In this document: positions 1 through 64,000 of the stretch, one piece after another
How positions within the stretch are numbered: position 1 is the first letter of the stretch
How the letters are laid out: each line of letters begins with the position of its first letter
Source of the DNA: Ascidiella aspersa
Taxonomy: Eukaryota
Length of the DNA stretch: 64,000 nucleotides
Assembly: GCA_963924565.1 (NCBI GenBank)
Contig: OZ004614.1
Location: 26,474,001 to 26,538,000 of the forward strand
Direction: 5' to 3'
The notes under the pieces: generated by a model
Told to the model about the DNA's origin: nothing
Databases searched by the model: none
What the model saw: the letters and a program-made list of their open reading frames with translations, nothing else
Program-made: the position numbers and the translations under genes

Positions 1-3000
1 TTTAAGCTATAATGCTTGGGGTTTCAGTTAGACGTAGAATGAATATCAAAGCCCAAACAAAGTAGGAAGCATTTTGAATGTTTCGAACATACTTTTTTCT
101 AATATTAAGAGATAAGAGAAATTCGAAACGTTCAAATGCTTCTACTTCTATAAATGCTTTGATATTCATTCTATATATCGCTCACAACTTCGATGGCTGG
201 CATTGGCCAGTCAGCAAGGCGAAAGTATTTAGGCGAGACAACAACAGAACATTATGCTTTATTATTATGTCGAGATTTGCAATGGCCACTCTCCTCCCAG
301 CAAACGCCCACACAATGCACAAATACAAACTTTTTACGATTTGCAAAATTCAAGCTTCCTATTGAGCTGTCAGTGCGGAGGAAAGGTATAACCACAGACT
401 TAAGCTTGATTCTGTGCAGTTCAGTTTTGTGCTCGTGTTTGGGCGAAAGTGCACAGAGCATCTGGAACCACTGTGGCGCTAACGTGCGGACACTCACAAG
501 AACATTTGCTTGGCGTATGAATATCAAAGCCCGTATGGAAGTGGGTGGCATTTTGCACGCCTCGAATAAATCTTTAGTTATTTTCCAACTTTCTTGACAG
601 TGACAAATATTTCGCGGCATACTTTCCACAAAACACTCTCATAAAGTAACAATTGCCCTTAAAGTCAGGACAATAGGTAAAAAATGTAGGCGTTATTATC
701 AGTTTTCTATTCAGTGCATTCAAGCGTCGTATGCTTTTGTAATTGAACCAACTTTTTTCGACATTAACAAGTTCCGCGGAACACTTGATCTCTCGCACAC
801 AACAGAGTTTGAGGGAATCTGCCTGAACCAAGAGGGAAAAATACAGTTTTCTGATTTAAGTCAAATATATTTCAAACGAACATAACAATAAGTGGATTAA
901 ACGTTCCACGATGTAAGGTTGAGCGTTGGACCAAAGCAGTTATTATTTGTCTCTGACGGGAAACTGAAATGAAGGCGGCCGATGTGATTGAAATATTCTC
1001 ATCATATCGAGACAAAATTGCCCTTGAGCTAAATTCGCTAATAGCCCACTTAAGTAGCTTTGTGCTATAAATATATACAAGGTGCTGCGATTGGAAGCAA
1101 AGATAGTTGCCAAGCTTGTAAATACTTCATCGCCGGGAAATTTTGGAACTTACAAGTGATTCAGACGAAAGTGAAAAACAACATCCAAACTCAATAATCA
1201 GTAAATGTGGTTAGCTATCGGTTAGAACCATAGAGTGGCTTGTACATGTTAACATGTGCCTAATCATAATAAAACGGTGCGCAAATTCACACACACGCGA
1301 CATCCCAACATTGTTTGGCTAACAACCCACTTGACATTTGCAGCAGATCTCATGTTTGCACCAGCACCAACATTCGAATGTAAACTGGAAGCCTGAAGAG
1401 ATGTGACGTGATTATTGCGACTTGAGCGGGAAAGAGGATTCGATGAGGCGCGGAATAATTCATGGCGGCGCTTGTAAACGTCGGCAAACTGTCAGGAGCT
1501 TCAAAGCTTGCTTTTAACGAGGGGAGGTGGAAATGTATTGCGTCGATGAAATGTGGAACCAACATCAAACACTTCTCGGGATAAAATAAGGCGGAAAGCT
1601 GTAAATATTCATCAAAGTGCTCAGCGGACGATGGATTAGTATTCTCAATCATTCAATGACGCCTTCCAAACATTCCGTTGGATGCAAAATAAATTTCTTG
1701 TTTAGATAAATATGTCATAAATACTGCGACGCGCATTTACACAAGTGTAGTGATGTCACATAGGCGCGCATAATGATGTCATACAAACGATTGATGACAT
1801 CATAGACTACATGGCGATGCCATAGATTCGGGTGGTAAAATAGCGTAGCTTGTAATAAGAATATCAAAGCCCATACAGAAGTAGTATCATTTTGAACTTT
1901 TCGAATAACTCTTTATTTATTTTCAACATGTTGAAGCCGGATGTGTACAATGCGATACAGTTAGCAAGAGTTAAAAATATTAAACAGAAGACTAAATGGT
2001 AATATGCAAAGGAACATACTGCCAGAATCTTATTGCTGAGATCCAGTAAAACACATATCAAGTCATCACCGGATCGGGAACGCGTTAACAGGTTGAACTT
2101 TGCAAGCTTTGAGGTCCAAACTTCGCTTGGTATTCTAAAAACATTCTACGTCTAACAAATCAAGTTCAACCCCAGCCACAAATAAAATAAAAACTGCCCA
2201 GTCCTCATCCTACTAACGTAAGTAGTAAAAGTGAAAAAAATGCAATAGCAAAACATTTACTTTAAAATACAACAAGCCTAAGTTTCAAGCCTCACACCTT
2301 CCCTGTCGTCTACATTTTCCTCAAACGTGCAACCTGTTAGCGAAGTGAGTGGGTCGCGAGTAAATGTGTCACCCCCACACTGAGATCCAATCTTCCCTTG
2401 TAATCGCGACACGCAAAAGTACTTTAGGTGACGTCGAACTTCGCGCCAATCTAAACTTCAAAGCTGGTTGGGAGAAATGCAGCTGAACTTTAGCGAACCT
2501 GGTTCCGGGGTTTTAAACCAGTCGAGATTCAAAATAAACAGTAAAGGTTGAGGAGATGTTTAGCTCAACTGCAGAATTCTACGTTTTAAATCAAGATGTT
2601 TTTTCTTATACTTTTGTGTTTCTTTTTTTTTGTTTGTTGGAGAAGGCAAGCATCTTTAAAAACGAACAAAAGTATTATTATTTGACTGGTTTGCTTGAAA
2701 AGTGCAACAACGAAAATCAGTCAGCAAGGTGATAAAACTTACCCCATAAAAAATGCATTTCGCCAAGCCAGTGGCATCATCAGGTTTTCTACACAAAAAT
2801 ACTTCAGTATAAGTAAATTTATTCAACTTTATAGGAAAATTAATTATGCCATTTATCTGGCAAAATGCATATTTTACATTAAAGTTTTTACACTTTGCTG
2901 AATTATTTTGGTTCGAAGTGGTTTTATTTCTAAAGCCATCTAGTAAAATTTTAGAACTTTTACCGTCGGCTTTTTGTGTTCTGTTGCAGTAATAAAGTGT

Positions 3001-4326
3001 TTCGATGTTATTTAACATTGATTCATTTCTGAATTCCCACATTGAGGGACAAAAGAATAGCTGCTGTGATGTCACAAAGGAAGCAAATTAAGAAAATCTT
3101 GTAAAACCCCAATAAGCTATTCGGGTCAATTCAAGCGTGAAATGAAATATGATCAGGTCCTTTCAATATTTCAAAAAACATCAGGAAACAAATAAAACGC
3201 AAAGAAATCGAATAATACAATTTGAAACAGCCCAAGACTTCAAAAGTTGCCACATTTTACCAACACCACGTGGCGAAATTTCAAACCAAACATATCCGCT
3301 TGGTGTCGCAAAGTTGTTGATAATCACGGCCAGAGTTGGTTTTAAGAAAAAGCTTGAGAGACTTGCTTTTACCAAATGCGATGCTGGCTTGGCATAATAG
3401 TGCTTCCATTTATTTTGTTCTTTCAACCGTTTGTCGATTAATCAAATAATGTTGCTTCAATCCCATCTCTGGTTGTTTACTGACATCAAGTGGTTATTCA
3501 AACACTATGTTAAAGACCACAAAAAGTCGCTAAAGAATAACTTTAAGGAAAATAATAACAAATTAAAGACATCCTCAAAGCATATAATTTAAAATGCCTC
3601 ATTTGCGAAGCATAGATAGATGGAGATAGTTCGAAGCAGATTTTTCGTTGTTCAAATTATTGCCGCAAAATATCAACGCATCAACCCTTTTTTTGTTTAC
3701 TAAAAAATTAGTAATATTGCCAATCTGTTGGCTTAAATCATAAAACTCGTACTTTGAAAAGCGCAGAAACGAGCTAATAACAGATATACTCCTTACAGCT
3801 GCATGTAAAATTAGTAAACTTGTTCCTTAAATTCGTAAAGCGGATCTAAAGAGAGCGCACGGCTGTACAACCGGGTTTACTGTGTACACCCAAGTACACC
3901 AAAGTGTATAACAGGTCAAAGCTAGGGTATGCAACTAACAAAAGGTTTGCAAAGGATAAAAATAAGGTAAATATTATCACATGTGACAACTATGACAGCA
4001 TGACTTTTGTTCTTGTGTTAACCTATGTGCAATTGAAAGTAGAACAGTAATGATCCAATGCTCTATAGAGCAGGCGCTCCTGAAGTTTTTGTAACGCAGG
4101 CCGCTAAAACATTGTTTTATGGACCCCCCCCCCAATAGCGCAGAATTTGTCCACGACCATTTACAGAGATTTCCAAAGCAGGGGGTACTGGGGTCCGTGA
4201 GCTAGTGTTAGGGGGTCCATGAATCGATAATGTTTGCAAATGGCCATTCCACAAACAACTACAAACACCGATTACCCTGCTTTACCAAGATGTGATCCGC
4301 TCCAAGCGTAACAACAAACGTCTTAC

Positions 4327-7300
4327 GTGATGACGTGGTATACGATGGAGCAGAACTGGAAGTTTGGTCGCTCGAGAAAGTTGAAGATGCAGATCTTGAG
4401 GATGCGGAGTCTGGACTTGCGCTTGGATGGGACGGTGAAGTAGATGGGCTTCCCGTGCAAAGACATCTTACGCTTCCTGTACGGGACAGGGGGTGTGTCG
4501 GAGGTGTGGCCCCAGGGGGTGGGCACTCGGAGAAGCTGCAACAATAAGTCGTAAGCTGCAGACACAAGAAATTTCAGGGAAATATTTAATAAAGAGCGAA
4601 AGATTTTTAAGTCGTGAAATTATCTGTTGGTAACTTAATCACTCCTACCATCATTGAATTACAAACTGTTTTATAATAAAGCAAGGTTGTGCGAAAGTTT
4701 GCGAATTTATACAAATTGTTGTTAATAGTATCACAATATAAGTTGTTTTTTCAAGTAGTAATAAAACGTGTGTAGCATTTGTTTCTACTGTTTGTTAAAT
4801 GTTGAAATTAAACTTAAAAATTGCTTATTGTGTGAAATCCAACTTACGGTTGCGGCGAGAGAAGGTCTCCTACCGCTTCGGATATTGTGCTTTCCTCTCG
4901 ACGAATCATCGTTTGACACGTCATCAGTATGAGGATGGTCGGAAGTGAGATACTGGAAGTGAACAGGGCTCGAAATTACGGAGGCTTATTGCAGGAGTCG
5001 AAATTACAAGGCGGACATATTACAGGGATCGAAATTACAAGGCGGATCTGTTGCAGGGGTTAAAATTACGAGGCGGATTTATTGCAGGGTTTGAAATTAC
5101 AAGGCGGATTTATTGCAGGGCTCGAAATTACAAGGCGGACATATTACAGGGGTCGAAATTACAAGGCGGACATGTTACAGGGTTTGAAATTAAAAGGCGG
5201 ATTTATTGCAGGGCTCGAAATTACAAGGCGGACATATTACAGGGCTCGAAATTACAAGGCGGATTTATTGCAGGGCTCAAAATTACAAGGCGGACATGTT
5301 ACAGGGCTCGAAATTACAAGGCGGAGCTGTTGCAGGGGTCGAAATTACAAGGCGGATCTGTTGCAGGGGTCAAAATTACGAGGCGGATTTATTGCAGGGC
5401 TCGAAATTACAAAGCGGATTTATTGCAGGGTTCGAAATTACAAGGCGGATTTATTGTAGGGCTCGAAATTACAAGGCGGATTTATTGCAAGGCTCGAAAT
5501 TACGAGGCGGATTTATTGCAGGGTTTGAAATTACAAGGCGGATTTATTGCAGGGCTCGAAATTACAAGGCAGGCATGTTACAGGGGTCGAAATTACAAGG
5601 CGGATCTGTTACAGTGGCGAAATTACAAGGTGGGCATATTACAGGGTTCGAAATTACAAGGCGGATTTATTGCAGGGCTCAAAATTACAAGGCGGACATG
5701 TTACAGGGGTTGAAATAACAAGGCGGATCTGTTACAGGGGTCGAAATTTTATTGCAGGGGCTCGAAATTACGAGGCGGATTTATTGCAGGGTTCGAAATT
5801 ACAAGGCGGATTTATTGCAGGGCTCGAAATTACGAGGCGGATTTATTGCAGGGTTCGAAATTACAAGGCGGATCTGTTACAGGGGTCGAAATTACGAGGC
5901 GGATTTATTGCAGGGCTCGAAATTACAAGGCGGATCTGTTGCAAGGGTCGAAATTACAAGGCGGATTTATTGCAGGGCTCGAAATTACAAGGCGGATTTA
6001 TTGCAGGGCTCGAAATTACAAGGCGGATTTATTGTAGGGCTCGAAATTACAAGGCGGAAATATTACAAGGGTCGAAAATACAAGGCAGATCTGTTGCAGG
6101 GGTCGAAATTACAAGGTGGGCATATTACAAGGGTCGAAATTACAAGGCAGATCTGTTCCTGGGGTCGAAATTACAAGGCGGATGTATTGCAGTGCTCTAA
6201 ATTACAAGGTGGGCATATTACAGGGTTTGAAATTACAAGGCGGATCTGTTGCAGGGGTTGAAATTACTTTACATAACCCCTTTGACAAGTAAATGAAAAG
6301 TTGTTTCAAAAAATGTTTTGCAATTTACTAAACCTGACGTAATTGCAAGTTGTCGTTGCTGAAGTAAAGCAACATTTTGGGCTACATATGGTGGTTAATA
6401 AAAGCAAAACTTAACTTAAATTTCGCATATTTTCATTTAAACTATTTTGTTGAACTGACAAAACGATGCTATGTGATCATTTTAAAATATTGCATATCGG
6501 AACAAACAAAGAATCGTGCATTCCAGGTGAGAACAATTTAACATAAGAACCTTCTTGTTTGGGTTGAGATTAAGAATGTTGTGAAATAAATTTATATTTA
6601 AATTGCTGCTTACTTTAAATGTCAAGAAGCGCCTAAAATATTCATGCGGCGGCAAAATGGCCTTTAAACTTCTAAAATCGATGTTGGGCGAAAATGACAC
6701 GAGAGTGAATTGTCTCCAACGTCTGCCAGATGCTAAGCTTTTAAAGGCTAAGGTGCGAAGATGTACCCAAATGAAATGCAATCGCCCGAAACCCTTATTG
6801 TTAATATTTTGCGAACATGAAAAAAGGGGAATTTGAGTTCAACTTTATATGCGCTTTGTTTCATTGTTACACATTACACAAAAATACAAAAAAGAAAAAA
6901 GTAACTTGTCCTTTCCTATGTGAGCCGCTTTATTGAAAAGCTAGTGATTCGCACATTTTCACTTGCCACCGCTTATTTTCACACCGTTGTACAAACTGCG
7001 TTAAAAGCACTTAACGTTGAAAGGTTCTTGATGAGCCTGAAGCAATGCGAGGATAAGTGGCAGGATTGTAAATCACAAGAGTTTCTGGTTATAAAGACAA
7101 ACAACAACAACAGCCGACCACAGCCGGGGAATATGGCTAACTTGCAAATCTCCCGTAAGCCCACCTTAAGCCTACCAAACATAAATAACTATAGGTAACA
7201 AGTTAAAGACCTTAACTGTAAACTAAAGCTTTTAGATCTATAATATTGTTTGCTGCAAGGATTTGTAGCTAAGATGAAAAACTAGTATAACCCTCTAAAG

Positions 7301-7792
7301 TTATCACTTTCCAGGATTAGGTTAGTATTTAAAATCTTAAAGTAATAAATAATTGGTTAAAACTATTTTTCCACCAGAGTTAAAATCTAACCCGTTTAAG
7401 TCGTTGTTAAAATTACCAGCTATAAACCTCAAATTTATTTTCGTCAAATTTACCGGAAGTTCAAGAATTGCCTATATTGGAAGAAACCGTAAAACCATTT
7501 TTTTAATACGTAATAAGAATATCAAAGCCCATACAGAAGTAGGTATCATTTTGAACGTTTCAAAATAAATAAAGAGTTATTCGAAACGTCCAAAATGATA
7601 CCTACTTATGTATGGGCTTTGATATTCTTATTACATCTTACTACAACCTCCAACCATTATGCTCCTTAAACAATCTCTAATTATTTTATTTACCGGAAGT
7701 GCGCTTGGAAACTGCAAGCTTCGGGGAGTTTCCCTTATGTCGTCATCAATGTCGTCATCATCGAACACCTCAGCAAACGTCACACGTGACAT
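4327..7792 (-). CDS. KCNQ: KCNQ (Kv7) voltage-gated potassium channel, first three coding exons (gene continues beyond window start)
   Basis: Exons 7792-7694 (MSRVTFAEVFDDDDIDDDIRETPRSLQFPSALP), 4952-4848 (YLTSDHPH...GRRPSLAAT) and 4535-4327 (LLRVPTP...RKMSLHGKPIYF...RLRILKICIFNFLERPNFQFCSIVYHVI). GT/AG boundaries join in phase 0. MSLxGKP and NFLERP...YH are the KCNQ pre-S1 motifs. The third exon is supported by family motifs; the first two only by splice signals and phase. Confidence 0.8.
4964..6267. repeat. 31-bp minisatellite (~42 copies) in a KCNQ intron, abutting the acceptor of coding exon 2
   Basis: Unit ~GGGCTCGAAATTACAAGGCGGATTTATTGCA. On the - strand it ends ~11 nt before the exon starting at 4952. 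Confidence 0.95.
7509..7665. mobile_element. Dispersed hairpin repeat family (core GAATATCAAAGCCCATACAGAAGTAGG)
   Basis: Full hairpin here and at ~6-173; single arms at ~510-580, 1851-1930 and 26510-26618; a degenerate copy at ~52883-52998. Confidence 0.85.
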
Positions 7793-9640
7793 TATTACGT
7801 CACGATACACCTCCTATTGTTACGGGACAATCTGCGAACAAATTATTTCATTTATACATAATCAAGAATGCGTTGTGACGTAATAATGACAAAAGTCTGC
7901 GCGCCGAAAGGCGAAAAACATGAAATATTTTTTTTTACCGAACTTATATGCACACGATTTCAAAACTCATTAAAAATCCGCTTCTCAATAAAATACAATG
8001 AGTTTATGGTTTAACTCAGTTTCTCACAACAAATGCCGAGCATTGAACACTCGGCGTCCGATTGTACTTAATCGCCAACAATTTATTGCAAAACCCTATA
8101 AAAAACCTTCCAACAAAGAAGAACAACAAAGTTATACTTTTTATCGAAACCTCTGTATATAAACTGTTGCTACCAAAACCTCTTTATGTTAAGCAACTTT
8201 GCTGCCAAGCAACTTGCAAGTCTCACAAATGCCCGCTAATATCTTCCACACAGCAGAAAGTTTGGTGATTGCAAAAGTGTTGTTTCAGGTTTGGGTTCTC
8301 ACTCTAATCCAACTCACTTCCTCAAACCAACCTTCTAGACTAACGTTTCAACCGCTCGCACACTCGACGTTGTGACGTTACTTTCACACGCGCGATACAT
8401 GCGTGCTCAACCATGCGTGACGCAACTTGCAAGAGGGTGAGAGTCTGTTGTGACGTAACAAACAACCGCTGTCTAACAATGAAATTATATAACTGTGGCA
8501 TAAATGGCGCTGTATTTCGTTAAAATAACACCGGATATACTAAGTGTAAAGATAAGGCAACTGCTTGCTGCGATATTTATTAAAAAAAACAAAATATTTG
8601 TTTGCTTTTGGTATTCAGATAAAAAATCAGCGAAAATCCTGAATAATTTATATATTTACACATTACACAGTCATATTTTAAGCATAGAAGAAACAACATG
8701 AAAGCTGAAAGACTTGTAGATAAAGTTGTGTCAAGTGCGGAATAAATCACCACGTTTGAAAAGGGTTGTTTGAAATGTTCGCACAAAGCGCTTACTTCTA
8801 AAGACTTGTGCTTGAAAGACCTTAAGCCTACTAACACCTCACTATAACAACAACAATACAACTTCAAAGCACTCTCCCTTAGCCGAACAAAATTAAATCT
8901 AAAGTATTGTGACGTCAGTGTTGAAACAATGTCGTCGCGCGCTATACAAACAATAGCTCCAATGTCCCGCGAAAGTTTGGTTCGGAAATAACTTGCACCG
9001 CAAACAAAAGCAACTATTTTCATTATTGACAAGAAAATGTAAATTTAATAAAAAAAAAAAGTAAACTTTAACTTGATTTAAAAACAACGAAAAATTGGTA
9101 AACCGACAAACGGTGGCGAATATATTTAATGCATTTCGAGATTTGCTCGAAAATTCTTTCAATATTAAAGCACATTTTTTTCGTCCCCAAAGTTAGGCGA
9201 TAAATAAAAAGATTGGACGCTTGTATTTCTCTAGTAATGCGCAATAACGACTTAAAAAAACTCAATATAGTCGCTTTCAGTGACGTCATTTTACGCGTAA
9301 TGACGTCATAAAACACAAAGTTTTGAATAAAGAACAACATAAGTTCAACACCTATAGCAAAACCTGTATTTTACATGTTAACAGCTTTAAATTAAAATAA
9401 CTTTATCTTGCGAATGCATTTTGCAAATTTATTATTTATTTAACTTTTAAGCAGATTTAAGGCAAAATATACATGATTAACCAACGTTATATGCTCTTAA
9501 TTTCGAAATAGACGTTTGAGTGAACCACTTAGTTCGCGTTGTCAAAACAAGACGATTACATTCTATCACTCGGCATGTTTTCAAACTGTCGAACGACCAA
9601 ATAACAGACAGGTATTTTCACCACACAAGAACTGTTAAAT

Positions 9641-10135
9641 GATATATGGGAGCAAATTCTAGCAAAGTTCACTGTTTTGCGTCGAAACATTGTAAAGTGT
9701 GTTGGTAGCGTTAAAACAACAACAAAGTAGCTCACAAAGTGTCAGTGATATTTTGGGCCAAAAGTTCGTAAACTTGAACTTGATCTTTACGCCATCGACT
9801 TTGCGCGTTTTAATATCACCAAATATCGCTCATTTTTGACACCGAACAAACATTACAAGCCGGTCGCTAATTGATCAAAAATGTAGGTACGCTATCGCCT
9901 TGCAAAATCGACATATACTTGGGTGCCTAGAAAGGTGACAATTTAAAGGCGCTCTGATATATGGGAGAAATTCTAAAAACTTCACAGTTTAACGTGGAAA
10001 CATTATTAAGTGTGTTAGGCGTGTTAACACAACAAAGTATAAAGATGTCAGTGATATTTTCGGGTCAAAAAACAAAGACATAACGTTATTTGGAACATCG
10101 CCATATACTTGGCTGTTAACAAAGGCGACATTATG
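9641..10135. repeat. Diverged local tandem duplication (~316-bp period)
   Basis: GATATATGGGAG..AAATTCTA, AAGTGTGTT, TGTCAGTGATATTTT and CATATACTTGG occur in the same order starting at ~9641 and ~9956. Confidence 0.8.
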
Positions 10136-13100
10136 AAGGAATGTCGCATAAGTATACCTGGCTCAATTAAACCAAGCACAGTCACGGTTGAGCGGGCGCT
10201 GTGGGCAATTGCTCAAAATCGCATGACGTTTCAAGAGGGTAGGGTGGGGGTGAAATTTCAGCAGAAACCCTGGGTAAGTGAGTGAGGGGGTTTAAGGGTT
10301 TCAGGTCTGGGGTTAAATCGAGCCATAGATGAAAGCGTTGAAAGGTGCGTGAGCAAGCCTGCTGAGGAGAAGTCTGCATTAAAACATTCGGCGAGGTTAA
10401 CTTGCTTAAGTTCACACACCTCAGTGGTTGACCAAGTGTAGCTTCACATTAAGTTCTGCAAACCAAGTTGTTTTAACACAAGATTTCTTATATTTTTCAC
10501 AACTTGCAACTCCCAAATGTACACGGGTTATAATAATAAGAACAACTTTTTGAGCAAAACGTCTTAGAACTTGCGCCATCTTTCACCTGTTTAAATATTC
10601 AACTATACCGTCCCTAACTGCTTCTTAACCCACTGACAAGTAAAAAAAGTTATCCCCTTTCGATTTTATGAACATAACATTCAGGCTCCGCAAGTTTGAC
10701 CAAATGATTAAACCTCTGTTGCGATTTGTATTTGGGTGAAACTGGCGAGTCCAGGCTGGCCGACTGAACACGAACTTGTTTTCCGCTAAGTGTGACGTCA
10801 CGCCGAATTCAGGCGAATAAAACCAAGAGGAAATTACCATCCGAGCGTAAATCCACTTTATTGTCGATTATGGAGCTAATTTATACAATTACACAAGCTT
10901 GGCAAAACAAGGTTAATTTGCGAGTTATTTAAGGGCGATATTGCTGCGAATAACAACGCTAGTTACAAAGCATTAATTAAGCCTTTCAGCAGTTACTGCT
11001 GTTGCAAAGAAATCTTTATTCGATTATGGCATTATTTTGAAAGGCTTTTGATTGAATATAACGTCATACAAGCCCTACCACTGGAATATTCTAGCAACCA
11101 GTGTCTCCCTGGATACTTGAACCGATAAAACAAATAAGTAGGATGAATTGCCCAACTGCTGCGTGGCATGATCGCTTGACCGACAGAATTTGGACAGAAC
11201 CAAAGTACGGCCTGGGGTTAAAATGTTGCCATAATGAACTAAATACCTTTATTAGTACTTACTGAAATATTAGTAAAACTACAAACTTGTGTGTTTCGTT
11301 TATAATCAAATCAATAGCGTTCGAAACAACTTTTTATTTATACCCCGCAATCGCCACACCGAACAGTTATCCGTCTTTTTTTAAAAGGTTTGGTGGCCCC
11401 TGGTTAAGAACAAAAATTTTTAACCATGGTTTTGGGAAAGTAAGTATCGACCAGATTAGATGCAATTCATGCATCTTTACAACACCAAATTTTCGCAATT
11501 GTTTGATAATTTGGCGAAGTAAAAAAGGCAACTTTGAACAAAGCAGCTTTGACACAAGCTACACGTAAAGTACACACTATTGGCACACGGGGATTTCCCA
11601 CAGGTGATCTAACGTACAAAGGGAGGAGCTTTCTGGTTTGTTCTAAGGCCTGAAATGACCTTGGTTTGGTTTCAGGGCCGATTAAATGACCTTCGACTAA
11701 AGGGTATTTTTGCTGCTTCGTTAAATGCAATTGGGGGGACTTAAACATAGTTTTGTGTTGGAAAGTATTCTGCGGAAAAACTTAAAGTGGATGGGAGTTG
11801 GAATAATACGAAGGTGGCTAAAACAAAACTTGAAAATAAAACTTCATTGCTTTTAAAATTAATGCCTTGAATAAAGAGTTCAACTTACAGACCAAATAAT
11901 CTTGTCTACATTCATGTCTTAACATAATAAATTGCTTCATACAACCTCAAAAACCACTATGACGTCGATAATAAACATTGTTTAATTGGAACATTTACAC
12001 AATGTAGTTTTTCCCAAACCTTCAATATTGGGAGGTTTTTGAGTGAAATCAATATCAGTTCAAATACATAAAGCCGATAATTCGATTTAGGAAGGTCAGT
12101 GTGCTGAAGCCAAGCTCGAGTTTTATCCAACTTTCTGTCAGCGACCCGGAGTAATCGAATTTCTGCGCATAATTACTCCGATCAAACTAGCATTAGGTCG
12201 TTGGATGGCAGCTAATTTGCTAATAGCGGGCTTAACATAATTTAAAATTAATTCCAAGCACAGGAAATAATTCCAAGTCAGACGTACACCTTTACCTTGA
12301 CTTACAGGAAAATATCAGATGTATTTCGAAATCCATCTTTCTATAGCAGTTGCAAATAGAGAAATCGTTTCATATCAAATTAATTTAGGTCGCGTTTCCC
12401 AACGAAAAAACATCTGATCTACAAACACTTCAGTTTTCTATTTGTTCCGTCTTTAAATTATGGAACAACGCATCTTTGGAAGTCCGTTTTACAGAAGCGA
12501 AAATAAAACTTTGCAGGTCGGGAAAGACAAGAAACATTAAAAAATCCATAAAAAATTTGCTTGTAAATTGACACAAAGTCAAACAGAAGATGATATTTTC
12601 ACTCCAATAATTGAGTCACGAAGCCTGCGCATTTTCTAGTTTTTCGCTTACGCCATTTTTATACTTTGCCTTACTTGAAACACCTCGTACACGACAAAGC
12701 TACAAACAATAACCTTGTGAACGAGCAGCAAAGCGCCATCTGCCGAGATATCGCCACAAACTTCAAAGTTGTTCGAACTTCTTGCGAGAAGAAGGTTCAG
12801 CTACTTTCGTCACTCGACTTACATTCCACCTCACACCAAAGTCGCACGGGGGTACTTGTCTCCCCCTTAACCCCTGGTTATCAGTATTATTCGGTCATAA
12901 TGCGAAATTTCTCTACAGTGACACAACAATAGTTAAAGCGAGGTTGTCACCCGTTTTGTGCCAAACTTTCTGCAAAACTATTTTCTGACGACTTTTTTGA
13001 GGAATTGTGAGTAACCGCGCGTGACCAGCCAAGCGTGAACATGTGTTGTTACGAAACAATGGCGAAATGTGACGTTTGTGAGAGAACAAACACAGAATTG

Positions 13101-13612
13101 CCAGAGTTTGGATCAAATTTCGGGTAAAAGGGTGAAACTGGTGGGTACAAACATGGGGAATCCCCTACATGACTGCTCGGGTGAGACCAACACCACAGGT
13201 TCTTTACGTTTTAGCTCGGGGAAGCGTTGTGGAAACGTCAAGATGCCAGTGCTGTTTCAAAATACAGGGAACTTAAGACTTTATGTAAATCTTCCTGTAG
13301 TTTGTATTTACGCCATTTTCTAATAAATTAAGCGTAAGGCAAGTTAAAACAAAGATTTAACAATTAAAGATTAGGCTTTTTGAATTAGGAAAATCGTTAA
13401 CAGGAGTTAGGCTCAACGCTTAATTTAAAAGCTAACTTAATTACACAAAACCTTAATTAAGTTTCGTTTGATTAACTGACTGATTACTTTTAAAGTTACT
13501 TCACTGCAATGTATTGGGTGTTCTTTAAACATACAGAAGTGTATGCAGTTTTAACAACTTCAAGTTAAATGTTTTACTTTTGTCACTTGGTAACTAACTT
13601 TTTGTCTAAACC

Positions 13613-13676
13613 CTTCACATTACGTCACACAAATTCTTCACATTACGTCACACAAATACTTCACATTACGTCACAA
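13613..13676. repeat. 23-bp tandem repeat, 3 copies
   Basis: CTTCACATTACGTCACACAAAT(T/A) x3. Confidence 0.85.
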
Positions 13677-15978
13677 AACTTTGTTTTTGTGCGAGTGAAA
13701 CGTCAGTGCTTTGACTGAAGTCCAAGGTTGTAAATCTTGGTTTAGGACGTTTAGTTTTTGGTTTAACACGTTTATTTGGCAAATTTAGTGGAAAAGTTTC
13801 TTAACTCAACCAACAGAAGCTGGCCGATTTTTGACACGAGCAGCCCGTGTTAGCACAAACGTTAGGCTGGAACAAAACACACAGAAACCGAGGTGTGCGG
13901 ATATAACGTGATGTCAGGGTTTGTTAAGGATGAAAAACGATTTGTTATTTTACCGCTGAGGCCTATACTCAGACAACAAGTGGGTCTACGGTAACCCTTA
14001 CTCTGCCACAAACTCAATATCACCGACTTCTAACAATCAAAGTTACTTTACTAGTTGTATTTTCTTTATGCGGAAATTATGGTTAAAATATCTCTTAATA
14101 TGTGAATAATAATAATTATCGCGTGTCGCACACGCAGCAAATTTGTCGCGTGTCGCTTACGGCAAGTAGCGCTGACCAATGGCGACAATCACTGTTGGTT
14201 TGGTAAGTCTTACAAATATCTGACGAATGGCGGAAAATATTACAACAACAAAATGGAACAAAAAATAATGTATTATTGGAAAAAGTTGCGCAAAAGTTGT
14301 AGTGCTTAAACTTGCCACAAACATTTGGATCAAGGGCCCCCACTTGCACTTTAACCTCACTCACACAACGCGCGACGCCTTAGTGTGACGTCACAACCGC
14401 CGCAACGTGTTGCAGGCATTTTCACACCGCTTCACGCGGAGTTGCGAGAAACCAGGCGGTTGTGGTTCCGGGAAAGCACCGATAAGATTACCGGGAAACT
14501 AGAAACGAACGTGAGAGAATTTGAAAAAATCACAAACTCACAAAAGAAAGAAGAAGAACACATGCACAAACGCACGCGCACGCGCACATACAAGAAGGCA
14601 CATACACAAACGCACGCGCACATACAAGAAGGCACATGCACAAACCCCTTCGACATTCAATCCAATGCTAAGTAATCTACGTGAGCATATTTTTACATTA
14701 GATCAAGCGTCGCAACTTACTTTTCAGAAATATAATAAACCAATATGATGTTTAATTTAAATTCAAATAATGTTCCAATGCGGTTTGGTAACTTATATTT
14801 TGCACGTAGCGTCCCCAACGCATCCTTGTAGTAGCTAATCCCCTTTTGTTAAAATGATCGACCTTTTAAAATGCGATCTCTCCCTTTCGCCATATTCAAT
14901 TAAGCTAATATAACCTCGAATGACATGGTTAATTTAATAGTATTAAGAAAAACTCGCAAAGCCAAAGCAGGTCAACAATATACAGCAACCACCAACACAC
15001 TGCCATGGTTACGTACACACCCTGGGTTACAATCAATGCTTAATGAGGTGGAACGAAGATTGAGCACAAAAGAACTCCACAATTCCAAGTATCGAGTCGC
15101 GAGAAAGCAAGATTAAAACCTGGGACTCATTTATTAATGCTTCACTCAACATTAATAGTTGCTATCCACAATAAATTCCAAAGGGAACGTAGCCGGCTCA
15201 AAACTTGCCCCAAATCGTGGCGAACAATCTGCTTTGCACAAACTGTGGGACAAACAGCTCGTTCACGCTTTGCTCGTGTGTACCAAGGAAAGCAAAGCGA
15301 GTTTAACGTTGAATAAACTCAACAAATTACTGGCTGTGTTTATTTTTATTACTTATTAAATCCAACACAAAAGTGTCGCAGCCCAATATCGAAATGTCAA
15401 TCAAGTGAAGTTAGTCTTTGTTATTTACATTTCCCCCAATATACTTGACTGACACGGAGATAAAACTCGCGACCTTAACACGATTCAACATTGTCGTCAA
15501 TAAATTGAGGCGCAACGAACATTTTCCTCCAATTCGTGAATAATTTATCGACAAGAAATGTGGCAACAACCCCCCAAACAACAAGTGGGGTGTTACGTCA
15601 TAATGCTTATTGTTGGCACGAGTGGGCAAATCTTGAAGGTTTTAAATCGATCTTCTTGCAGATCAACCAGGTGCAGTTTCAGTATGAATTGAATGTTTGG
15701 AAAGGAGGTTCTAACTTAACCAGGTTCGAAGGAGCGATTCCCGCGAATAAGCTGCATTGAGTGAGTTTGTCCCCAACTTCAACGATTGGAACACTACAAC
15801 CAATCAATGCTAACACACTACCAGCTGTGAAACCAAACGAGGTTTGCGAAGTTAGTTTACCAAGCGACCTCGAACAATATCCGCGGGTCAAGGAGCGATT
15901 CCTGCAGGAAAGCTGTCAGTTATCGATCAGAGAAATGACAAGTTGTGGTGGTAAGCCGTAACGAAATAGAAGGTAGAA

Positions 15979-16760
15979 CAGCGGTTCCCAAACTTTTCAA
16001 AAATTTTTGCCTGGCGGGCCCGTTGCAATTATTTTGATATTTCGCGGCCCTATAAAATTTCAAGGGTCAGTTGACGCATGTTTCTTGTAGTACACTAGTT
16101 CAGTCACGATTCTTTCTAATGTAACAACCTTCTAACTCAGGGTGGTCCACGGTTGACTGCATCGCCGGCCACAATATTTCTTGCATATTTTTGCGGGCCA
16201 CATAAAGTAGGCTAAATGCGTACCAGGAGCCGATCAACGTTTTTCGTTTGGTCGAGGCATGAAATGTTTAAAGATAACGTCACAAAGTAGCATCGAAAGA
16301 CGGATACGCTCCAGAAACTTGCTTATGTCGTCGAACTTGTGCGCGGTGTGCAATGGTGTGCGCGAAGCGCGAAAAATTTGCGTATTTGACAAAAATTTTA
16401 ATTAGAAGACTGCATTTTATAAGCGTAGAAATGTTCGCGTATGTTGCATACTCCCCAATCGCTAAATTACAAAGACGTTATCATTTCGCGCAAAAAGGTT
16501 TAATTAACCGGATCAATTTGGCTGAAAATGCAACTGGGTTTGGACCACCCTGTTCTAACTAACGCGAACGATTCGCTGATAGCACAGCATAATAGATGCT
16601 TTATGATGTCACAATAGACATCATAAAACACGCTATGATCGAATAATAAAGCATAACTAAAGAAAATAAAGATGGCAGATAATGTTTAAAACCTTAAAAG
16701 ACTAATTCTCCTTGCGGACCCCCTGAAACTGCTGTACGGACCCCAGTTTGGGAACCGCTG
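15979..16760. mobile_element. hAT-type MITE (host of a nested MITE)
   Basis: TIRs CAGCGGTTCCCAAAC / GTTTGGGAACCGCTG; 8-bp TSD AGGTAGAA at 15971-15978 and 16761-16768. Confidence 0.9.
16138..16552. mobile_element. hAT-type MITE nested in the 15979-16760 element
   Basis: TIRs CAGGGTGGTCCA / TGGACCACCCTG; 8-bp TSD TTCTAACT at 16130-16137 and 16553-16560. Confidence 0.9.
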
Positions 16761-18153
16761 AGGTAGAATAACCTTTGCAGTTAAGCCGTATAAGAGAAGT
16801 TATTGTCACCTGGAAATACCGCCGTCTCCGTGAATTTATTTAAACTAAGTTTCCAGTTGTATATTTGAGAACGACTGTGAAAATAACATCAGGTTAAGGT
16901 TATTGTTTTACACCTAATACGTCATCTCTCAAATTTTTTGTGCATTCTGTTGAGAAAATAATTCTACTTTCCTCCAGGCAACAACAGAACTTTTCGTTTC
17001 ACATTTATATATGTTCAGACACAAACGTTAGAAATATAAAAAACCTGAGCATTGTATTATGTTTTGTAACAGCGGGCACGCCAGGGGATTCATACGCGGC
17101 TAATGCACAATATAAGGCAGTTTCTCAAACTTTTAAACTTGTGGAACTAAAAACCAAAAACAAACTCTCCCGTAAACGCTATTTCCACTTGAAGCTTAAC
17201 AATCACCCTTTACAACAAAACTACAAAACAAGGTTGTTGTAGGTAAATAAAAAACACAATTATTTAAATATAAGTAGGCGTCTAGAACGAAGTTAAATGA
17301 TATTTTTTTCTGCGTGTTTCTTAATAAATCGCCAATTCGCACAAATAACCGCTCTATAAAATATTTTCAACTGCAAAAAATCAAGGTCTGAAAAGACTCT
17401 TTGCTTTACAAGCCATAAGTATGAGCTTAAACAACACACTTGGCATAAACCAGCATTACGCATAAAACACATTTCAACGCTTTGCATAAAGCTGTTCTCC
17501 ATTTATATAGCAGTGTCCATTTTGCAGATGGGAGCTCACAATTCACAATAAACTATAAACAAGCAAAAAAAACTAGCTTGAATTGCAAAAACATCACGTT
17601 GGTGATAAAAACACTAATTCTTGCCAAACATCACACGAAGAAATTCACTAGATCTTAACTCGCCAGAAGCAATCCACAAAGTTTACCCTTTCTTAACTTT
17701 GCGCAAACAGCGATAAGTCCGTATTTACCAGATCTAAAACACGGCTCTAGTCATCAATAATACATGCGACCTTAACAAACTGCCTTAAAGCGAAAAACTT
17801 GCGACATATTCCTTTATTTGCTCACTGCGCGTCATAAACAGGTTTCGCGCGTCAAACCTCTCTTTCATCGACGCGACAAAGTCTGGCAAGGCAAGGTTTT
17901 CGAAAAGCGATTTTTTACGGTTGTTTTTTGTCAATTTTTTTTACAACAAATTTGTTTCTTGGTTTAGTGTTAAATCGGTCGGTTAACCTCATATTAAAAA
18001 TGTGTGAAAATATTTTGACATTTGAGTTTTCTTGAGTTGAGTCCTAATTAATCAAAGCAATGTTAAGGAAATAGTTAGTGGATAAAATATTCAGATTTTC
18101 TGTCAATCATTTTAAGACAATTCTTATAAACAAAATTAAATATAACCCTAGAT

Positions 18154-18492
18154 CAGGGGTTCTTAAACTGGGGTCCATGGACCCCTTGGGGGTCCGTGAA
18201 CTAGTTTTAGGGGGTCCATGAAAAACAAATTAAAACATTGGTGTATGTTTAAGAAGTAATAAATTAATCAAAGAAAACGGTTTGGTTAAAAATAAAACGG
18301 TTTTGCACTGAATGCATTAAGACCCCATCTCACTTTTACATTTTTTCACCGAAATCAGCAGATTTCTGAAGTCTATTTGTATTGTGACGTAATTTTTATG
18401 ACGTCATTCTTGATTTTTTTTGCCTACCGTGGTCCATGGGAGGCAAAAACAGATTTTAGGGGCCCGCGGCAAAAAAAGTTTAAGAACCCCTG
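18154..18492. mobile_element. hAT-type MITE
   Basis: TIRs CAGGGGTTCTTAAAC / GTTTAAGAACCCCTG; TSD CCCTAGAT at 18146-18153 and 18493-18500. A related partial copy lies at ~4071-4225. Confidence 0.92.
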
Positions 18493-18500
18493 CCCTAGAT

Positions 18501-19568
18501 CAACGGTGTCCAACCTGCGGTCGTCGATGAATAATTGTGCGACCGTTGACACATATTTTAATAAGCATGTGTTGGCGGCCGTGTCCGTGCTTCCTTGCGT
18601 TAATGGTTGACGTGCTAAATGCAGATTAGATTTTTTTGCGACTTTAGGGAGTGCAGTTAAATCAGTGATCTAAGCTCTTTCGCTTCATTTTCAGTGAACA
18701 GATTACTTGTGCGCTAAAAATGACTTGATTTTCTTGATTGATTGATCCACAAAGAAATCATTGTAGGATATGTGTAACGATCTGAATGGAGATGCCACAT
18801 AAAGAAAAATAAGAAATGATGATACACATTTAACGGTGAGATCGGCCGAGAGAGAATACATGGAGGGTTAAATGGCCAGACCACACACACCAAAAAACAA
18901 AAAATAATAAATCATAAACCACAGACAGTAGCTGGCGGCCATACATTGATACAAACTTGCGTTTTACCTCATGCTTAAATTGGAATTTTAATACAGGTCT
19001 AAAATTAGACGCGGTTTTTATGTTGTAGGCCAGTCAGACAACTGTCTACCGTTGCTGGTCATCAGATTGGCTACAAGCAATGTTATCAGGGGTGGATCAA
19101 GATGTGGCACTTGGCCATGCCCCCTAAAAGTATTTTTTTGGCAAATTTCCATGCATCTACTTTTTTTTAAACTTCTATCTGTTTTGTTGTGTTTTAGTCC
19201 CTTTGAAGTAAATCCGTTAATAACAAAGGTGCTACGTATAAAATCCAATTTTTTTTTGGTTTAAGAACATAAATGCCAGTGTTTATAACAATCTTATGTG
19301 CTTACACCCATTTCGATTAAATTAAAAGTTTTGCCAAATCTAAACGTATTAAACGCATTTTTTTCGCGCTTCGCGCGATTCATCTGCATTTAGGTTCCAT
19401 ATTTTCCCTCGAGTTCGTTAGAGTTCGTTAGACAACAAAACGTCTTTTCAATATGACGTCACGATTTGACAACTTTTTTAGTCATTCCTAAAAAAATTCA
19501 ACTAGCGGCCGTGAGAAAATTAAGACTGTCAATGCGGCCGTCAAGAGCTAAAAGGCTGGGCACCCCTG
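18501..19568. mobile_element. Second, different hAT-type non-autonomous element at the same target site
   Basis: Imperfect TIRs CAACGGTGTCCAACCT / AGGCTGGGCACCCCTG; TSD CCCTAGAT at 18493-18500 and 19569-19576. Confidence 0.85.
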
Positions 19569-22458
19569 CCCTAGATAAACCTAAAGATTCAAGTGATCGC
19601 AGTGTATTATAACTTATCAGTGACTCGGTAACGCTTTGTTTCCTTGTATTTTATTTTTGACAGTTGACAAAAACGAGTCGAAGTTTGATTTAATCTGTTT
19701 CGGCGTTTTACAAATTTAATCGGGTCGAAAAAGCAAAAGTAGTCTGGTTCAGCAACTTTAACCGAACAACTTTCATTTTCGCACAAATCCACGACATCAA
19801 GACAAAATGCCACATCATTTAAAATTAAGCGGGTGGCCATAGCGGGGCTTAACTGACAGGTGACACTCGGACGGGTGACAGTGACGATGTTACGACTGAC
19901 AGGTGACGGTGACGATGTTGCATTGGCAGGTGTCAGTCATGTGACAACTTGATACTTGGCTTGCTGTGTGCGACTGAATCGTTCGAGTCTTTTAAAGTTT
20001 TAGAGCTGGTTAAGTTCCAATAAATTCAACAACACATTATTATCCGACGAAACCTCGCGGCTTTCAGGTTGCGCGCAATATGAAAAAAGTATATTAGCAA
20101 CAAATTTTCACTTGAGTTTATGTTTCTTGTCTTAAAAACAAAACTACAAAAAACCCTGCATGGAATTTATATTTCGAGAAACTAAAGACAATTAGGAAAC
20201 ATGGAGTTGAGAAAACATATCAGTTAACTTACACAGCGAAATGTTACCATAAAGCAGCTAAACCTTGTCAACCCCTGGCCCGTTAACTAACCCAGGTCTT
20301 CAAAACCCCTAATTCTCATGCTAGTAAGCAATAACGTCCTAGTTTTAAAAGTCATTCTTGGAAGTGTCAATTGGCAGTTTACGAGGTCGTGAAGGCGAAA
20401 CTTTAGATAAACTTCTGGAAAACTTTGTTGGTTTCCGGTTTACTCCGACATTGTATTCAGGTCAGATTTAATGCGCGGGAGCCGAGCAAGAAGCGTCCAT
20501 CAAGTTTACAGCTTCCAGCAGAAGCAGCTATGTAAACTACGGTGGTTTGAGGAGGAAGGAAATGCTTCAATTCCCGCAACCTTTCTACGCCGACACTTAC
20601 TGGCTGGCTGGTTGCGTTCTACACCAGGATCGCACAACATTTCGCAGGTTACAACAAAATACCACTGCATGTTCTGTCGCTGCCAGGCATGCTTTACTAA
20701 CGAGGTGTTCTTTCAGCAATTTGTTATTTATTTTGACGACGTTTTGACTTCCTATACCGGGTGTCCTTATCAAAGCCTGAAACATTACTCCACCCAAATA
20801 ATTCTTTTAATTGACTATTCACGAACAACTTTAACGGTTTGATTGTTGTTTCTAAAGAGTTCTGAGTTTTTTTTAAAACAACTTTTTCGCAATTTAGTTG
20901 CAAAGCCGGGATAACACCGCTTGTGTAAGCTGCGGGACTAAGGTACAAATGCAACCGGAAAACGAAAATGTGTTCTTAAGTTGGCTTTAGTTTCAATTTA
21001 AGTTCTCGACAAAAAATATTGTGGCAGTGGTTTTACGGCGCATTTAAATAGAGTGCTAATATCACAGTGAATTCAGCAAACTTTTAACCAGTAGCAAGAA
21101 TCGGATTATGCTTACTTTGTTCTGCTTCAGTATATTGCCCGCAATTCAGCGTTTAAATTGTGCGTAAACATTGTAAAAATCCAACGGTTTTTTTACGGAT
21201 TTCGCGTGTTTTTATTTCTATTTTCTGGTGGTAACAATCTCAGGTTATGGAGGATTTTGCAATTTTGCGTCAATTTATTGCAATTGACTCGGATTTATTG
21301 TAAATTTCGCGGATTTATTTAATTTCGATTTCCTTTGGCGTCAGAAGATTGAAAGTCAACAAAAAAGTCGATTATTCACGTCAAATGCTTTTATAAACAA
21401 AGTTCATATCAACTTGTGGTTAATGTTTTAGTGAAGGTAATTTATTCAAACCCGTAAGCATCATTGTTAGGCTCCCCAATAAATATCGCGCTATTGCGTC
21501 ACAAACGAAATCGCGATTCTGCCGCACAAGTAGCCTGGGGATTCCCCAACACGCTTTTGTGCAACCCGTATGACGTCACTATTGAGTTTGTGGCGTAAGT
21601 TGAGCGTGAGATGTTGAAACACTTGAAGCTATAGTTGTTTTGATGAAATGATTAAAGGTAACACATTTTTTGGCGTGATAATAGAAAAAAACGTAGCAGT
21701 CCAAAACAAACAAATGACTCCAACTTCTGTAATAACGCTTTCGCATCCAACTTAAAATAGCTGAGCTTTTATTGACACAGCACTAAACGATCGTCTTTCG
21801 CAAAATCATTTAATTAGGTTACTAGGTCTAGTTGGGATCACAGAAGTAACCAGCAATAAATTGCCGAAAACGTTGGTTTCAATCAGGTTATGTTAACCTT
21901 AGCAATGTTCACTCCCCAAAAGGTGAGAATCCAACGGCAGGTCGGCATTACAATAATGTGCTGATTTGAACACTGTGTGGCTCGGATCCAGCCAACCACA
22001 GCCGAGTGCATTAGCGGGAAAATACCGGCGCCAATCGATAGAAAATGACGGCTAACCTTTGTCGGAAGAAAAATACTTTTACGCTCAAATTAACGAAGCA
22101 AGCAAAGACCTTTAGATTATTGGCAGCGGTTTAAGGCCCGAAGGAAATTATTCACGGGCGGCGTAACTTGTAAGAGCGCAGAAAAAAAAGTCACGGTAAA
22201 TGTTTCTTCCCCACAACTTGGTAGCAACATAAACACTCATTCTGAATTGGCCACATAACAATCAACTTTCCGTTCTGTTTGTTTAGTTAGGCTAAGGCTT
22301 CTGTATAGAACTTTATAATAAAACAATTGAGATATTGCAAATCCCGATGGAGATAAAACAACCTAAACGTTTCGGTGGTTCCCCTGAGTTGGGATGAATG
22401 ACGTAACCTAAAGTTAGGGAAATTTTTACGGAAAAAAATGACAAACTTCATTTTAACT

Positions 22459-22620
22459 AATGAAAGACACATACAAACATATGTGTTTAATAACATCCGT
22501 GATCTAGCCCCTCGGAAGTTGCTTTATGACCAACGATTATGGCTTCCGTATCAATAGCAACTTCCGAGGGGCTAGATCACAGATGTTATTAAACACATAT
22601 GTTTGTGTGTGTCTTTCATT
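22459..22620. repeat. Near-perfect inverted repeat (~66-bp arms, ~30-nt loop)
   Basis: AATGAAAGACACATACAAACATATGTGTTTAATAACATCCGTGATCTAGCCCCTCGGAAGTTGCT and its reverse complement with 2 mismatches. Confidence 0.9.
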
Positions 22621-22720
22621 GATTGATACGGACTGATGATCCCCCAGTGTGAAGTTGCTTGTACTAACAAAAATGTGCAAGTATTGGCGCATGGTTGTTT
22701 CTCGACTCGCTACTCTCTGA

Positions 22721-22830
22721 GCCTGCATAGCTCAGTTGGTAGAGCGACGGTCCCGGCTTGACCGGAGGTCGTGAGTTCGAACCTCGCTGCAGGCCAGTTG
22801 TTTTTCTGGCTTGCTTTGCTTGCATCATAG
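22721..22830 (+). mobile_element. tRNA-derived SINE (or tRNA pseudogene)
   Basis: GCCTGCA...TGCAGGC acceptor stem, A box TAGCTCAGTTGGTAGAGC, B box GAGTTCGAACC. The anticodon arm is 19 nt with no canonical U33 loop. Related decayed copies at ~40860-40940, 49246-49345, 51535-51580 and 63330-63395 (-). Confidence 0.75.
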
Positions 22831-23524
22831 ATCGACAGATTCGGCGAGTCTGCGATGGCTTTTCGGTGTACTGTTCATTTTAACTAGTTCTGTCACACAT
22901 GACTGAACTCTATTGCCGCTTTGTTTACTTTCAAATGTTTGGCGCCGACTTTTTCACAAACACAACATCTTCGAAAAGTTTGTTTTTATTAAAAGTTCAA
23001 AAACACCGAAGATAAATAATTGCATAGGCATTATGACGTCATAATTACTTGGAATTAAGTCATGCAGGCGCCAAACACGCGATAAAACAAAGGAACGAAT
23101 AAAGCCTTTGTGACGTAATATTGCATTTCGGCGATTTTCACTTGGGGTGCTATTTTCCAGTAAGAATATTTTTATTTATAAGGTTTGACTTTGACCGGAT
23201 AACTTGCGAACCTGTATCGCCACCCAGCGGAACTTAGTATGTTCAACAACACCACCTAGCGGAGGATCACGTATACTTTGTTTGCGGGATTTAAACGTTT
23301 TCTCACAAATTTCGATTTTGGATCTTCCAAATATATACAAACGTCTGTACGACGGGATAAAAATGTAAAACAAGGAAAATGATTGGGATTAAATGACAAA
23401 TTTATAAATAGTGGTATTAATTAATTATATTAAACTTAATAACAAAATAATTATAAGGCCTATGAGTAAAAACTAAAAAAAACAATAAATACTAAATACA
23501 ATTTATTACATAACAATCACAAAA

Positions 23525-26276
23525 TTATTCTTTAAATCCTCGCAAACAAGAATATCCGGAATGACCGACCTTTAACCCCGCAACCTTACAAGCGAACCCC
23601 ACTGACCCGGGTAAGTCCCTTCCGTGGTACAAGGCGTGGACGGTTCCGGCCAGAAAGGTGTCCCCGGCGCCGAGAGTGTCCACCACCTTGTCAGGGGGGA
23701 CGGCAGGGGTGGAACCGGAACCACCTTGGGACCCGGAAACCCCGTAAGAAGCCCCCTCTTCACCCCATGGACAAACAATGTAAGCTCTGTGAACAATGGA
23801 AACAAGTGTTAAGCTTGCATGAAACAATGTAAATGTTATGAGATGAGCAGATGACCTTAAAGTGGCCACATAGCGCAGTCACAAAAACACAACATGTGCA
23901 CAGTAATCTAATTTCAGTTTAATGAAGCAAACAGATTGCAGAAAATGTGCGCCTCTTAGTAAGTGTTAAATTAAACAGTTCAGTGATATAACCACAGGGA
24001 ACGAAGCTTGCATTTGATGCACTTACACAGTAATCCATTTTTTTTACAATACACAGTAATCCATTAAGTATACATTTTACAGGATGAAGTGTAACTAAAC
24101 ACATTCCAAGTTGGCGTGCAGGGTTTTTTATAACACCATTTTTCCACCCTAAATATTGCTAAACACTCACCACACAAGTTGTAACCAACATCTGTTTAAT
24201 GAACTTACAAATTGCAGGAGACAAGGCAAATTAACAACATAAAAAATCACACTTCTAAATTAACTAGGTTTTATGAGAAAGCAGAAAGGTGCGCGTCAGT
24301 TGGCTACAATCTACCACGAGTGGTAGCTGCTCATGATTTGCAAAAATGTGTTATGTAACGTCACAAGGAAGGTCTCTAAAGTCATAATGAAAACAACAAA
24401 TATGAGTTTTACTTGGTGATAAGTGAAACAACATTCCCCCCCAAAGACTGCTCCTGAAGAAACCCACACCTAGCACATTACAGCTTGCTTTGCAGTGGTT
24501 TTGATTAACTCAATATCACATCATCATGCAAGTATCCCTACAAGATGGTTTTTGCGCCTATTTATTGCTATAAGAGCTTGTTAACCTTAGGTAATGTCCA
24601 ACTTACCCATGTTTTGCCAGTGGTTTGTATTTTTCAATGGCTTCAGGAGCCGATTTGCAGCCGAAATGCTCAACATACTCTTGGCCAATCACAATCTAAT
24701 CAATATGGAACCACTATTAAGTTCTTTATGTAAAAAAGATAAACAAGCACGGTTTTGACTGCTAAAATATAAGTTGTTTTAATGTGAAATGAAGTTTTCC
24801 AGAAATACATTCTTACAAGATCAGCGTGTTTCATCAATCGTTCAAGTCTGGTTCGTCGAATGCTTTCCAGTTCCACAGAAATCATAATTCGATTGTCTTC
24901 TTGTTGAGCGTTGTTGTATGCCACCATGTGGTCAATCATAAGAACAACTTCGTTGATGTTTCGACCCTAAAAACAAAACAACCAGCAAATATTTTAAACA
25001 AAACCATCATAACATCAAGTATTTTATAGTTTTACGGATTTATGTTATTCGGTGAACCTAACAAAAACAATGTTCTTTCTTGAAAAATAACTGCATTTAA
25101 ATAGTGATAAATAGATACCTCAAAATGGACCCAGGCATATTCTTCCAGATTTAACTTCTTGAAATCTTTTAAACTAGGTTCGGGCAATCCACTAAGAACA
25201 TATTGTTTTAGATAATTATATTAACTTGTAGAAATGTTCTAGAACTTACTCATTGTTGTGAAGTATTGTCCTGCTGTCATTTCCTTTGTTCAAAACAATG
25301 ACAGAGAACGGCAAACTAATATTCTCCTTGAAAAGAATGTGATCCATACAAACTCCAAACTCAGCCATTCGCTTCGTTACAAATCTATAGAAAACAAATA
25401 CGTATGAAAATGAATTCATAAAACAATTAGCATTATTGTTTGCAATCAAGGTAAAATAATATTAATTTGAGTAATTTTACTTGCTTTTCAGTTTTTTTAT
25501 GTTTGCTTTTTTTGTATGTAAGCACAGAAAGTAAAAATTGGTTAGGTCACCAAAATTAAGAAAGCGATACAATGGATAACATACATCTAGTATTAGCACC
25601 AATGGTTGAAAAGCATCAACACGTTATAATGATTGTATGGAAATATTCTCTGTGCAAGTTTGTTTATACAAATAAATCCTTTACCCTGTCATTAGTTCGG
25701 ATGTGAAGTCGCTGGTCGACTTCGGTAAACTCCCGAAGAAGTCAACGTTATCTCCGAGCATTCCGAGCACAGCACTCGTGTTCGCCGCGTTTCCTCCTTT
25801 CTGCCACTTCACAGAGTCTGTTCTGAAAACATGAATATTTCAAAGCATGAGACAGAAATCTGGTTGGTTGAACAAAAAATTTTCCTTACAGACTTAACAA
25901 AATAATAAAGATACTGCAATTAAAGAATTATATATTTAGAAGTAAGGTCATATGTTTTGTATTAAATATTATAAAAAACAAAACTAGAAATTAAAAATTT
26001 GGTCAAATAAAGTTTTTTTTTACCTGATTTAAACACAGCATAAAAATCTTAATTTGTAAGCAGCAGTATAATGTTGAAAAAATATTAAAGATTTTAATAA
26101 ATCAATCAATAAAACACAAATTGTTTAAAAACTAGTTGGCCTTATGGAATTTGTTGTGGTGTGAATTTATTAGGTTACCTGTACAAAGTATTTTCAACAG
26201 GAAACGACTTGCACTCAGTGACGACATCAATGCAAATCAAACCAATGCAAAGAATGCGACCTTTACGAACTTTCAT
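23525..26276 (-). CDS. KHK: Ketohexokinase (fructokinase, PfkB/ribokinase family), complete, 7 exons
   Basis: Exons 26276-26179, 25822-25685, 25384-25250, 25191-25119, 24966-24817, 24695-24607, 23786-23525; all GT-AG with consistent phases. Motifs: ILCIGLICID, WQKGGNAANTSAVL, SRTILH, WVHFEGRN, ISVELE, CPWGEEGA, VVDTLGAGDTF (PfkB signature), ACKVAGLKVG. Confidence 0.95.
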
Positions 26277-26871
26277 CTTTGTAGAACTTTTTACTGGTTT
26301 TTAAAGTAACAAATTGACAAATAAATTACCAAGATAACTTTAATATATTTTACCTTTAAATCAACGGTAAAGCAAACGCTATAATCAAACAAAAGATCTG
26401 CAATTAATTAGCATCTGATTACATTGATGCAAAACTTTTACACGGATTCTATAATCACCCAAACTGTTGGGAGCGAAATATATCTCGTCACATTCAAGTG
26501 TTTGTTTTGGAGCATAATGGTTGGAGGTTGTAGTAAGACGTAATAAGAATATCAAAGCCCATACAGAAGTAGGTATCATTTTGAACGTTTCGAATAACTC
26601 TTTATTCATTTTCAACATAGCAAGTGTTTGTTTGTTTTGATTTTTGCAGCATTTTTTGATTTGCAAGGATTTAGGGAAGTCCCCGCAAATGAGACAGATT
26701 CTTAAATCCGCATAGGTATGATAATTTTTTTTAATTACACGAGTGACATTCGCAGTAGACCAGCTTACTCTTTATACTAAATACCCAGTTGCAAAATTTT
26801 GTGTAAAAGTGATCAACTTGAGTCAGTATAGTTGCTATAAATTGCTTATGACTGTGTTACTGCCAATACAT

Positions 26872-39100: not shown

Positions 39101-42100
39101 TACACATGCACGAACACACAGGCACGCACACACACGCACGTGCACACGTGCTTTGTTGCCTACGTAGATAGCTTGGAGGAATGGTAACACTAGTCATTGT
39201 ACATTGCTTACTACAAACACCTTGGTTACCACTCATTGCTTTAGCAAATTAGAATACTGAAAAGCGATTAGCTGCAATTTTAATTTTGACTACAAAGATT
39301 CATTAGTGACAGCCATATTGTTTATAACATTATCTTATCGTTTGTAAAAACTGCAGTGATGTATCTTGTAAAAATGCGTTTCTCCTACTAGTGGATCTGC
39401 CGCCGTACTCCATACTTCGTTATGTGTCAATTGCTTTGAAGAAGGATCCCAACATATCCAATCAATGCTTAAAAGTATACAACGCACAGTCCATATACAT
39501 TTCGCTTAAATCGTCCCTAGCAACTTGGTTTTACATTAAGCATTTAACATCCCCAATAAGTATAAGTTCCCCACAACCCCCAGGTTCAGTTGTTCCTCCG
39601 CGACTCTTGGATCTCCACTCTGCGAGCTGTTGTTCGTGGAAGTTTCCAGTATGTTGGCAAGGGATGGTTCAACATGTACGAGACGAACTGGGAGGTGTAC
39701 AGGATATCAAAACTCAAGAAGTACATGGAGAAAGTCAAGTTCATCATGCAGGTTAAACATTCTGCTTACTCAGATGTGGTAGACACTAACTAAATAAACA
39801 TTTAATAAATATTAATTATACAAAGGGTTCTCTTGGGACAGTGGCCATGTATTTAAAGTTTTCATGACGCCTATTCTTTAGCAATGATTCCATTTGTAAA
39901 TGACAGTGTATTTGCAATGGCATGTGCCTCAGCATCTTCTGTCGTGTTGTTGTAGGACTCGCTTCGTTACCTCGTGCAAGATTCGCTCGCAAACTTCACG
40001 AACATGATCTCGGATGCTTGCCACCAGGTGGTGCACTGCGACGACGACATGGTGTGGGAGAATTCCCTACTCGTGTCAAACTACAAACCAAAGAAGAATC
40101 CACTTTTCGTCATCGAATTGATCATGGGTGGGTAGAGCAGATATATACCAACGTAAATAACATAGCGCGTAAGTGAGCAACTGAAGCGTTCATATACAAA
40201 TGTGTCTTCTGTGACCAAGCCTTCCTGGAGTCGTACTGGCCAAAGAAAATAACATGGACGTAATTGATTTAAAATTAGGTAAACCTTTAGCAATATACAA
40301 GATATTTACTGTTTCATTTTTTTCTTACAACTAAAGCTTTTATGTTATACTTTACTGAAATTGACTGAATAATGGAATATTTTGACATATTATTTGCAAA
40401 TTTGACATATTATTTGCAAGTGGTTTTCCAAAACTTTAGCTGAATATTTAGTAATTGATGTAAACCAGTTATTTGTCTATTCAAAACTGCTATCTTATAA
40501 AACGCCAAAAGTAAAAGAAATACTTTTGCTGTGGATTAGTCGCTCAACACAACCTTTAATGACGTCACACTACAACTTTTAATGACGTTGTCCGGTAGAT
40601 GGCAGCAGCGTGCACTACAGCACCCCCCTGGCGAATTTTGAACCCTCCTTGGTCGGTTTGTTCGACAAAGCGATCGCATCAACGCAACATGTTCCTCAGC
40701 TGGAGAGGTTTGTCCTGGAGGAACTCTTCTGGAGAGGATCTTCGCTCCTAGAGTCCGTCGGAGCTCACGAACCTCCAGTGGAAGCGCTCAGGAGGACTAT
40801 TGTGTGAGTTTGTCTTGGGATGAGTGAGTCATTGTATTACTAAGTCATCTAGTCTTGTCAGGCGGTCCCTGTATAGCCGAGGTCGTGAGTTCGAATCTCA
40901 CCATTAGCTAGTTGCTGTTCTAGGCTGGCTTTGCTGGTATTATGATTCTGATTTGGATGGCTAATTTTAGTGATAACCTTAGGGAAGGCATCTGCTGTAT
41001 AACTATAGTATGCTGTATTCCAGACCTGGGCAAACCACAGCTCCCCAAGTAATTTGATTTAGCCCGTTGCTTATTTTCCGTAAAACTTTTTCAACTAAAA
41101 ACAAGTTATACAGTTATTTATTTGATTTTAGGATATTGTAATGAATAAATTGCACTTGTAGGACAACCACAAAATTATTACTCTGGCCAGCTTTTAAAAC
41201 AATGTTTTATGCAGCTTTTTTAAAAGAATTACAATTTTATTTTAGGTGCTTATAATAGCCTGCCAACCAAAACTTTTCTCTTTGTCTCGCCGCCAGCCAA
41301 AAGTAATTCCCTGCCATGGTCGTTGGACTCGACTGCCACCATGCAGCGGTTGTTGAAGCTGACCGGCGTCCACGAGGTGGCGTGCGTACCCCTGTTAATG
41401 TGTTGTGTTTGTAGGAACGCGGTGCGCAAAGCGATCGTACCTATGCGAGCTTATGCCAAGCAATACGAGCAACACTTGGAACTACACAGCCTCGACGTCG
41501 ACCAGTACATCAAGCAAGTTAATGTTTGCTACACAACCAACACGAGTTATTACGCTATTCGTCATATGTTGTTTGATGCCAAACTAAGCGGATCCTATGT
41601 GTTTTGAAATATGCAGTTTTTACTTAATTAATCAAGTTCTTGCCAAGGATAGATAGTTTTTTACTCATTAATCTCATATAACAAAAGTACAAACTTGAGC
41701 CTAAATTTAATGAAATAATTGGTTGAAATCAAGGAAGGTTGCTACTCTATCAGGTTAAACGCACTTCACACCTTTCAAACGTGTTCGTTTATGACTAGTT
41801 TGCAACCAATATCCCTTTAACCCTTTCGCTTTCAACTTGAAACCCTAGAGGAAGTTTCAAGAACCTAATCTTTTTGCTTTAAATGTACCGCGTTTAACGC
41901 TCAAGCACTCACACAGTGTTGTTTCCCACTGTAGGGAGTTTGACGCGCAGGAGCATACAGCAGCGCAGGTGAAGGCCGAGGTTGACATGCATCTGCTTGA
42001 GAAGGGCCGGCTTGAAGCGAGCATGCCTTCATCTATTGTGGTCGGTGCCTTCTGGATCGGGACGGAGAACGTGAGGCAGAACCTCGCTAAGAAAAGGAAA

Positions 42101-45100
42101 GCGCTGGCGAACGCGGTGCTAGAACTGCTAGCCAAGAAGCTCAGGTCACAAGCCGATGAGGTGAGCTGCTTTGCACGAATTATTGACTCTCTAATTTAGT
42201 ATTTCGAACAATTAATTTAAATTGGTGGCTGAATACGACTCGTCTGACAATAGATTCTCTGGAACTCCTTTTTGGTGTAATTTGTTGCCTGGCCTGTAAT
42301 GGTTAGCCATAGTACTTAAAATAAGAAGTTGGATTAGCGCAAAAAAAAAAGAAAAGCTATAGAATCTCGTTAGCTTTTACAAGTCTTATGCTGCTTTGTT
42401 GCCGTTCCTTTTTATCTAAAGATATTTTCTAAAGGAGTTGAACCACTCTTATTTTTGCTTGTTATGTCCCTAATACCCCTACTTTACTTCTAATATCGCC
42501 TACTTTACATTAGGCATACAAAGACCCCCTAATGCCCCCATTTACCCATGGGCTTGCGACGAGTGAGACCTATAAAACCCCACGCTCAACCCTTACCTCA
42601 CACTTTACCCCAGGCTTGCGAGGAATGCAAGGCGATCAGCCGCAAGTTGTTTGAGAAGCCGAACACGATAGAGGAGCTGACTGAGATGCGCGATTGGATG
42701 AAGGGAGTCCCTGAGCAGCTGATGCAGCATCAGGAGATCATCGACCGAGCTATGGTTGATTACGAGCTCATCGAGGAGTTCTACTACAACCTCGCTCAAG
42801 ATGACTTCAACGCAAAGTAAGATTACTCCAAGCTTAGGAGAATAAGTCTTTTGCTGCTAGTAGCTACGAGAAAATATTGCAGCACCTTAAAGGCAAACTA
42901 TTGAAGCCGCCTCAACACTTTTAGAACAGCATATTGTATTTTGCCAAAACTTTTAGCCTTAAGATTGTCGCAAAAGATTTTTTAAGGACAGTCCTATATT
43001 TGCATAGGGAAACAATTTTCTTATTTGCGTAAACAATCTAAAATGTACTAAATAATTACGACTTCCCTTAATCGCATAATGCTTCAACTTATTCGTTAGA
43101 TGGTGAATTTATTTTGATTTCAATCAAAGCAACGACCTTAACTGCAACACATTAAGGTTAGGGTTATATTGTTCACCAAGGCTTGATGTGCATGATCTGT
43201 ACATTAAGTCGAGAGTTGTGTGTGTTCAGTCTTTCAAGCCGACTCAATGAATATCGAGCGTGGATGCATTGCGTCACAAACACATCGTTTATAACGTCAC
43301 AATGCAACGCGCTGTAACGCGCTATCGATCAATTATGCATGTAGCCGCGTCGGTTTGCGGAACACAGGCGTTCATTACGTAACAGTATACCTTCGCACTG
43401 TGATATGACAATCGGGTTGCGCGATTGTTTTTTCATATGCAGCATTATGACGTGACAATCAGTGGCTTGTTTGGGAATTCCCCAATATACCTGCTAAAGT
43501 GGATTTTTGCAGCAAAATGTTCGTTGCATTATGTGACTAAACTTTATGCTTATACACGATGTATAACCTAATCCAATGAGATAATAAGTCGGCAAACCAC
43601 TGAAATCGCAGCATTATTACGTTTTGTTTATAATGGTGTGACCAAATGAAAACATTACTTCACAGTTTGTGACAATAATGTCAATGAACCATCAACTTGA
43701 TGTTTTGTTTGATGCAATATCTTTGTATGCTGGGCAATTGTTGCGTAACTTGGATTGCTTTCAACAAAGTTAGGTGCAAATAAACGAGTCACATATTTTG
43801 GCAAAAGTCAACAAGCAACATCGCGCTGAACATCCAGAAGTTTTGCATAATTTTGTCGCAAATCCTTCAACTCAAGTTGACGAGGATGGCGACCAGTAGC
43901 CCGAGGTGGCTTGCAACAATGAAGATGACGTACAATCGGAAGAACATGACGTCAACAGCTCGCGCGACGCTCTTCCACTCTTCTTGCTCCAGATCCTGCC
44001 TCTCCTGCTCCTCCTCCTTCGCTATTCGCTCCAATTCACGTTTCCGTCGTTTACGCAACTTGCGCTTCTCCTTTCGTTCCGTTTCCGACTTTTAGAGTTC
44101 AACAAAATGTGCGTTAAAAATAAAACGGGAATAACTGAGAAACAGAGATTGGAAAACATTTATTACCTCGCCATTGCTGAACATTCTTTTGTAATGTTTT
44201 ATACATTTTTCAAAATATTAGTTTAGTAAAAACAGATATAACGCTAAAAAGAATAATGTGTTTTCACTACAATTATATAGACAAAACTCTACTTTGCTTA
44301 AAAGGCAATGTTTTTGTACAAGATTTCAACCTAAAAGAAAATTAAAAATCATGGTAATTGTTGACAGAGAATAACATTTGATTTTAAGAATAATTAAACT
44401 TGCTAAATGTAACATCCGTCAGTTTGTTTTCTGTTTGAACATTAAAACAAAGTTTTCAATTTTATTCTTTTAGAAAAGCAAATAAATTTAAAGTCAAACA
44501 AAACGAGAAACACCTCAATACAAACTTACCTTTGCCAGAAATCCTTTAACGTCAGCTAATGCCGAAAACATCTTCGACTTTGGAACGCTCCACTTGTTCT
44601 GCAGGAGATTCCCCGCAGTTGGGGTTTTGTCCGCGCGCAAATCTTCCGCGGACGACTTCCGACTTTTACCCCCTTCCTTGTTGTTCGACGGAGACTGGTT
44701 TAACGTCAATTCCATCGGACTAGATAATCTGCAACCAAAAAGGCTAAACTCAGAAAAAATACACATTTGCAGGAAAGTGTTTGTGCAGAAGAAATTCTTC
44801 GTGGCATTTTTCAACTAACATTTTATTAAGAACTTTATAAACGAGGAACTTACTGCTTTCCGTGTTTCTTCGGTGCTTCCGTAATGTACTCCACGTCCAC
44901 AACTTTCGGCTGGATTCCGTAATTTACCGTCTTTGGAACTTCCTTCTGTACTAATCCTTCCACTCTAGAATCCGACCAATTTGACTCGTTATCCGAATAA
45001 GTGACGTCATCTGCCTCACTAATGTCACCGTCATCTGGTTTGACGTCATCGTAGTGTGCGTCATTAACGATTGGTGCCATCCACCGTGAATCTCGCTCCC

Positions 45101-48100
45101 CTAAAGTCCAGTACTTGTCGAAAAACTGTAGGATTCTTCGATATTTGGTGGGAATTGAGGAATCGTTCCGCGAACTTTTCCGCGACCGCTGCGTTCCGTG
45201 TTTGTCCTCATCGCTCGAAATTTCTCCCTCCAAGCAACGAACTCTGCAACTGTAAGAACATTTGTTAACATTTCATAACGTTGTGTGGAATAATGACCTG
45301 GAAAAACCGTTAACAACACAAACTAGACGAAGATAGGTAATATGTTGAGTGTGTTCAGCAGATTGTTGTTCATTACTGGGGGTATGTTGTTTTGAAGCGA
45401 TCCAGTAGAAATGCCCCTGGTCGTAATAAATGCATTGAAATATCTTAAACGGACCCACTACCAGTTTAATTAAATGCTTGCTTCAACATCTCACCGTCCT
45501 TGTTTCTTCTTCCCGCCTTCCCTCCGTCTTTTACCGGCCACCTGGAAGTCGTTCACGATCGGCTTGAAATGCACGTGAAGCACCATCACGGTCATCATGA
45601 GGTTTACCCCGAGAAGTCCCATGCATATCACGAAGTAAACTCCTAAGTATGGACCGGTGGATGCCGGGAACATCTCACCAACAGCGAGAAGGAATACCTG
45701 CAATATTAAAAGGAATTTACTACGTGAGCGTATCGTGACTTACCATGAACGTGAGCATTATCGTGATGTATCTTGATTTACCATGAATGTGAGCATTATC
45801 GTGATTTACAGTATCGTGATTTACCATGAACGTGAGCATTATCGTGATTTACCATGAACGTGAGCATTATCGTGATGTATCTTGATTTACCATGAATGTG
45901 AGCATTATCGTGATTTACAGTATCGTGATTTACCATGAAGATGAGCAGTATCGTGATTTACCATGAAGATAAGCAGTATCGATATTTACCATGATCGTGA
46001 GGAGTATCGCGATTTACCATAAACTTGAGCAGTATCGTGATTTACCATGAACGTGAGTATCTTGATTTACCATGAACGTTAGCAGTATCGTGATACACCA
46101 TGAACGTGAGCAGTATCGTGATTTGCAGTATCGTGATTTACCATGAACGTGAGCAGTATAGTGATTTACCATGTACATGAGCAGTATCGTGATTTACCAT
46201 AAACGTGAGCAGTATCGTGATTTACCATAAACGTGAGCAGTATCGTGATTTACCATAAACGTGAGTAGTATCGTGATACACCATGAACGTGAGCAGTATC
46301 GTGATTTACCATGAAGATGAGCAGTATCGTGATTTACCATAAACGTGAGCAGTATAGTGATTTACCATAAACGTGAGCAGTATCGTGATTTACCATGAAC
46401 GTGAGTAGTATCGTGATACACCATGAACGTGAGCAGTATCGTGATTTACCATGAAGATGAGCAGTATCGTGATTTACCAAGAACGTAAAAGGTATCGTGA
46501 TTTACCATGAACGTGAGCAGTATCGTGATTTACCACGAACTTGAGCAGTATCGTGATTTACCATGAAGGTAAGCAGTATCGTGATTTACCATGAACGTAA
46601 AAGGTATCGTGATTTACCATGAACGTGAGCAGGATCGTGATTTACCATGAACTTGAGCAGTATCGTGATTTACCATGAGGATGAGCAGCATCGTGATTTA
46701 CCATGAACGTGAGCAGTATCGTGATTTACCATGAACGTGAGCAGTATCGTGATTTACCATGAAGGTGAGCAGTATCGTGATTTACCATGAACTTGAGCAG
46801 TATCGTGATTTACCATGAACGCAAAAGGTATCGTGATTTACCATGAACGTGAGCAGTATCGTGATTTACCATGAATGTGAGCAGTATCGTGATTTACCAT
46901 GAACGTGAGCAGTATCGTGATTTACCATGAAGGTGAGCAGTATCGTTATTTACCATGAACGTGAGCAGTATCGTGATTTACCATGAACGTGAGAAGTATC
47001 GTGATTTACCATGAACTTGAGCAGTATCGTGATTTACCATGAACGTGAGCAGTATCGTGATTTGCAGCCCGATCCTCTCCCCAGAGTCTGGAGGTAGGTA
47101 GAATCCCAGCAGAGCTACAGTTGTTAGGATGACGCTTGGGAAAAGCATGCTTTGCATATAGAGTGAAGAGTTTCTACGAAGCACAACTGTGAACGCAACC
47201 TAAAAACAGAGCAGATATTTTATGAAGGCCTGAGAAACGATTAATGTTTATTGGGTTCCCTAGAGTACTGGTGAGAAGAATCTGTTTATTTTAAGTAACC
47301 AACCCTCGAACCACGAATATTAACAATTTGCCAAGCACTCTTAAACCAAACCATTTCCGCTATATGATGGGTTGTACCAGCTTTGTTATTGCACTCACCT
47401 CTGCAAACATACTGTCGGTGATAGTGAAGTTGTTGTTAGCTTTTGTGTCGAGTTGCTGAGTGGCGGTGACCACCAGTGGACCGTGGTGTTCAAAGTGCAC
47501 TTCATCGTCCCCCGTCCCACTAACAACAACAAGGTAACATTAATTGTTGATATTGGTGACAGTGATAAGTGTTTATTCCAAAGAAGTTGTGCGCTTTGTT
47601 ATAAAGGTTGTGTCCTGGCATTATTTACATGTGCGTACAGCTCTATGCATTGTCTCCAATGTACTCATGCTTGTCGAACTGCCCACGATATTTAAACTCG
47701 CATTAACGTTTATTTAGCTCCATTATATGCACTAATACCACACGTCTGCGTCCCCAATGTTCTCGGTTCGCATAACGTGTCCTCACCTCCCTTCATCAGT
47801 GTCGTTGTGCGAGCTTGCGTTGTGTAAGCTTGCGTTGCTCGATGCTTTCGTGCTCAGGATCAACGACCCGTAGTCGCGCACCTGAAACACAAACCATCTA
47901 AACCTAGCAGTGAAATGTTAGACAGCTGGCTGTGAATCAAGCGGTCAAACAAGGGGTCTATTTAAAGAACTACGATAACTGACACAATAAGCAACAAATT
48001 ATATGCGGAATAAGCAGCTTTCTGCAAACTTTCCACAATGCATTTAGGAAGTCACTTCTAACTTTCTGTTATTGAAAAAAGTGATTTGTTCGACTCACGT

Positions 48101-51100
48101 TCTTCTTGACGCTGATCCCCGCCAACCTCCACTCGCCGGTGTTGATGAAGAATCGATCTGTGTCTTCCTCCAACTTCAAACTGCTTCGGTCGCTTGAAAG
48201 ATCGATCCGGGAGATCGGCTGCGACCATGACACGAAAGTCATGTGACACACCTGCCAACAATACACTCTGTTACGTCACTACATGGAAGTCATATGACAC
48301 ATCTGCCAACAATAGACTCTGTTACGTCACTACACGAAAGTCATGTGACACACCTGCCAACAATACACTCTGTTACGTCACTACATGGAAGTCATATGAC
48401 ACACCTGCCAACAATACACTCTGTTACGTCACTACACGAAAGTCATGTGACACACCTGCCAACAATACACTCTGTTACGTCACTACACGAAAGTCATGTG
48501 ACACACCTGCCAACAATACACTCTGTTACGTCACTACACGAAAGTCATGTAACACACCTGCCAACAACACACTCTGTTACGTCACTACATGGAAGTCATA
48601 TGACACACCTGCCAACAATACACTTTGTTACGTCACTACACGAAAGTCATGTGACACACCTGCCAACAATACACTCTGTTACGTCACTATTCCGCGTGTT
48701 TTAAAATATTGGTTAATTGAGTTGTATGGTTGAATTAAGAATAACAACTTGTTGATTAAAGGGATGAAGTTTGTACTCTTGTGTCAATATCGTGTTGCGA
48801 CTTTCCTAGTTTAAATTCTTGGCAGATGGAGTTTAGTTTTGTTTGAACTTTTATGTTTTCGGAAACTAAATGAGCTGTGACTTGTTAAATACTGGAAAGA
48901 AACGTCCAACGCTGATTGGTGTTCTACAGCTACTTCAGTATCGTACTCTAGGGTTACCAAGAGTTGTTCGTTGCACCTGAACATCGAAGGGGAAGAAAGC
49001 TGTGTCGATGCTGCAAGAAGTCTCGAAAGCGCTCGGCTCCTGGTACTTCACTGTTCCGTCATAAACGACCTGTACGTGGACGAGTCGTGGGGGGTAGCTC
49101 CTGCTGCCAACCTCCTCGTAAACAACAATGTCCGGGAACCAGATCAACTGGTGCGGGATCTCAACTGAACAAGTGGGACAGGGATGGTAGTAACACTATA
49201 CTGGAAGCCGTGCTATCATTAGTGTTCGACTTACTTCGCCCTGGAGCCCGTGTAGCTCAGCTGGTAGATCGACAGTCCCGGTATGGTCAAGGTTGTGAGT
49301 TCGAATCCCACCACAAGCTCGTGTATTTTGCTGGACTAATTTCGGGTAAACAGCCAAAGGGACTCGGTGTATTTCATACCCACGTTTGTGGTTATGATCG
49401 TTCCGTATGATTTAAAACTTTCAGATCGCATTTTATTCATGTCTAGCGATTTCAAAACAGCAGCTTTAGAAATCCAGTGGCATGAAGTAAGCAAAAATAT
49501 TAAACGAACATAAGCTATTTCAACCAATAGTTTCCCTTACTTTCTTTGATGCCACCAAATTCCTCAGGATTCCAAACAAACTGATAATCCTTCCAAACAA
49601 CTCGATACCAAACCAAACTCTTCAAAACCTGGTTCTTTTCGTCCAAATCTAACACCTGAAGAAGAAAATCAATCATTAATTCGATGTGATGTTAACATTC
49701 ATCGATTACATGAGCGTTTCTTAAACTGTCAGTTTTGTTCACCCCTGGCATCAAATGCTGCGTTTCAATTCACCCAAATAAATAAAACCGTCGCAACTGT
49801 CCATAAGCGTCATTGGCATGAGCACCAGTATGTGCGAGGTATTTGTGGGTTGCTTGTTGTACCACATTTCTTCTGGTATTAAACAATTTTGATGTTGGTT
49901 TGATTTGTGCAAGTTTCTGAGCACAGAAATATAAAAAAAAATCATTCACCTGTTACACAATTGATTGGTTAATCCTTGTAAAATTACCCACCCTTGGTCG
50001 AACCATTCTGTAGTTTAATAAACACTGGGTTGCATCTCACATGCGATGCATTGGCCTGGTTATCAAATGATGCATATTTACGGGCGTAATGTAAACGTTG
50101 AAGCAAATTTGAGGTTTACACAAAACACTGCAGCCACCTGTTGAGGTTAGAGATGTGGAAGCAGATAAGGAAGCTACTTACGGGATTTCTCTTAGCGGCC
50201 AATCACGCTTCTTTATTTTCTTTCACATAACGTGATCTCGCATGAATAATGGAAAGCTCAAAGATTGTCCGGAACCTTAGGAAGGTGGTTTATTTTGCGA
50301 CAAACACGAAATATATTACTCATATATTTAAACGTATAGTTCGACTAAACCCACTAAAGTAACACGATCCTTAGAAGCCAATAATACTTCCATCTGTCAG
50401 TTAATTTAAACCACTTAAAATGTTCTATATTTATGTGAAGCCTGCAAGTGATATCTTGCTGGAACCTTCAACACACCTTTGGTTTTAACCCGAACTTAAC
50501 ACTTGCGGTGAAATAACGCCTTAAACCACTTTGTTGTTTCAGTAACCTTAGTACAAAGTGTGACCTGATGTAAACCTTATCTCTAGCTGTTATTTTTACC
50601 TCGAATTAAACAAAGGCCGCACTTTGAACAACCCGAGCATTTTGTGATCTATCACTGTCGCTGTTGTGTTAGTTTGTGCTGATTTTATGTCAGCTCATTA
50701 AACTTTTACTAAATGCGCAACGCAGGAAGTAAGAGCGCAACCATTAAACGCAAATACTAAAAGCACCTGGGCTCTACATTTCGTTACAACCACTTAACAA
50801 CTTTACATTTTGCCATAATTTAAAAATTTCAACATAAACGATTTAACTTCGTTTAACTTCATTGAACACTTTTATAGAAAAAAAGTATATAAAAAATACA
50901 GTCCGTTTTAGGTGCTGCCACCTAGTGAAGAACTTACCTGTCTATAGGTGAATCCGACTTTAATGAGGATGTTTTCTTTATAGTCGTAGACAGGGGGCAT
51001 TGTTGCGTCATAGCCGTCCAACAATGCGCGCTTGAGTCGTTGCACGGGCGAGTCTGATTCACTCCCATTGTTGTATTGCTTGTTCTGACTGCGACTCAAA

Positions 51101-54100
51101 CTCGAAGTGTCTGGGAAGTAGAAGGTGATTATTGAGAGTCGGTTAAAGTGAGCCGAGCGTTCCGGGTAATAATGTGATTTCCCACCAAGCCATCAACTTG
51201 GATATATTTAGGCTAATACTTCATTTGCATATCTGTGCACGTCATCGAAACGTTTCCTGAGGTCTTTCAAGCGTCCCGTTATGACGTAACTTTGACGCCA
51301 TCTTAAAAAGTTCAAGCGTCCCGGTAAAAAAAAATAATTTCCTGCTTATTATAAGATTAAAGTAGAAGTAAAGATTGGGGTCGCAATTTCAATTCGGTTC
51401 ATGATTACTTTTGATTGGCGAGATCCAACTGAACATACAGAACCCCGGGAATGGCACTTCAACAAAAACACGTTTTCGTGATAATTGCATTAACGTCTAA
51501 CAGTGTTATTTGGAATGGTTATTGAAAACATATTGCGTGGGTTCATCCGCGTTCGTGAGTTCGAATCCCGCCAACACCACCAGTGCAAAGTATCTGTTGT
51601 GTTGTAGTGCATTGTGTTGCAGTGGAGTTTATGGCTTTCCAGTGAATGCGCCGACCTTATGCCAGTGAACCTGAAACTTCGAGGAATTTACGGCATATAC
51701 ACCTGAGGAAATCCCACCACAATAGTGTAAACGCAACAAGGTCGACCTTGCAATTCCATAAAAACGTAATTTCCTGCATTGGGTCGACGCTTGTATGTTT
51801 GCTGTAAATATTACAAACACTTTCCCACCCATGGGACCAATTAGAATCCCATAATCTATTTCTATTACGTTCTAAGTCAAGTTGCTCTTTCAACCTAATT
51901 TAGTGTTGCTACTTGGAAGTTGCGATAACGATGGATGGAAGCAACTTGACCGCAATGTTCCTTGGTATTAAGTGGCCGCTAAGTAAGAACTAAATTTAGT
52001 GGAAAGAATCCAAACAGGAAAAACGAAAATATTGAGTAAGACACGCCCAGCAGTTGGAAATTGTTGTATGATCTCACCTTTAACTGCGTTGAAGCTTGCG
52101 CCATTGACTTGCGTTGTTTTGACGAGGCTTCCTTTTGAGGCGGCGTTCCCGGCGAACGAATGCCCACATTGCCGCAGAATTAACAACACAACCACGATAA
52201 GTGGAGCTAGCCGCATCTTACTGGACGCAAAGTACTTGAATGTCATACAAGCGAGGTCTGAAGGTTATGCGAGGATAAACCACATTGGCTGGCTCAGTCA
52301 CATTTTTTTCTTGCCTTTGATATTCAAGAAAACCTCGGCCTTATCTGCCTCTAAACTTACATTACATCGAATATAATTTTGGAGGCTTCTCTTTTGAAAC
52401 AAACTAAATCTTTATTTGCTTTTCTGTCGGTAATTTTAAAATGTTTTTCCCATTTGATCTACATTGTGGGGAGAAAAAAAGAGTGTTTCCGTTAATTATT
52501 TTGTAAAACAGTCAAATAGTATTTGCGCGTTATTCTTGATTGTGAGTTAAAACGAGAAAACAGCTATCGAAGCGCAACGCCTGATTTTTCACTAAAGTAG
52601 TTGCTGACATCCGCTAAAAAAGAACACTTATTAAATAGTTAGGCTTTTATCTTGCTTATTTGGATATGATATGCACATACACGCCAGAAGCACTGTTGCT
52701 AAGTTGCAATTATAATGTATTCGTGTTCGTGACGCCCGTTTAGTGGAACGGAAGTGGTGGATCAATCGCTGCCTTCACATCTATTCGCCGTCTTACTTGG
52801 TGCTTGTCACATCGGGCAAATAGAGGAATGTCTCCAGCGTGGATTGCCAAATGTATGTTACACTACGGTTAACCCAAATACAGTAGGAATAATATGAAAG
52901 GCCATATAGATTCTATAGAACTATTGGTAACTTTTTTTACTACTGTGTTTGCTTTGATATTCTTACTACGTCCAACGAAAAATTCAGTCATTATGCTCCA
53001 AAGATAACTAATTACTTCATTAAACTAGGTGCAGTAAAACCAACTAAGCTTTCTTTGATAAATGTTTGTTAAAATACACTTGTGTAAGAATTGAATCCAC
53101 AAACTACAACCATCGTTCAACCATACCTAACGTTATGCCCCTATGTATACTTGGTATAGCACGTTACTGCTCAATAAGCTCGTTATACTGGGTTCTGCCA
53201 ACATGAACATGCACCAGCAGCTCCCAAGATACCTCTGCTACTTACAAACGCGCACGATTCAACCTTCAAGCAAATGTTACTTTCCCGCAGCCTGAGTGTA
53301 GCGATCCCCACTAAGTTACATCTGCTTCGAACAAAGTTAAAACGTGTTGCAAGTGGCACGAACTGTCCGCCCTGTTAAGGCGCACCGGGGTTCTCGGGAA
53401 AATCGTTACTTTCAAGTCACGTTTTACATAAATTCGCTGCAAATGTGCTAAGATGCCTTGCAACAACCGAACACCAAATCAACATCACTTTGCTTTGTTG
53501 GCGTTTCCCACAAAGCGTTACTTCCCCTCGTCTACCAGTCTGTCATCTCAACGCACCATTAATACTTCACGCGACCCACGAATATATGCGACCCGTGGAA
53601 ATATGCGAGCCGTGAAAATATGCGAGTCAAGTTTGTTTTTGCAGCGAGTGAAAGTTACAACTTTCTGTTTTATTTGTTCACTGACGGACTTTACTTTGCT
53701 GTGATATCTACGGTGAGCAAGCTGAGCATTCGTTGTTTGGTGGAAAACCTTAAAGATCTATTTGTATAAGGCCTTGACCTCATTAATATTGCAACACAAG
53801 GATCACACAACCGCGCATTTTCACGTTTATAGCGCACTTAAGCATCTGAGTGTGATGCTGAAACCTCATTTGTGCGTTGAACCTGACTCACACATAAAAT
53901 TAAAAATATAAAGCACGTAAATCAACATTGAAAGCAAAACAACTTGAGCTCCAATATTCCAAATATGGTAAGTTTTAAATCTCCCGTTTAACCACAGTTG
54001 TGATATAGTTTAACCACAGTTGTGATATAGTTCTAACAATAAGCTTAATGCCTTTGATGCTTATCCGCTTGTGCTCGCTGCACAACTTCCCACACAAGGA

Positions 54101-57100
54101 TTGTTGTTCCTTTTCAAAAACCTCGACCGCTGTCCATCTGTTACGTCACTGACGTGCTTTTCCTCCCGTCTATTGTGACGTCCTCAATAAAGCGCTGGTC
54201 ACCTTCGACTTATTAAGGTGCTATAAATATGTTCGGCTATATTTAACACTGACCTGTTTGGTCTCGTCTAAATAGGTTTGTAAACAACCAATTGTCCACC
54301 TTTCAATTTACAATTGTTCGCTCTTTGTGACGTAGAAATGGCGCAATTTCAAAAGTAAACAAATTCGTTTCGTTTGGAATAGGGTAAACGCGCATAATAT
54401 TTAACGCAAATATTCTTTTTAGTAAATATAAATATACTTTTAAAGTTTCCGCATTTTTTCGCGCTATTAACTAACTACATTGTGACGCAACAACGTATAG
54501 AGCGCGAAACATCTGCTACAAGTTTTTCTAAGCGGCGTATTATTCCTAACTTCGCTGTATCATTAGGACGTGCGTACAAAGGGATAATTAGATAACTAAA
54601 TAGATTGTAACTTAATGTTGTTGCATTCAACTTTCAGCAGAAATGCCTCCCTACCCGCAAATGTATTGTTTAAACGAAACTGTTTCCTCTTTCAACCAAC
54701 GAACCCCGTTCATAATTAACCTTCTCGACCAACCAAACCGATTTTTCTTCACAGGTGGTCGGCGATCGGTTGGCCGAAGAAGTTGGAAGATCAGATGGAA
54801 GCTACTTACAGCACTTTGAACGAACTTGAGGAACATTTCCACAAACTACAGCTGGGAGACCAGAACAACTTCCAGGACAGATTGGACACTCTGCAGGTGG
54901 CACATGCGCCCAGCTACCAAACCTACACTACCCCCCTAACCAACCAATACTAACCCAGCTATCCAAATAGGCATAGGCAGAGTTAAACATTAGCGATATA
55001 CATTTGCTACTGATTACCAATTTATCGACTGATATGTTTGGTTGAGTTGTGTACTTTTACGTATTATATTTAGATGTTTGGTTGTGTAGAGCGTGTTTAT
55101 TGTGTTTAGATGCTTGTTGCTGGGTTCGCCGCCCACAACGAGATCAGCAAAGCTCACGAGGTTGCCAACGAAGTTCGTCGCATCAACAAACAACTCAAGG
55201 AATGCCAGGGACTTGCTCAGGTTTACAACCAGAGAGAGAGGTTATTCGGGATGCCGGTCACCAACGTAAGCTAACAACTATTTGTATTCCGCAGAATGCA
55301 ACACGTTTATGCATTGGGCGTTTTTTTTAATGTTTTCAGATAAACTTTTGTGTTATCGGTGTTATTTTACAAAGTACGTTTGACGCGCGTTGTTTTTCGA
55401 CTTTCAAGCTTCAATATTCCTGTTTTGTTATTTCCTCGGCTTTCGATTACACGAGCTATTGCGTGTGCATCCATCCATGACCGTTCCAATGCCGCAAAAA
55501 TTTGACAAAAACCTCGCAGTGTGACGTCATAGAGACAATCGCGCGTCGGCCGAAACTGCTTCGGTGAGCTTGAAACAACGAAGTTCAGCGTGGCATTAGT
55601 TGTTGCCTCGTAATGTAACTTGGTATTATAGTTGCCTTTTAGAATGTTATTTGATGTTCTAACATCGAGGTTACTTTTGATACGCCGTATGTTCTTTATA
55701 CCATAAGGTTGGTTTAACAAACGCAAAGCATAACTTGGACATTCCCTCACAAGTGTAAAGCATTGGGGAACAAAATGCACTTATGTGAGGCTCAGTGGCG
55801 CCATGTAGCGGCAGTCGTATAAATATTTTCCCACCGCGAGGTTTTTGTTGAGTCTTTTTCGAAATTCCTGATCCTTTCACGAGGCTTGTCGTTCTCGGGT
55901 TGGGGTTTTACCCATCGCTGCTTTGTTCACTCGTGCGTGAAGAAGGGTGACGTCACGTTATCCTAATGATGACGTAACTTGCCTCTTCTTGACGTTATGC
56001 TGTGTTACGACGTATGATGTTCACAGACGCAGATTGCAAATTTCACTTTTTCACGTCAACTAGTTGATAGTGACGCTGTCATCCCCATTTGTTCATTGTT
56101 CATGTTGCCAGGATTAATGATCGTGGTTATTCTCGAAAAACTATTATTCTCACCCCTTTACTTGAGATCGGTTTGTGACAGAAACCAATTTGTTCAGTCT
56201 GTCTCTAGCTCTCACAACTTTAACCCTTCGTTAAACTTGTGGCGTGTAGTTAAACATAGAAATGCATTCATTATCAACGTTTAACATTGTTTTGTTTTTT
56301 CTACATTCGTCATTTCACTCATAATCTTTTAGTTTCGTAGTTTCTGTAGTTTATTTCATTACGTCATCATCTCGTAACTACGTCATCGTTCTTTTTTACA
56401 CAAATCATCATCTACCCTGACTTCATCCATGTGACGTCATCCATCTTGACTTCATCCATGTGACGTCATCCATCCTGACTTCATCCATGTGACGTCATCC
56501 ATCCTGACTTCATCCATGTGACGTCATGCAATCGCGGTTGTGACGTGATACGTGGTGACAACAGTACGATAAGCTGAGCAAGTTGGTGAAAGACTTCCAA
56601 CCTTACCGTGACCTTTGGACGACAACTTCTGATTGGATGAGGTGGCACGAGTCATGGATGAATGACCCGCTGACGTCAATCGACGCCGAACAAATGGAGC
56701 GGAGCGTGAACGACAGCTTCAGAGTTCTTCACAAATGCGCCAAGCAGTTCAAGGAGATTCCTGGTAAGATTGAAATTATATTTAATTATTGCGAATATAT
56801 AAAAATTATCTTTTATATTTGTTTTACATGGAAAATAATGATGGTTTAATATTGTTAGACGTGTCATGAAGGTTTAATATTGTTAGGCGTGAACTACGTG
56901 TACTTAGAATTTTAGATTAAGAAGTGTCGGCTTTTTACTGTTAATGTGCAGTAGTTTTAGAGCTGCTTGTGTGTTAGGCGTGCAGCAAGTTGCCCTGCAA
57001 GTGAAGGGAGACGTGGATGGGTTCAAACCGTTCATCCCACTCATACAAGGATTGCGCAACCCTGGCATGAGGATAAGGCATTGGGACGCTCTCTCCAAGG

Positions 57101-60100
57101 AACTTGGGTTCTCCGTTCAACCAAAGGTATAAACATACCGTGTATAACTTGGCTGATAAATCAATTGTTAGGATCAAATGCTTTTCTAATTTTTTTCATC
57201 GATTAAATATCTCAAGTTTTATGTTGTTTCCAGCTTACAGATTATAATCAATACAGGTCCATGATACGATGCTGCATGACCAGGTTTATTGTTGCCTCTA
57301 AAATTATTATAACTATTTTTAAAACAAGTGTATTTTTTCTTTTTTCGTTTGACCAAACGTGACAAAACATTTTTAATTGTTTTTTTGGTACATTAAAACT
57401 AAATTAAAGCTAACAGCAATAATTTAATTGATGCAATTCTTTATGTTACTCTAAAACATTTTCCGTCTTTTATGTAAGTGATAAATCTCTATTTAGCAAG
57501 TTGTAATCTCCCTGTTGATAGTTGTTACTGAGTGAGTGCTGTGTTGTGTAGGCGGCCTTGACCTTCAGCAAGTGCCTTGAGATGAACTTGGCTGATCACA
57601 TCGACAAGATCGCCAAAGTTGCCGAAGTTGCTGGGAAGGAATTCAGTATCGAGCAAGCTCTTGACAAGATGGAGAAGGAATGGGAACCGATCAATTTCGA
57701 GGTAAACCTTCAACATCTTCTACTGATAAATCCTATATTACCTTTGAGGTAAATCAAGTGTTTAAGATGCATTTTTGTATTTATTTGTTTATTTCAGCTT
57801 TTCCCCATAAAATAAGGTTTACTGGGATCCCCACAACTATCATTTCTAGAATTGGCACATTCCTTCAATAACCTTGTACCAATTTTCAAGGTGAAATCTT
57901 ACAAAGAAACCGGAACTTTCATCATAAAATCACCGGAAGAAGCGTCACAGTTGCTTGATGACCACATTGTGATGACACAAACGATGTCCTTCTCCCCTTA
58001 CAAGAAACCTTTCGAGGAGAGGATTGCTACTTGGGAGAGCAAGCTGAGCATGACGCAGGTAAAAAGCATGAGTCAGCAATCACGGTTTACCAATTTTTTT
58101 GACGTCAATCTTTTGATTTAACTTGGCGATGTAATAACCTCTTGTGACACTCACAAGTCGGCGTACGAAAACATCCTCTTGTTAGGCGTAAATAAATTTG
58201 TCACGTACGTGCGGTATAAATAGACTTATTTAAGTAGTATAATCTAATATAATTATATATATGTTATGATTCAAAACAATTAGTTATGTGCATAGCTTAC
58301 TATTTTCTGTTGAACAGGACGTGTTGTTGTTTATAGGACGTGTTGTTATTGTATAGGACGTGTTGGACGAGTGGTTGGTTTGCCAGCGATCGTGGCTCTA
58401 CCTCGAACCCATATTCAGCTCGGAAGACATCAACCGTCAACTCCCGGTTGAAGGGAAGCGATACCAGACCATGGAGAGGATGTGGAGGAAGCTCATGAAG
58501 AACGCAAACGACAACACACAGGTGATCACGCGCTCATCACGCAGGTGATCACGCGCTCATCACGCAGGTGATCACGCGCTCATCACACAGAGATCACGCG
58601 CTCATCACGCAGGTGATCATGCGCTTATCACGCAGGTGATCATGCGCTCATCACGCAGGTGATCACGCGCTCATCACGCAGGTGATCACGCGCTCATCAC
58701 GCAGGTGATCACGCGCTCATCACGCAGGTGATCACGCGCTCATCACGCAGGTGATCACGCGCTCATCACGCAGGTGATCACGCGCTCATCACGCAGGTGA
58801 TCATGCGCTTATCACGCAGGTGATCAAGCGCTTATCACGCAGGTGATCACGCGCTCATCACGCAGGTGATCACGCGCTCATCACACAGGTGATCACGCGC
58901 TCATCACGCAGGTGATCACGCGCTCATCATGCAGGTGATCACGCGCTCATCACGCAGGTGATCACGCTCTCATCACGCAGGTGATCACGCGCTCATCACG
59001 CAGGTGATCACGCGCTCATCACGCAGGTGATCACGCGCTTATCACGCAGGTGATCATGCGCTCATCACGCAGGTGATCACGCGCTCATCACGCAGGTGAT
59101 CGCGCGCTCATCACACAGGTGATCACGCGCTCATCACACAGGTGATCACGCGCTCATCACACAGGTGATCACGCGCTCATCACACAGGTGATCACGCGCT
59201 TATCACGCAGGTGATCACGCGTTAGATAAACCTTAGCAATTTGTGTAGCATGTCTTGAGCACTATTGTATTATTATTGTCTCCCATGTGATGTAAATTTT
59301 GCCTACTTTTGTAACTTTTACAAGTGTTATCAACAATATCTGCGTATTTCGCTCTGTTTATGTGAAGTTTCCCAGTTTTAAGTAATCTTTTCTAAGGTGA
59401 TTTCGCTGTGTTCGGACGCTCGGCTCCTTGAGAGCTTGAAGGAGTGCAACAAATTGTTGGAGCAAGTTCAGAAAGGACTGAGCGAGTATTTGGAGACGAA
59501 GCGAGCCTCATTCCCCAGGTGAGCCATCCGCTGGTTTGATCCGTCTTCCTCATTTTACTTTGTTCATCCTTAACTTCCACCTTCCAGGTTTTACTTTCTT
59601 TCCGATGATGAGCTTCTTGAGATTCTGTCGCAGACCAAAGACCCGACCGCCGTCCAACCTCATCTCAGGAAGTGCTTCGAGAATATATTCAAGGTAATTT
59701 AACACAAGTTTGACGCCATGTTAGAAGGGCTGTGAAACGTTTAAAACTAATATTCAGTTGGCTTTGTTGGCTTTAAATTGATGTTTTGAAGTTGTTTTAT
59801 AACGTCTTTTTTATTCAAAGTTGATCTCAATGTGAAATAGTACAAATAGTGGGTTGCCAATCACTTCTAAGACGAACTGTATTTGACTCCTCAACACTTC
59901 TGAGTTTAATTTACTCCACATCTATCAACTCGCACATTTTGTTGTCAGATCAAGTTTGAGTCTGACATGAAGATGACGGAGATGATCTCGGGTGAGGGCG
60001 AGCATGTTGCCTTCAGCGAGGATCTTTATCCCACAGGGAACGTGGAGGACTGGCTTGGTGAGGTGGAGAGAGTGATGATGCAGAGTGTGAGGATGCAATG

Positions 60101-63100
60101 CGAGAATGCGGTCAGCGATTACCAGGAAACAGAGAGGACGGAGTGGGTGCTCAACTGGCCTGGTAAGTTCGCATTTTGCCTTGGCACAATTAACTCTGCT
60201 TTCCTGGTAAGTTAGGTGCATATTTGATTACCAACGTTAAACCTATGTTAAAATTTGGAAATCACTTGTAGGATAGTTTAATTTTATCAAACTTTTCGAA
60301 AACATTTTTAAGGCTAGACAAAATTCGAAGGTTTTAGAAATGTATGGTTTTGGCTTGGAACAGAGAGAGGCCTTTAGATATATATTTTTACTTATTCAAC
60401 CTTGTGAAATCAATCTTTAACTATCTTGCCATGAAATAGCACAAACTATACGGGGAAGGGGACATGTCAGTTGTTGCCACGGTTATCACCCCTCAACTGC
60501 ATTGTGTGGTGGCAGGCCAAGTGGTGATCGCGGTGTCGCAAGTTTACTGGGCCAAGATGGTCGAGGAGGCCATAGAGGCCGGGAAACTTCCCGAGCTGCA
60601 CCAGCGCCTCATCCAGATGTTGAACGACCTTGTCGGTTTGGTGAGAGGGAAGTTGACCGCTCTGGAGCGGATGATGATGTCAGCACTCATCGTTATCGAG
60701 GTTAGTACAAACCCCACACTGAGTTGCTTTGTTGTTCTAATTGTGACGTCACTGTAGGTGCACGCGCGCGATGTGGTCGGCAACTTGTGCGAGGAGAAAG
60801 TGAAAGGGGTGAACGACTTTGAGTGGATGAGCCAGCTCAGGTAAGTGGCAACCAACTTGATGTTGGATTGACCCATAGAGTTGTTGAACAACGTTGTACA
60901 TTGGATTGATTAATTTGCTCTTAGCTGCGAAACTGTAAACAGGATGCAATGTGGAATTATGTTGAATATTTGTTCCAGGTATTACTGGATGAACGGCAAC
61001 ATGTTTGTGAGGGCTGTCAACGCAGAGTTCCCTTACGGCTACGAATATTTGGGCAACACTGGACGTCTCGTCATCACTCCACTAACTGACAGGTAACAAC
61101 TCGAACAACGCTCACCCCAGACGCCACTTGACCCCCTACTTTCAACAACCCCCCTCTACTTTCCAGATGTTACCTGACCCTGACCGGCGCCCTGCATCTC
61201 AAGTTCGGGGGAGCCCCTGCAGGGCCAGCTGGCACCGGTAAGACGGAGACGACCAAGGACTTGGGCAAAGCGCTCGCCATCCAGACCGTGGTGTTCAACT
61301 GCTCCGACCAACTCGACTTCATGGCCATGGGAAAGTTCTTCAAGGGACTCGCGAGTTCGGGGGCTTGGGCTTGCTTCGACGAGTTCAACCGGATCGACAT
61401 CGAGGTGGGTCAGGGGGTCTTATTATGACGTCATAAACTAAGAGTGTGTTGTCACACAACCAGATGTAAATTTACTCGCTTTAAAGGCATTCACCGATGG
61501 GTGTGTAAGTATATTGTGTCGATTTGACGCCAAAGTATATTTTTGTGGTTAGAACAAAGTACGAATATGAAATGGCTTACATATGGCAGTGTTGTTCAAG
61601 TGTTCACATTACTTTTTGTTATGTTGGCTTGAATGTCTAGGTGCTTTCGGTGGTGGCGCAGCAGATAGCGACCATCCAGAACGCACAAAGCGCTCGTTTG
61701 GAGAGGTTCATGTTCGAGGGGGTTGAGATCGCGCTCAAGGCTTCTTGCGCTGTATTCATCACAATGAATCCGGGATACGCAGGTCGCACTGAGCTGCCAG
61801 ACAACCTCAAGGTGACACACAATACTTGGTGATCTGTAGGCTTTAAGCGAAACTTAATGCAATTGTAATTATAGCCCTGCTTGTTATGTCCATATAATCC
61901 CATTATTACAAAAACTTCATGTTAATTGACTCGTAGGAACTAAGGTTTGTTGTGTAAATAAATCCTCATCTGTTTATATTGTTCTGAGCAGGTCAACAAA
62001 TTCATTCAGTTGTGCCATGTTCACGTTGTTTGTTATGCAGACTTGCATTTCACCCACCAGTGGATTTGTACGTCCACGTTTCCCAACAATCCCAAACATT
62101 TTGTTCCTTGTTATTTTCACCAACAATTCCCTTTGTTCTTTAGGCTTTGTTCCGACCGGTTGCTATGATGGTCCCTGACTACGCTATGATTGCTGAGATC
62201 TCACTTTACAGTTTCGGCTTCAACGACGCAAAGGTAAGCAGCCAGGGGAAACAACTTGGGACTTTGAGGGGAAATCCCTCGACCTTGAGGGAAACAGTCT
62301 TGTGTCAGAATCATTAATATGAGTTCTTTATTTCGTACCAATTTAGAGATCTGATATTTTCATATTTTGAAACTATTTGTGCAAAATCAATTATAACCTC
62401 AGATTCTTGATAATAATATTAAGTAACAAATTACTTCAACGATAAGCATCCATGTTGTTCGGTTGTGGCTTCTCTGATGAATATTCTCTTTCAGCATCTT
62501 GCGAAGAAGATTACGACAACGTTTAAGCTTTCGTCGGAACAACTCAGTTCACAGGATCATTACGATTTCGGAATGAGAGCTGTCAAGACCGTCATTTCAG
62601 CAGCTGGTGAGCTTTATGTGATATTGGGTGTGCGCAACCAATGACAAAACTACACTAAGTTGTCGTCGGTGTTTCTCCAAAAGTTGCTTTTTTTAATTCG
62701 TAAAACTCCAGATGTTTAACGAAAAATTATTTTGTCGCAGCTTTGTGATCCAACCACTTCCAGTCATAGTCTTAATAAGAAACAACGTTAGATTCGCTCA
62801 TACGCCAGTGCATTGGATGTACTCTTAAAATCCCTTTCCATTGTTGCGCAATAATTACCACTTTTCGCGTTGTCCAGGCAACTTGAAGCGGGAGCATCCG
62901 GACATGGAGGAGGAGGTGATCTGCCTCCGCGCGATCCGCGATGTAAACGTCCCCAAGTTCCTCCTGGATGACCTCAAGCTCTTCCGAGGAATCGTGTCCG
63001 ATCTCTTCCCGAAGATCAAGGAGGAGGCGATCAACTACGGAGCTCTGATGGACTCCATCAAGGAAGCTTGCCCCAAGCTCGGAGTCCAGGAGGTCAATCT

Positions 63101-63638
63101 TACCTCGCAATAAAAATACTGTTCAATAAAAGCACTTTTCAATTAAAATACTTTTATATCAAGGTTTCACTTTAAGATTATCGCTTGGCTCGAAATAAGT
63201 TTTGCCAATTATTTTTTAAAGGATAAATAGCTAACGTAAATTTATTTCAAATTATTCTATTTAATTATAAAAAGGTAGTTTATTGAAATATATATTGCCG
63301 TCATGCAGAGATCACAATAAAAAACAGTACTTTAGTGGGATTCGAACTTACGACCATACGAACACGCGACCACTGTCTCACTAACTGTGCTATCAAGTCA
63401 AAACTTGAAATTCCTGGGCACTTCAGCCACACATGCAAGTTCACAACTTGTTGTTCAGGTGGATGGTTTTGTGACCAAGTGTATCCAGTTGTACGAGACG
63501 ACTATTGTGAGGCACGGACTCATGTTGGTCGGACCAACTTGCTCGGGAAAGACAAAGTGCTACAACGTCCTCGCCAAAGGACTCACGCAACTCAAAGGAC
63601 AACCTTCCATCAGCGGCGGAAACTATGAGGCTGTTCAT
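33180..63638 (+). CDS. DNAH1: Dynein axonemal heavy chain 1 (inner-arm type), N-terminus through AAA1 into AAA2; gene continues beyond window end
   Basis: 36 coding exons: 33180-33317, 33910-34005, 34573-34645, 35039-35219, 35680-35969, 36361-36522, 36854-36989, 37387-37509, 37903-38060, 38405-38508, 38970-39080, 39584-39751, 39956-40127, 40599-40803, 41415-41513, 41935-42160, 42614-42816, 54755-54896, 55110-55265, 56565-56763, 56978-57126, 57552-57701, 57891-58058, 58357-58521, 59397-59518, 59588-59693, 59949-60162, 60516-60700, 60758-60840, 60979-61092, 61167-61404, 61641-61811, 62144-62233, 62495-62606, 62878-63092, 63459-63638. DNAH1-type N-terminal motifs [41 protein letters not shown]; linker [26 protein letters not shown]; AAA1 [34 protein letters not shown]; AAA2 GPTCSGKT. 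The first three exons rest on splice phase only. Confidence 0.95.
33333..33599. mobile_element. MITE in the first coding intron of DNAH1
   Basis: TIR core TGGAAAGTATGGCA / TGCCATACTTTCCA; repeated GGGTGCAC; 8-bp TSD TTTGGTGG at 33325-33332 and 33600-33607. Confidence 0.8.
43867..52246 (-). CDS. 5-HT3-receptor-like / nicotinic-type Cys-loop cation channel subunit (non-alpha), complete, 12 exons, ~731 aa, nested antisense in a DNAH1 intron
   Basis: Exons 52246-52078, 51110-50938, 49655-49541, 49164-48977, 48251-48099, 47881-47787, 47519-47399, 47199-47038, 45697-45495, 45249-44854, 44728-44530, 44088-43867 (2196 nt, phases consistent). Signal peptide; LDEKNQVL; WYRVVWKD; [10 protein letters not shown]; Cys loop [15 protein letters not shown]; TFVSW; GEW; M1-M2 [27 protein letters not shown]; M3 [14 protein letters not shown]; M4 [17 protein letters not shown]. 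No vicinal cysteines in loop C. Confidence 0.92.
45722..47063 (-). repeat. 28-bp minisatellite (~48 copies) made of an exon 3' end plus the 5' splice site
   Basis: - strand unit ATCACGATACTGCTCACGTTCATG|GTAA = codons ITILLTFM of the M2 helix plus the donor. The first copy lies in exon 47199-47038. Confidence 0.97.
48230..48689 (-). repeat. 51-bp minisatellite (9 copies) made of a 3' splice site plus the exon 5' end
   Basis: - strand unit AGTGACGTAACAGAGTGTATTGTTGGCAG|GTGTGTCACATGACTTTCGTGT. The last copy supplies the real acceptor and the start of exon 48251-48099 (VCHMTFV). Confidence 0.97.
49246..49345 (+). mobile_element. tRNA-derived SINE copy
   Basis: TAGCTCAGCTGGTAGATCGACAGTCCCGG...GTGAGTTCGAATCCC, colinear with the 22721 copy. 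Confidence 0.7.
56417..56527. repeat. 29-bp tandem repeat (~4 copies) just upstream of a DNAH1 acceptor
   Basis: Unit CTGACTTCATCCATGTGACGTCATCCATC, ending ~37 nt before the exon at 56565. Confidence 0.9.
58519..59221 (+). repeat. 23-bp minisatellite (~30 copies) starting exactly at a DNAH1 donor
   Basis: Unit CAG|GTGATCACGCGCTCATCACG. The first CAG is the last codon of exon 58357-58521. Confidence 0.97.
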
Positions 63639-64000
63639 GTGAGTTTGTAAAGTTGTTCATGTGAGTTGGTAAAGTTGTTCATGTGAGTTTGTAAAGTTGT
63701 TCATGTGAGTTTGTTAAGTTATTCATATGAGTTTGTAAAGTTGTTCATGTGAGTTTATGAAGTTGTTCATGTGAGTTTGTAAAGTTGTTCATGTGAGTTG
63801 GTAAAGTTGTTCATGTGAGTTGGTAAAGTTGTTTATGTGAGTTGGTAAAGTAGTTCATGTGAGTTTATCATTTGTTTATGTGAGTTTGTAAAGTTGTTCA
63901 TGTGAGTTGGTAAAGTTGTTCATGTGAGTTGGTAAAGTTGTTCATGTGAGTTTGTAAAGTTGTTTATGTGAGTTTGTAAAGTTGTTCATGTGAGTTGGTA
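63632..64000 (+). repeat. 22-bp minisatellite (at least 16 copies, truncated by window end) made of an exon end plus donor
   Basis: Unit TGTTCAT|GTGAGTTTGTAAAGT. The first copy overlaps the end of exon 63459-63638. Confidence 0.97.

What the first reader, a model, noticed from the sequence alone, without database searches (positions are those of the whole stretch)
4533..64000. Splice-junction-anchored tandem amplification as a window-wide system
Seen: four of the five long minisatellites are head-to-tail copies of an exon-intron boundary. These are donor arrays at 45722-47063 (28 bp), 58519-59221 (23 bp) and 63632-64000 (22 bp), and an acceptor array at 48230-48689 (51 bp). The fifth (4964-6267) abuts an acceptor. 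Unit sequences are unrelated to each other, occur in three genes on both strands, and always extend into the intron, leaving one functional junction at the exon edge. About a dozen other junctions show decayed 2-3-copy versions, while ~15 kb of intergenic DNA (8-23 kb) has no comparable long array. Established: tandem duplication of AG|GT-containing sequence is a proposed route to intron gain and new alternative splice sites. Inference: this genome has a mutational process targeted to splice junctions (e.g. transcription/spliceosome-coupled R-loops, or repair slippage at exon-intron composition boundaries), plus a splicing rule that picks the exon-proximal site from dozens of near-identical decoys. 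I cannot tell from the sequence whether this has already been described for this species.
Basis: partly seen in the sequence, partly recalled or inferred. Interest (0 to 1): 0.9.

Follow-up and report, generated by a model that had tools for sequence, protein, structure and literature searches.

The report
Splice-junction minisatellites ("mirages") near chromosome end
Four introns of two genes near a chromosome end are largely filled with tandem copies of their own exon-intron boundary; the arrays are real, but the kind is already known from lancelets as "mirages", and neither a junction-targeted mutation process nor a special splicing rule is shown.

Summary
Tandem Repeats Finder finds the five long arrays. 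In four of them the unit straddles a junction fixed by protein-family continuity. These are two donor arrays in an axonemal dynein heavy-chain gene, and one donor and one acceptor array in a Cys-loop receptor gene nested in a dynein intron. The fifth array lies next to an unverified exon.

RNA reads use only the exon-adjacent acceptor of a 3-copy mini-array. None reads on into the second copy of the 23-bp donor array. Every decoy choice gives an early stop codon, so nonsense-mediated decay (NMD) could hide misuse.

Paralogues and a related organism show that the introns predate the arrays, so these are not intron births.

This is the "mirage" type of minisatellite described for a few lancelet genes. 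The genome here has nine chromosomes and is not Branchiostoma floridae, so I file it as a new member of a known kind.

The window lies 52-116 kb from a chromosome end and is about 14-fold richer in long arrays than a random 180-kb sample. A genome-wide motif test and my small extra samples showed no junction enrichment, though both have low power.

The scan has noted the same pattern on other pieces of this genome; those notes are unchecked. A junction-targeted mutational process remains unproven.

The parts
58515..59221 (+). Donor array A1: 30 units of 23 bp, each 7 exon-like nt plus 16 intron nt. 29 of 30 units keep CAG|GTGA.
58357..58521 (+). Dynein heavy-chain exon whose last 7 nt begin array A1. 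Its donor is at 58521|58522.
   Evidence: Pfam DHC_N2 220-272. RNA joint into 58357, exon depth about 9x, and no read passes 58545.
58522..59396 (+). Intron of 875 nt, 80% of it array A1. The next exon starts at 59397.
   Evidence: Pfam DHC_N2 275-310 for 59397-59510; sequence
58316..58365 (+). Three-copy acceptor mini-array (ATAG|GACGTGTTG). Only the last copy, at 58356|58357, is used in RNA.
   Evidence: 6 joint reads plus 4 loose-end reads; the decoys give a stop or a frameshift
63632..64000 (+). Donor array A2: 22-bp units (TGTTCAT|GTGAGT...). It continues beyond the window to 64840, 55 units, and fills 97% of intron 63639-64881.
63459..63638 (+). Dynein AAA1 exon whose last 7 nt begin array A2.
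   Evidence: Pfam AAA_6 283-327; the next exon TNVLNPKSISMGQLYG lies after the array; paralogues
45729..47063 (-). Donor array A3: about 48 units of 28 bp on the minus strand (..TTCATG|GTAAAT..), with 39-44 intact donors. It covers 98% of intron 45704-47037 and the last 26 nt of the exon.
47038..47184 (-). Cys-loop receptor exon (TM1 to mid-TM2) ending ..QITILLTFM|. The 5' limit is approximate.
   Evidence: Pfam Neur_chan_memb; paralogues end the exon at the same residue
45491..45703 (-). Next receptor exon ([14 protein letters not shown]...). The acceptor is at 45704|45703. The 3' limit is approximate.
48230..48689 (-). Acceptor array A4: 9 units of 51 bp, each 29 intron nt with the acceptor plus 22 exon nt. 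8 of 9 units keep GGCAG|GTG.
48099..48251 (-). Receptor exon that starts with the second Cys of the Cys-loop (VCHMTF...). Its first 22 nt belong to the last unit of A4.
   Evidence: Pfam Neur_chan_LBD 140-196, following 81-139 in exon 48978-49147
48252..48977 (-). Intron of 726 nt, 60% of it array A4.
4964..6267 (.). Fifth array: 31 bp x42, 82% matches. It ends about 20 nt from a consensus minus-strand acceptor (TTCACTTCCAG|) of an unverified exon at 4849-4943. The junction is not inside the unit.
   Evidence: no Pfam hit for the neighbouring ORFs
56408..56527 (+). 29-bp x4 array inside dynein intron 55266-56564. It ends 37 nt before the acceptor and does not span a junction.
54755..58521 (+). 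RNA-validated stretch of the dynein gene. Its six internal introns are 54897-55109, 55266-56564, 56764-56977, 57127-57551, 57702-57890 and 58059-58356, all GT..AG.

Best explanation
These are junction-spanning minisatellites of the 'mirage' type.

In an intron that already existed, a short segment of 22-51 bp straddling the exon-intron boundary was duplicated in tandem. I infer replication slippage between short direct repeats as the cause. The duplicate was then amplified to 9-55 copies by further slippage and unequal exchange. This happened in a part of the chromosome, 52-116 kb from its end, that is unusually prone to such arrays.

The arrays grow on the intron side only, because copies on the exon side would break the reading frame. 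They persist because the copy still attached to the exon gives the only in-frame mRNA. Every decoy site gives a premature stop within about 40 codons, so any mis-spliced RNA would be removed by nonsense-mediated decay.

No process aimed specifically at junctions is needed. Junction overlap is favoured because the ancestral introns were short, roughly 50-350 nt outside the arrays.

Shown: the anatomy, the old age of the introns, use of the exon-adjacent site in RNA, and the stops in the decoys.
Inferred: slippage and unequal exchange, a role for chromosome-end recombination, and removal by NMD.
For: - Arrays and their registers.
- Junctions fixed by Pfam profile continuity.
- The introns are older than the arrays. 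Receptor paralogues L023 and L024 end the same exon at ..TFM|GT, with ordinary introns of 1061 and 348 nt. Dynein paralogue L038 has an intron at the same position and phase as A1. In a related organism (X4), a contig continues after the A1 donor with unique sequence in place of the repeat.
- RNA: all 10 informative reads use the exon-adjacent acceptor of the 3-copy array, and no read runs from the exon into the second A1 unit despite about 9x exon depth.
- All decoy donors and acceptors give early in-frame stops.
- The arrays are present in the reads of two further DNA runs, with word depth 2-11 times that of the flanks.
- The window lies 52-116 kb from the end of a 26.59-Mb chromosome. It holds 5 long arrays in 64 kb, against 1 in 180 kb of random sample, p about 0.006.
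- Tandem-array hits of both the donor motif and its control cluster toward chromosome ends.
- Higher-order periods of 56, 84 and 218 bp fit unequal exchange.
- The same kind of structure, with normal splicing, is described for lancelet Adh3, globin, troponin C and PGBD5 genes (PMC3087553, PMC3902484).
Against: - Under uniform placement, four junction-spanning arrays out of five is very unlikely (6e-6 to 2e-4).
- Even conditioning on introns of about 250 nt, the joint probability is about 0.002, by my own arithmetic from the intron lengths.
- Typical neighbouring introns are 190-430 nt, not tiny.
- Three of 16 other junctions also carry nearby copies, p = 0.01.
- The scan's earlier notes report the same pattern in at least seven other windows of this genome (unchecked).

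Together these leave room for a real junction bias that ordinary slippage does not explain.

Copy-number instability was not measured. No RNA was laid on the receptor arrays or on A2.
Confidence: 0.6

Rival explanations
1. A mutational process aimed at splice junctions seeds tandem duplications preferentially at exon-intron boundaries. Candidates are transcription- or spliceosome-coupled R-loops, or repair slippage at the composition boundary. A positional rule of splice-site choice then picks the exon-adjacent copy.
For: - Four of five long arrays span a junction, 6e-6 to 2e-4 under uniform placement.
- Three of 16 other validated junctions carry nearby copies, p = 0.01.
- All five long arrays lie in or beside genes, and none in 15 kb of intergenic DNA.
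- Earlier scan notes report the pattern elsewhere in this genome (unchecked).
- RNA uses the exon-adjacent sites.
Against: - The genome-wide count of tandem GGTRAGT triplets equals its reversed control (337 against 345; about 9 against 8 loci). The motif fits this organism's donors poorly, so the test is weak.
- No junction-spanning array turned up in 234 kb of other genome. One array lies in the interior of a paralogue's intron (L036), and one long array has no exon at its visible end (L006).
- The chromosome-end position offers a simpler reason for the local density.
- NMD explains the RNA picture without any positional rule.
Confidence: 0.17
2. The arrays are kept by selection because rows of decoy splice sites do something useful. 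They might bind U1 snRNP, act as recursive AG|GT splice sites, or tune expression through unproductive splicing.
For: - Decoy sites are well kept: 29 of 30 in A1, GT in all 55 units of A2, and 8 of 9 in A4.
- The A1 and A4 units carry AG|GT, the form of a recursive site.
Against: - Unit identity is high at every position, not just at the splice signals. That fits young or homogenised arrays rather than selection on the signals.
- The A2 and A3 units have no AG|GT.
- The array is absent at the A1 donor in the related organism X4 and in the paralogues.
- The units differ in sequence and length.
- No functional data exist.
Confidence: 0.08
3. The arrays mark newly born introns, created by tandem duplication of an exonic AGGT-containing segment (the Rogers model, proposed for mirages in lancelet globins).
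For: - The A3 unit is almost identical to the last 28 nt of its exon.
- A2 and A3 leave only 41 and 25 nt of non-repeat intron.
- The A1 unit begins like the downstream exon, GTGAT.
Against: - Receptor paralogues have an ordinary intron at the same residue.
- Dynein paralogue L038 has an intron at the same position and phase as A1.
- The related organism X4 has unique intron sequence at the A1 donor.
- No general resemblance exists between exon ends and intron ends.
- The age of the A2 intron is unresolved. The nearest paralogue's intron is offset by about 2 nt.
Confidence: 0.03
4. The arrays are assembly artefacts.
For: Tandem arrays can be mis-sized in assemblies. PMC3087553 reports one mis-assembled mirage.
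Against: - Contigs of two other DNA runs break exactly at the arrays. Unit-word depth is up to 11 times that of the flanks. One 4435-nt contig spans exactly the stretch between A1 and A2.
- The arrays are 0.4-1.3 kb, within long-read length (inference).
Confidence: 0.02

Closest known systems
'Mirage' minisatellites of lancelet genes (Adh3: Canestro et al. 2002, cited in PMC3087553; globins BflGb6 and BflGb9: PMC3087553; PGBD5 and troponin C: PMC3902484)
   Same: - Tandem repeats whose unit spans an exon-intron boundary and carries the splice signal.
- Either the 5' or the 3' boundary can be involved.
- The mRNA is spliced normally despite the extra sites.
- Units differ from gene to gene. The published range is 10-160 bp; here it is 22-51 bp.
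   Different: - The copy numbers are far higher: 30-55, against 3-6 for the lancelet globins.
- Two arrays fill 97-98% of their intron.
- Four arrays sit within 20 kb.
- The genome has nine chromosomes, and the conserved 26-mer of the B. floridae BflGb6 mirage is absent. It is therefore not that species and, from my memory of lancelet karyotypes (n = 18-20), probably not a lancelet.
- Length instability, shown for Adh3, was not tested here.
- The original 2002 paper is not in the library.
Internal tandem repeats at exon-intron boundaries of human genes in segmental duplications (PMC2812944)
   Same: Minisatellite-size units (about 30 bp) at exon-intron boundaries alter intron structure and can activate cryptic splice sites.
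   Different: - Those cases have few copies (about 4).
- They are read as intron formation from exonic repeats, often with both isoforms expressed.
- Here the introns are old, and only the exon-adjacent site is seen in RNA.
Intron gain by tandem duplication of an AGGT-containing exon segment (Rogers 1989, as cited in PMC2812944 and discussed in PMC3087553)
   Same: A duplicated segment supplies extra GT and AG signals. The A3 unit is almost pure exon sequence.
   Different: The defining feature, absence of the intron in relatives, was tested and not met for A1 and A3.
Subtelomeric minisatellite clustering (from my general knowledge of human minisatellites; not checked in a paper here)
   Same: Long arrays of units tens of bp long, concentrated near a chromosome end, with higher-order periodicity.
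   Different: Classical subtelomeric minisatellites are not tied to splice junctions.

Membership tests
Mirage minisatellites | Tandem array with a minisatellite-size unit (about 10-160 bp) | tested here: met
   Units of 22, 23, 28 and 51 bp, in 9-55 copies
Mirage minisatellites | The unit spans an exon-intron boundary and includes the splice signal | tested here: met
   7, 7, 26 and 22 exon nt lie inside the arrays. The junctions are fixed by Pfam profile continuity and by paralogues. Not met for the fifth array, 4964-6267.
Mirage minisatellites | Normal mRNA is made despite the duplicated sites | tested here: met
   Met for the dynein gene only. The exon-adjacent acceptor is used in 10 of 10 reads at the 3-copy array, and no read-through occurs into the second A1 unit. 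Not tested for A2, A3 or A4.
Mirage minisatellites | Length instability or polymorphism between alleles or cells | not testable with these tools
The only hint is a contig from the related organism X4 that lacks the array at the A1 donor.
Intron gain by tandem duplication | Intron absent at that site in paralogues or relatives | tested here: not met
   Introns lie at the same site in L023 and L024 (receptor) and in L038 (dynein). X4 has an intron at the A1 donor. Inconclusive for A2.
Intron gain by tandem duplication | Intron made only of copies of exon sequence | tested here: inconclusive
   The A3 unit matches the last 28 nt of its exon at 27 of 28 positions. The A1, A2 and A4 units are part intron, and A1 and A4 leave 175 and 288 nt of unique intron.
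Recursive (ratchet) splice sites | An AG|GT junction used as acceptor and then as donor, with intermediates in RNA | not tested
   The AG|GT motif is present in the A1 and A4 units. No reads were laid on the arrays.
Transposon-derived introns (introners) | Related copies dispersed in many genes; exon sequence repeated at the intron end as a target-site duplication | tested here: not met
   The units are unrelated to each other. No excess similarity exists between exon ends and intron ends across 8 introns. Dispersal in the genome was not searched.

The most novel reading that the evidence does not exclude
This lineage has a real, genome-wide bias that seeds and amplifies tandem repeats at splice junctions, coupled to transcription or splicing. 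Its spliceosome reliably picks the exon-adjacent site out of up to 55 identical decoys by position alone, not merely because NMD hides the errors.
Probability: 0.15. Interest if true: 0.8.

Novelty: new member of a known kind. Interest (0 to 1): 0.4.

Why it matters
Rows of 30-55 near-identical splice sites next to a real one are a natural experiment in splice-site choice. In-vitro work on competing identical 5' sites (my recollection, not checked in a paper here) tends to favour the site nearest the 3' splice site. Here that site would be the wrong one.

If the exon-adjacent choice holds when NMD is blocked, these loci would make that question directly testable.

The loci also show that such arrays can overwrite almost a whole old intron. 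That bears on how intron sequence and length turn over, and it warns against reading such arrays as intron births.

As it stands, the finding extends a little-studied phenomenon, known from a handful of lancelet genes, to another genome and to much larger arrays.

Tried and rejected
1. Genome-wide motif tests.
- Three GTRAGT motifs 12-42 nt apart gave 9163 matches against 20222 for the reversed control. The count is swamped by GTGA-type microsatellites.
- Three GGTRAGT motifs gave 337 against 345 matches, and about 9 against 8 distinct loci on chromosomes 1-3.
- No enrichment was seen. But counts are weighted by copy number, only 100 places are listed, and only 1 of 8 donors checked here fits GTRAGT. 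This is weak evidence.

2. Random genome sample. I did not use search loci as a back door for bulk sampling. The sample held one long array (L006), with no exon at its visible end.

3. Organism identity.
- The B. floridae BflGb6 mirage 26-mer, taken from the supplement of PMC3087553, has no match with up to 3 mismatches.
- Genome-note wording searches found nothing.
- The chaetognath and limpet papers did not match.
- The mitochondrial contig shows cox1 followed by cob, which I cannot place.

4. The original mirage paper (PMC117041) is not held.

5. 'Echo' idea: that intron ends generally copy the neighbouring exon ends. The observed mean equals the permuted mean over 8 introns. Rejected.

6. 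Intron birth: rejected for A1 and A3 (see the rival explanations).

- I laid window 52600-58545, which ends one unit into A1.

Exons were searched one by one by reference. Only short in-script joins were made, to check reading frames.

Full report
**What is there**

- 4964-6267, 31 bp x42
- 45729-47063, 28 bp, about 48 copies
- 48230-48689, 51 bp x9
- 58515-59221, 23 bp x31
- 63632-64000, 22 bp

The last runs off the window. In the genome it continues to window position 64840, 55 copies in all. The five consensus units are no more alike than shuffled units. Between 8 and 23 kb no array exceeds 82 bp.

**Genes**
- A plus-strand axonemal dynein heavy-chain gene runs from about 33 kb past the window end (Pfam DHC_N2 and AAA_6).
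- RNA reads join its exon ending near 42817 to the exon starting at 54755.
- A minus-strand Cys-loop receptor gene at about 43.8-52.3 kb (Neur_chan_LBD and Neur_chan_memb) is therefore nested in an 11.9-kb dynein intron.
- A pfkB-family kinase gene lies on the minus strand from 23.5 kb.
- The ORFs around the fifth array have no family match.

**Are the arrays at junctions?** Four are, and each is fixed by protein conservation.
- *A1.* Exon 58357-58521 matches DHC_N2 positions 220-272, and the exon from 59397 matches 275-310. The array starts 7 nt inside the exon, and 29 of 30 units keep CAG|GTGA. It fills 80% of the 875-nt intron.
- *A2.* Exon 63459-63638 ends ..TTCAT|GTGAGT. All 55 units keep the GT. 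The next exon (TNVLNPKSISMGQLYG..) begins 41 nt after the array, so 97% of the intron is array.
- *A3, minus strand.* The exon ends ..QITILLTFM|GTAAAT at 47038, and its last 26 nt are inside the array. 39-44 units keep the donor. Only 25 nt of the 1334-nt intron are not repeat.
- *A4, minus strand.* Exon 48099-48251 starts with the second Cys-loop cysteine and matches LBD 140-196, following 81-139 in the exon upstream. The 51-bp unit is 29 intron nt with the acceptor plus the first 22 exon nt.
- *Fifth array.* It ends about 20 nt from a consensus minus-strand acceptor, but that exon is unsupported.

**Chance**

With about 110 junctions in the window, the joint probability that four units of these sizes all span a junction is about 6e-6. 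With an impossible upper bound of 266 junctions it is 2e-4. If seeds are confined to introns of about 250 nt, my arithmetic gives about 0.002. If the ancestral introns were as short as the non-repeat remainders suggest, it is about 0.02. The window was also chosen after the fact. The pattern is non-random under uniform placement, but less striking under a short-intron null.

**Other junctions**

For 18 junctions validated by RNA or homology, I searched the adjacent 150 nt of intron for a near copy of the 18-nt junction probe.
- Five junctions score at least 13 of 18, against 2.9% of 5000 random positions.
- Without the two big arrays, that is 3 of 16, p = 0.01.
- The clearest case is the three-copy acceptor at 58316-58365.

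**RNA and DNA reads**

I laid window 52600-58545, which ends one unit into A1.
- The dynein gene is expressed from the plus strand. Six GT..AG introns are confirmed.
- At the three-copy acceptor, all 6 joint reads and 4 loose-end reads use the exon-adjacent copy at 58356|58357.
- Exon depth before A1 is about 9x, yet no RNA read reaches the last letter of the stretch. So none reads through into, or splices from, the second unit.
- The loose-end row for this donor was not printed, so the partner exon was not seen directly.
- Contigs of two other DNA runs break exactly at the arrays, with unit-word depth up to 11 times that of the flanks. One 4435-nt contig spans exactly the stretch between A1 and A2. 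The arrays are therefore not assembly artefacts.
- A contig of a related organism (X4, 99% or more identical where it aligns) continues after the A1 donor with unique sequence instead of the repeat. That sequence is not found in the window.

**Decoys are all unproductive**

Using any later donor of A1, A2 or A3, or any earlier acceptor of A4 or of the mini-array, gives an in-frame stop within about 40 codons (114 nt at most) or a frameshift. Steady-state RNA therefore cannot tell a positional splicing rule from removal by nonsense-mediated decay.

**Age of the introns**
- Two receptor paralogues end the same exon at ..TFM|GT and have ordinary introns of 348 and 1061 nt, without arrays.
- A dynein paralogue (L038) has a phase-0 intron at exactly the A1 position.
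- So A1 and A3 colonised old introns and largely overwrote them. They are not intron births.
- For A2, the nearest paralogue's intron is offset by about 2 nt, which is inconclusive.
- A general 'echo' between exon ends and intron ends is absent.

**Is it a genome-wide system?** Not shown.
- The genome has nine chromosomes of 26.6-41.0 Mb. The window lies 52-116 kb from the end of chromosome 8.
- In 180 kb fetched on a fixed grid, I found one long short-period array, against five in this 64-kb window, p about 0.006. Its visible end has no exon.
- In 54 kb of paralogue loci, the only array with 5 or more copies lies in the interior of an intron.
- Counts of three tandem donor motifs equal those of the reversed control. 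Both the motif hits and the control hits tend to lie near chromosome ends. The motif fits this organism's donors poorly, and the counts are weighted by copy number, so this is weak evidence.
- The scan's earlier notes report the same pattern in at least seven other windows of this genome. I did not test them.

**What is known**

Tandem repeats that span exon-intron boundaries yet leave splicing normal were named 'mirages' in lancelet Adh3. They have since been reported for lancelet globin, troponin C and PGBD5 genes (PMC3087553, PMC3902484). Related boundary repeats exist in human genes within segmental duplications (PMC2812944).

The present genome lacks the conserved 26-mer of the B. floridae globin mirage. 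Its nine chromosomes do not fit what I remember of lancelet karyotypes. The organism is coded in the tools and I could not name it.

**Verdict**

The arrays are real, striking examples of a known kind. The most likely mechanism is ordinary minisatellite birth and growth across the boundaries of old, short introns in an array-prone chromosome end. The arrays are tolerated because the exon-attached copy stays functional and every decoy is unproductive. A junction-aimed mutational process and a positional splicing rule are not excluded, and I give them about 15%.

Noticed in passing
window 42817-54755 (dynein intron) and 43800-52300 (minus strand): A Cys-loop (5-HT3/nicotinic-like) receptor gene is nested, on the opposite strand, in an 11.9-kb intron of the dynein gene. 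RNA loose ends at 54755 carry the end of the exon that ends near 42817.
   Followed up: partly
G000:C8, window = 26474001-26538000 of 26590166: The window lies 52-116 kb from a chromosome end. Long arrays are about 14 times denser here than in 180 kb sampled on a grid. Tandem-array hits of unrelated motifs also cluster toward chromosome ends.
   Followed up: partly
window 63340-63400, 49196-49357, 40861-41058; L002 and L003 (C1:9.74 and 9.79 Mb): tRNA-like, SINE-type segments. One lies just upstream of the dynein exon at 63459 and has 80%-identical copies on chromosome 1.
   Followed up: no
window 58522-58527, run X4: A contig from a related organism, 99% or more identical elsewhere, has unique sequence right after the A1 donor instead of the 23-bp repeat. 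This suggests the array is young or variable. It rests on a single low-depth contig.
   Followed up: partly
window 54842: C in the DNA is read as T in 4 of 31 RNA reads. The two DNA runs of the same organism show only C. This could be an allele or an edit.
   Followed up: no
L036 2063-2293 (C9:6.55 Mb): A 33-bp x7 array, 98% identical, lies in the interior of an intron of a dynein paralogue, 170 nt from the donor. It shows that not all genic arrays here are at junctions.
   Followed up: yes
G000:C1:2554690-2554818 and C1:5393114-5393332: Two distant loci carry arrays of related units of about 42 nt. Each unit holds both GTAAGT and a pyrimidine-rich ..GCAG, like a mini-intron. This may be a dispersed repeat family. 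It could not be fetched.
   Followed up: no
L026 (G000:C75:21817-26154): On the mitochondrial contig, cox1 is followed directly by cob on the same strand, and TGA is read as sense. The locus lies more than 23 kb into its contig, so the mitochondrial record is large or repeated. C10 (14,803 bp) is not the cox1 contig.
   Followed up: partly
L001 3536-3631 (window 65035-65130): The next dynein intron begins with a 27-bp x3.5 repeat (..TTGTAG|GT..), starting about 10 nt after its donor.
   Followed up: no
window 23528-23878 minus strand: This is the last exon of a pfkB-family (ketohexokinase-like) kinase gene (Pfam PF00294, E = 1e-14). Its gene has no long array.
   Followed up: no

Follow-up and report, generated by a model that had tools for sequence, protein, structure and literature searches.

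The window, as we call the whole 64,000-nt stretch of Ascidiella aspersa DNA that was analysed, carries a gene for a 5-HT3-like subunit in which extra exons enter loop C, of all moving parts of Cys-loop receptors the one studied most. An earlier note, made from the letters alone, had described there a two-exon insertion of about 60 residues and had read it as a radical remodelling of the lid over the agonist site. The locus raises the question of whether such an insert is real, whether it is private to this gene, and what it could do to a ligand-gated channel whose loop C it enlarges.

Gene structure and transcripts around the insert

The gene has 12 exons on the minus strand of the 308.6-Mb A. 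aspersa genome. An open frame of 674 aa runs across 11 exons (51110 to 43867), with all introns bounded by GT-AG, and is preceded by a putative exon 1, for which a phase-1 GT donor after 52078 fits exon 2 and the deduced N-terminus resembles that of the Ciona orthologue P0158. The exons, in window coordinates, are as follows:

52078..52216, minus strand: exon 1 (putative), with an ATG at 52216 and a signal-peptide-like stretch
50938..51110, minus strand: exon 2, N-terminal helix and beta1
49541..49655, minus strand: exon 3, loop D (W-Y-R)
48977..49164, minus strand: exon 4, loop A (Y-E-E), loop E without tyrosines and first half of the Cys loop
48099..48251, minus strand: exon 5, second Cys, loop B Trp, loop F, GEW and beta9
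47787..47881, minus strand: exon 6, first insert exon (95 nt), with the TyrC1-equivalent Tyr, the hydrophobic start of the insert and the beginning of its variable tract
47399..47519, minus strand: exon 7, second insert exon (121 nt), ending in F-A-E
47038..47199, minus strand: exon 8, beta10, pre-M1 Arg, M1, and M2 to 12' (with the -1' Glu)
45495..45697, minus strand: exon 9, end of M2 and M3
45249-44854 and 44728-44530, minus strand: exons 10 and 11, intracellular loop, similar to Ciona P0136/P0158
43867..44088, minus strand: exon 12, MA helix, M4 and stop

The deduced product has the hallmarks of Cys-loop receptors (pLGICs), namely a C-x13-C loop with FPFD, GEW, a pre-M1 Arg and four TM helices, as well as those of the cation type, with no Pro at -2' and, as the earlier note had it, a cation-selective Glu at -1' of M2; D-S-G-E-R is found in 16/16 ascidian rows. 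Pfam domains PF02931 and PF02932 both score above cut-off in the Styela orthologue P0007, and a Pfam search with both insert exons (6 and 7) gave no match. The gene is an intact one for a cation-type Cys-loop subunit. Its two insert exons (47881-47787 and 47519-47399, with AG/GT ends) connect in frame, and their translation is identical to the peptide in the earlier note; from GEW to FAE there are 79 residues, where about 80 had been announced. Loop C contains some 58 extra residues, and the two-exon insert is real.

Transcript evidence came from four of five listed runs, compared with positions 47064-48229, and read support concerns exons 5-8. Contigs from run X3, which we took as RNA-derived because it shows GT-AG joints, contain the joints 47787/47519 and 47399/47199 at a depth of 8.6 and no coverage of introns 6 and 7, which places both insert exons in transcripts with the junctions of the gene model. 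At intron 5 the X3 contigs follow two paths only, retention (depth 5.2) and a joint to a cryptic acceptor 22 nt upstream of the modelled one:

47903, minus strand: cryptic acceptor, used in the joint 48099->47903 in X3 (depth 2); splice score 1.2; immediate stop

Each of these paths gives a stop within ten codons, and their depths together nearly equal that of exon 5 (7.4), which suggests that the in-frame joint 48099->47881 (exon 5 to 6), not seen in the X3 contigs at a depth below 10, is at best a minority in X3. These contigs have low depth, drop rare paths and derive from an unspecified tissue. In the raw RNA run X5, of which 6% was read, there were eight unspliced reads at intron 5 and no joint; run X2 gave loose ends, and run X4 three short contigs.

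The in-frame acceptor at 47881 has a splice score of 9.2, making it the strongest AG nearby and stronger than 21 of the 26 real acceptors of the gene and its paralogues, and the orthologous proteins from Ciona and Clavelina continue as K-x-(V/M)-(R/K)-DYG right after beta9, i.e., at the acceptor point of the insert. This continuation and the splice score support the in-frame acceptor, and intron 5 is probably real but spliced inefficiently or conditionally. Of the confirmation in cDNA proposed by the earlier note, the RNA contigs of X3 provided both insert exons and two downstream joints, but not the in-frame joint into exon 6; in the same run there was no transcript with a shorter exon restoring a normal loop C, the finding that the note had regarded as fatal to its claim. 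Other routes to a shorter product were discarded: an in-frame AG at 47455, the use of which would leave a loop close to normal, scores -9.4, below 26/26 real acceptors, and is absent in X3; skipping of exon 6 alone gives a stop; and skipping of exons 6 and 7 deletes F-A-E of beta10.

Position and anatomy of the insert

From GEW to the pre-M1 Arg there are 89 residues in the window protein vs. 28-31 in 103/103 vertebrate 5-HT3A proteins retrieved in the homologue search, and the two aromatics of loop C are separated by 65 residues, the longest such distance, compared with 6 in alpha9 and 7 in 5-HT3A. Position +14 from the Trp of GEW corresponds to the Tyr preceding G-C-C in alpha9 (TyrC1 register) and is Tyr or Phe in 15/16 ascidian rows, the Clavelina model P0152 being the exception; likewise, 16/16 have an aromatic residue (Phe, Tyr or Trp) at TyrC2. 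In the window gene these are a Tyr codon in exon 6 (47872-47870) and a Phe codon in exon 7 (47407-47405). The conservation of both aromatics implies that the insert occupies the hairpin tip: as read from the alignment, it replaces that tip, the site of the vicinal cysteines in alpha subunits, and leaves the aromatic box in place. The remodelling described in the earlier note does not extend to the binding residues of the lid, where the TyrC1-register and TyrC2 aromatics flank the insert.

The 14 long tips share a three-part layout, with a short start (hydrophobics at +3/+4), a variable tract and a 23-residue end. In the window gene, these and an internal repeat map as follows:

47477..47851, minus strand: variable tract (acidic residues, His, sequons), 36 aa, shared between exons 6 and 7
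47408..47476, minus strand: fixed-length 23-residue module, a hydrophobic strand and then the return to beta10; holds the NFT sequon
47803..47837, no strand assigned: repeat within exon 6, 2.3 copies of a 15-bp unit, coding for the NAS-LH / NAS-SH / NDT run

At 36 aa, the variable tract of the window protein is the longest; in the remaining 13 members with a long loop it has 8-33 aa. A hydrophobic strand lies 23-19 residues before TyrC2 in 13/14 long tips (mean 5.5 and maximum 12 in 2000 shuffles) and two hydrophobics occur at +3..+5 in 11/14 (shuffled mean 2.4, maximum 7), these being features picked after viewing the alignment and in rows that are kin.

As listed in the earlier note, the insert holds four sequons (NAS, NAS, NDT, NFT); it also has five His, and all of the latter and three of the former are within the variable tract, where three sequons and two His fall in the 15-bp repeat. 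The His/acidic cluster reported there is also present, but it is not conserved, with 0, 3, and 0 His in the inserts of the Ciona, Clavelina, and Styela orthologues, respectively; their sequons number 3, 0, and 2, and Ciona shares only the last one (NFT) at an identical offset. Among orthologues, identity amounts to 9-33% in the insert, 53-59% in the remaining ECD and 84-94% in M1-M3. Over the 14 members, D, E, and H together make up 38% of the variable tracts vs. 18% of the fixed parts, and the tracts of parB, Phallusia P0024, and Ciona P0019 contain 10-12 acids and three His each.

The structure of the insert was read from AlphaFold models of two relatives, based on alignments of 24-26 rows. 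In the model of the Ciona paralogue P0019, residues 266-272 form a helix, 274-282 a disordered stretch with His and Asp (pLDDT <50), and about 289-310 a strand-and-helix unit (pLDDT 83-90 over 291-310); in that of the Styela orthologue P0007, pLDDT is <50 over 280-304 and 59-69 over 301-330, with a strand at 305-310. These models predict that the frame of the insert is folded and its variable middle disordered.

A sea squirt family related to 5-HT3 receptors

The A. aspersa genome contains three genes of this family, the window gene and two paralogues on C3, whose beta9 exon is identical in size to exon 5 of the window gene (153 nt, phase 0) and is followed in each by an extra exon, of 134 or 164 nt, giving a long acidic loop C; in Ciona, Styela, and Clavelina there are 3-4 family genes per species. 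Among 15 ascidian members, the loop C aromatics are 37-65 residues apart in 14 (two of them from A. aspersa), with 65 in the window protein and 37-62 in the other 13, and 13 residues apart in the fifteenth, from Styela. As far as these sequences go, the long loop C is a clade-wide trait, and the insert, although real, is not the oddity of one gene for which it had been taken. The count omits P0031 (a Ciona model without the exons from beta7 to loop C), the fragment P0004, P0012/P0013 (a Styela isoform that is still long, though shorter by 13 residues), P0152, P0150, P0157, P0154, and other cluster near-copies, as well as P0010, a fragment of the P0019 gene with a short, differently read loop and no beta10 motif, which, though a short-loop record, was taken as a mis-model. 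Among the 10 matches of a representative-protein search with exon 5, P0002 was a repeat protein and not a relative.

In a tree with the insert cut out, the 15 ascidian rows formed one clade (SH-aLRT 99), sister to HTR3A/HTR3B-like rows (SH-aLRT 99; 96 in a 40-row tree) and apart from alpha9-like, cnidarian, nematode, and rotifer rows; both were quick SH-aLRT trees of sequences other than ZAC, HTR3C-E, and most nAChR subfamilies, and for the former 10 rows were dropped (four long branches and six redundant). The orthogroup of the window protein includes one gene each from Ciona, Clavelina, and Styela (SH-aLRT 98). Queried with the Styela orthologue and then with an ascidian alignment, homologue searches ranked proteins from Ciona, Phallusia, Clavelina, and Styela above all vertebrate 5-HT3A; family members were found in these searches in sea squirts only, with none from Oikopleura or amphioxus among the portion of candidates scored. 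The best PDB sequence match of the Styela orthologue, among the matches listed, was 5-HT3A (225 bits; alpha4, 173; alpha7, 155), which was also the best fold match among those listed, and a paralogue model superimposed on the 5-HT3A ECD with Z 23.7 (rmsd 2.1 A over 211 residues) and on alpha9 with Z 21.7 (rmsd 2.6 A over 210 residues). ZAC was not among the PDB or fold matches listed for clade members, nor did a ZAC sequence come up among the scored candidates of the homologue searches. The designation of the gene as 5-HT3-like is therefore borne out by the tree and by the PDB sequence and fold matches, and the phylogeny that the earlier note had proposed, with ZAC and alpha9/alpha10 subunits, separates the clade from alpha9-like rows in a tree without ZAC.

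Vertebrate 5-HT3A (PDB 6Y1Z, 4PIR, 8AXD) is thus the best sequence and fold match listed and belongs to the sister group; it shares with the window protein the -1' Glu and the lack of vicinal cysteines, but it has only seven residues between F226 and Y234, where the window protein has 65. The three orthologues are uncharacterised, their inserts have fewer His and sequons, and both their loops and their variable tracts (36 residues in the window protein) are shorter: 48 residues between the aromatics and a tract of 19 in Ciona (XP_078481133.1, LOC104266775), 40 and 11 in Clavelina (XP_076826203.1), and 53 and 24 in Styela (XP_039254706.2).

The names of clade members in databases are automatic and range from 'alpha-9-like' and 'beta-3-like' to '5-HT3A-like', the first two of which are not supported by our tree. 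An ascidian ion-channel survey of 2005 (Okamura et al.) may list these genes. Neither the clade nor a loop C of this kind is described in the literature searched, which lay outside most subscription journals and the supplements of PMC6354393, PMC9977066, and PMC4795631; the clade is not mentioned in the available portions of PMC8634148, PMC10136630, and PMC4795631, and PMC3182448 had no matches to the terms sought. According to the available text of a 2023 survey of 5-HT3 receptors, its first search contained no tunicate 5-HT3 sequences and the longest loop C insert in its set was of 17 residues (PMC9977066), and Ciona sequences clustering with HTR3 were left out of a phylogeny of nAChRs, according to the part available (PMC6354393). 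The closest invertebrate-chordate relatives of 5-HT3 receptors therefore seem to have fallen between two literatures; what is new is a structural variant at the clade level, in proteins already present in databases under automatic names. The clade bears on the origin of 5-HT3 receptors, and the identity of its ligand would show what their ancestor bound. Additionally, its natural series of loops C of 13-65 residues, with the aromatics kept, is a ready-made test of binding vs. gating roles, and it might supply new receptor candidates for ascidian sensory biology.

Binding site, possible roles of the insert, and pore

The window protein keeps positions W90, R92, E129, T179, W183, D204, and E236 of 5-HT3A (the numbering of W90, R92, W183, D204, and E236 being that of the mouse 5-HT3A literature), and the four orthologues keep TyrA, the loop A Glu, the pre-loop-B Thr, TrpB, and the loop D Trp/Arg. 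The roles of such 5-HT3 residues are described in PMC4006026 and PMC9977066. The earlier note was accordingly right in listing loop D WYR, the loop A Glu, the loop B Trp, and the Glu after loop C as retained 5-HT3-type residues, but it omitted the changes Y141H, Y143Q, and Y153Q in loop E and T181V; N128Y and Y234F also distinguish the two proteins. Positions Y143 and Y153 (Y144 and Y154 in human) are occupied by residues other than Tyr in 14/14 ascidian rows, with Gln at both in the window protein, and Y154 is listed as needed for binding in 5-HT3 receptors (PMC9977066, partial text).

At TyrA, TrpB, TyrC1, TyrC2, and TrpD of the nAChR-type aromatic box, whose roles in Cys-loop receptors are described in PMC4006026 (partial text), the window protein has Y, W, Y, F, and W, respectively. 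It shares with nAChR alpha9/alpha10 TyrA, TrpB, the loop D Trp, and a Tyr in the exact TyrC1 register, but the insert takes the place of the vicinal Cys-Cys and the clade falls outside the nAChR rows in both trees; no Cys occurs between GEW and pre-M1 in 15/15 ascidian rows, so there is no vicinal pair. These residues make a small cationic amine the likely ligand. Because the protein retains the loop A Glu and the pre-loop-B Thr, named as conferring 5-HT selectivity (PMC4006026, partial text), and has no vicinal cysteines, a biogenic amine (5-HT or a relative) appears somewhat more likely than acetylcholine.

With pocket residues kept on both sides of it, the insert likely tunes binding and does not replace the site. 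In chimeric channels, gating persists after deletion of loop C and the effect is confined to binding and local (PMC12749857, partial text), which suggests that a channel could accommodate a large cap at the tip of loop C, with effects on access, affinity or kinetics. The explanation that we favour, with somewhat more confidence than doubt, is an intact ascidian subunit, sister to 5-HT3, with a conventional amine pocket and a tip insert serving as a cap. A small amine would bind the aromatic pocket flanking the insert; the insert is predicted to form a cap, folded in part, whose middle is flexible, acidic, and probably glycosylated; the cap would modulate ligand access and kinetics, and not ligand identity; and the channel would pass a cation current with high single-channel conductance. 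The insert would surprise a channel specialist, its role being predicted from sequence. Against this explanation stand the loss of Y143/Y153 in loop E, the missing TyrC1 aromatic of the Clavelina model P0152, and the absence of the in-frame exon 5-6 joint from the one RNA assembly covering it.

Other roles for the insert were weighed against the tuning cap. The earlier note had suggested modulation by Zn2+ or H+, and the His/acid tract could indeed be a Zn2+/Cu2+ or proton sensor gating or modulating the channel, as in ZAC, a cation-type Cys-loop channel on the 5-HT3 side of the family. The tract has five His and seven Asp/Glu in the window protein, and the enrichment in acids and His over the clade, with the acid-rich tracts of parB, Phallusia P0024, and Ciona P0019, agrees with this. 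In ZAC, an acidic residue of loop C shifts the Zn2+ EC50 threefold (PMC11536092, partial text). However, His is missing from the inserts of the Ciona and Styela orthologues, two of the five His (and three sequons) derive from the 15-bp repeat, the tract is predicted to be disordered in relatives, and ZAC is the opposite case, having a loop C shorter than in other Cys-loop receptors and Gly in place of Glu at the intracellular ring (PMC11536092, partial text). The suggestion is thus weakened for this gene, for which we consider it unlikely; metal or proton sensing appears more plausible for the parB/Phallusia/Ciona subgroup. A structural, non-principal subunit, with an idle loop C free to grow as in the allosteric loops C of muscle beta/delta/epsilon, is less probable still, because the principal-face aromatics TyrA, TrpB, TyrC1, and TyrC2 are kept across the clade, together with the fixed-length module. 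Lowest of all we rank the idea that the gene is mostly not translated in A. aspersa, with intron 5 retained or mis-spliced and the protein rare, regulated or decaying. It would explain why the X3 contigs have nothing but retention and the joint leading to a stop at intron 5 while introns 6 and 7 are fully spliced, and why the eight X5 reads are unspliced; but these are data of depth <10, from contigs that drop rare paths and an unspecified tissue, the in-frame acceptor far outscores the cryptic one (9.2 vs. 1.2), and decay is unlikely because the frame is intact and conserved, with 94% identity to the Ciona orthologue in M1-M3. Regulated retention of intron 5 is compatible with the tuning cap, and true decay alone rivals it.

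Cephalopod chemotactile receptors are a precedent for a Cys-loop family repurposed for sensory use, and the folded part of the insert could similarly be a new pocket wall for an environmental or non-canonical ligand. This would fit the lineage-restricted expansion of the family and the strong variation of loops D and E between paralogues, including an Arg at the loop D Trp position in 7/14 ascidian rows, next to an almost invariant M2. Ascidian larvae sense taurine through a receptor that is unidentified and that the authors expect to be a neurotransmitter-receptor homologue (PMC12922724, partial text). The taurine link is nevertheless a guess, and the orthogroup of the window gene keeps the whole classical aromatic box, so we regard such a repurposing as rather doubtful. 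A broader reading, which we put forward tentatively and well behind the tuning cap, is that of an undescribed ascidian sister family of 5-HT3 receptors, in which a folded loop C sub-domain would carry an exchangeable acidic/glycan tract and the ligands would have diversified, from an amine-type pocket in the window orthogroup to one with the loop D Arg in paralogues. Its members would be excitatory chemosensory or modulator-gated channels, possibly including a settlement-cue receptor, and the output of the window gene would be controlled by intron 5 retention.

M2, with Glu at -1' and 20', varies hardly at all in the clade, and the window protein has G-L-Q-I-T at 2'-6', a difference from 5-HT3A. 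In the MA helix, the positions of R432/R436/R440 of 5-HT3A read Q-D-E in place of R-R-R, close to the Q-D-A found at the same three positions in 5-HT3B (PMC6719409, partial text), and predict a single-channel conductance higher than that of 5-HT3A.

Repeats copying splice sites and the processing of intron 5

Two minisatellites in the window gene, the minus-strand 5-HT3-like subunit gene, span exon-intron junctions, and three further long ones lie elsewhere in the window:

48230–48689, 51 bp unit, 9 copies; copies the exon 5 acceptor together with the initial 22 nt of exon 5
45729–47063, 28 bp unit, ~40 copies; copies the end of exon 8 and its donor
4964–6267, 31 bp unit
58515–59221, 23 bp unit
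63632–64000, 22 bp unit; donor-like GTGAGT/GTAAAG words in every unit

The 51 bp and 28 bp repeats are arrays of decoy splice sites, and in the former each copy of the exon 5 acceptor is followed by stops. Since donor-like words recur in every unit of the 22 bp repeat, junction-spanning repeats may be common in the genome of Ascidiella aspersa.

Intron 5 (47882–48098) is retained or mis-spliced in the RNA-derived contigs of run X3, with the following two introns fully spliced. It contains a branch-point-like CTAAC 15 nt upstream of the cryptic AG (47903), and two additional AGs lie at most 22 nt from the true acceptor (47881); this could be a detained intron. In the raw RNA run X5, the first mate falls on the minus strand in all eight near-identical reads within 47415–47960, the reverse of the orientation in three reads less than 90% alike that derive from elsewhere. 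These eight reads, a small number, may represent antisense RNA or DNA carry-over.

Paralogues of the window gene

Two paralogues, among loci L004–L009, occur on a single contig (C3) of the A. aspersa genome (G000):

G000:C3:22928247–22933379, minus strand, paralogue
G000:C3:26369035–26373412, plus strand, paralogue

In the window gene, the intron at beta10 (47399/47199) follows F-A-E in phase 0; the corresponding intron of both paralogues (L004, L008) is placed 7 nt earlier, within a Trp codon and in phase 2, and both have an extra intron after Y-M-Q that is missing from the window gene. Both also have the loop D Trp replaced by Arg (R-x-R) and share the conserved loop C motif MDP...V.E..P.R.T..HW. 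Speculatively, since they are cation channels with an extra loop D Arg, their ligand might be acidic or zwitterionic. This possible ligand can be set, equally speculatively, beside taurine, which ascidian larvae sense through a receptor yet to be identified (PMC12922724).

Conserved MA helix and an intermediate loop C

In exon 12 of the window gene (43867–44088), the MA helix has a long basic run followed by an acidic one, and the positions that set conductance read Q-D-E; these features are conserved in the Ciona and Clavelina orthologues. Within the clade, the Styela clava protein XP_039253303 (P0022) is intermediate in tip length, with 13 residues between the two loop C aromatics, and branches near the base in the tree; it offers a natural control for those members whose loop is long.

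Follow-up and report, generated by a model that had tools for sequence, protein, structure and literature searches.

The founding paper on 'mirages' is reportedly that of Canestro et al., which appeared in Nucleic Acids Research in 2002. The mirages of lancelets are minisatellite-like duplications of exon/intron boundaries that may affect either end of an exon (PMC3087553, PMC3902484); in amphioxus they are unstable in length, normal splicing was found by RT-PCR, and a contribution to intron gain is considered in the same paper (PMC3087553). For human F7, PMC1557585 states that only the most upstream of the 5-9 identical donors generated by the 37-bp VNTR of intron 7 is used, that the decoys become active once the upstream sites are inactivated, and that decoys improved to a consensus value of 91 remain unable to compete, in contrast to those with a perfect consensus. 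The same paper describes intron 2 of human IFI6 (6-16), with 25 pseudo-sites of which the first two are used constitutively, intron 13 of human CBS, where the first two pseudo-sites of 15-20 repeats are used in the same way, and LMNB2 and PDGF, which share this architecture and in which the decoys are silent (PMC1557585). A literature search for such arrays in ascidians returned none within the library searched. The locus reported here is a new and very copy-rich example of this known class of splice-site-reiterating minisatellites.

The array is located in a Cys-loop receptor gene on the minus strand (approximately 52246 to 43867) of the window, i.e. the whole 64-kb stretch of DNA that was analysed. 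Its exon peptides matched Neur_chan_LBD (PF02931, E 1.1e-12) and Neur_chan_memb (PF02932, E 9.4e-09) in a Pfam profile search that was conducted exon by exon. The nearest solved chains to the M1/M2 exon were those of 5-HT3A (E 3.4e-11), while a ligand-binding exon was closest to nicotinic alpha-4, alpha-2 and alpha-9, and as judged from these matches the gene product is a predicted cationic Cys-loop receptor of the 5-HT3/nicotinic type. The exon at 47199-47038 (minus strand), assigned by its translation and by the PF02932 and 5-HT3A matches given above, specifies M1 and the first half of M2; it finishes with ITILLTFM at 47038, on a codon boundary, and its end reads ATCACGATACTGCTCACGTTCATG and is followed by GTAAAT, of which the first base, the donor G, is 47037. 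The intron behind it occupies 47037-45698 on the minus strand (1340 nt) and terminates in the acceptor ttaatattgcag/GTATTCC, the first base of the next exon being 45697, and this following exon (45542..45697, minus strand) encodes, by translation and Pfam, the second half of M2 together with M3. The Pfam, 5-HT3A and nicotinic matches and the exon translations thus bear out the original prediction that the intron splits M2 of a pore receptor, presumably between positions 12' and 13' if the conserved arginine is counted as 0'. The receptor gene is accommodated in one of the introns of a dynein gene encoded on the plus strand.

All receptor exons that were inspected are open, and the Cys-loop is of the form C-x13-C, read across an intron, with its second half beginning VC. 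A frame change after FPFDVQ, which might be taken for the mark of a pseudogene, proved to be an ordinary intron with the donor CAG/GTGCAA, and the pseudogene reading was rejected. Run X6, consisting of divergent DNA reads under the same species label, contributed 407 placed reads (262 at 90-95% and 135 at 95-99%), and the differences listed for it in the M2/M3 exon, at 45668 and 45683, are both third-position changes that are synonymous by codon reading. With its open exons, its retained C-x13-C and the synonymous X6 differences despite reads placed at 90-95%, the gene looks alive.

The intron proved to be composed almost entirely of a minisatellite, which Tandem Repeats Finder and a unit parse placed at 45720..47063 (minus strand) and resolved into 45 units plus one degenerate terminal unit; the 3' end of the intron at 45698..45719 (minus strand) is non-repeated and by sequence holds the pyrimidine tract and acceptor ttccttttaatattgcag. 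Each unit comprises 24-26 nt of the exon end followed by GTAA, unit 1 being the exon end itself, and with 45 such units in 1340 nt the proposal that nearly the whole intron is made of these copies was upheld. The exon and the array also have in common the AA that precedes the 24 exonic bases. Tandem Repeats Finder called a 28-nt period with 33.5 copies at 46125-47063 (90% matches, score 1528) and with 11.5 copies at 45809-46124 (79% matches), in addition to higher-order periods of 56 and 84 nt, with scores of 1528-1675 for the array. The unit parse yielded 45 TG/GT units, with the authentic one counted, that read ATGGTAAAT (39 units), ATGGTGTAT (three units), GTGGTAAAT, TTGGTAAAT and ATGGTAAGT (one unit each). 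ATG/GTAAAT is present in 39 of the 45 units, including the authentic donor, so that 38 decoys match the latter exactly over positions -3 to +6, in agreement with the statement that most decoys resemble the proximal site. When hexamers of the form GT[AG][AT][AG]T were counted in the intron, 48 donor-like sequences were obtained (44 GTAAAT, three GTGTAT and one GTAAGT), in agreement with the approximately 48 copies that had been put forward.

Units 1-33 are spaced at 28 nt, while those in the distal third are spaced at 43, 38 or 25 nt and carry indels; the expectation that each more distal donor adds a multiple of 28 nt therefore holds for the first 33 units and is not exact in the distal third. 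Units 1-8 differ from the exon copy at 0-2 bases, with a perfect match found for seven of all 45 units, and multi-unit blocks are duplicated, as units 22-26 resemble units 27-31, unit 41 equals unit 44 and unit 42 equals unit 45. The 43-nt unit 34 (46098..46140, minus strand) contains CTGCAAATC, as had been noticed for a unit near 46121 that was said to carry upstream exon bases. This motif is accounted for by a perfect 15-nt internal duplication (period 15, 2.0 copies, 100% match at 46110-46139 according to Tandem Repeats Finder) and does not require copying from the exon. A search of the 308.6-Mb genome with the 28-mer, allowing up to three mismatches, recovered 39 occurrences, all of them within the array, as compared to none for the reversed control pattern. 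The array is therefore locus-specific and not a product of chance, and a dispersed repeat family was ruled out by the confinement of all 39 matches. A coding function of the array was likewise ruled out by the occurrence of TAA once per 84 nt in each frame.

In its architecture the locus resembles the amphioxus mirages of Adh3, the globins BflGb6 and BflGb9, troponin C and PGBD5 (PMC3087553, PMC3902484): boundary duplications reiterate a splice site, haplotypes are unstable in length, several such arrays occur per genome, and donors as well as acceptors can be affected, both of which are represented in the window. Somatic instability has moreover been reported for amphioxus Adh3. The copy number is far higher here, with 45 units as against 3-6 in the amphioxus globins, whereas the unit of 28 nt compares with 150-160 nt in the globins and 10-72 nt in Adh3. 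The resemblance to F7 extends to a first unit that spans the boundary, identical pseudo-donors behind the authentic donor and a polymorphic copy number; however, F7 has 5-9 units with four exonic bases each, whereas the present locus has 45 units, in each of which 24-26 bases are exonic. IFI6 and CBS share with this locus the many reiterated donors behind an authentic one.

The exon-proximal donor ATG/GTAAAT (47032..47037, minus strand) forms six Watson-Crick pairs with the genome's own U1, which has a canonical 5' end. The most distal full donor, ATG/GTAAGT (45738..45743, minus strand), forms seven, contiguous from -1 to +6, and lies 46 nt before the acceptor; its sequence and the 46-nt intron that it would leave are as had been read at 45743. 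Seven other donors, taken from the 64-kb window and two paralogs, have 5-7 Watson-Crick pairs with U1, and GTAAAT is therefore an ordinary donor in this genome and the distal GTAAGT a modestly better one. Potential masking of the decoys by RNA structure was considered and ruled out, since the exon end with six units folds worse than shuffled sequences (z +3.02; 199 of 200 shuffles at least as stable). The decoys in the array RNA are therefore accessible.

Only the proximal donor keeps the frame. All 44 decoys lead to a premature stop, in 42 cases at a TAA within the retained array 19 codons past the exon end and for the first two decoys (units 2 and 3) through a frameshift with a stop in the next exon, in line with the prediction of frameshifts and of an in-frame TAA from the third unit onwards. 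Each of the six full-length relatives fetched reads ITI(L/M)LTFMVFLLTV(G/C)(E/D)MFPASTGP without insertion; a seventh is a 96-aa fragment ending TFMVRR. Because the conserved M2 is read without insertion in all six full-length proteins, the proximal join is the productive one, as had been claimed. The open frames of the relatives P0014, P0023 and P0035 continue unbroken through TFM/VF. When the unspliced frame (73 aa) was used as a query against a set of 5.8 billion proteins, six proteins were retrieved, the best being 81% identical, and none of them was derived from the receptor gene.

To judge from F7 and the amphioxus mirages, it is most likely the exon-proximal donor on which the spliceosome acts. 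In F7 the upstream donor was established experimentally as the only one used, and in amphioxus normal splicing was found by RT-PCR, while at this locus both are argued from these precedents. The F7 rule was set in mammalian cells and may not extend to this animal, in which use of a decoy could be favoured by intron definition and by the short distance between the distal GTAAGT and the acceptor. We consider it probable, on balance, that the array is a junction-spanning minisatellite of the mirage type which grew by slippage and unequal exchange and is tolerated with the proximal donor in use. The founding step would have been a tandem duplication of approximately 28 nt, bounded, as we infer, by AA/AA microhomology, in which 24-26 nt from the end of the exon were copied together with the 2-4 nt that open the intron. 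Amplification by slippage and unequal exchange, including that of multi-unit blocks, may then have continued until nearly the whole intron was replaced, and the outcome would be an unstable, length-polymorphic VNTR. Its toleration would be due to the likely use of the exon-proximal donor, the sole one that yields the conserved M2; any use of a decoy would produce an mRNA with a premature stop.

The intron itself predates its repeats. Two paralogs (L002 and L003), situated on another chromosome-scale piece and 77% and 72% identical in the M1/M2 exon, possess an intron at the same position with the donors GTAACG and GTATGC and without an array, and the array thus arose later than the intron. The Rogers model of intron gain by AG/GT tandem duplication, as presented in PMC3087553, similarly involves duplicated splice signals and extra copies that can be spliced; however, that model creates an intron, whereas the array has enlarged an existing one whose position is common to the two paralogs. 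The paralog donors were also considered as a guide to the ancestral donor of the array-bearing intron, and GTAACG and GTATGC do not settle it.

The DNA reads of another individual show that the array differs in length. In X6, 1070 nt (45758..46827) are missing, as established by a read joint and by depth: the joint from 45757 to 46828 is carried by three reads with three different starts, the shorter side measuring 63 letters, and of the five bins across 45770-46754, four have no depth at all and one has 0.74. The X6 allele would accordingly hold about nine donors in an intron of about 270 nt. Run X4, which belongs to another study and bears the label of another organism, includes a 271-nt contig that matches the window at every base of 45558-45828, the distal GTAAGT among them, and X4 therefore provides no outgroup. 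Contigs from X1 are exact on both flanks, where they end at 45769 and 47038, and are represented in the interior by pieces of 82-117 nt. Among the reads and contigs listed, no independent one spans the reference array at its length of 1.3 kb and 45 units, although interior unit variants are found in X1 and X4 contigs in all array bins. The array is length-polymorphic between individuals, with copy numbers approximately five-fold apart (about nine versus 45).

The suggestion that the distal GTAAGT is an ancestral donor displaced by the expansion is not supported, on two counts. At 45739, C to T on the plus strand was observed in nine of nine X6 reads, which on the gene strand replaces the +5 G of the distal donor by A (GTAAAT). 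Moreover, the 38-nt last unit is a copy of unit 42, as unit 44 is of unit 41, and is therefore inside a recent internal duplication; beyond it there is just one degenerate unit, the first base of which is the +5 G, whereas all 45 units start with A. The +5 G is more simply explained as a substitution on the reference haplotype than as a relic of the original donor.

The polymorphism bears on a second reading, first raised with the original prediction, in which the decoys act as a rheostat: some transcripts would be spliced at decoys, shifted in frame or stopped, and degraded, so that the yield of productive receptor mRNA would depend on copy number and on whether the last donor has G or A at +5. 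The exact identity of 38 decoys with the authentic donor over -3 to +6, the stronger pairing of one other (seven versus six U1 pairs), the premature stop that follows from every decoy, the unstructured array RNA and the approximately five-fold difference in copy number between individuals are all consistent with it, as is the use of the first two pseudo-sites in human IFI6 and CBS (PMC1557585); the first two decoys of the present array would shift the frame. Against this, the decoys of F7, LMNB2 and PDGF (PMC1557585) and of amphioxus Adh3 and globins (PMC3087553) are silent, and a five-fold length difference between individuals itself speaks against a tuned copy number. The RNA run X7 (same species label, approximately 6% of the run read) offered no joint among its 34 placed reads, none of which fell on the two flanking exons. 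By precedent, tuning of splicing by copy number is less likely than silence of the decoys, and we regard the rheostat as unlikely.

More doubtful still is a third possibility, namely that the long allele of the reference is hypomorphic or null, in which the distal GTAAGT captures splicing, the mRNA is mostly non-productive and the haplotype is decaying. The seven contiguous U1 pairs of this donor from -1 to +6, its position 46 nt from the acceptor and its absence from the X6 allele would fit such a scenario, and X7 gave no receptor-strand coverage of exons in the 34 reads placed from some 6% of the run. Depth in X7 was absent in four bins of the two flanking exons and amounted to 0.2-2.9 in four bins inside the array; the first mate was on the minus strand in all 34 reads, which most likely represent plus-strand RNA, i.e. 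pre-mRNA of the host dynein gene, and the receptor is at most weakly expressed, if at all, in the X7 sample. However, the exons inspected are all intact, the GTAAGT is also present in the X4 contig of a different study and is thus not a private lesion, and in F7 minigenes decoys competed only at perfect consensus (PMC1557585). It is very improbable that the array length is an assembly artefact, with a real repeat of wrong unit number, for although the array is unspanned by the listed contigs and reads (X1 ending at 45769 and 47038, with interior pieces of 82-117 nt), every array bin has interior unit variants in contigs of X1 and X4, its ordered variants and block duplications would be unusual in a collapsed or inflated assembly, and an allele of different length is cleanly seen as the X6 joint.

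The array is accompanied by others of its kind. At a Tandem Repeats Finder score of at least 100, eight tandem arrays were counted in the 64-kb window, and four of the eight span a splice junction, with both donor-side and acceptor-side cases present. The same receptor gene contains, at 48230..48689 (minus strand; Tandem Repeats Finder and sequence), nine units of 51 nt, each of which combines some 31 nt from the end of the intron, acceptor included, with 20 nt of exon start, the latter encoding VCHMTFV with the second cysteine of the Cys-loop. In the dynein gene, Tandem Repeats Finder detected 31 copies of CACGCAG/GTGATC... at 58515-59221, situated between exons that match the consecutive Pfam DHC_N2 positions 220-272 and 275-307, and at least 17 copies of TGTTCAT/GTGAGT... 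at 63632-64000, after a P-loop exon. The remaining arrays (at 4964, 13613, 14564 and 56408) had no relation to a junction where they were inspected. A rough and generous estimate of our own, in which 64 kb is taken to contain 120 junctions and the seeds to be 51 nt long, gives a probability of at most about 0.1 that a random duplication covers a junction, and p < 0.01 for at least four of eight. The finding of four junction arrays among eight hints at more than neutral accident and suggests that the array-making process is common in this genome. We tentatively raise the possibility that splice junctions are preferred birthplaces of minisatellites here, and that the long +5 G allele could be a natural splicing hypomorph; we do not hold this to be the likelier course of events.

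The locus is a natural experiment on how 5' splice sites are chosen in a non-mammalian animal, offering 45 near-identical donors, one stronger donor that is the nearest to the acceptor, and alleles that differ both in unit number (about nine versus 45) and in the base at +5 (A versus G), with which the F7 rule that the most upstream site wins could be checked in this animal. If splice junctions do prove to be preferred birthplaces of such arrays, mirage formation would be a junction-targeted mutational process operating across non-vertebrate chordates, in which lancelets would not stand alone, and introns would be continually remodelled, with alleles several-fold apart in their load of decoy sites.

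The receptor gene, a 5-HT3/nicotinic-like Cys-loop receptor on the minus strand, contains a second junction-spanning array, that is, a minisatellite that repeats an exon/intron boundary. It consists of nine units of 51 nt at 48230-48689, and each unit comprises approximately 31 nt of intron end, including the acceptor, followed by 20 nt of exon start that encodes VCHMTFV with the second cysteine of the Cys loop. Of the repeated acceptors in this array, only the final one is productive. Within one receptor gene, the array is an acceptor-side counterpart to the donor array of the intron that splits the pore segment M2.

The entire receptor gene (approximately 52246-43867) is enclosed by a single intron of a dynein heavy chain gene on the plus strand (positions 42548-55330), with dynein-like open frames at 42548-42820 and from approximately 55110 onward, and Pfam DHC_N2 matches farther along. 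The host dynein transcript is probably the source of the stranded RNA reads that cross the receptor gene. When the M2-intron array (45720-47063) is read on the plus strand, that of the host gene, each unit carries a donor-like AAC|GTGAGC and also an acceptor-like GCAG|T, and the array therefore adds approximately 45 splice-like sites to the dynein intron.

Arrays were also found at exons of the dynein gene itself. The first, of 31 copies of a 23-nt unit (58515-59221), extends at its start 7 nt into a dynein exon (..CACACAG|GTGATC..), and CAG|GT is present in every unit; the start of the next dynein exon (GTGATTTCGC at 59397) is similar to the start of this unit. The second lies at the dynein P-loop exon (63632-64000), with a 22-nt unit made up of the final 7 nt of that exon and GTGAGTTTGTAAAGT, and its at least 17 copies represent a lower bound as the array continues past the window end. 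An array of 42.5 copies of a 31-nt unit (82% match) at 4964-6267 had no recognisable coding sequence at its flanks. At 49244-49315, a depth approximately five-fold in excess was observed together with numerous loose ends in every DNA run, and the segment is probably a tRNA-derived dispersed repeat, as the loose-end consensus resembles a tRNA T-arm. Elsewhere in this genome, U1 snRNA genes form a tandem array with a period of 1193 nt (C5:29506522-29578111, loci L016-L018), in which at least 42 copies were scored, each at 144 bits.

Polymorphism is very high: across most non-coding sequence at positions 43800-49700, a 5-10% divergence from the assembly was seen in DNA run X6, from an individual with an identical species label, and 262 of 407 X6 reads in this interval were 90-95% alike to the assembly. 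In a relative, a 143-aa open frame (P0037) carries the same M2 segment tandemly duplicated in frame, with a 15-residue stretch present twice, and the M2 stretch may be duplication-prone in further genes or species.

Follow-up and report, generated by a model that had tools for sequence, protein, structure and literature searches.

A minisatellite across an intron–exon junction of a tunicate Cys-loop receptor gene: nine tandem acceptors and the probable choice of the last

Introduction

Which acceptor is taken when nine near-identical acceptors stand in tandem at the end of one intron, and how does the gene tolerate the other eight? A nicotinic-receptor-like gene of the tunicate Ascidiella aspersa raises this question. 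A preliminary description of the locus had proposed that splicing to an upstream copy rebuilds a donor, and that ratchet-like re-splicing from such donors may be why the array is tolerated. We describe the anatomy of the array, the history of the junction that it repeats, the strength of its splice sites, related arrays elsewhere in the genome, and the RNA evidence. Our reading is that the minisatellite arose by tandem duplication across an old junction, and that the spliceosome takes the last acceptor directly, the only copy on a whole exon; we give this reading a probability of roughly three in four. Judged from the sequence, the array is ordinary in kind, and the strong donor that its decoys could rebuild is the unusual twist.

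The array and its host gene

The window, the whole stretch of 64,000 nucleotides that was analysed (C8:26474001-26538000), belongs to a genome of 308.6 Mb; C8, with 26,590,166 bases, ends about 52 kb further on. On the minus strand of the window, at 43867..52216 (ends approximate), is a nicotinic-receptor-like Cys-loop gene with Pfam Neur_chan_LBD and Neur_chan_memb matches. It lies antisense within a 12-kb intron of DNAH1 (42817-54754; the modelled flanking exons end at 42816 and start at 54755); the best named matches of a dynein exon include Ciona DNAH1, at 98% identity. Neur_chan_LBD is matched by both receptor exons that flank the array, one over profile positions 103-138 with E 1.3e-7, the other over 140-190 with E 0.0039, which misses the curated cut-off.

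The upstream exon (48977..49164, minus strand; start at 49164 inferred from the reading frame) ends in F-P-F-D-V-Q and has a weak donor. The host intron of 725 nt (48252..48976, minus) comprises 287 nt of unique sequence and then the array (48230..48689, minus), nine units of 51 nt that each join 29 nt of intron end to 22 nt of exon start. TRF reports 48230-48689 with period 51, 9.0 copies, 93% matches, and no indels. The 29-nt intron portion of every unit holds a branch-point-like motif, a U/G-rich tract, and CAG, so that, as first described, each unit carries a 3' splice region together with the start of an exon. The productive exon (153 nt; 48099..48251, minus) starts inside the last unit, where it encodes the second Cys of the Cys loop, and is followed by the donor GTGAGT at 48098.

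The nine acceptors are in register, with first exon bases at 48659, 48608, 48557, 48506, 48455, 48404, 48353, 48302, and 48251 (minus), and only 48251 opens the 153-nt exon; the claim of nine tandem acceptors with the last alone productive is borne out. With a slash marking the splice junction, eight of the nine units read CAG/GTGTGT and the one at 48302 reads CAG/ATGTGT, in agreement with the preliminary description, as is the CAG that ends the upstream exon at 48977. The intronic portion of the array (48252..48689, minus) thus presents eight decoy acceptors, seven AG/GT and one AG/AT, each followed by seven codons and then TAG TGA; all eight need to be skipped, as had been stated. The predicted stop inside the array was correct and the predicted V/H variant was not: the decoy peptides are VCHMTFV (four), VCHMTSM (two), VCYMTFV (one), and MCHMTSM (one), each then meeting the stop. 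Across all 51 nt, four decoys match the productive unit exactly. A second unit type with three shared changes occupies array positions 2, 6, and 8, and this interleaving with the first type would fit unequal exchange.

An assembly artefact was considered as the source of the array and rejected. The contigs of two short-read runs, X1 and X2, which may be from the source sample of the assembly, break at the array, and the array is real because the depth of the unit contig is far above that of the flanks (332.7 vs 60-61 in X1; 711 vs 98-119 in X2). Reads of a further run, X7, with many differences from the window, cover the array too, at a depth of 6.6-7.3 that is too thin for copy counting.

The receptor gene carries a second junction array (45729..47063, minus), whose 28-nt unit includes the donor of exon 47199-47038 and which fills nearly the whole intron; it holds 44 decoy donors, none with AG before the GT. 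A GTAAGT in its last copy, near 45742, stands about 46 nt from the acceptor and looks a better donor than the one that keeps the frame. Separately, a short high-copy interspersed element, likely a SINE, is present at window 49244-49315 and at L073:9417-9557, with a DNA-run depth many times that of the flanks.

An old junction under a young array

Five loci besides the focal gene match the upstream exon (L146-L150). In the closest paralogs, L146 and L147, F-P-F-D-x-Q is followed at the same position by an intron (1171 and 629 nt), with a single acceptor and no array over it; their exons start with GCT and ACT, and the productive exon is 44% (L146) and 38% (L147) identical to them. L149 has GT at the exon start too, and L148 and L150 read on. 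Because L146 and L147 share the intron position without the array, the intron predates the array, and birth of the intron from the duplication itself is rejected. From the paralog comparison, the junction GT is therefore part of a Val codon that precedes the conserved Cys.

Splice-site strength and the case for recursion

Sites were scored with our own exon and splice-site model, trained on the sampled DNA (197 introns, partly from this region) and ignoring dependence between positions. The seven AG/GT decoys score between the 77th and the 91st percentile as acceptors, against the 84th for the real acceptor, and the AT copy at 48302 reaches the 55th. The donor rebuilt at the decoys lies at the 79th-84th percentile of the 197 modelled donors, vs the 22nd for the real upstream donor; only 1 of the 197 modelled junctions rebuilds a donor as strong. 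Regeneration of a donor by decoy splicing, as proposed earlier, thus applies to seven of the eight decoys and fails at 48302.

These scores would make recursive splicing at the array possible: seven of the eight decoys juxtapose a strong acceptor with a rebuilt donor of usable strength. Such sites could permit stepwise removal of the intron, in which the donor at 48976 would join a decoy, the rebuilt CAG/GTGTGT donor would join a later acceptor, and the receptor mRNA would depend on this rescue. A 54-copy array in an SLC23 gene lends the idea some further weight, as its decoys are as strong as the real acceptor and could rebuild a donor of middle strength, at the 57th percentile (upstream exon uncertain). 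Several features of the locus argue the other way. The host intron has 725 nt, whereas classic recursive sites are reported to be conserved and to lie in very long introns (PMC6110457), with shorter hosts also on record; at the equivalent position, L146 and L147 have neither array nor GT, a comparison that concerns paralogs rather than orthologs of other species. Single steps of 51 nt would fall short of the 60 nt of the smallest intron seen with RNA support, with modelled introns beginning at 49-57 nt. In addition, 48302, the decoy nearest the real site, is the weakest and alone lacks GT, and a ratchet would end there; its position suggests direct choice rather than a ratchet, with chance possible (1 in 8).

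Junction arrays in the sampled genome

Our survey covered 1.664 Mb including the window (1.6 Mb fetched additionally), mostly chromosome ends, and counted arrays with a period of 10-200 and at least 5 copies; since sampling was aimed at chromosome ends, the counts are no genome-wide rates. Of the 104 arrays found, 102 come from chromosome-end blocks, which total 1.454 Mb, and the inner blocks, totalling 0.21 Mb, contribute 2. Curation retained 28 arrays that span a junction (12 acceptor, 16 donor), with up to 273 copies. In all of them the intact, exon-attached copy is last for acceptors and first for donors, a universal layout because survival of the gene requires it.

The acceptor arrays speak directly to the proposal that donor regeneration explains tolerance. 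GT is present in four (the focal receptor with 9 copies, DNAH1 with 273, SLC23 with 54, and an unnamed gene with 5) and absent from eight (SLC23 with 7 copies, an unnamed gene with 12, M13 peptidase with 60, an amino-acid transporter with 6, a tyrosine kinase with 9, PAH with 32, and USP-like and dynein-like genes with 9 and 8). Eight of the twelve therefore cannot rebuild a GT donor, and the share with GT is that of background: 4/12 vs 56/197 ordinary exon starts (Fisher p=0.75), and inclusion of two ambiguous arrays gives 5/14 (p=0.55). Even where GT is present, the rebuilt donor may be poor, as in the 273-copy array of DNAH1, where it reaches just the 4th percentile. On the donor side, AG before the GT is missing in 9 of the 16 arrays.

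Decoy strength varies among acceptor arrays. Decoys fall below the real acceptor in DNAH1 (36th vs 69th percentile), M13 (9th vs 57th), and PAH (5th vs 21st), and score about equal to it in five other arrays. The biggest acceptor arrays (DNAH1, M13, PAH) tend to have the weaker decoys, with the 54-copy SLC23 array of the GT type as the exception; the cases are few.

Whether junctions attract arrays depends on the expectation chosen. An automatic test called 23 of 74 arrays junction-spanning against 7.3 expected, and inspection by eye upheld about 18 of the 23. The curated 28 of 104 compare with 11.2 expected if arrays arise evenly across all modelled introns (p=1.7e-5), and with 30.4 if they arise solely in introns up to 400 nt; because the excess changes with the null, we do not claim enrichment at junctions as established. 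Four candidates were dropped before the count: the GT-type array of an Ig-domain gene at C6e 50580, with a better acceptor 43 nt further on; the AT-type array at C9s 54031, with a low exon score; C9e 41493, where the exon is uncertain; and C6s 25519, with 1 decoy. Arrays that merely abut a junction were likewise excluded, and a donor array at a DUSP exon was counted from its own sequence. Pfam support is partial, with 23 of 35 scanned exons having any match at E 0.01.

DNAH1 itself, on the plus strand of the window, carries a short acceptor array with three AGs (58316..58365; AG/GA), the last productive, a donor array of 23 nt x 31 with 29 decoy donors (58515..59221), and a donor array of 22 nt x 55 (63632..64000) that continues past the window, with 51 decoy donors and a preceding AG in none. 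Adjoining the window on its right, at L005:1035-8512, is the DNAH1 intron occupied almost entirely by the acceptor array of 27 nt x 273 (7.5 kb); it has 262 decoys, starts 13 nt past the donor, and ends with the productive copy. At window 4964-6267, a 31-nt x 42 array lies beside a low-scoring exon call on the minus strand.

Other blocks show a similar texture. In L065, L067, L073, L115, L119, and L120, many arrays that span no junction begin or end about 3-11 nt from one, and several fill their intron. A dynein-like gene at the C7 end (L128-L131) has four donor arrays, one acceptor array, and an intronic array of 30 nt x 364 (10.9 kb), and a proprotein-convertase gene at the C4 end (L109-L110) has donor arrays of 113 and 35 copies. 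Density drops sharply 60 kb to the left of the window, where L139-L144 hold one array of at least 5 copies vs 11 in the window block. One gene of another kind was met in passing: an intronless myosin head at C6:6282635-6284827 with an open frame of 1045 aa, other myosins being intron-rich.

RNA evidence

Among the listed runs that contain the stretch, none is recorded as RNA. At the receptor gene, run X8 yields 20 reads, none with a joint; nearly all are plus-strand DNAH1 pre-mRNA, in numbers too sparse for the focal intron. The orientation of X8 reads was calibrated on a PAH-like gene (Pfam Biopterin_H), and this gene supplies the informative case. Its array of 27 nt x 32.5 contains 17 close decoys, none with GT. 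In eight RNA reads with 7 starts, the donor is spliced over 839 nt to the outermost acceptor, and the same joint occurs at depth 22.4 in a spliced contig of X3, a run that contains spliced contigs and shares 0.53 of the words of the window stretch. The modelled junction of this gene is thereby confirmed. No decoy joint appears among the joints listed, at a shallow coverage of 8 reads and with 42 further joints beyond those displayed, and read depth over the array is not above that of other introns. An array without GT is thus spliced to its outermost acceptor, so an array can be skipped without recursion. The PAH-like decoys are weaker than their real acceptor, unlike those of the focal array, and ordinary RNA-seq would undercount decoy use since decoy products would be degraded.

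The proposal that the array owes its tolerance to a ratchet finds no support in these observations: the GT-less array is spliced in RNA, the largest GT array rebuilds a very weak donor, and the focal decoy that adjoins the real site is the one lacking GT. With no GT enrichment among acceptor arrays, stepwise removal is left as an unlikely account of the focal intron.

Discussion

Direct choice of the last acceptor could come about in a simple manner. One tandem duplication across the old intron–exon junction would have founded the minisatellite, which may have grown by unequal exchange. Duplication would leave one copy on the whole exon and push the others into the intron; because one intact copy always stays on the exon side, the process would be nearly neutral. 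Choice of site may rest on definition across the exon with the downstream donor, and what probably favours the attached copy is that no other copy has the full exon sequence beside that donor. The decoys have 22 nt of exon, and their use would make stop-containing exons of 204-561 nt. Nonsense-mediated decay clears rare stop-containing splice errors, and rare decoy products may be removed in this way. Reed and Maniatis reportedly found in 1986 that a duplicated splice site bearing the full exon wins. The discussion of the human F7 case holds that early splice-site duplication experiments disagreed (PMC1557585). Re-splicing would probably be blocked by the exon junction complex, which is reported to suppress regenerated splice sites in flies and mammals (PMC8184009), a point that also weighs against stepwise removal.

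Some considerations count against direct choice. First-AG scanning would favour the first copy, and how the last copy would win is what we infer; moreover, seven decoys about equal the real acceptor, and the donor that they rebuild is unusually strong.

That parity also underlies a second account, in which decoys are used appreciably, their stop-containing products are degraded, and receptor output falls with copy number, making the array a splice-affecting VNTR. Each decoy does lead to an early stop, with later junctions far downstream of it, and the largest arrays often have weaker decoys (DNAH1, M13, PAH), as if strong ones were costly. Set against this are the PAH-like array, with neither a decoy joint among those listed nor raised read depth, the five other arrays that retain decoys about equal to the real site, and the amphioxus arrays discussed below, which are reported to yield no aberrant mRNA (PMC3087553, PMC3902484). 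We consider this account quite improbable. The same holds for a combined version, in which strong decoys are truly used and ratchet through the rebuilt donor, and large arrays survive only with weakened or re-spliceable decoys; if true, recursive splicing would have been born from a VNTR inside a short intron. Ratchet splicing at the focal intron, if real, would reveal one way in which recursive sites originate and would place recursion in short introns. Finally, steering by RNA structure, in which a 14-nt intron element at 48828-48815 would pair with acceptor copies like a docking site, is very improbable: the element is complementary at 13 of 14 positions to the 48302 copy and has a predicted pairing of 0.69 with the 48608 copy, but the pairing is not significant, an equal one arising in 21/200 shuffles for the real acceptor and 4/200 for the best copy (picked after the fact), four of 88 modelled introns pair more strongly, one element can mask one copy only, and predicted accessibility does not set the real site apart.

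The set of 28 arrays is more useful than the focal array. It forms a natural panel on choice among identical acceptors, with copy numbers from 5 to 273, GT present or absent, and decoys that are weak or equal. Junction arrays also mislead ab initio gene models, which is a warning to annotators.

Comparison with known systems

A tested case is known on the donor side. Intron 7 of human F7 holds a 37-bp VNTR with five to nine identical functional donors, of which only the exon-attached one is used (PMC1557585). Both loci repeat splice sites in tandem; in F7 the choice is explained by 5'-to-3' scanning from the donor side, a rule that is inapplicable as stated to the focal array, because its exon-attached copy, on the acceptor side, comes last.

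Recursive splice sites, or ratchet points, share with the focal decoys the juxtaposition of acceptor and donor at AG/GT, both scoring well (PMC6110457, PMC8184009, PMC10156609). Most sites reported in these sources stand singly in long introns and are conserved, unlike the focal ones, which are tandem, young, and 51 nt apart in a 725-nt intron, and whose GT belongs to a codon. Mouse pseudoautosomal genes resemble the Ascidiella genes in lying at a chromosome end with minisatellite-filled introns, for which high recombination is blamed; the portion of that account consulted does not describe repeated splice sites (bioRxiv 10.1101/2022.03.26.485930). Repeats at exon–intron boundaries are also reported in human duplicated genes (PMC2812944). 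Our literature search, with most subscription papers outside it, returned no tunicate report of mirages and no report of an acceptor VNTR.

The closest structural counterparts are the mirage minisatellites of amphioxus: minisatellite-like duplications of intron–exon boundaries, with units of 10-160 bp and one acceptor-side case, found among others in the globins BflGb6 and BflGb9 and in Adh3, where regular splicing is reported to be undisturbed (PMC3087553); troponin C and PGBD5 add to the list (PMC3902484). By its structure, the focal array belongs to this class. All nine units span the boundary, as in BflGb6, which repeats the 3' end of an intron with the start of an exon; unit size and identity (51 nt at 93% matches) are within the described range; the intron pre-existed, as the single acceptors of L146 and L147 attest; and, as in amphioxus, many units keep splice signals. 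The Ascidiella arrays differ in their tunicate genome, in sizes of up to 273 copies, and in their clustering near chromosome ends. Mirage minisatellites are thereby extended to a tunicate, where they are common near chromosome ends, with 28 curated in 1.66 Mb.
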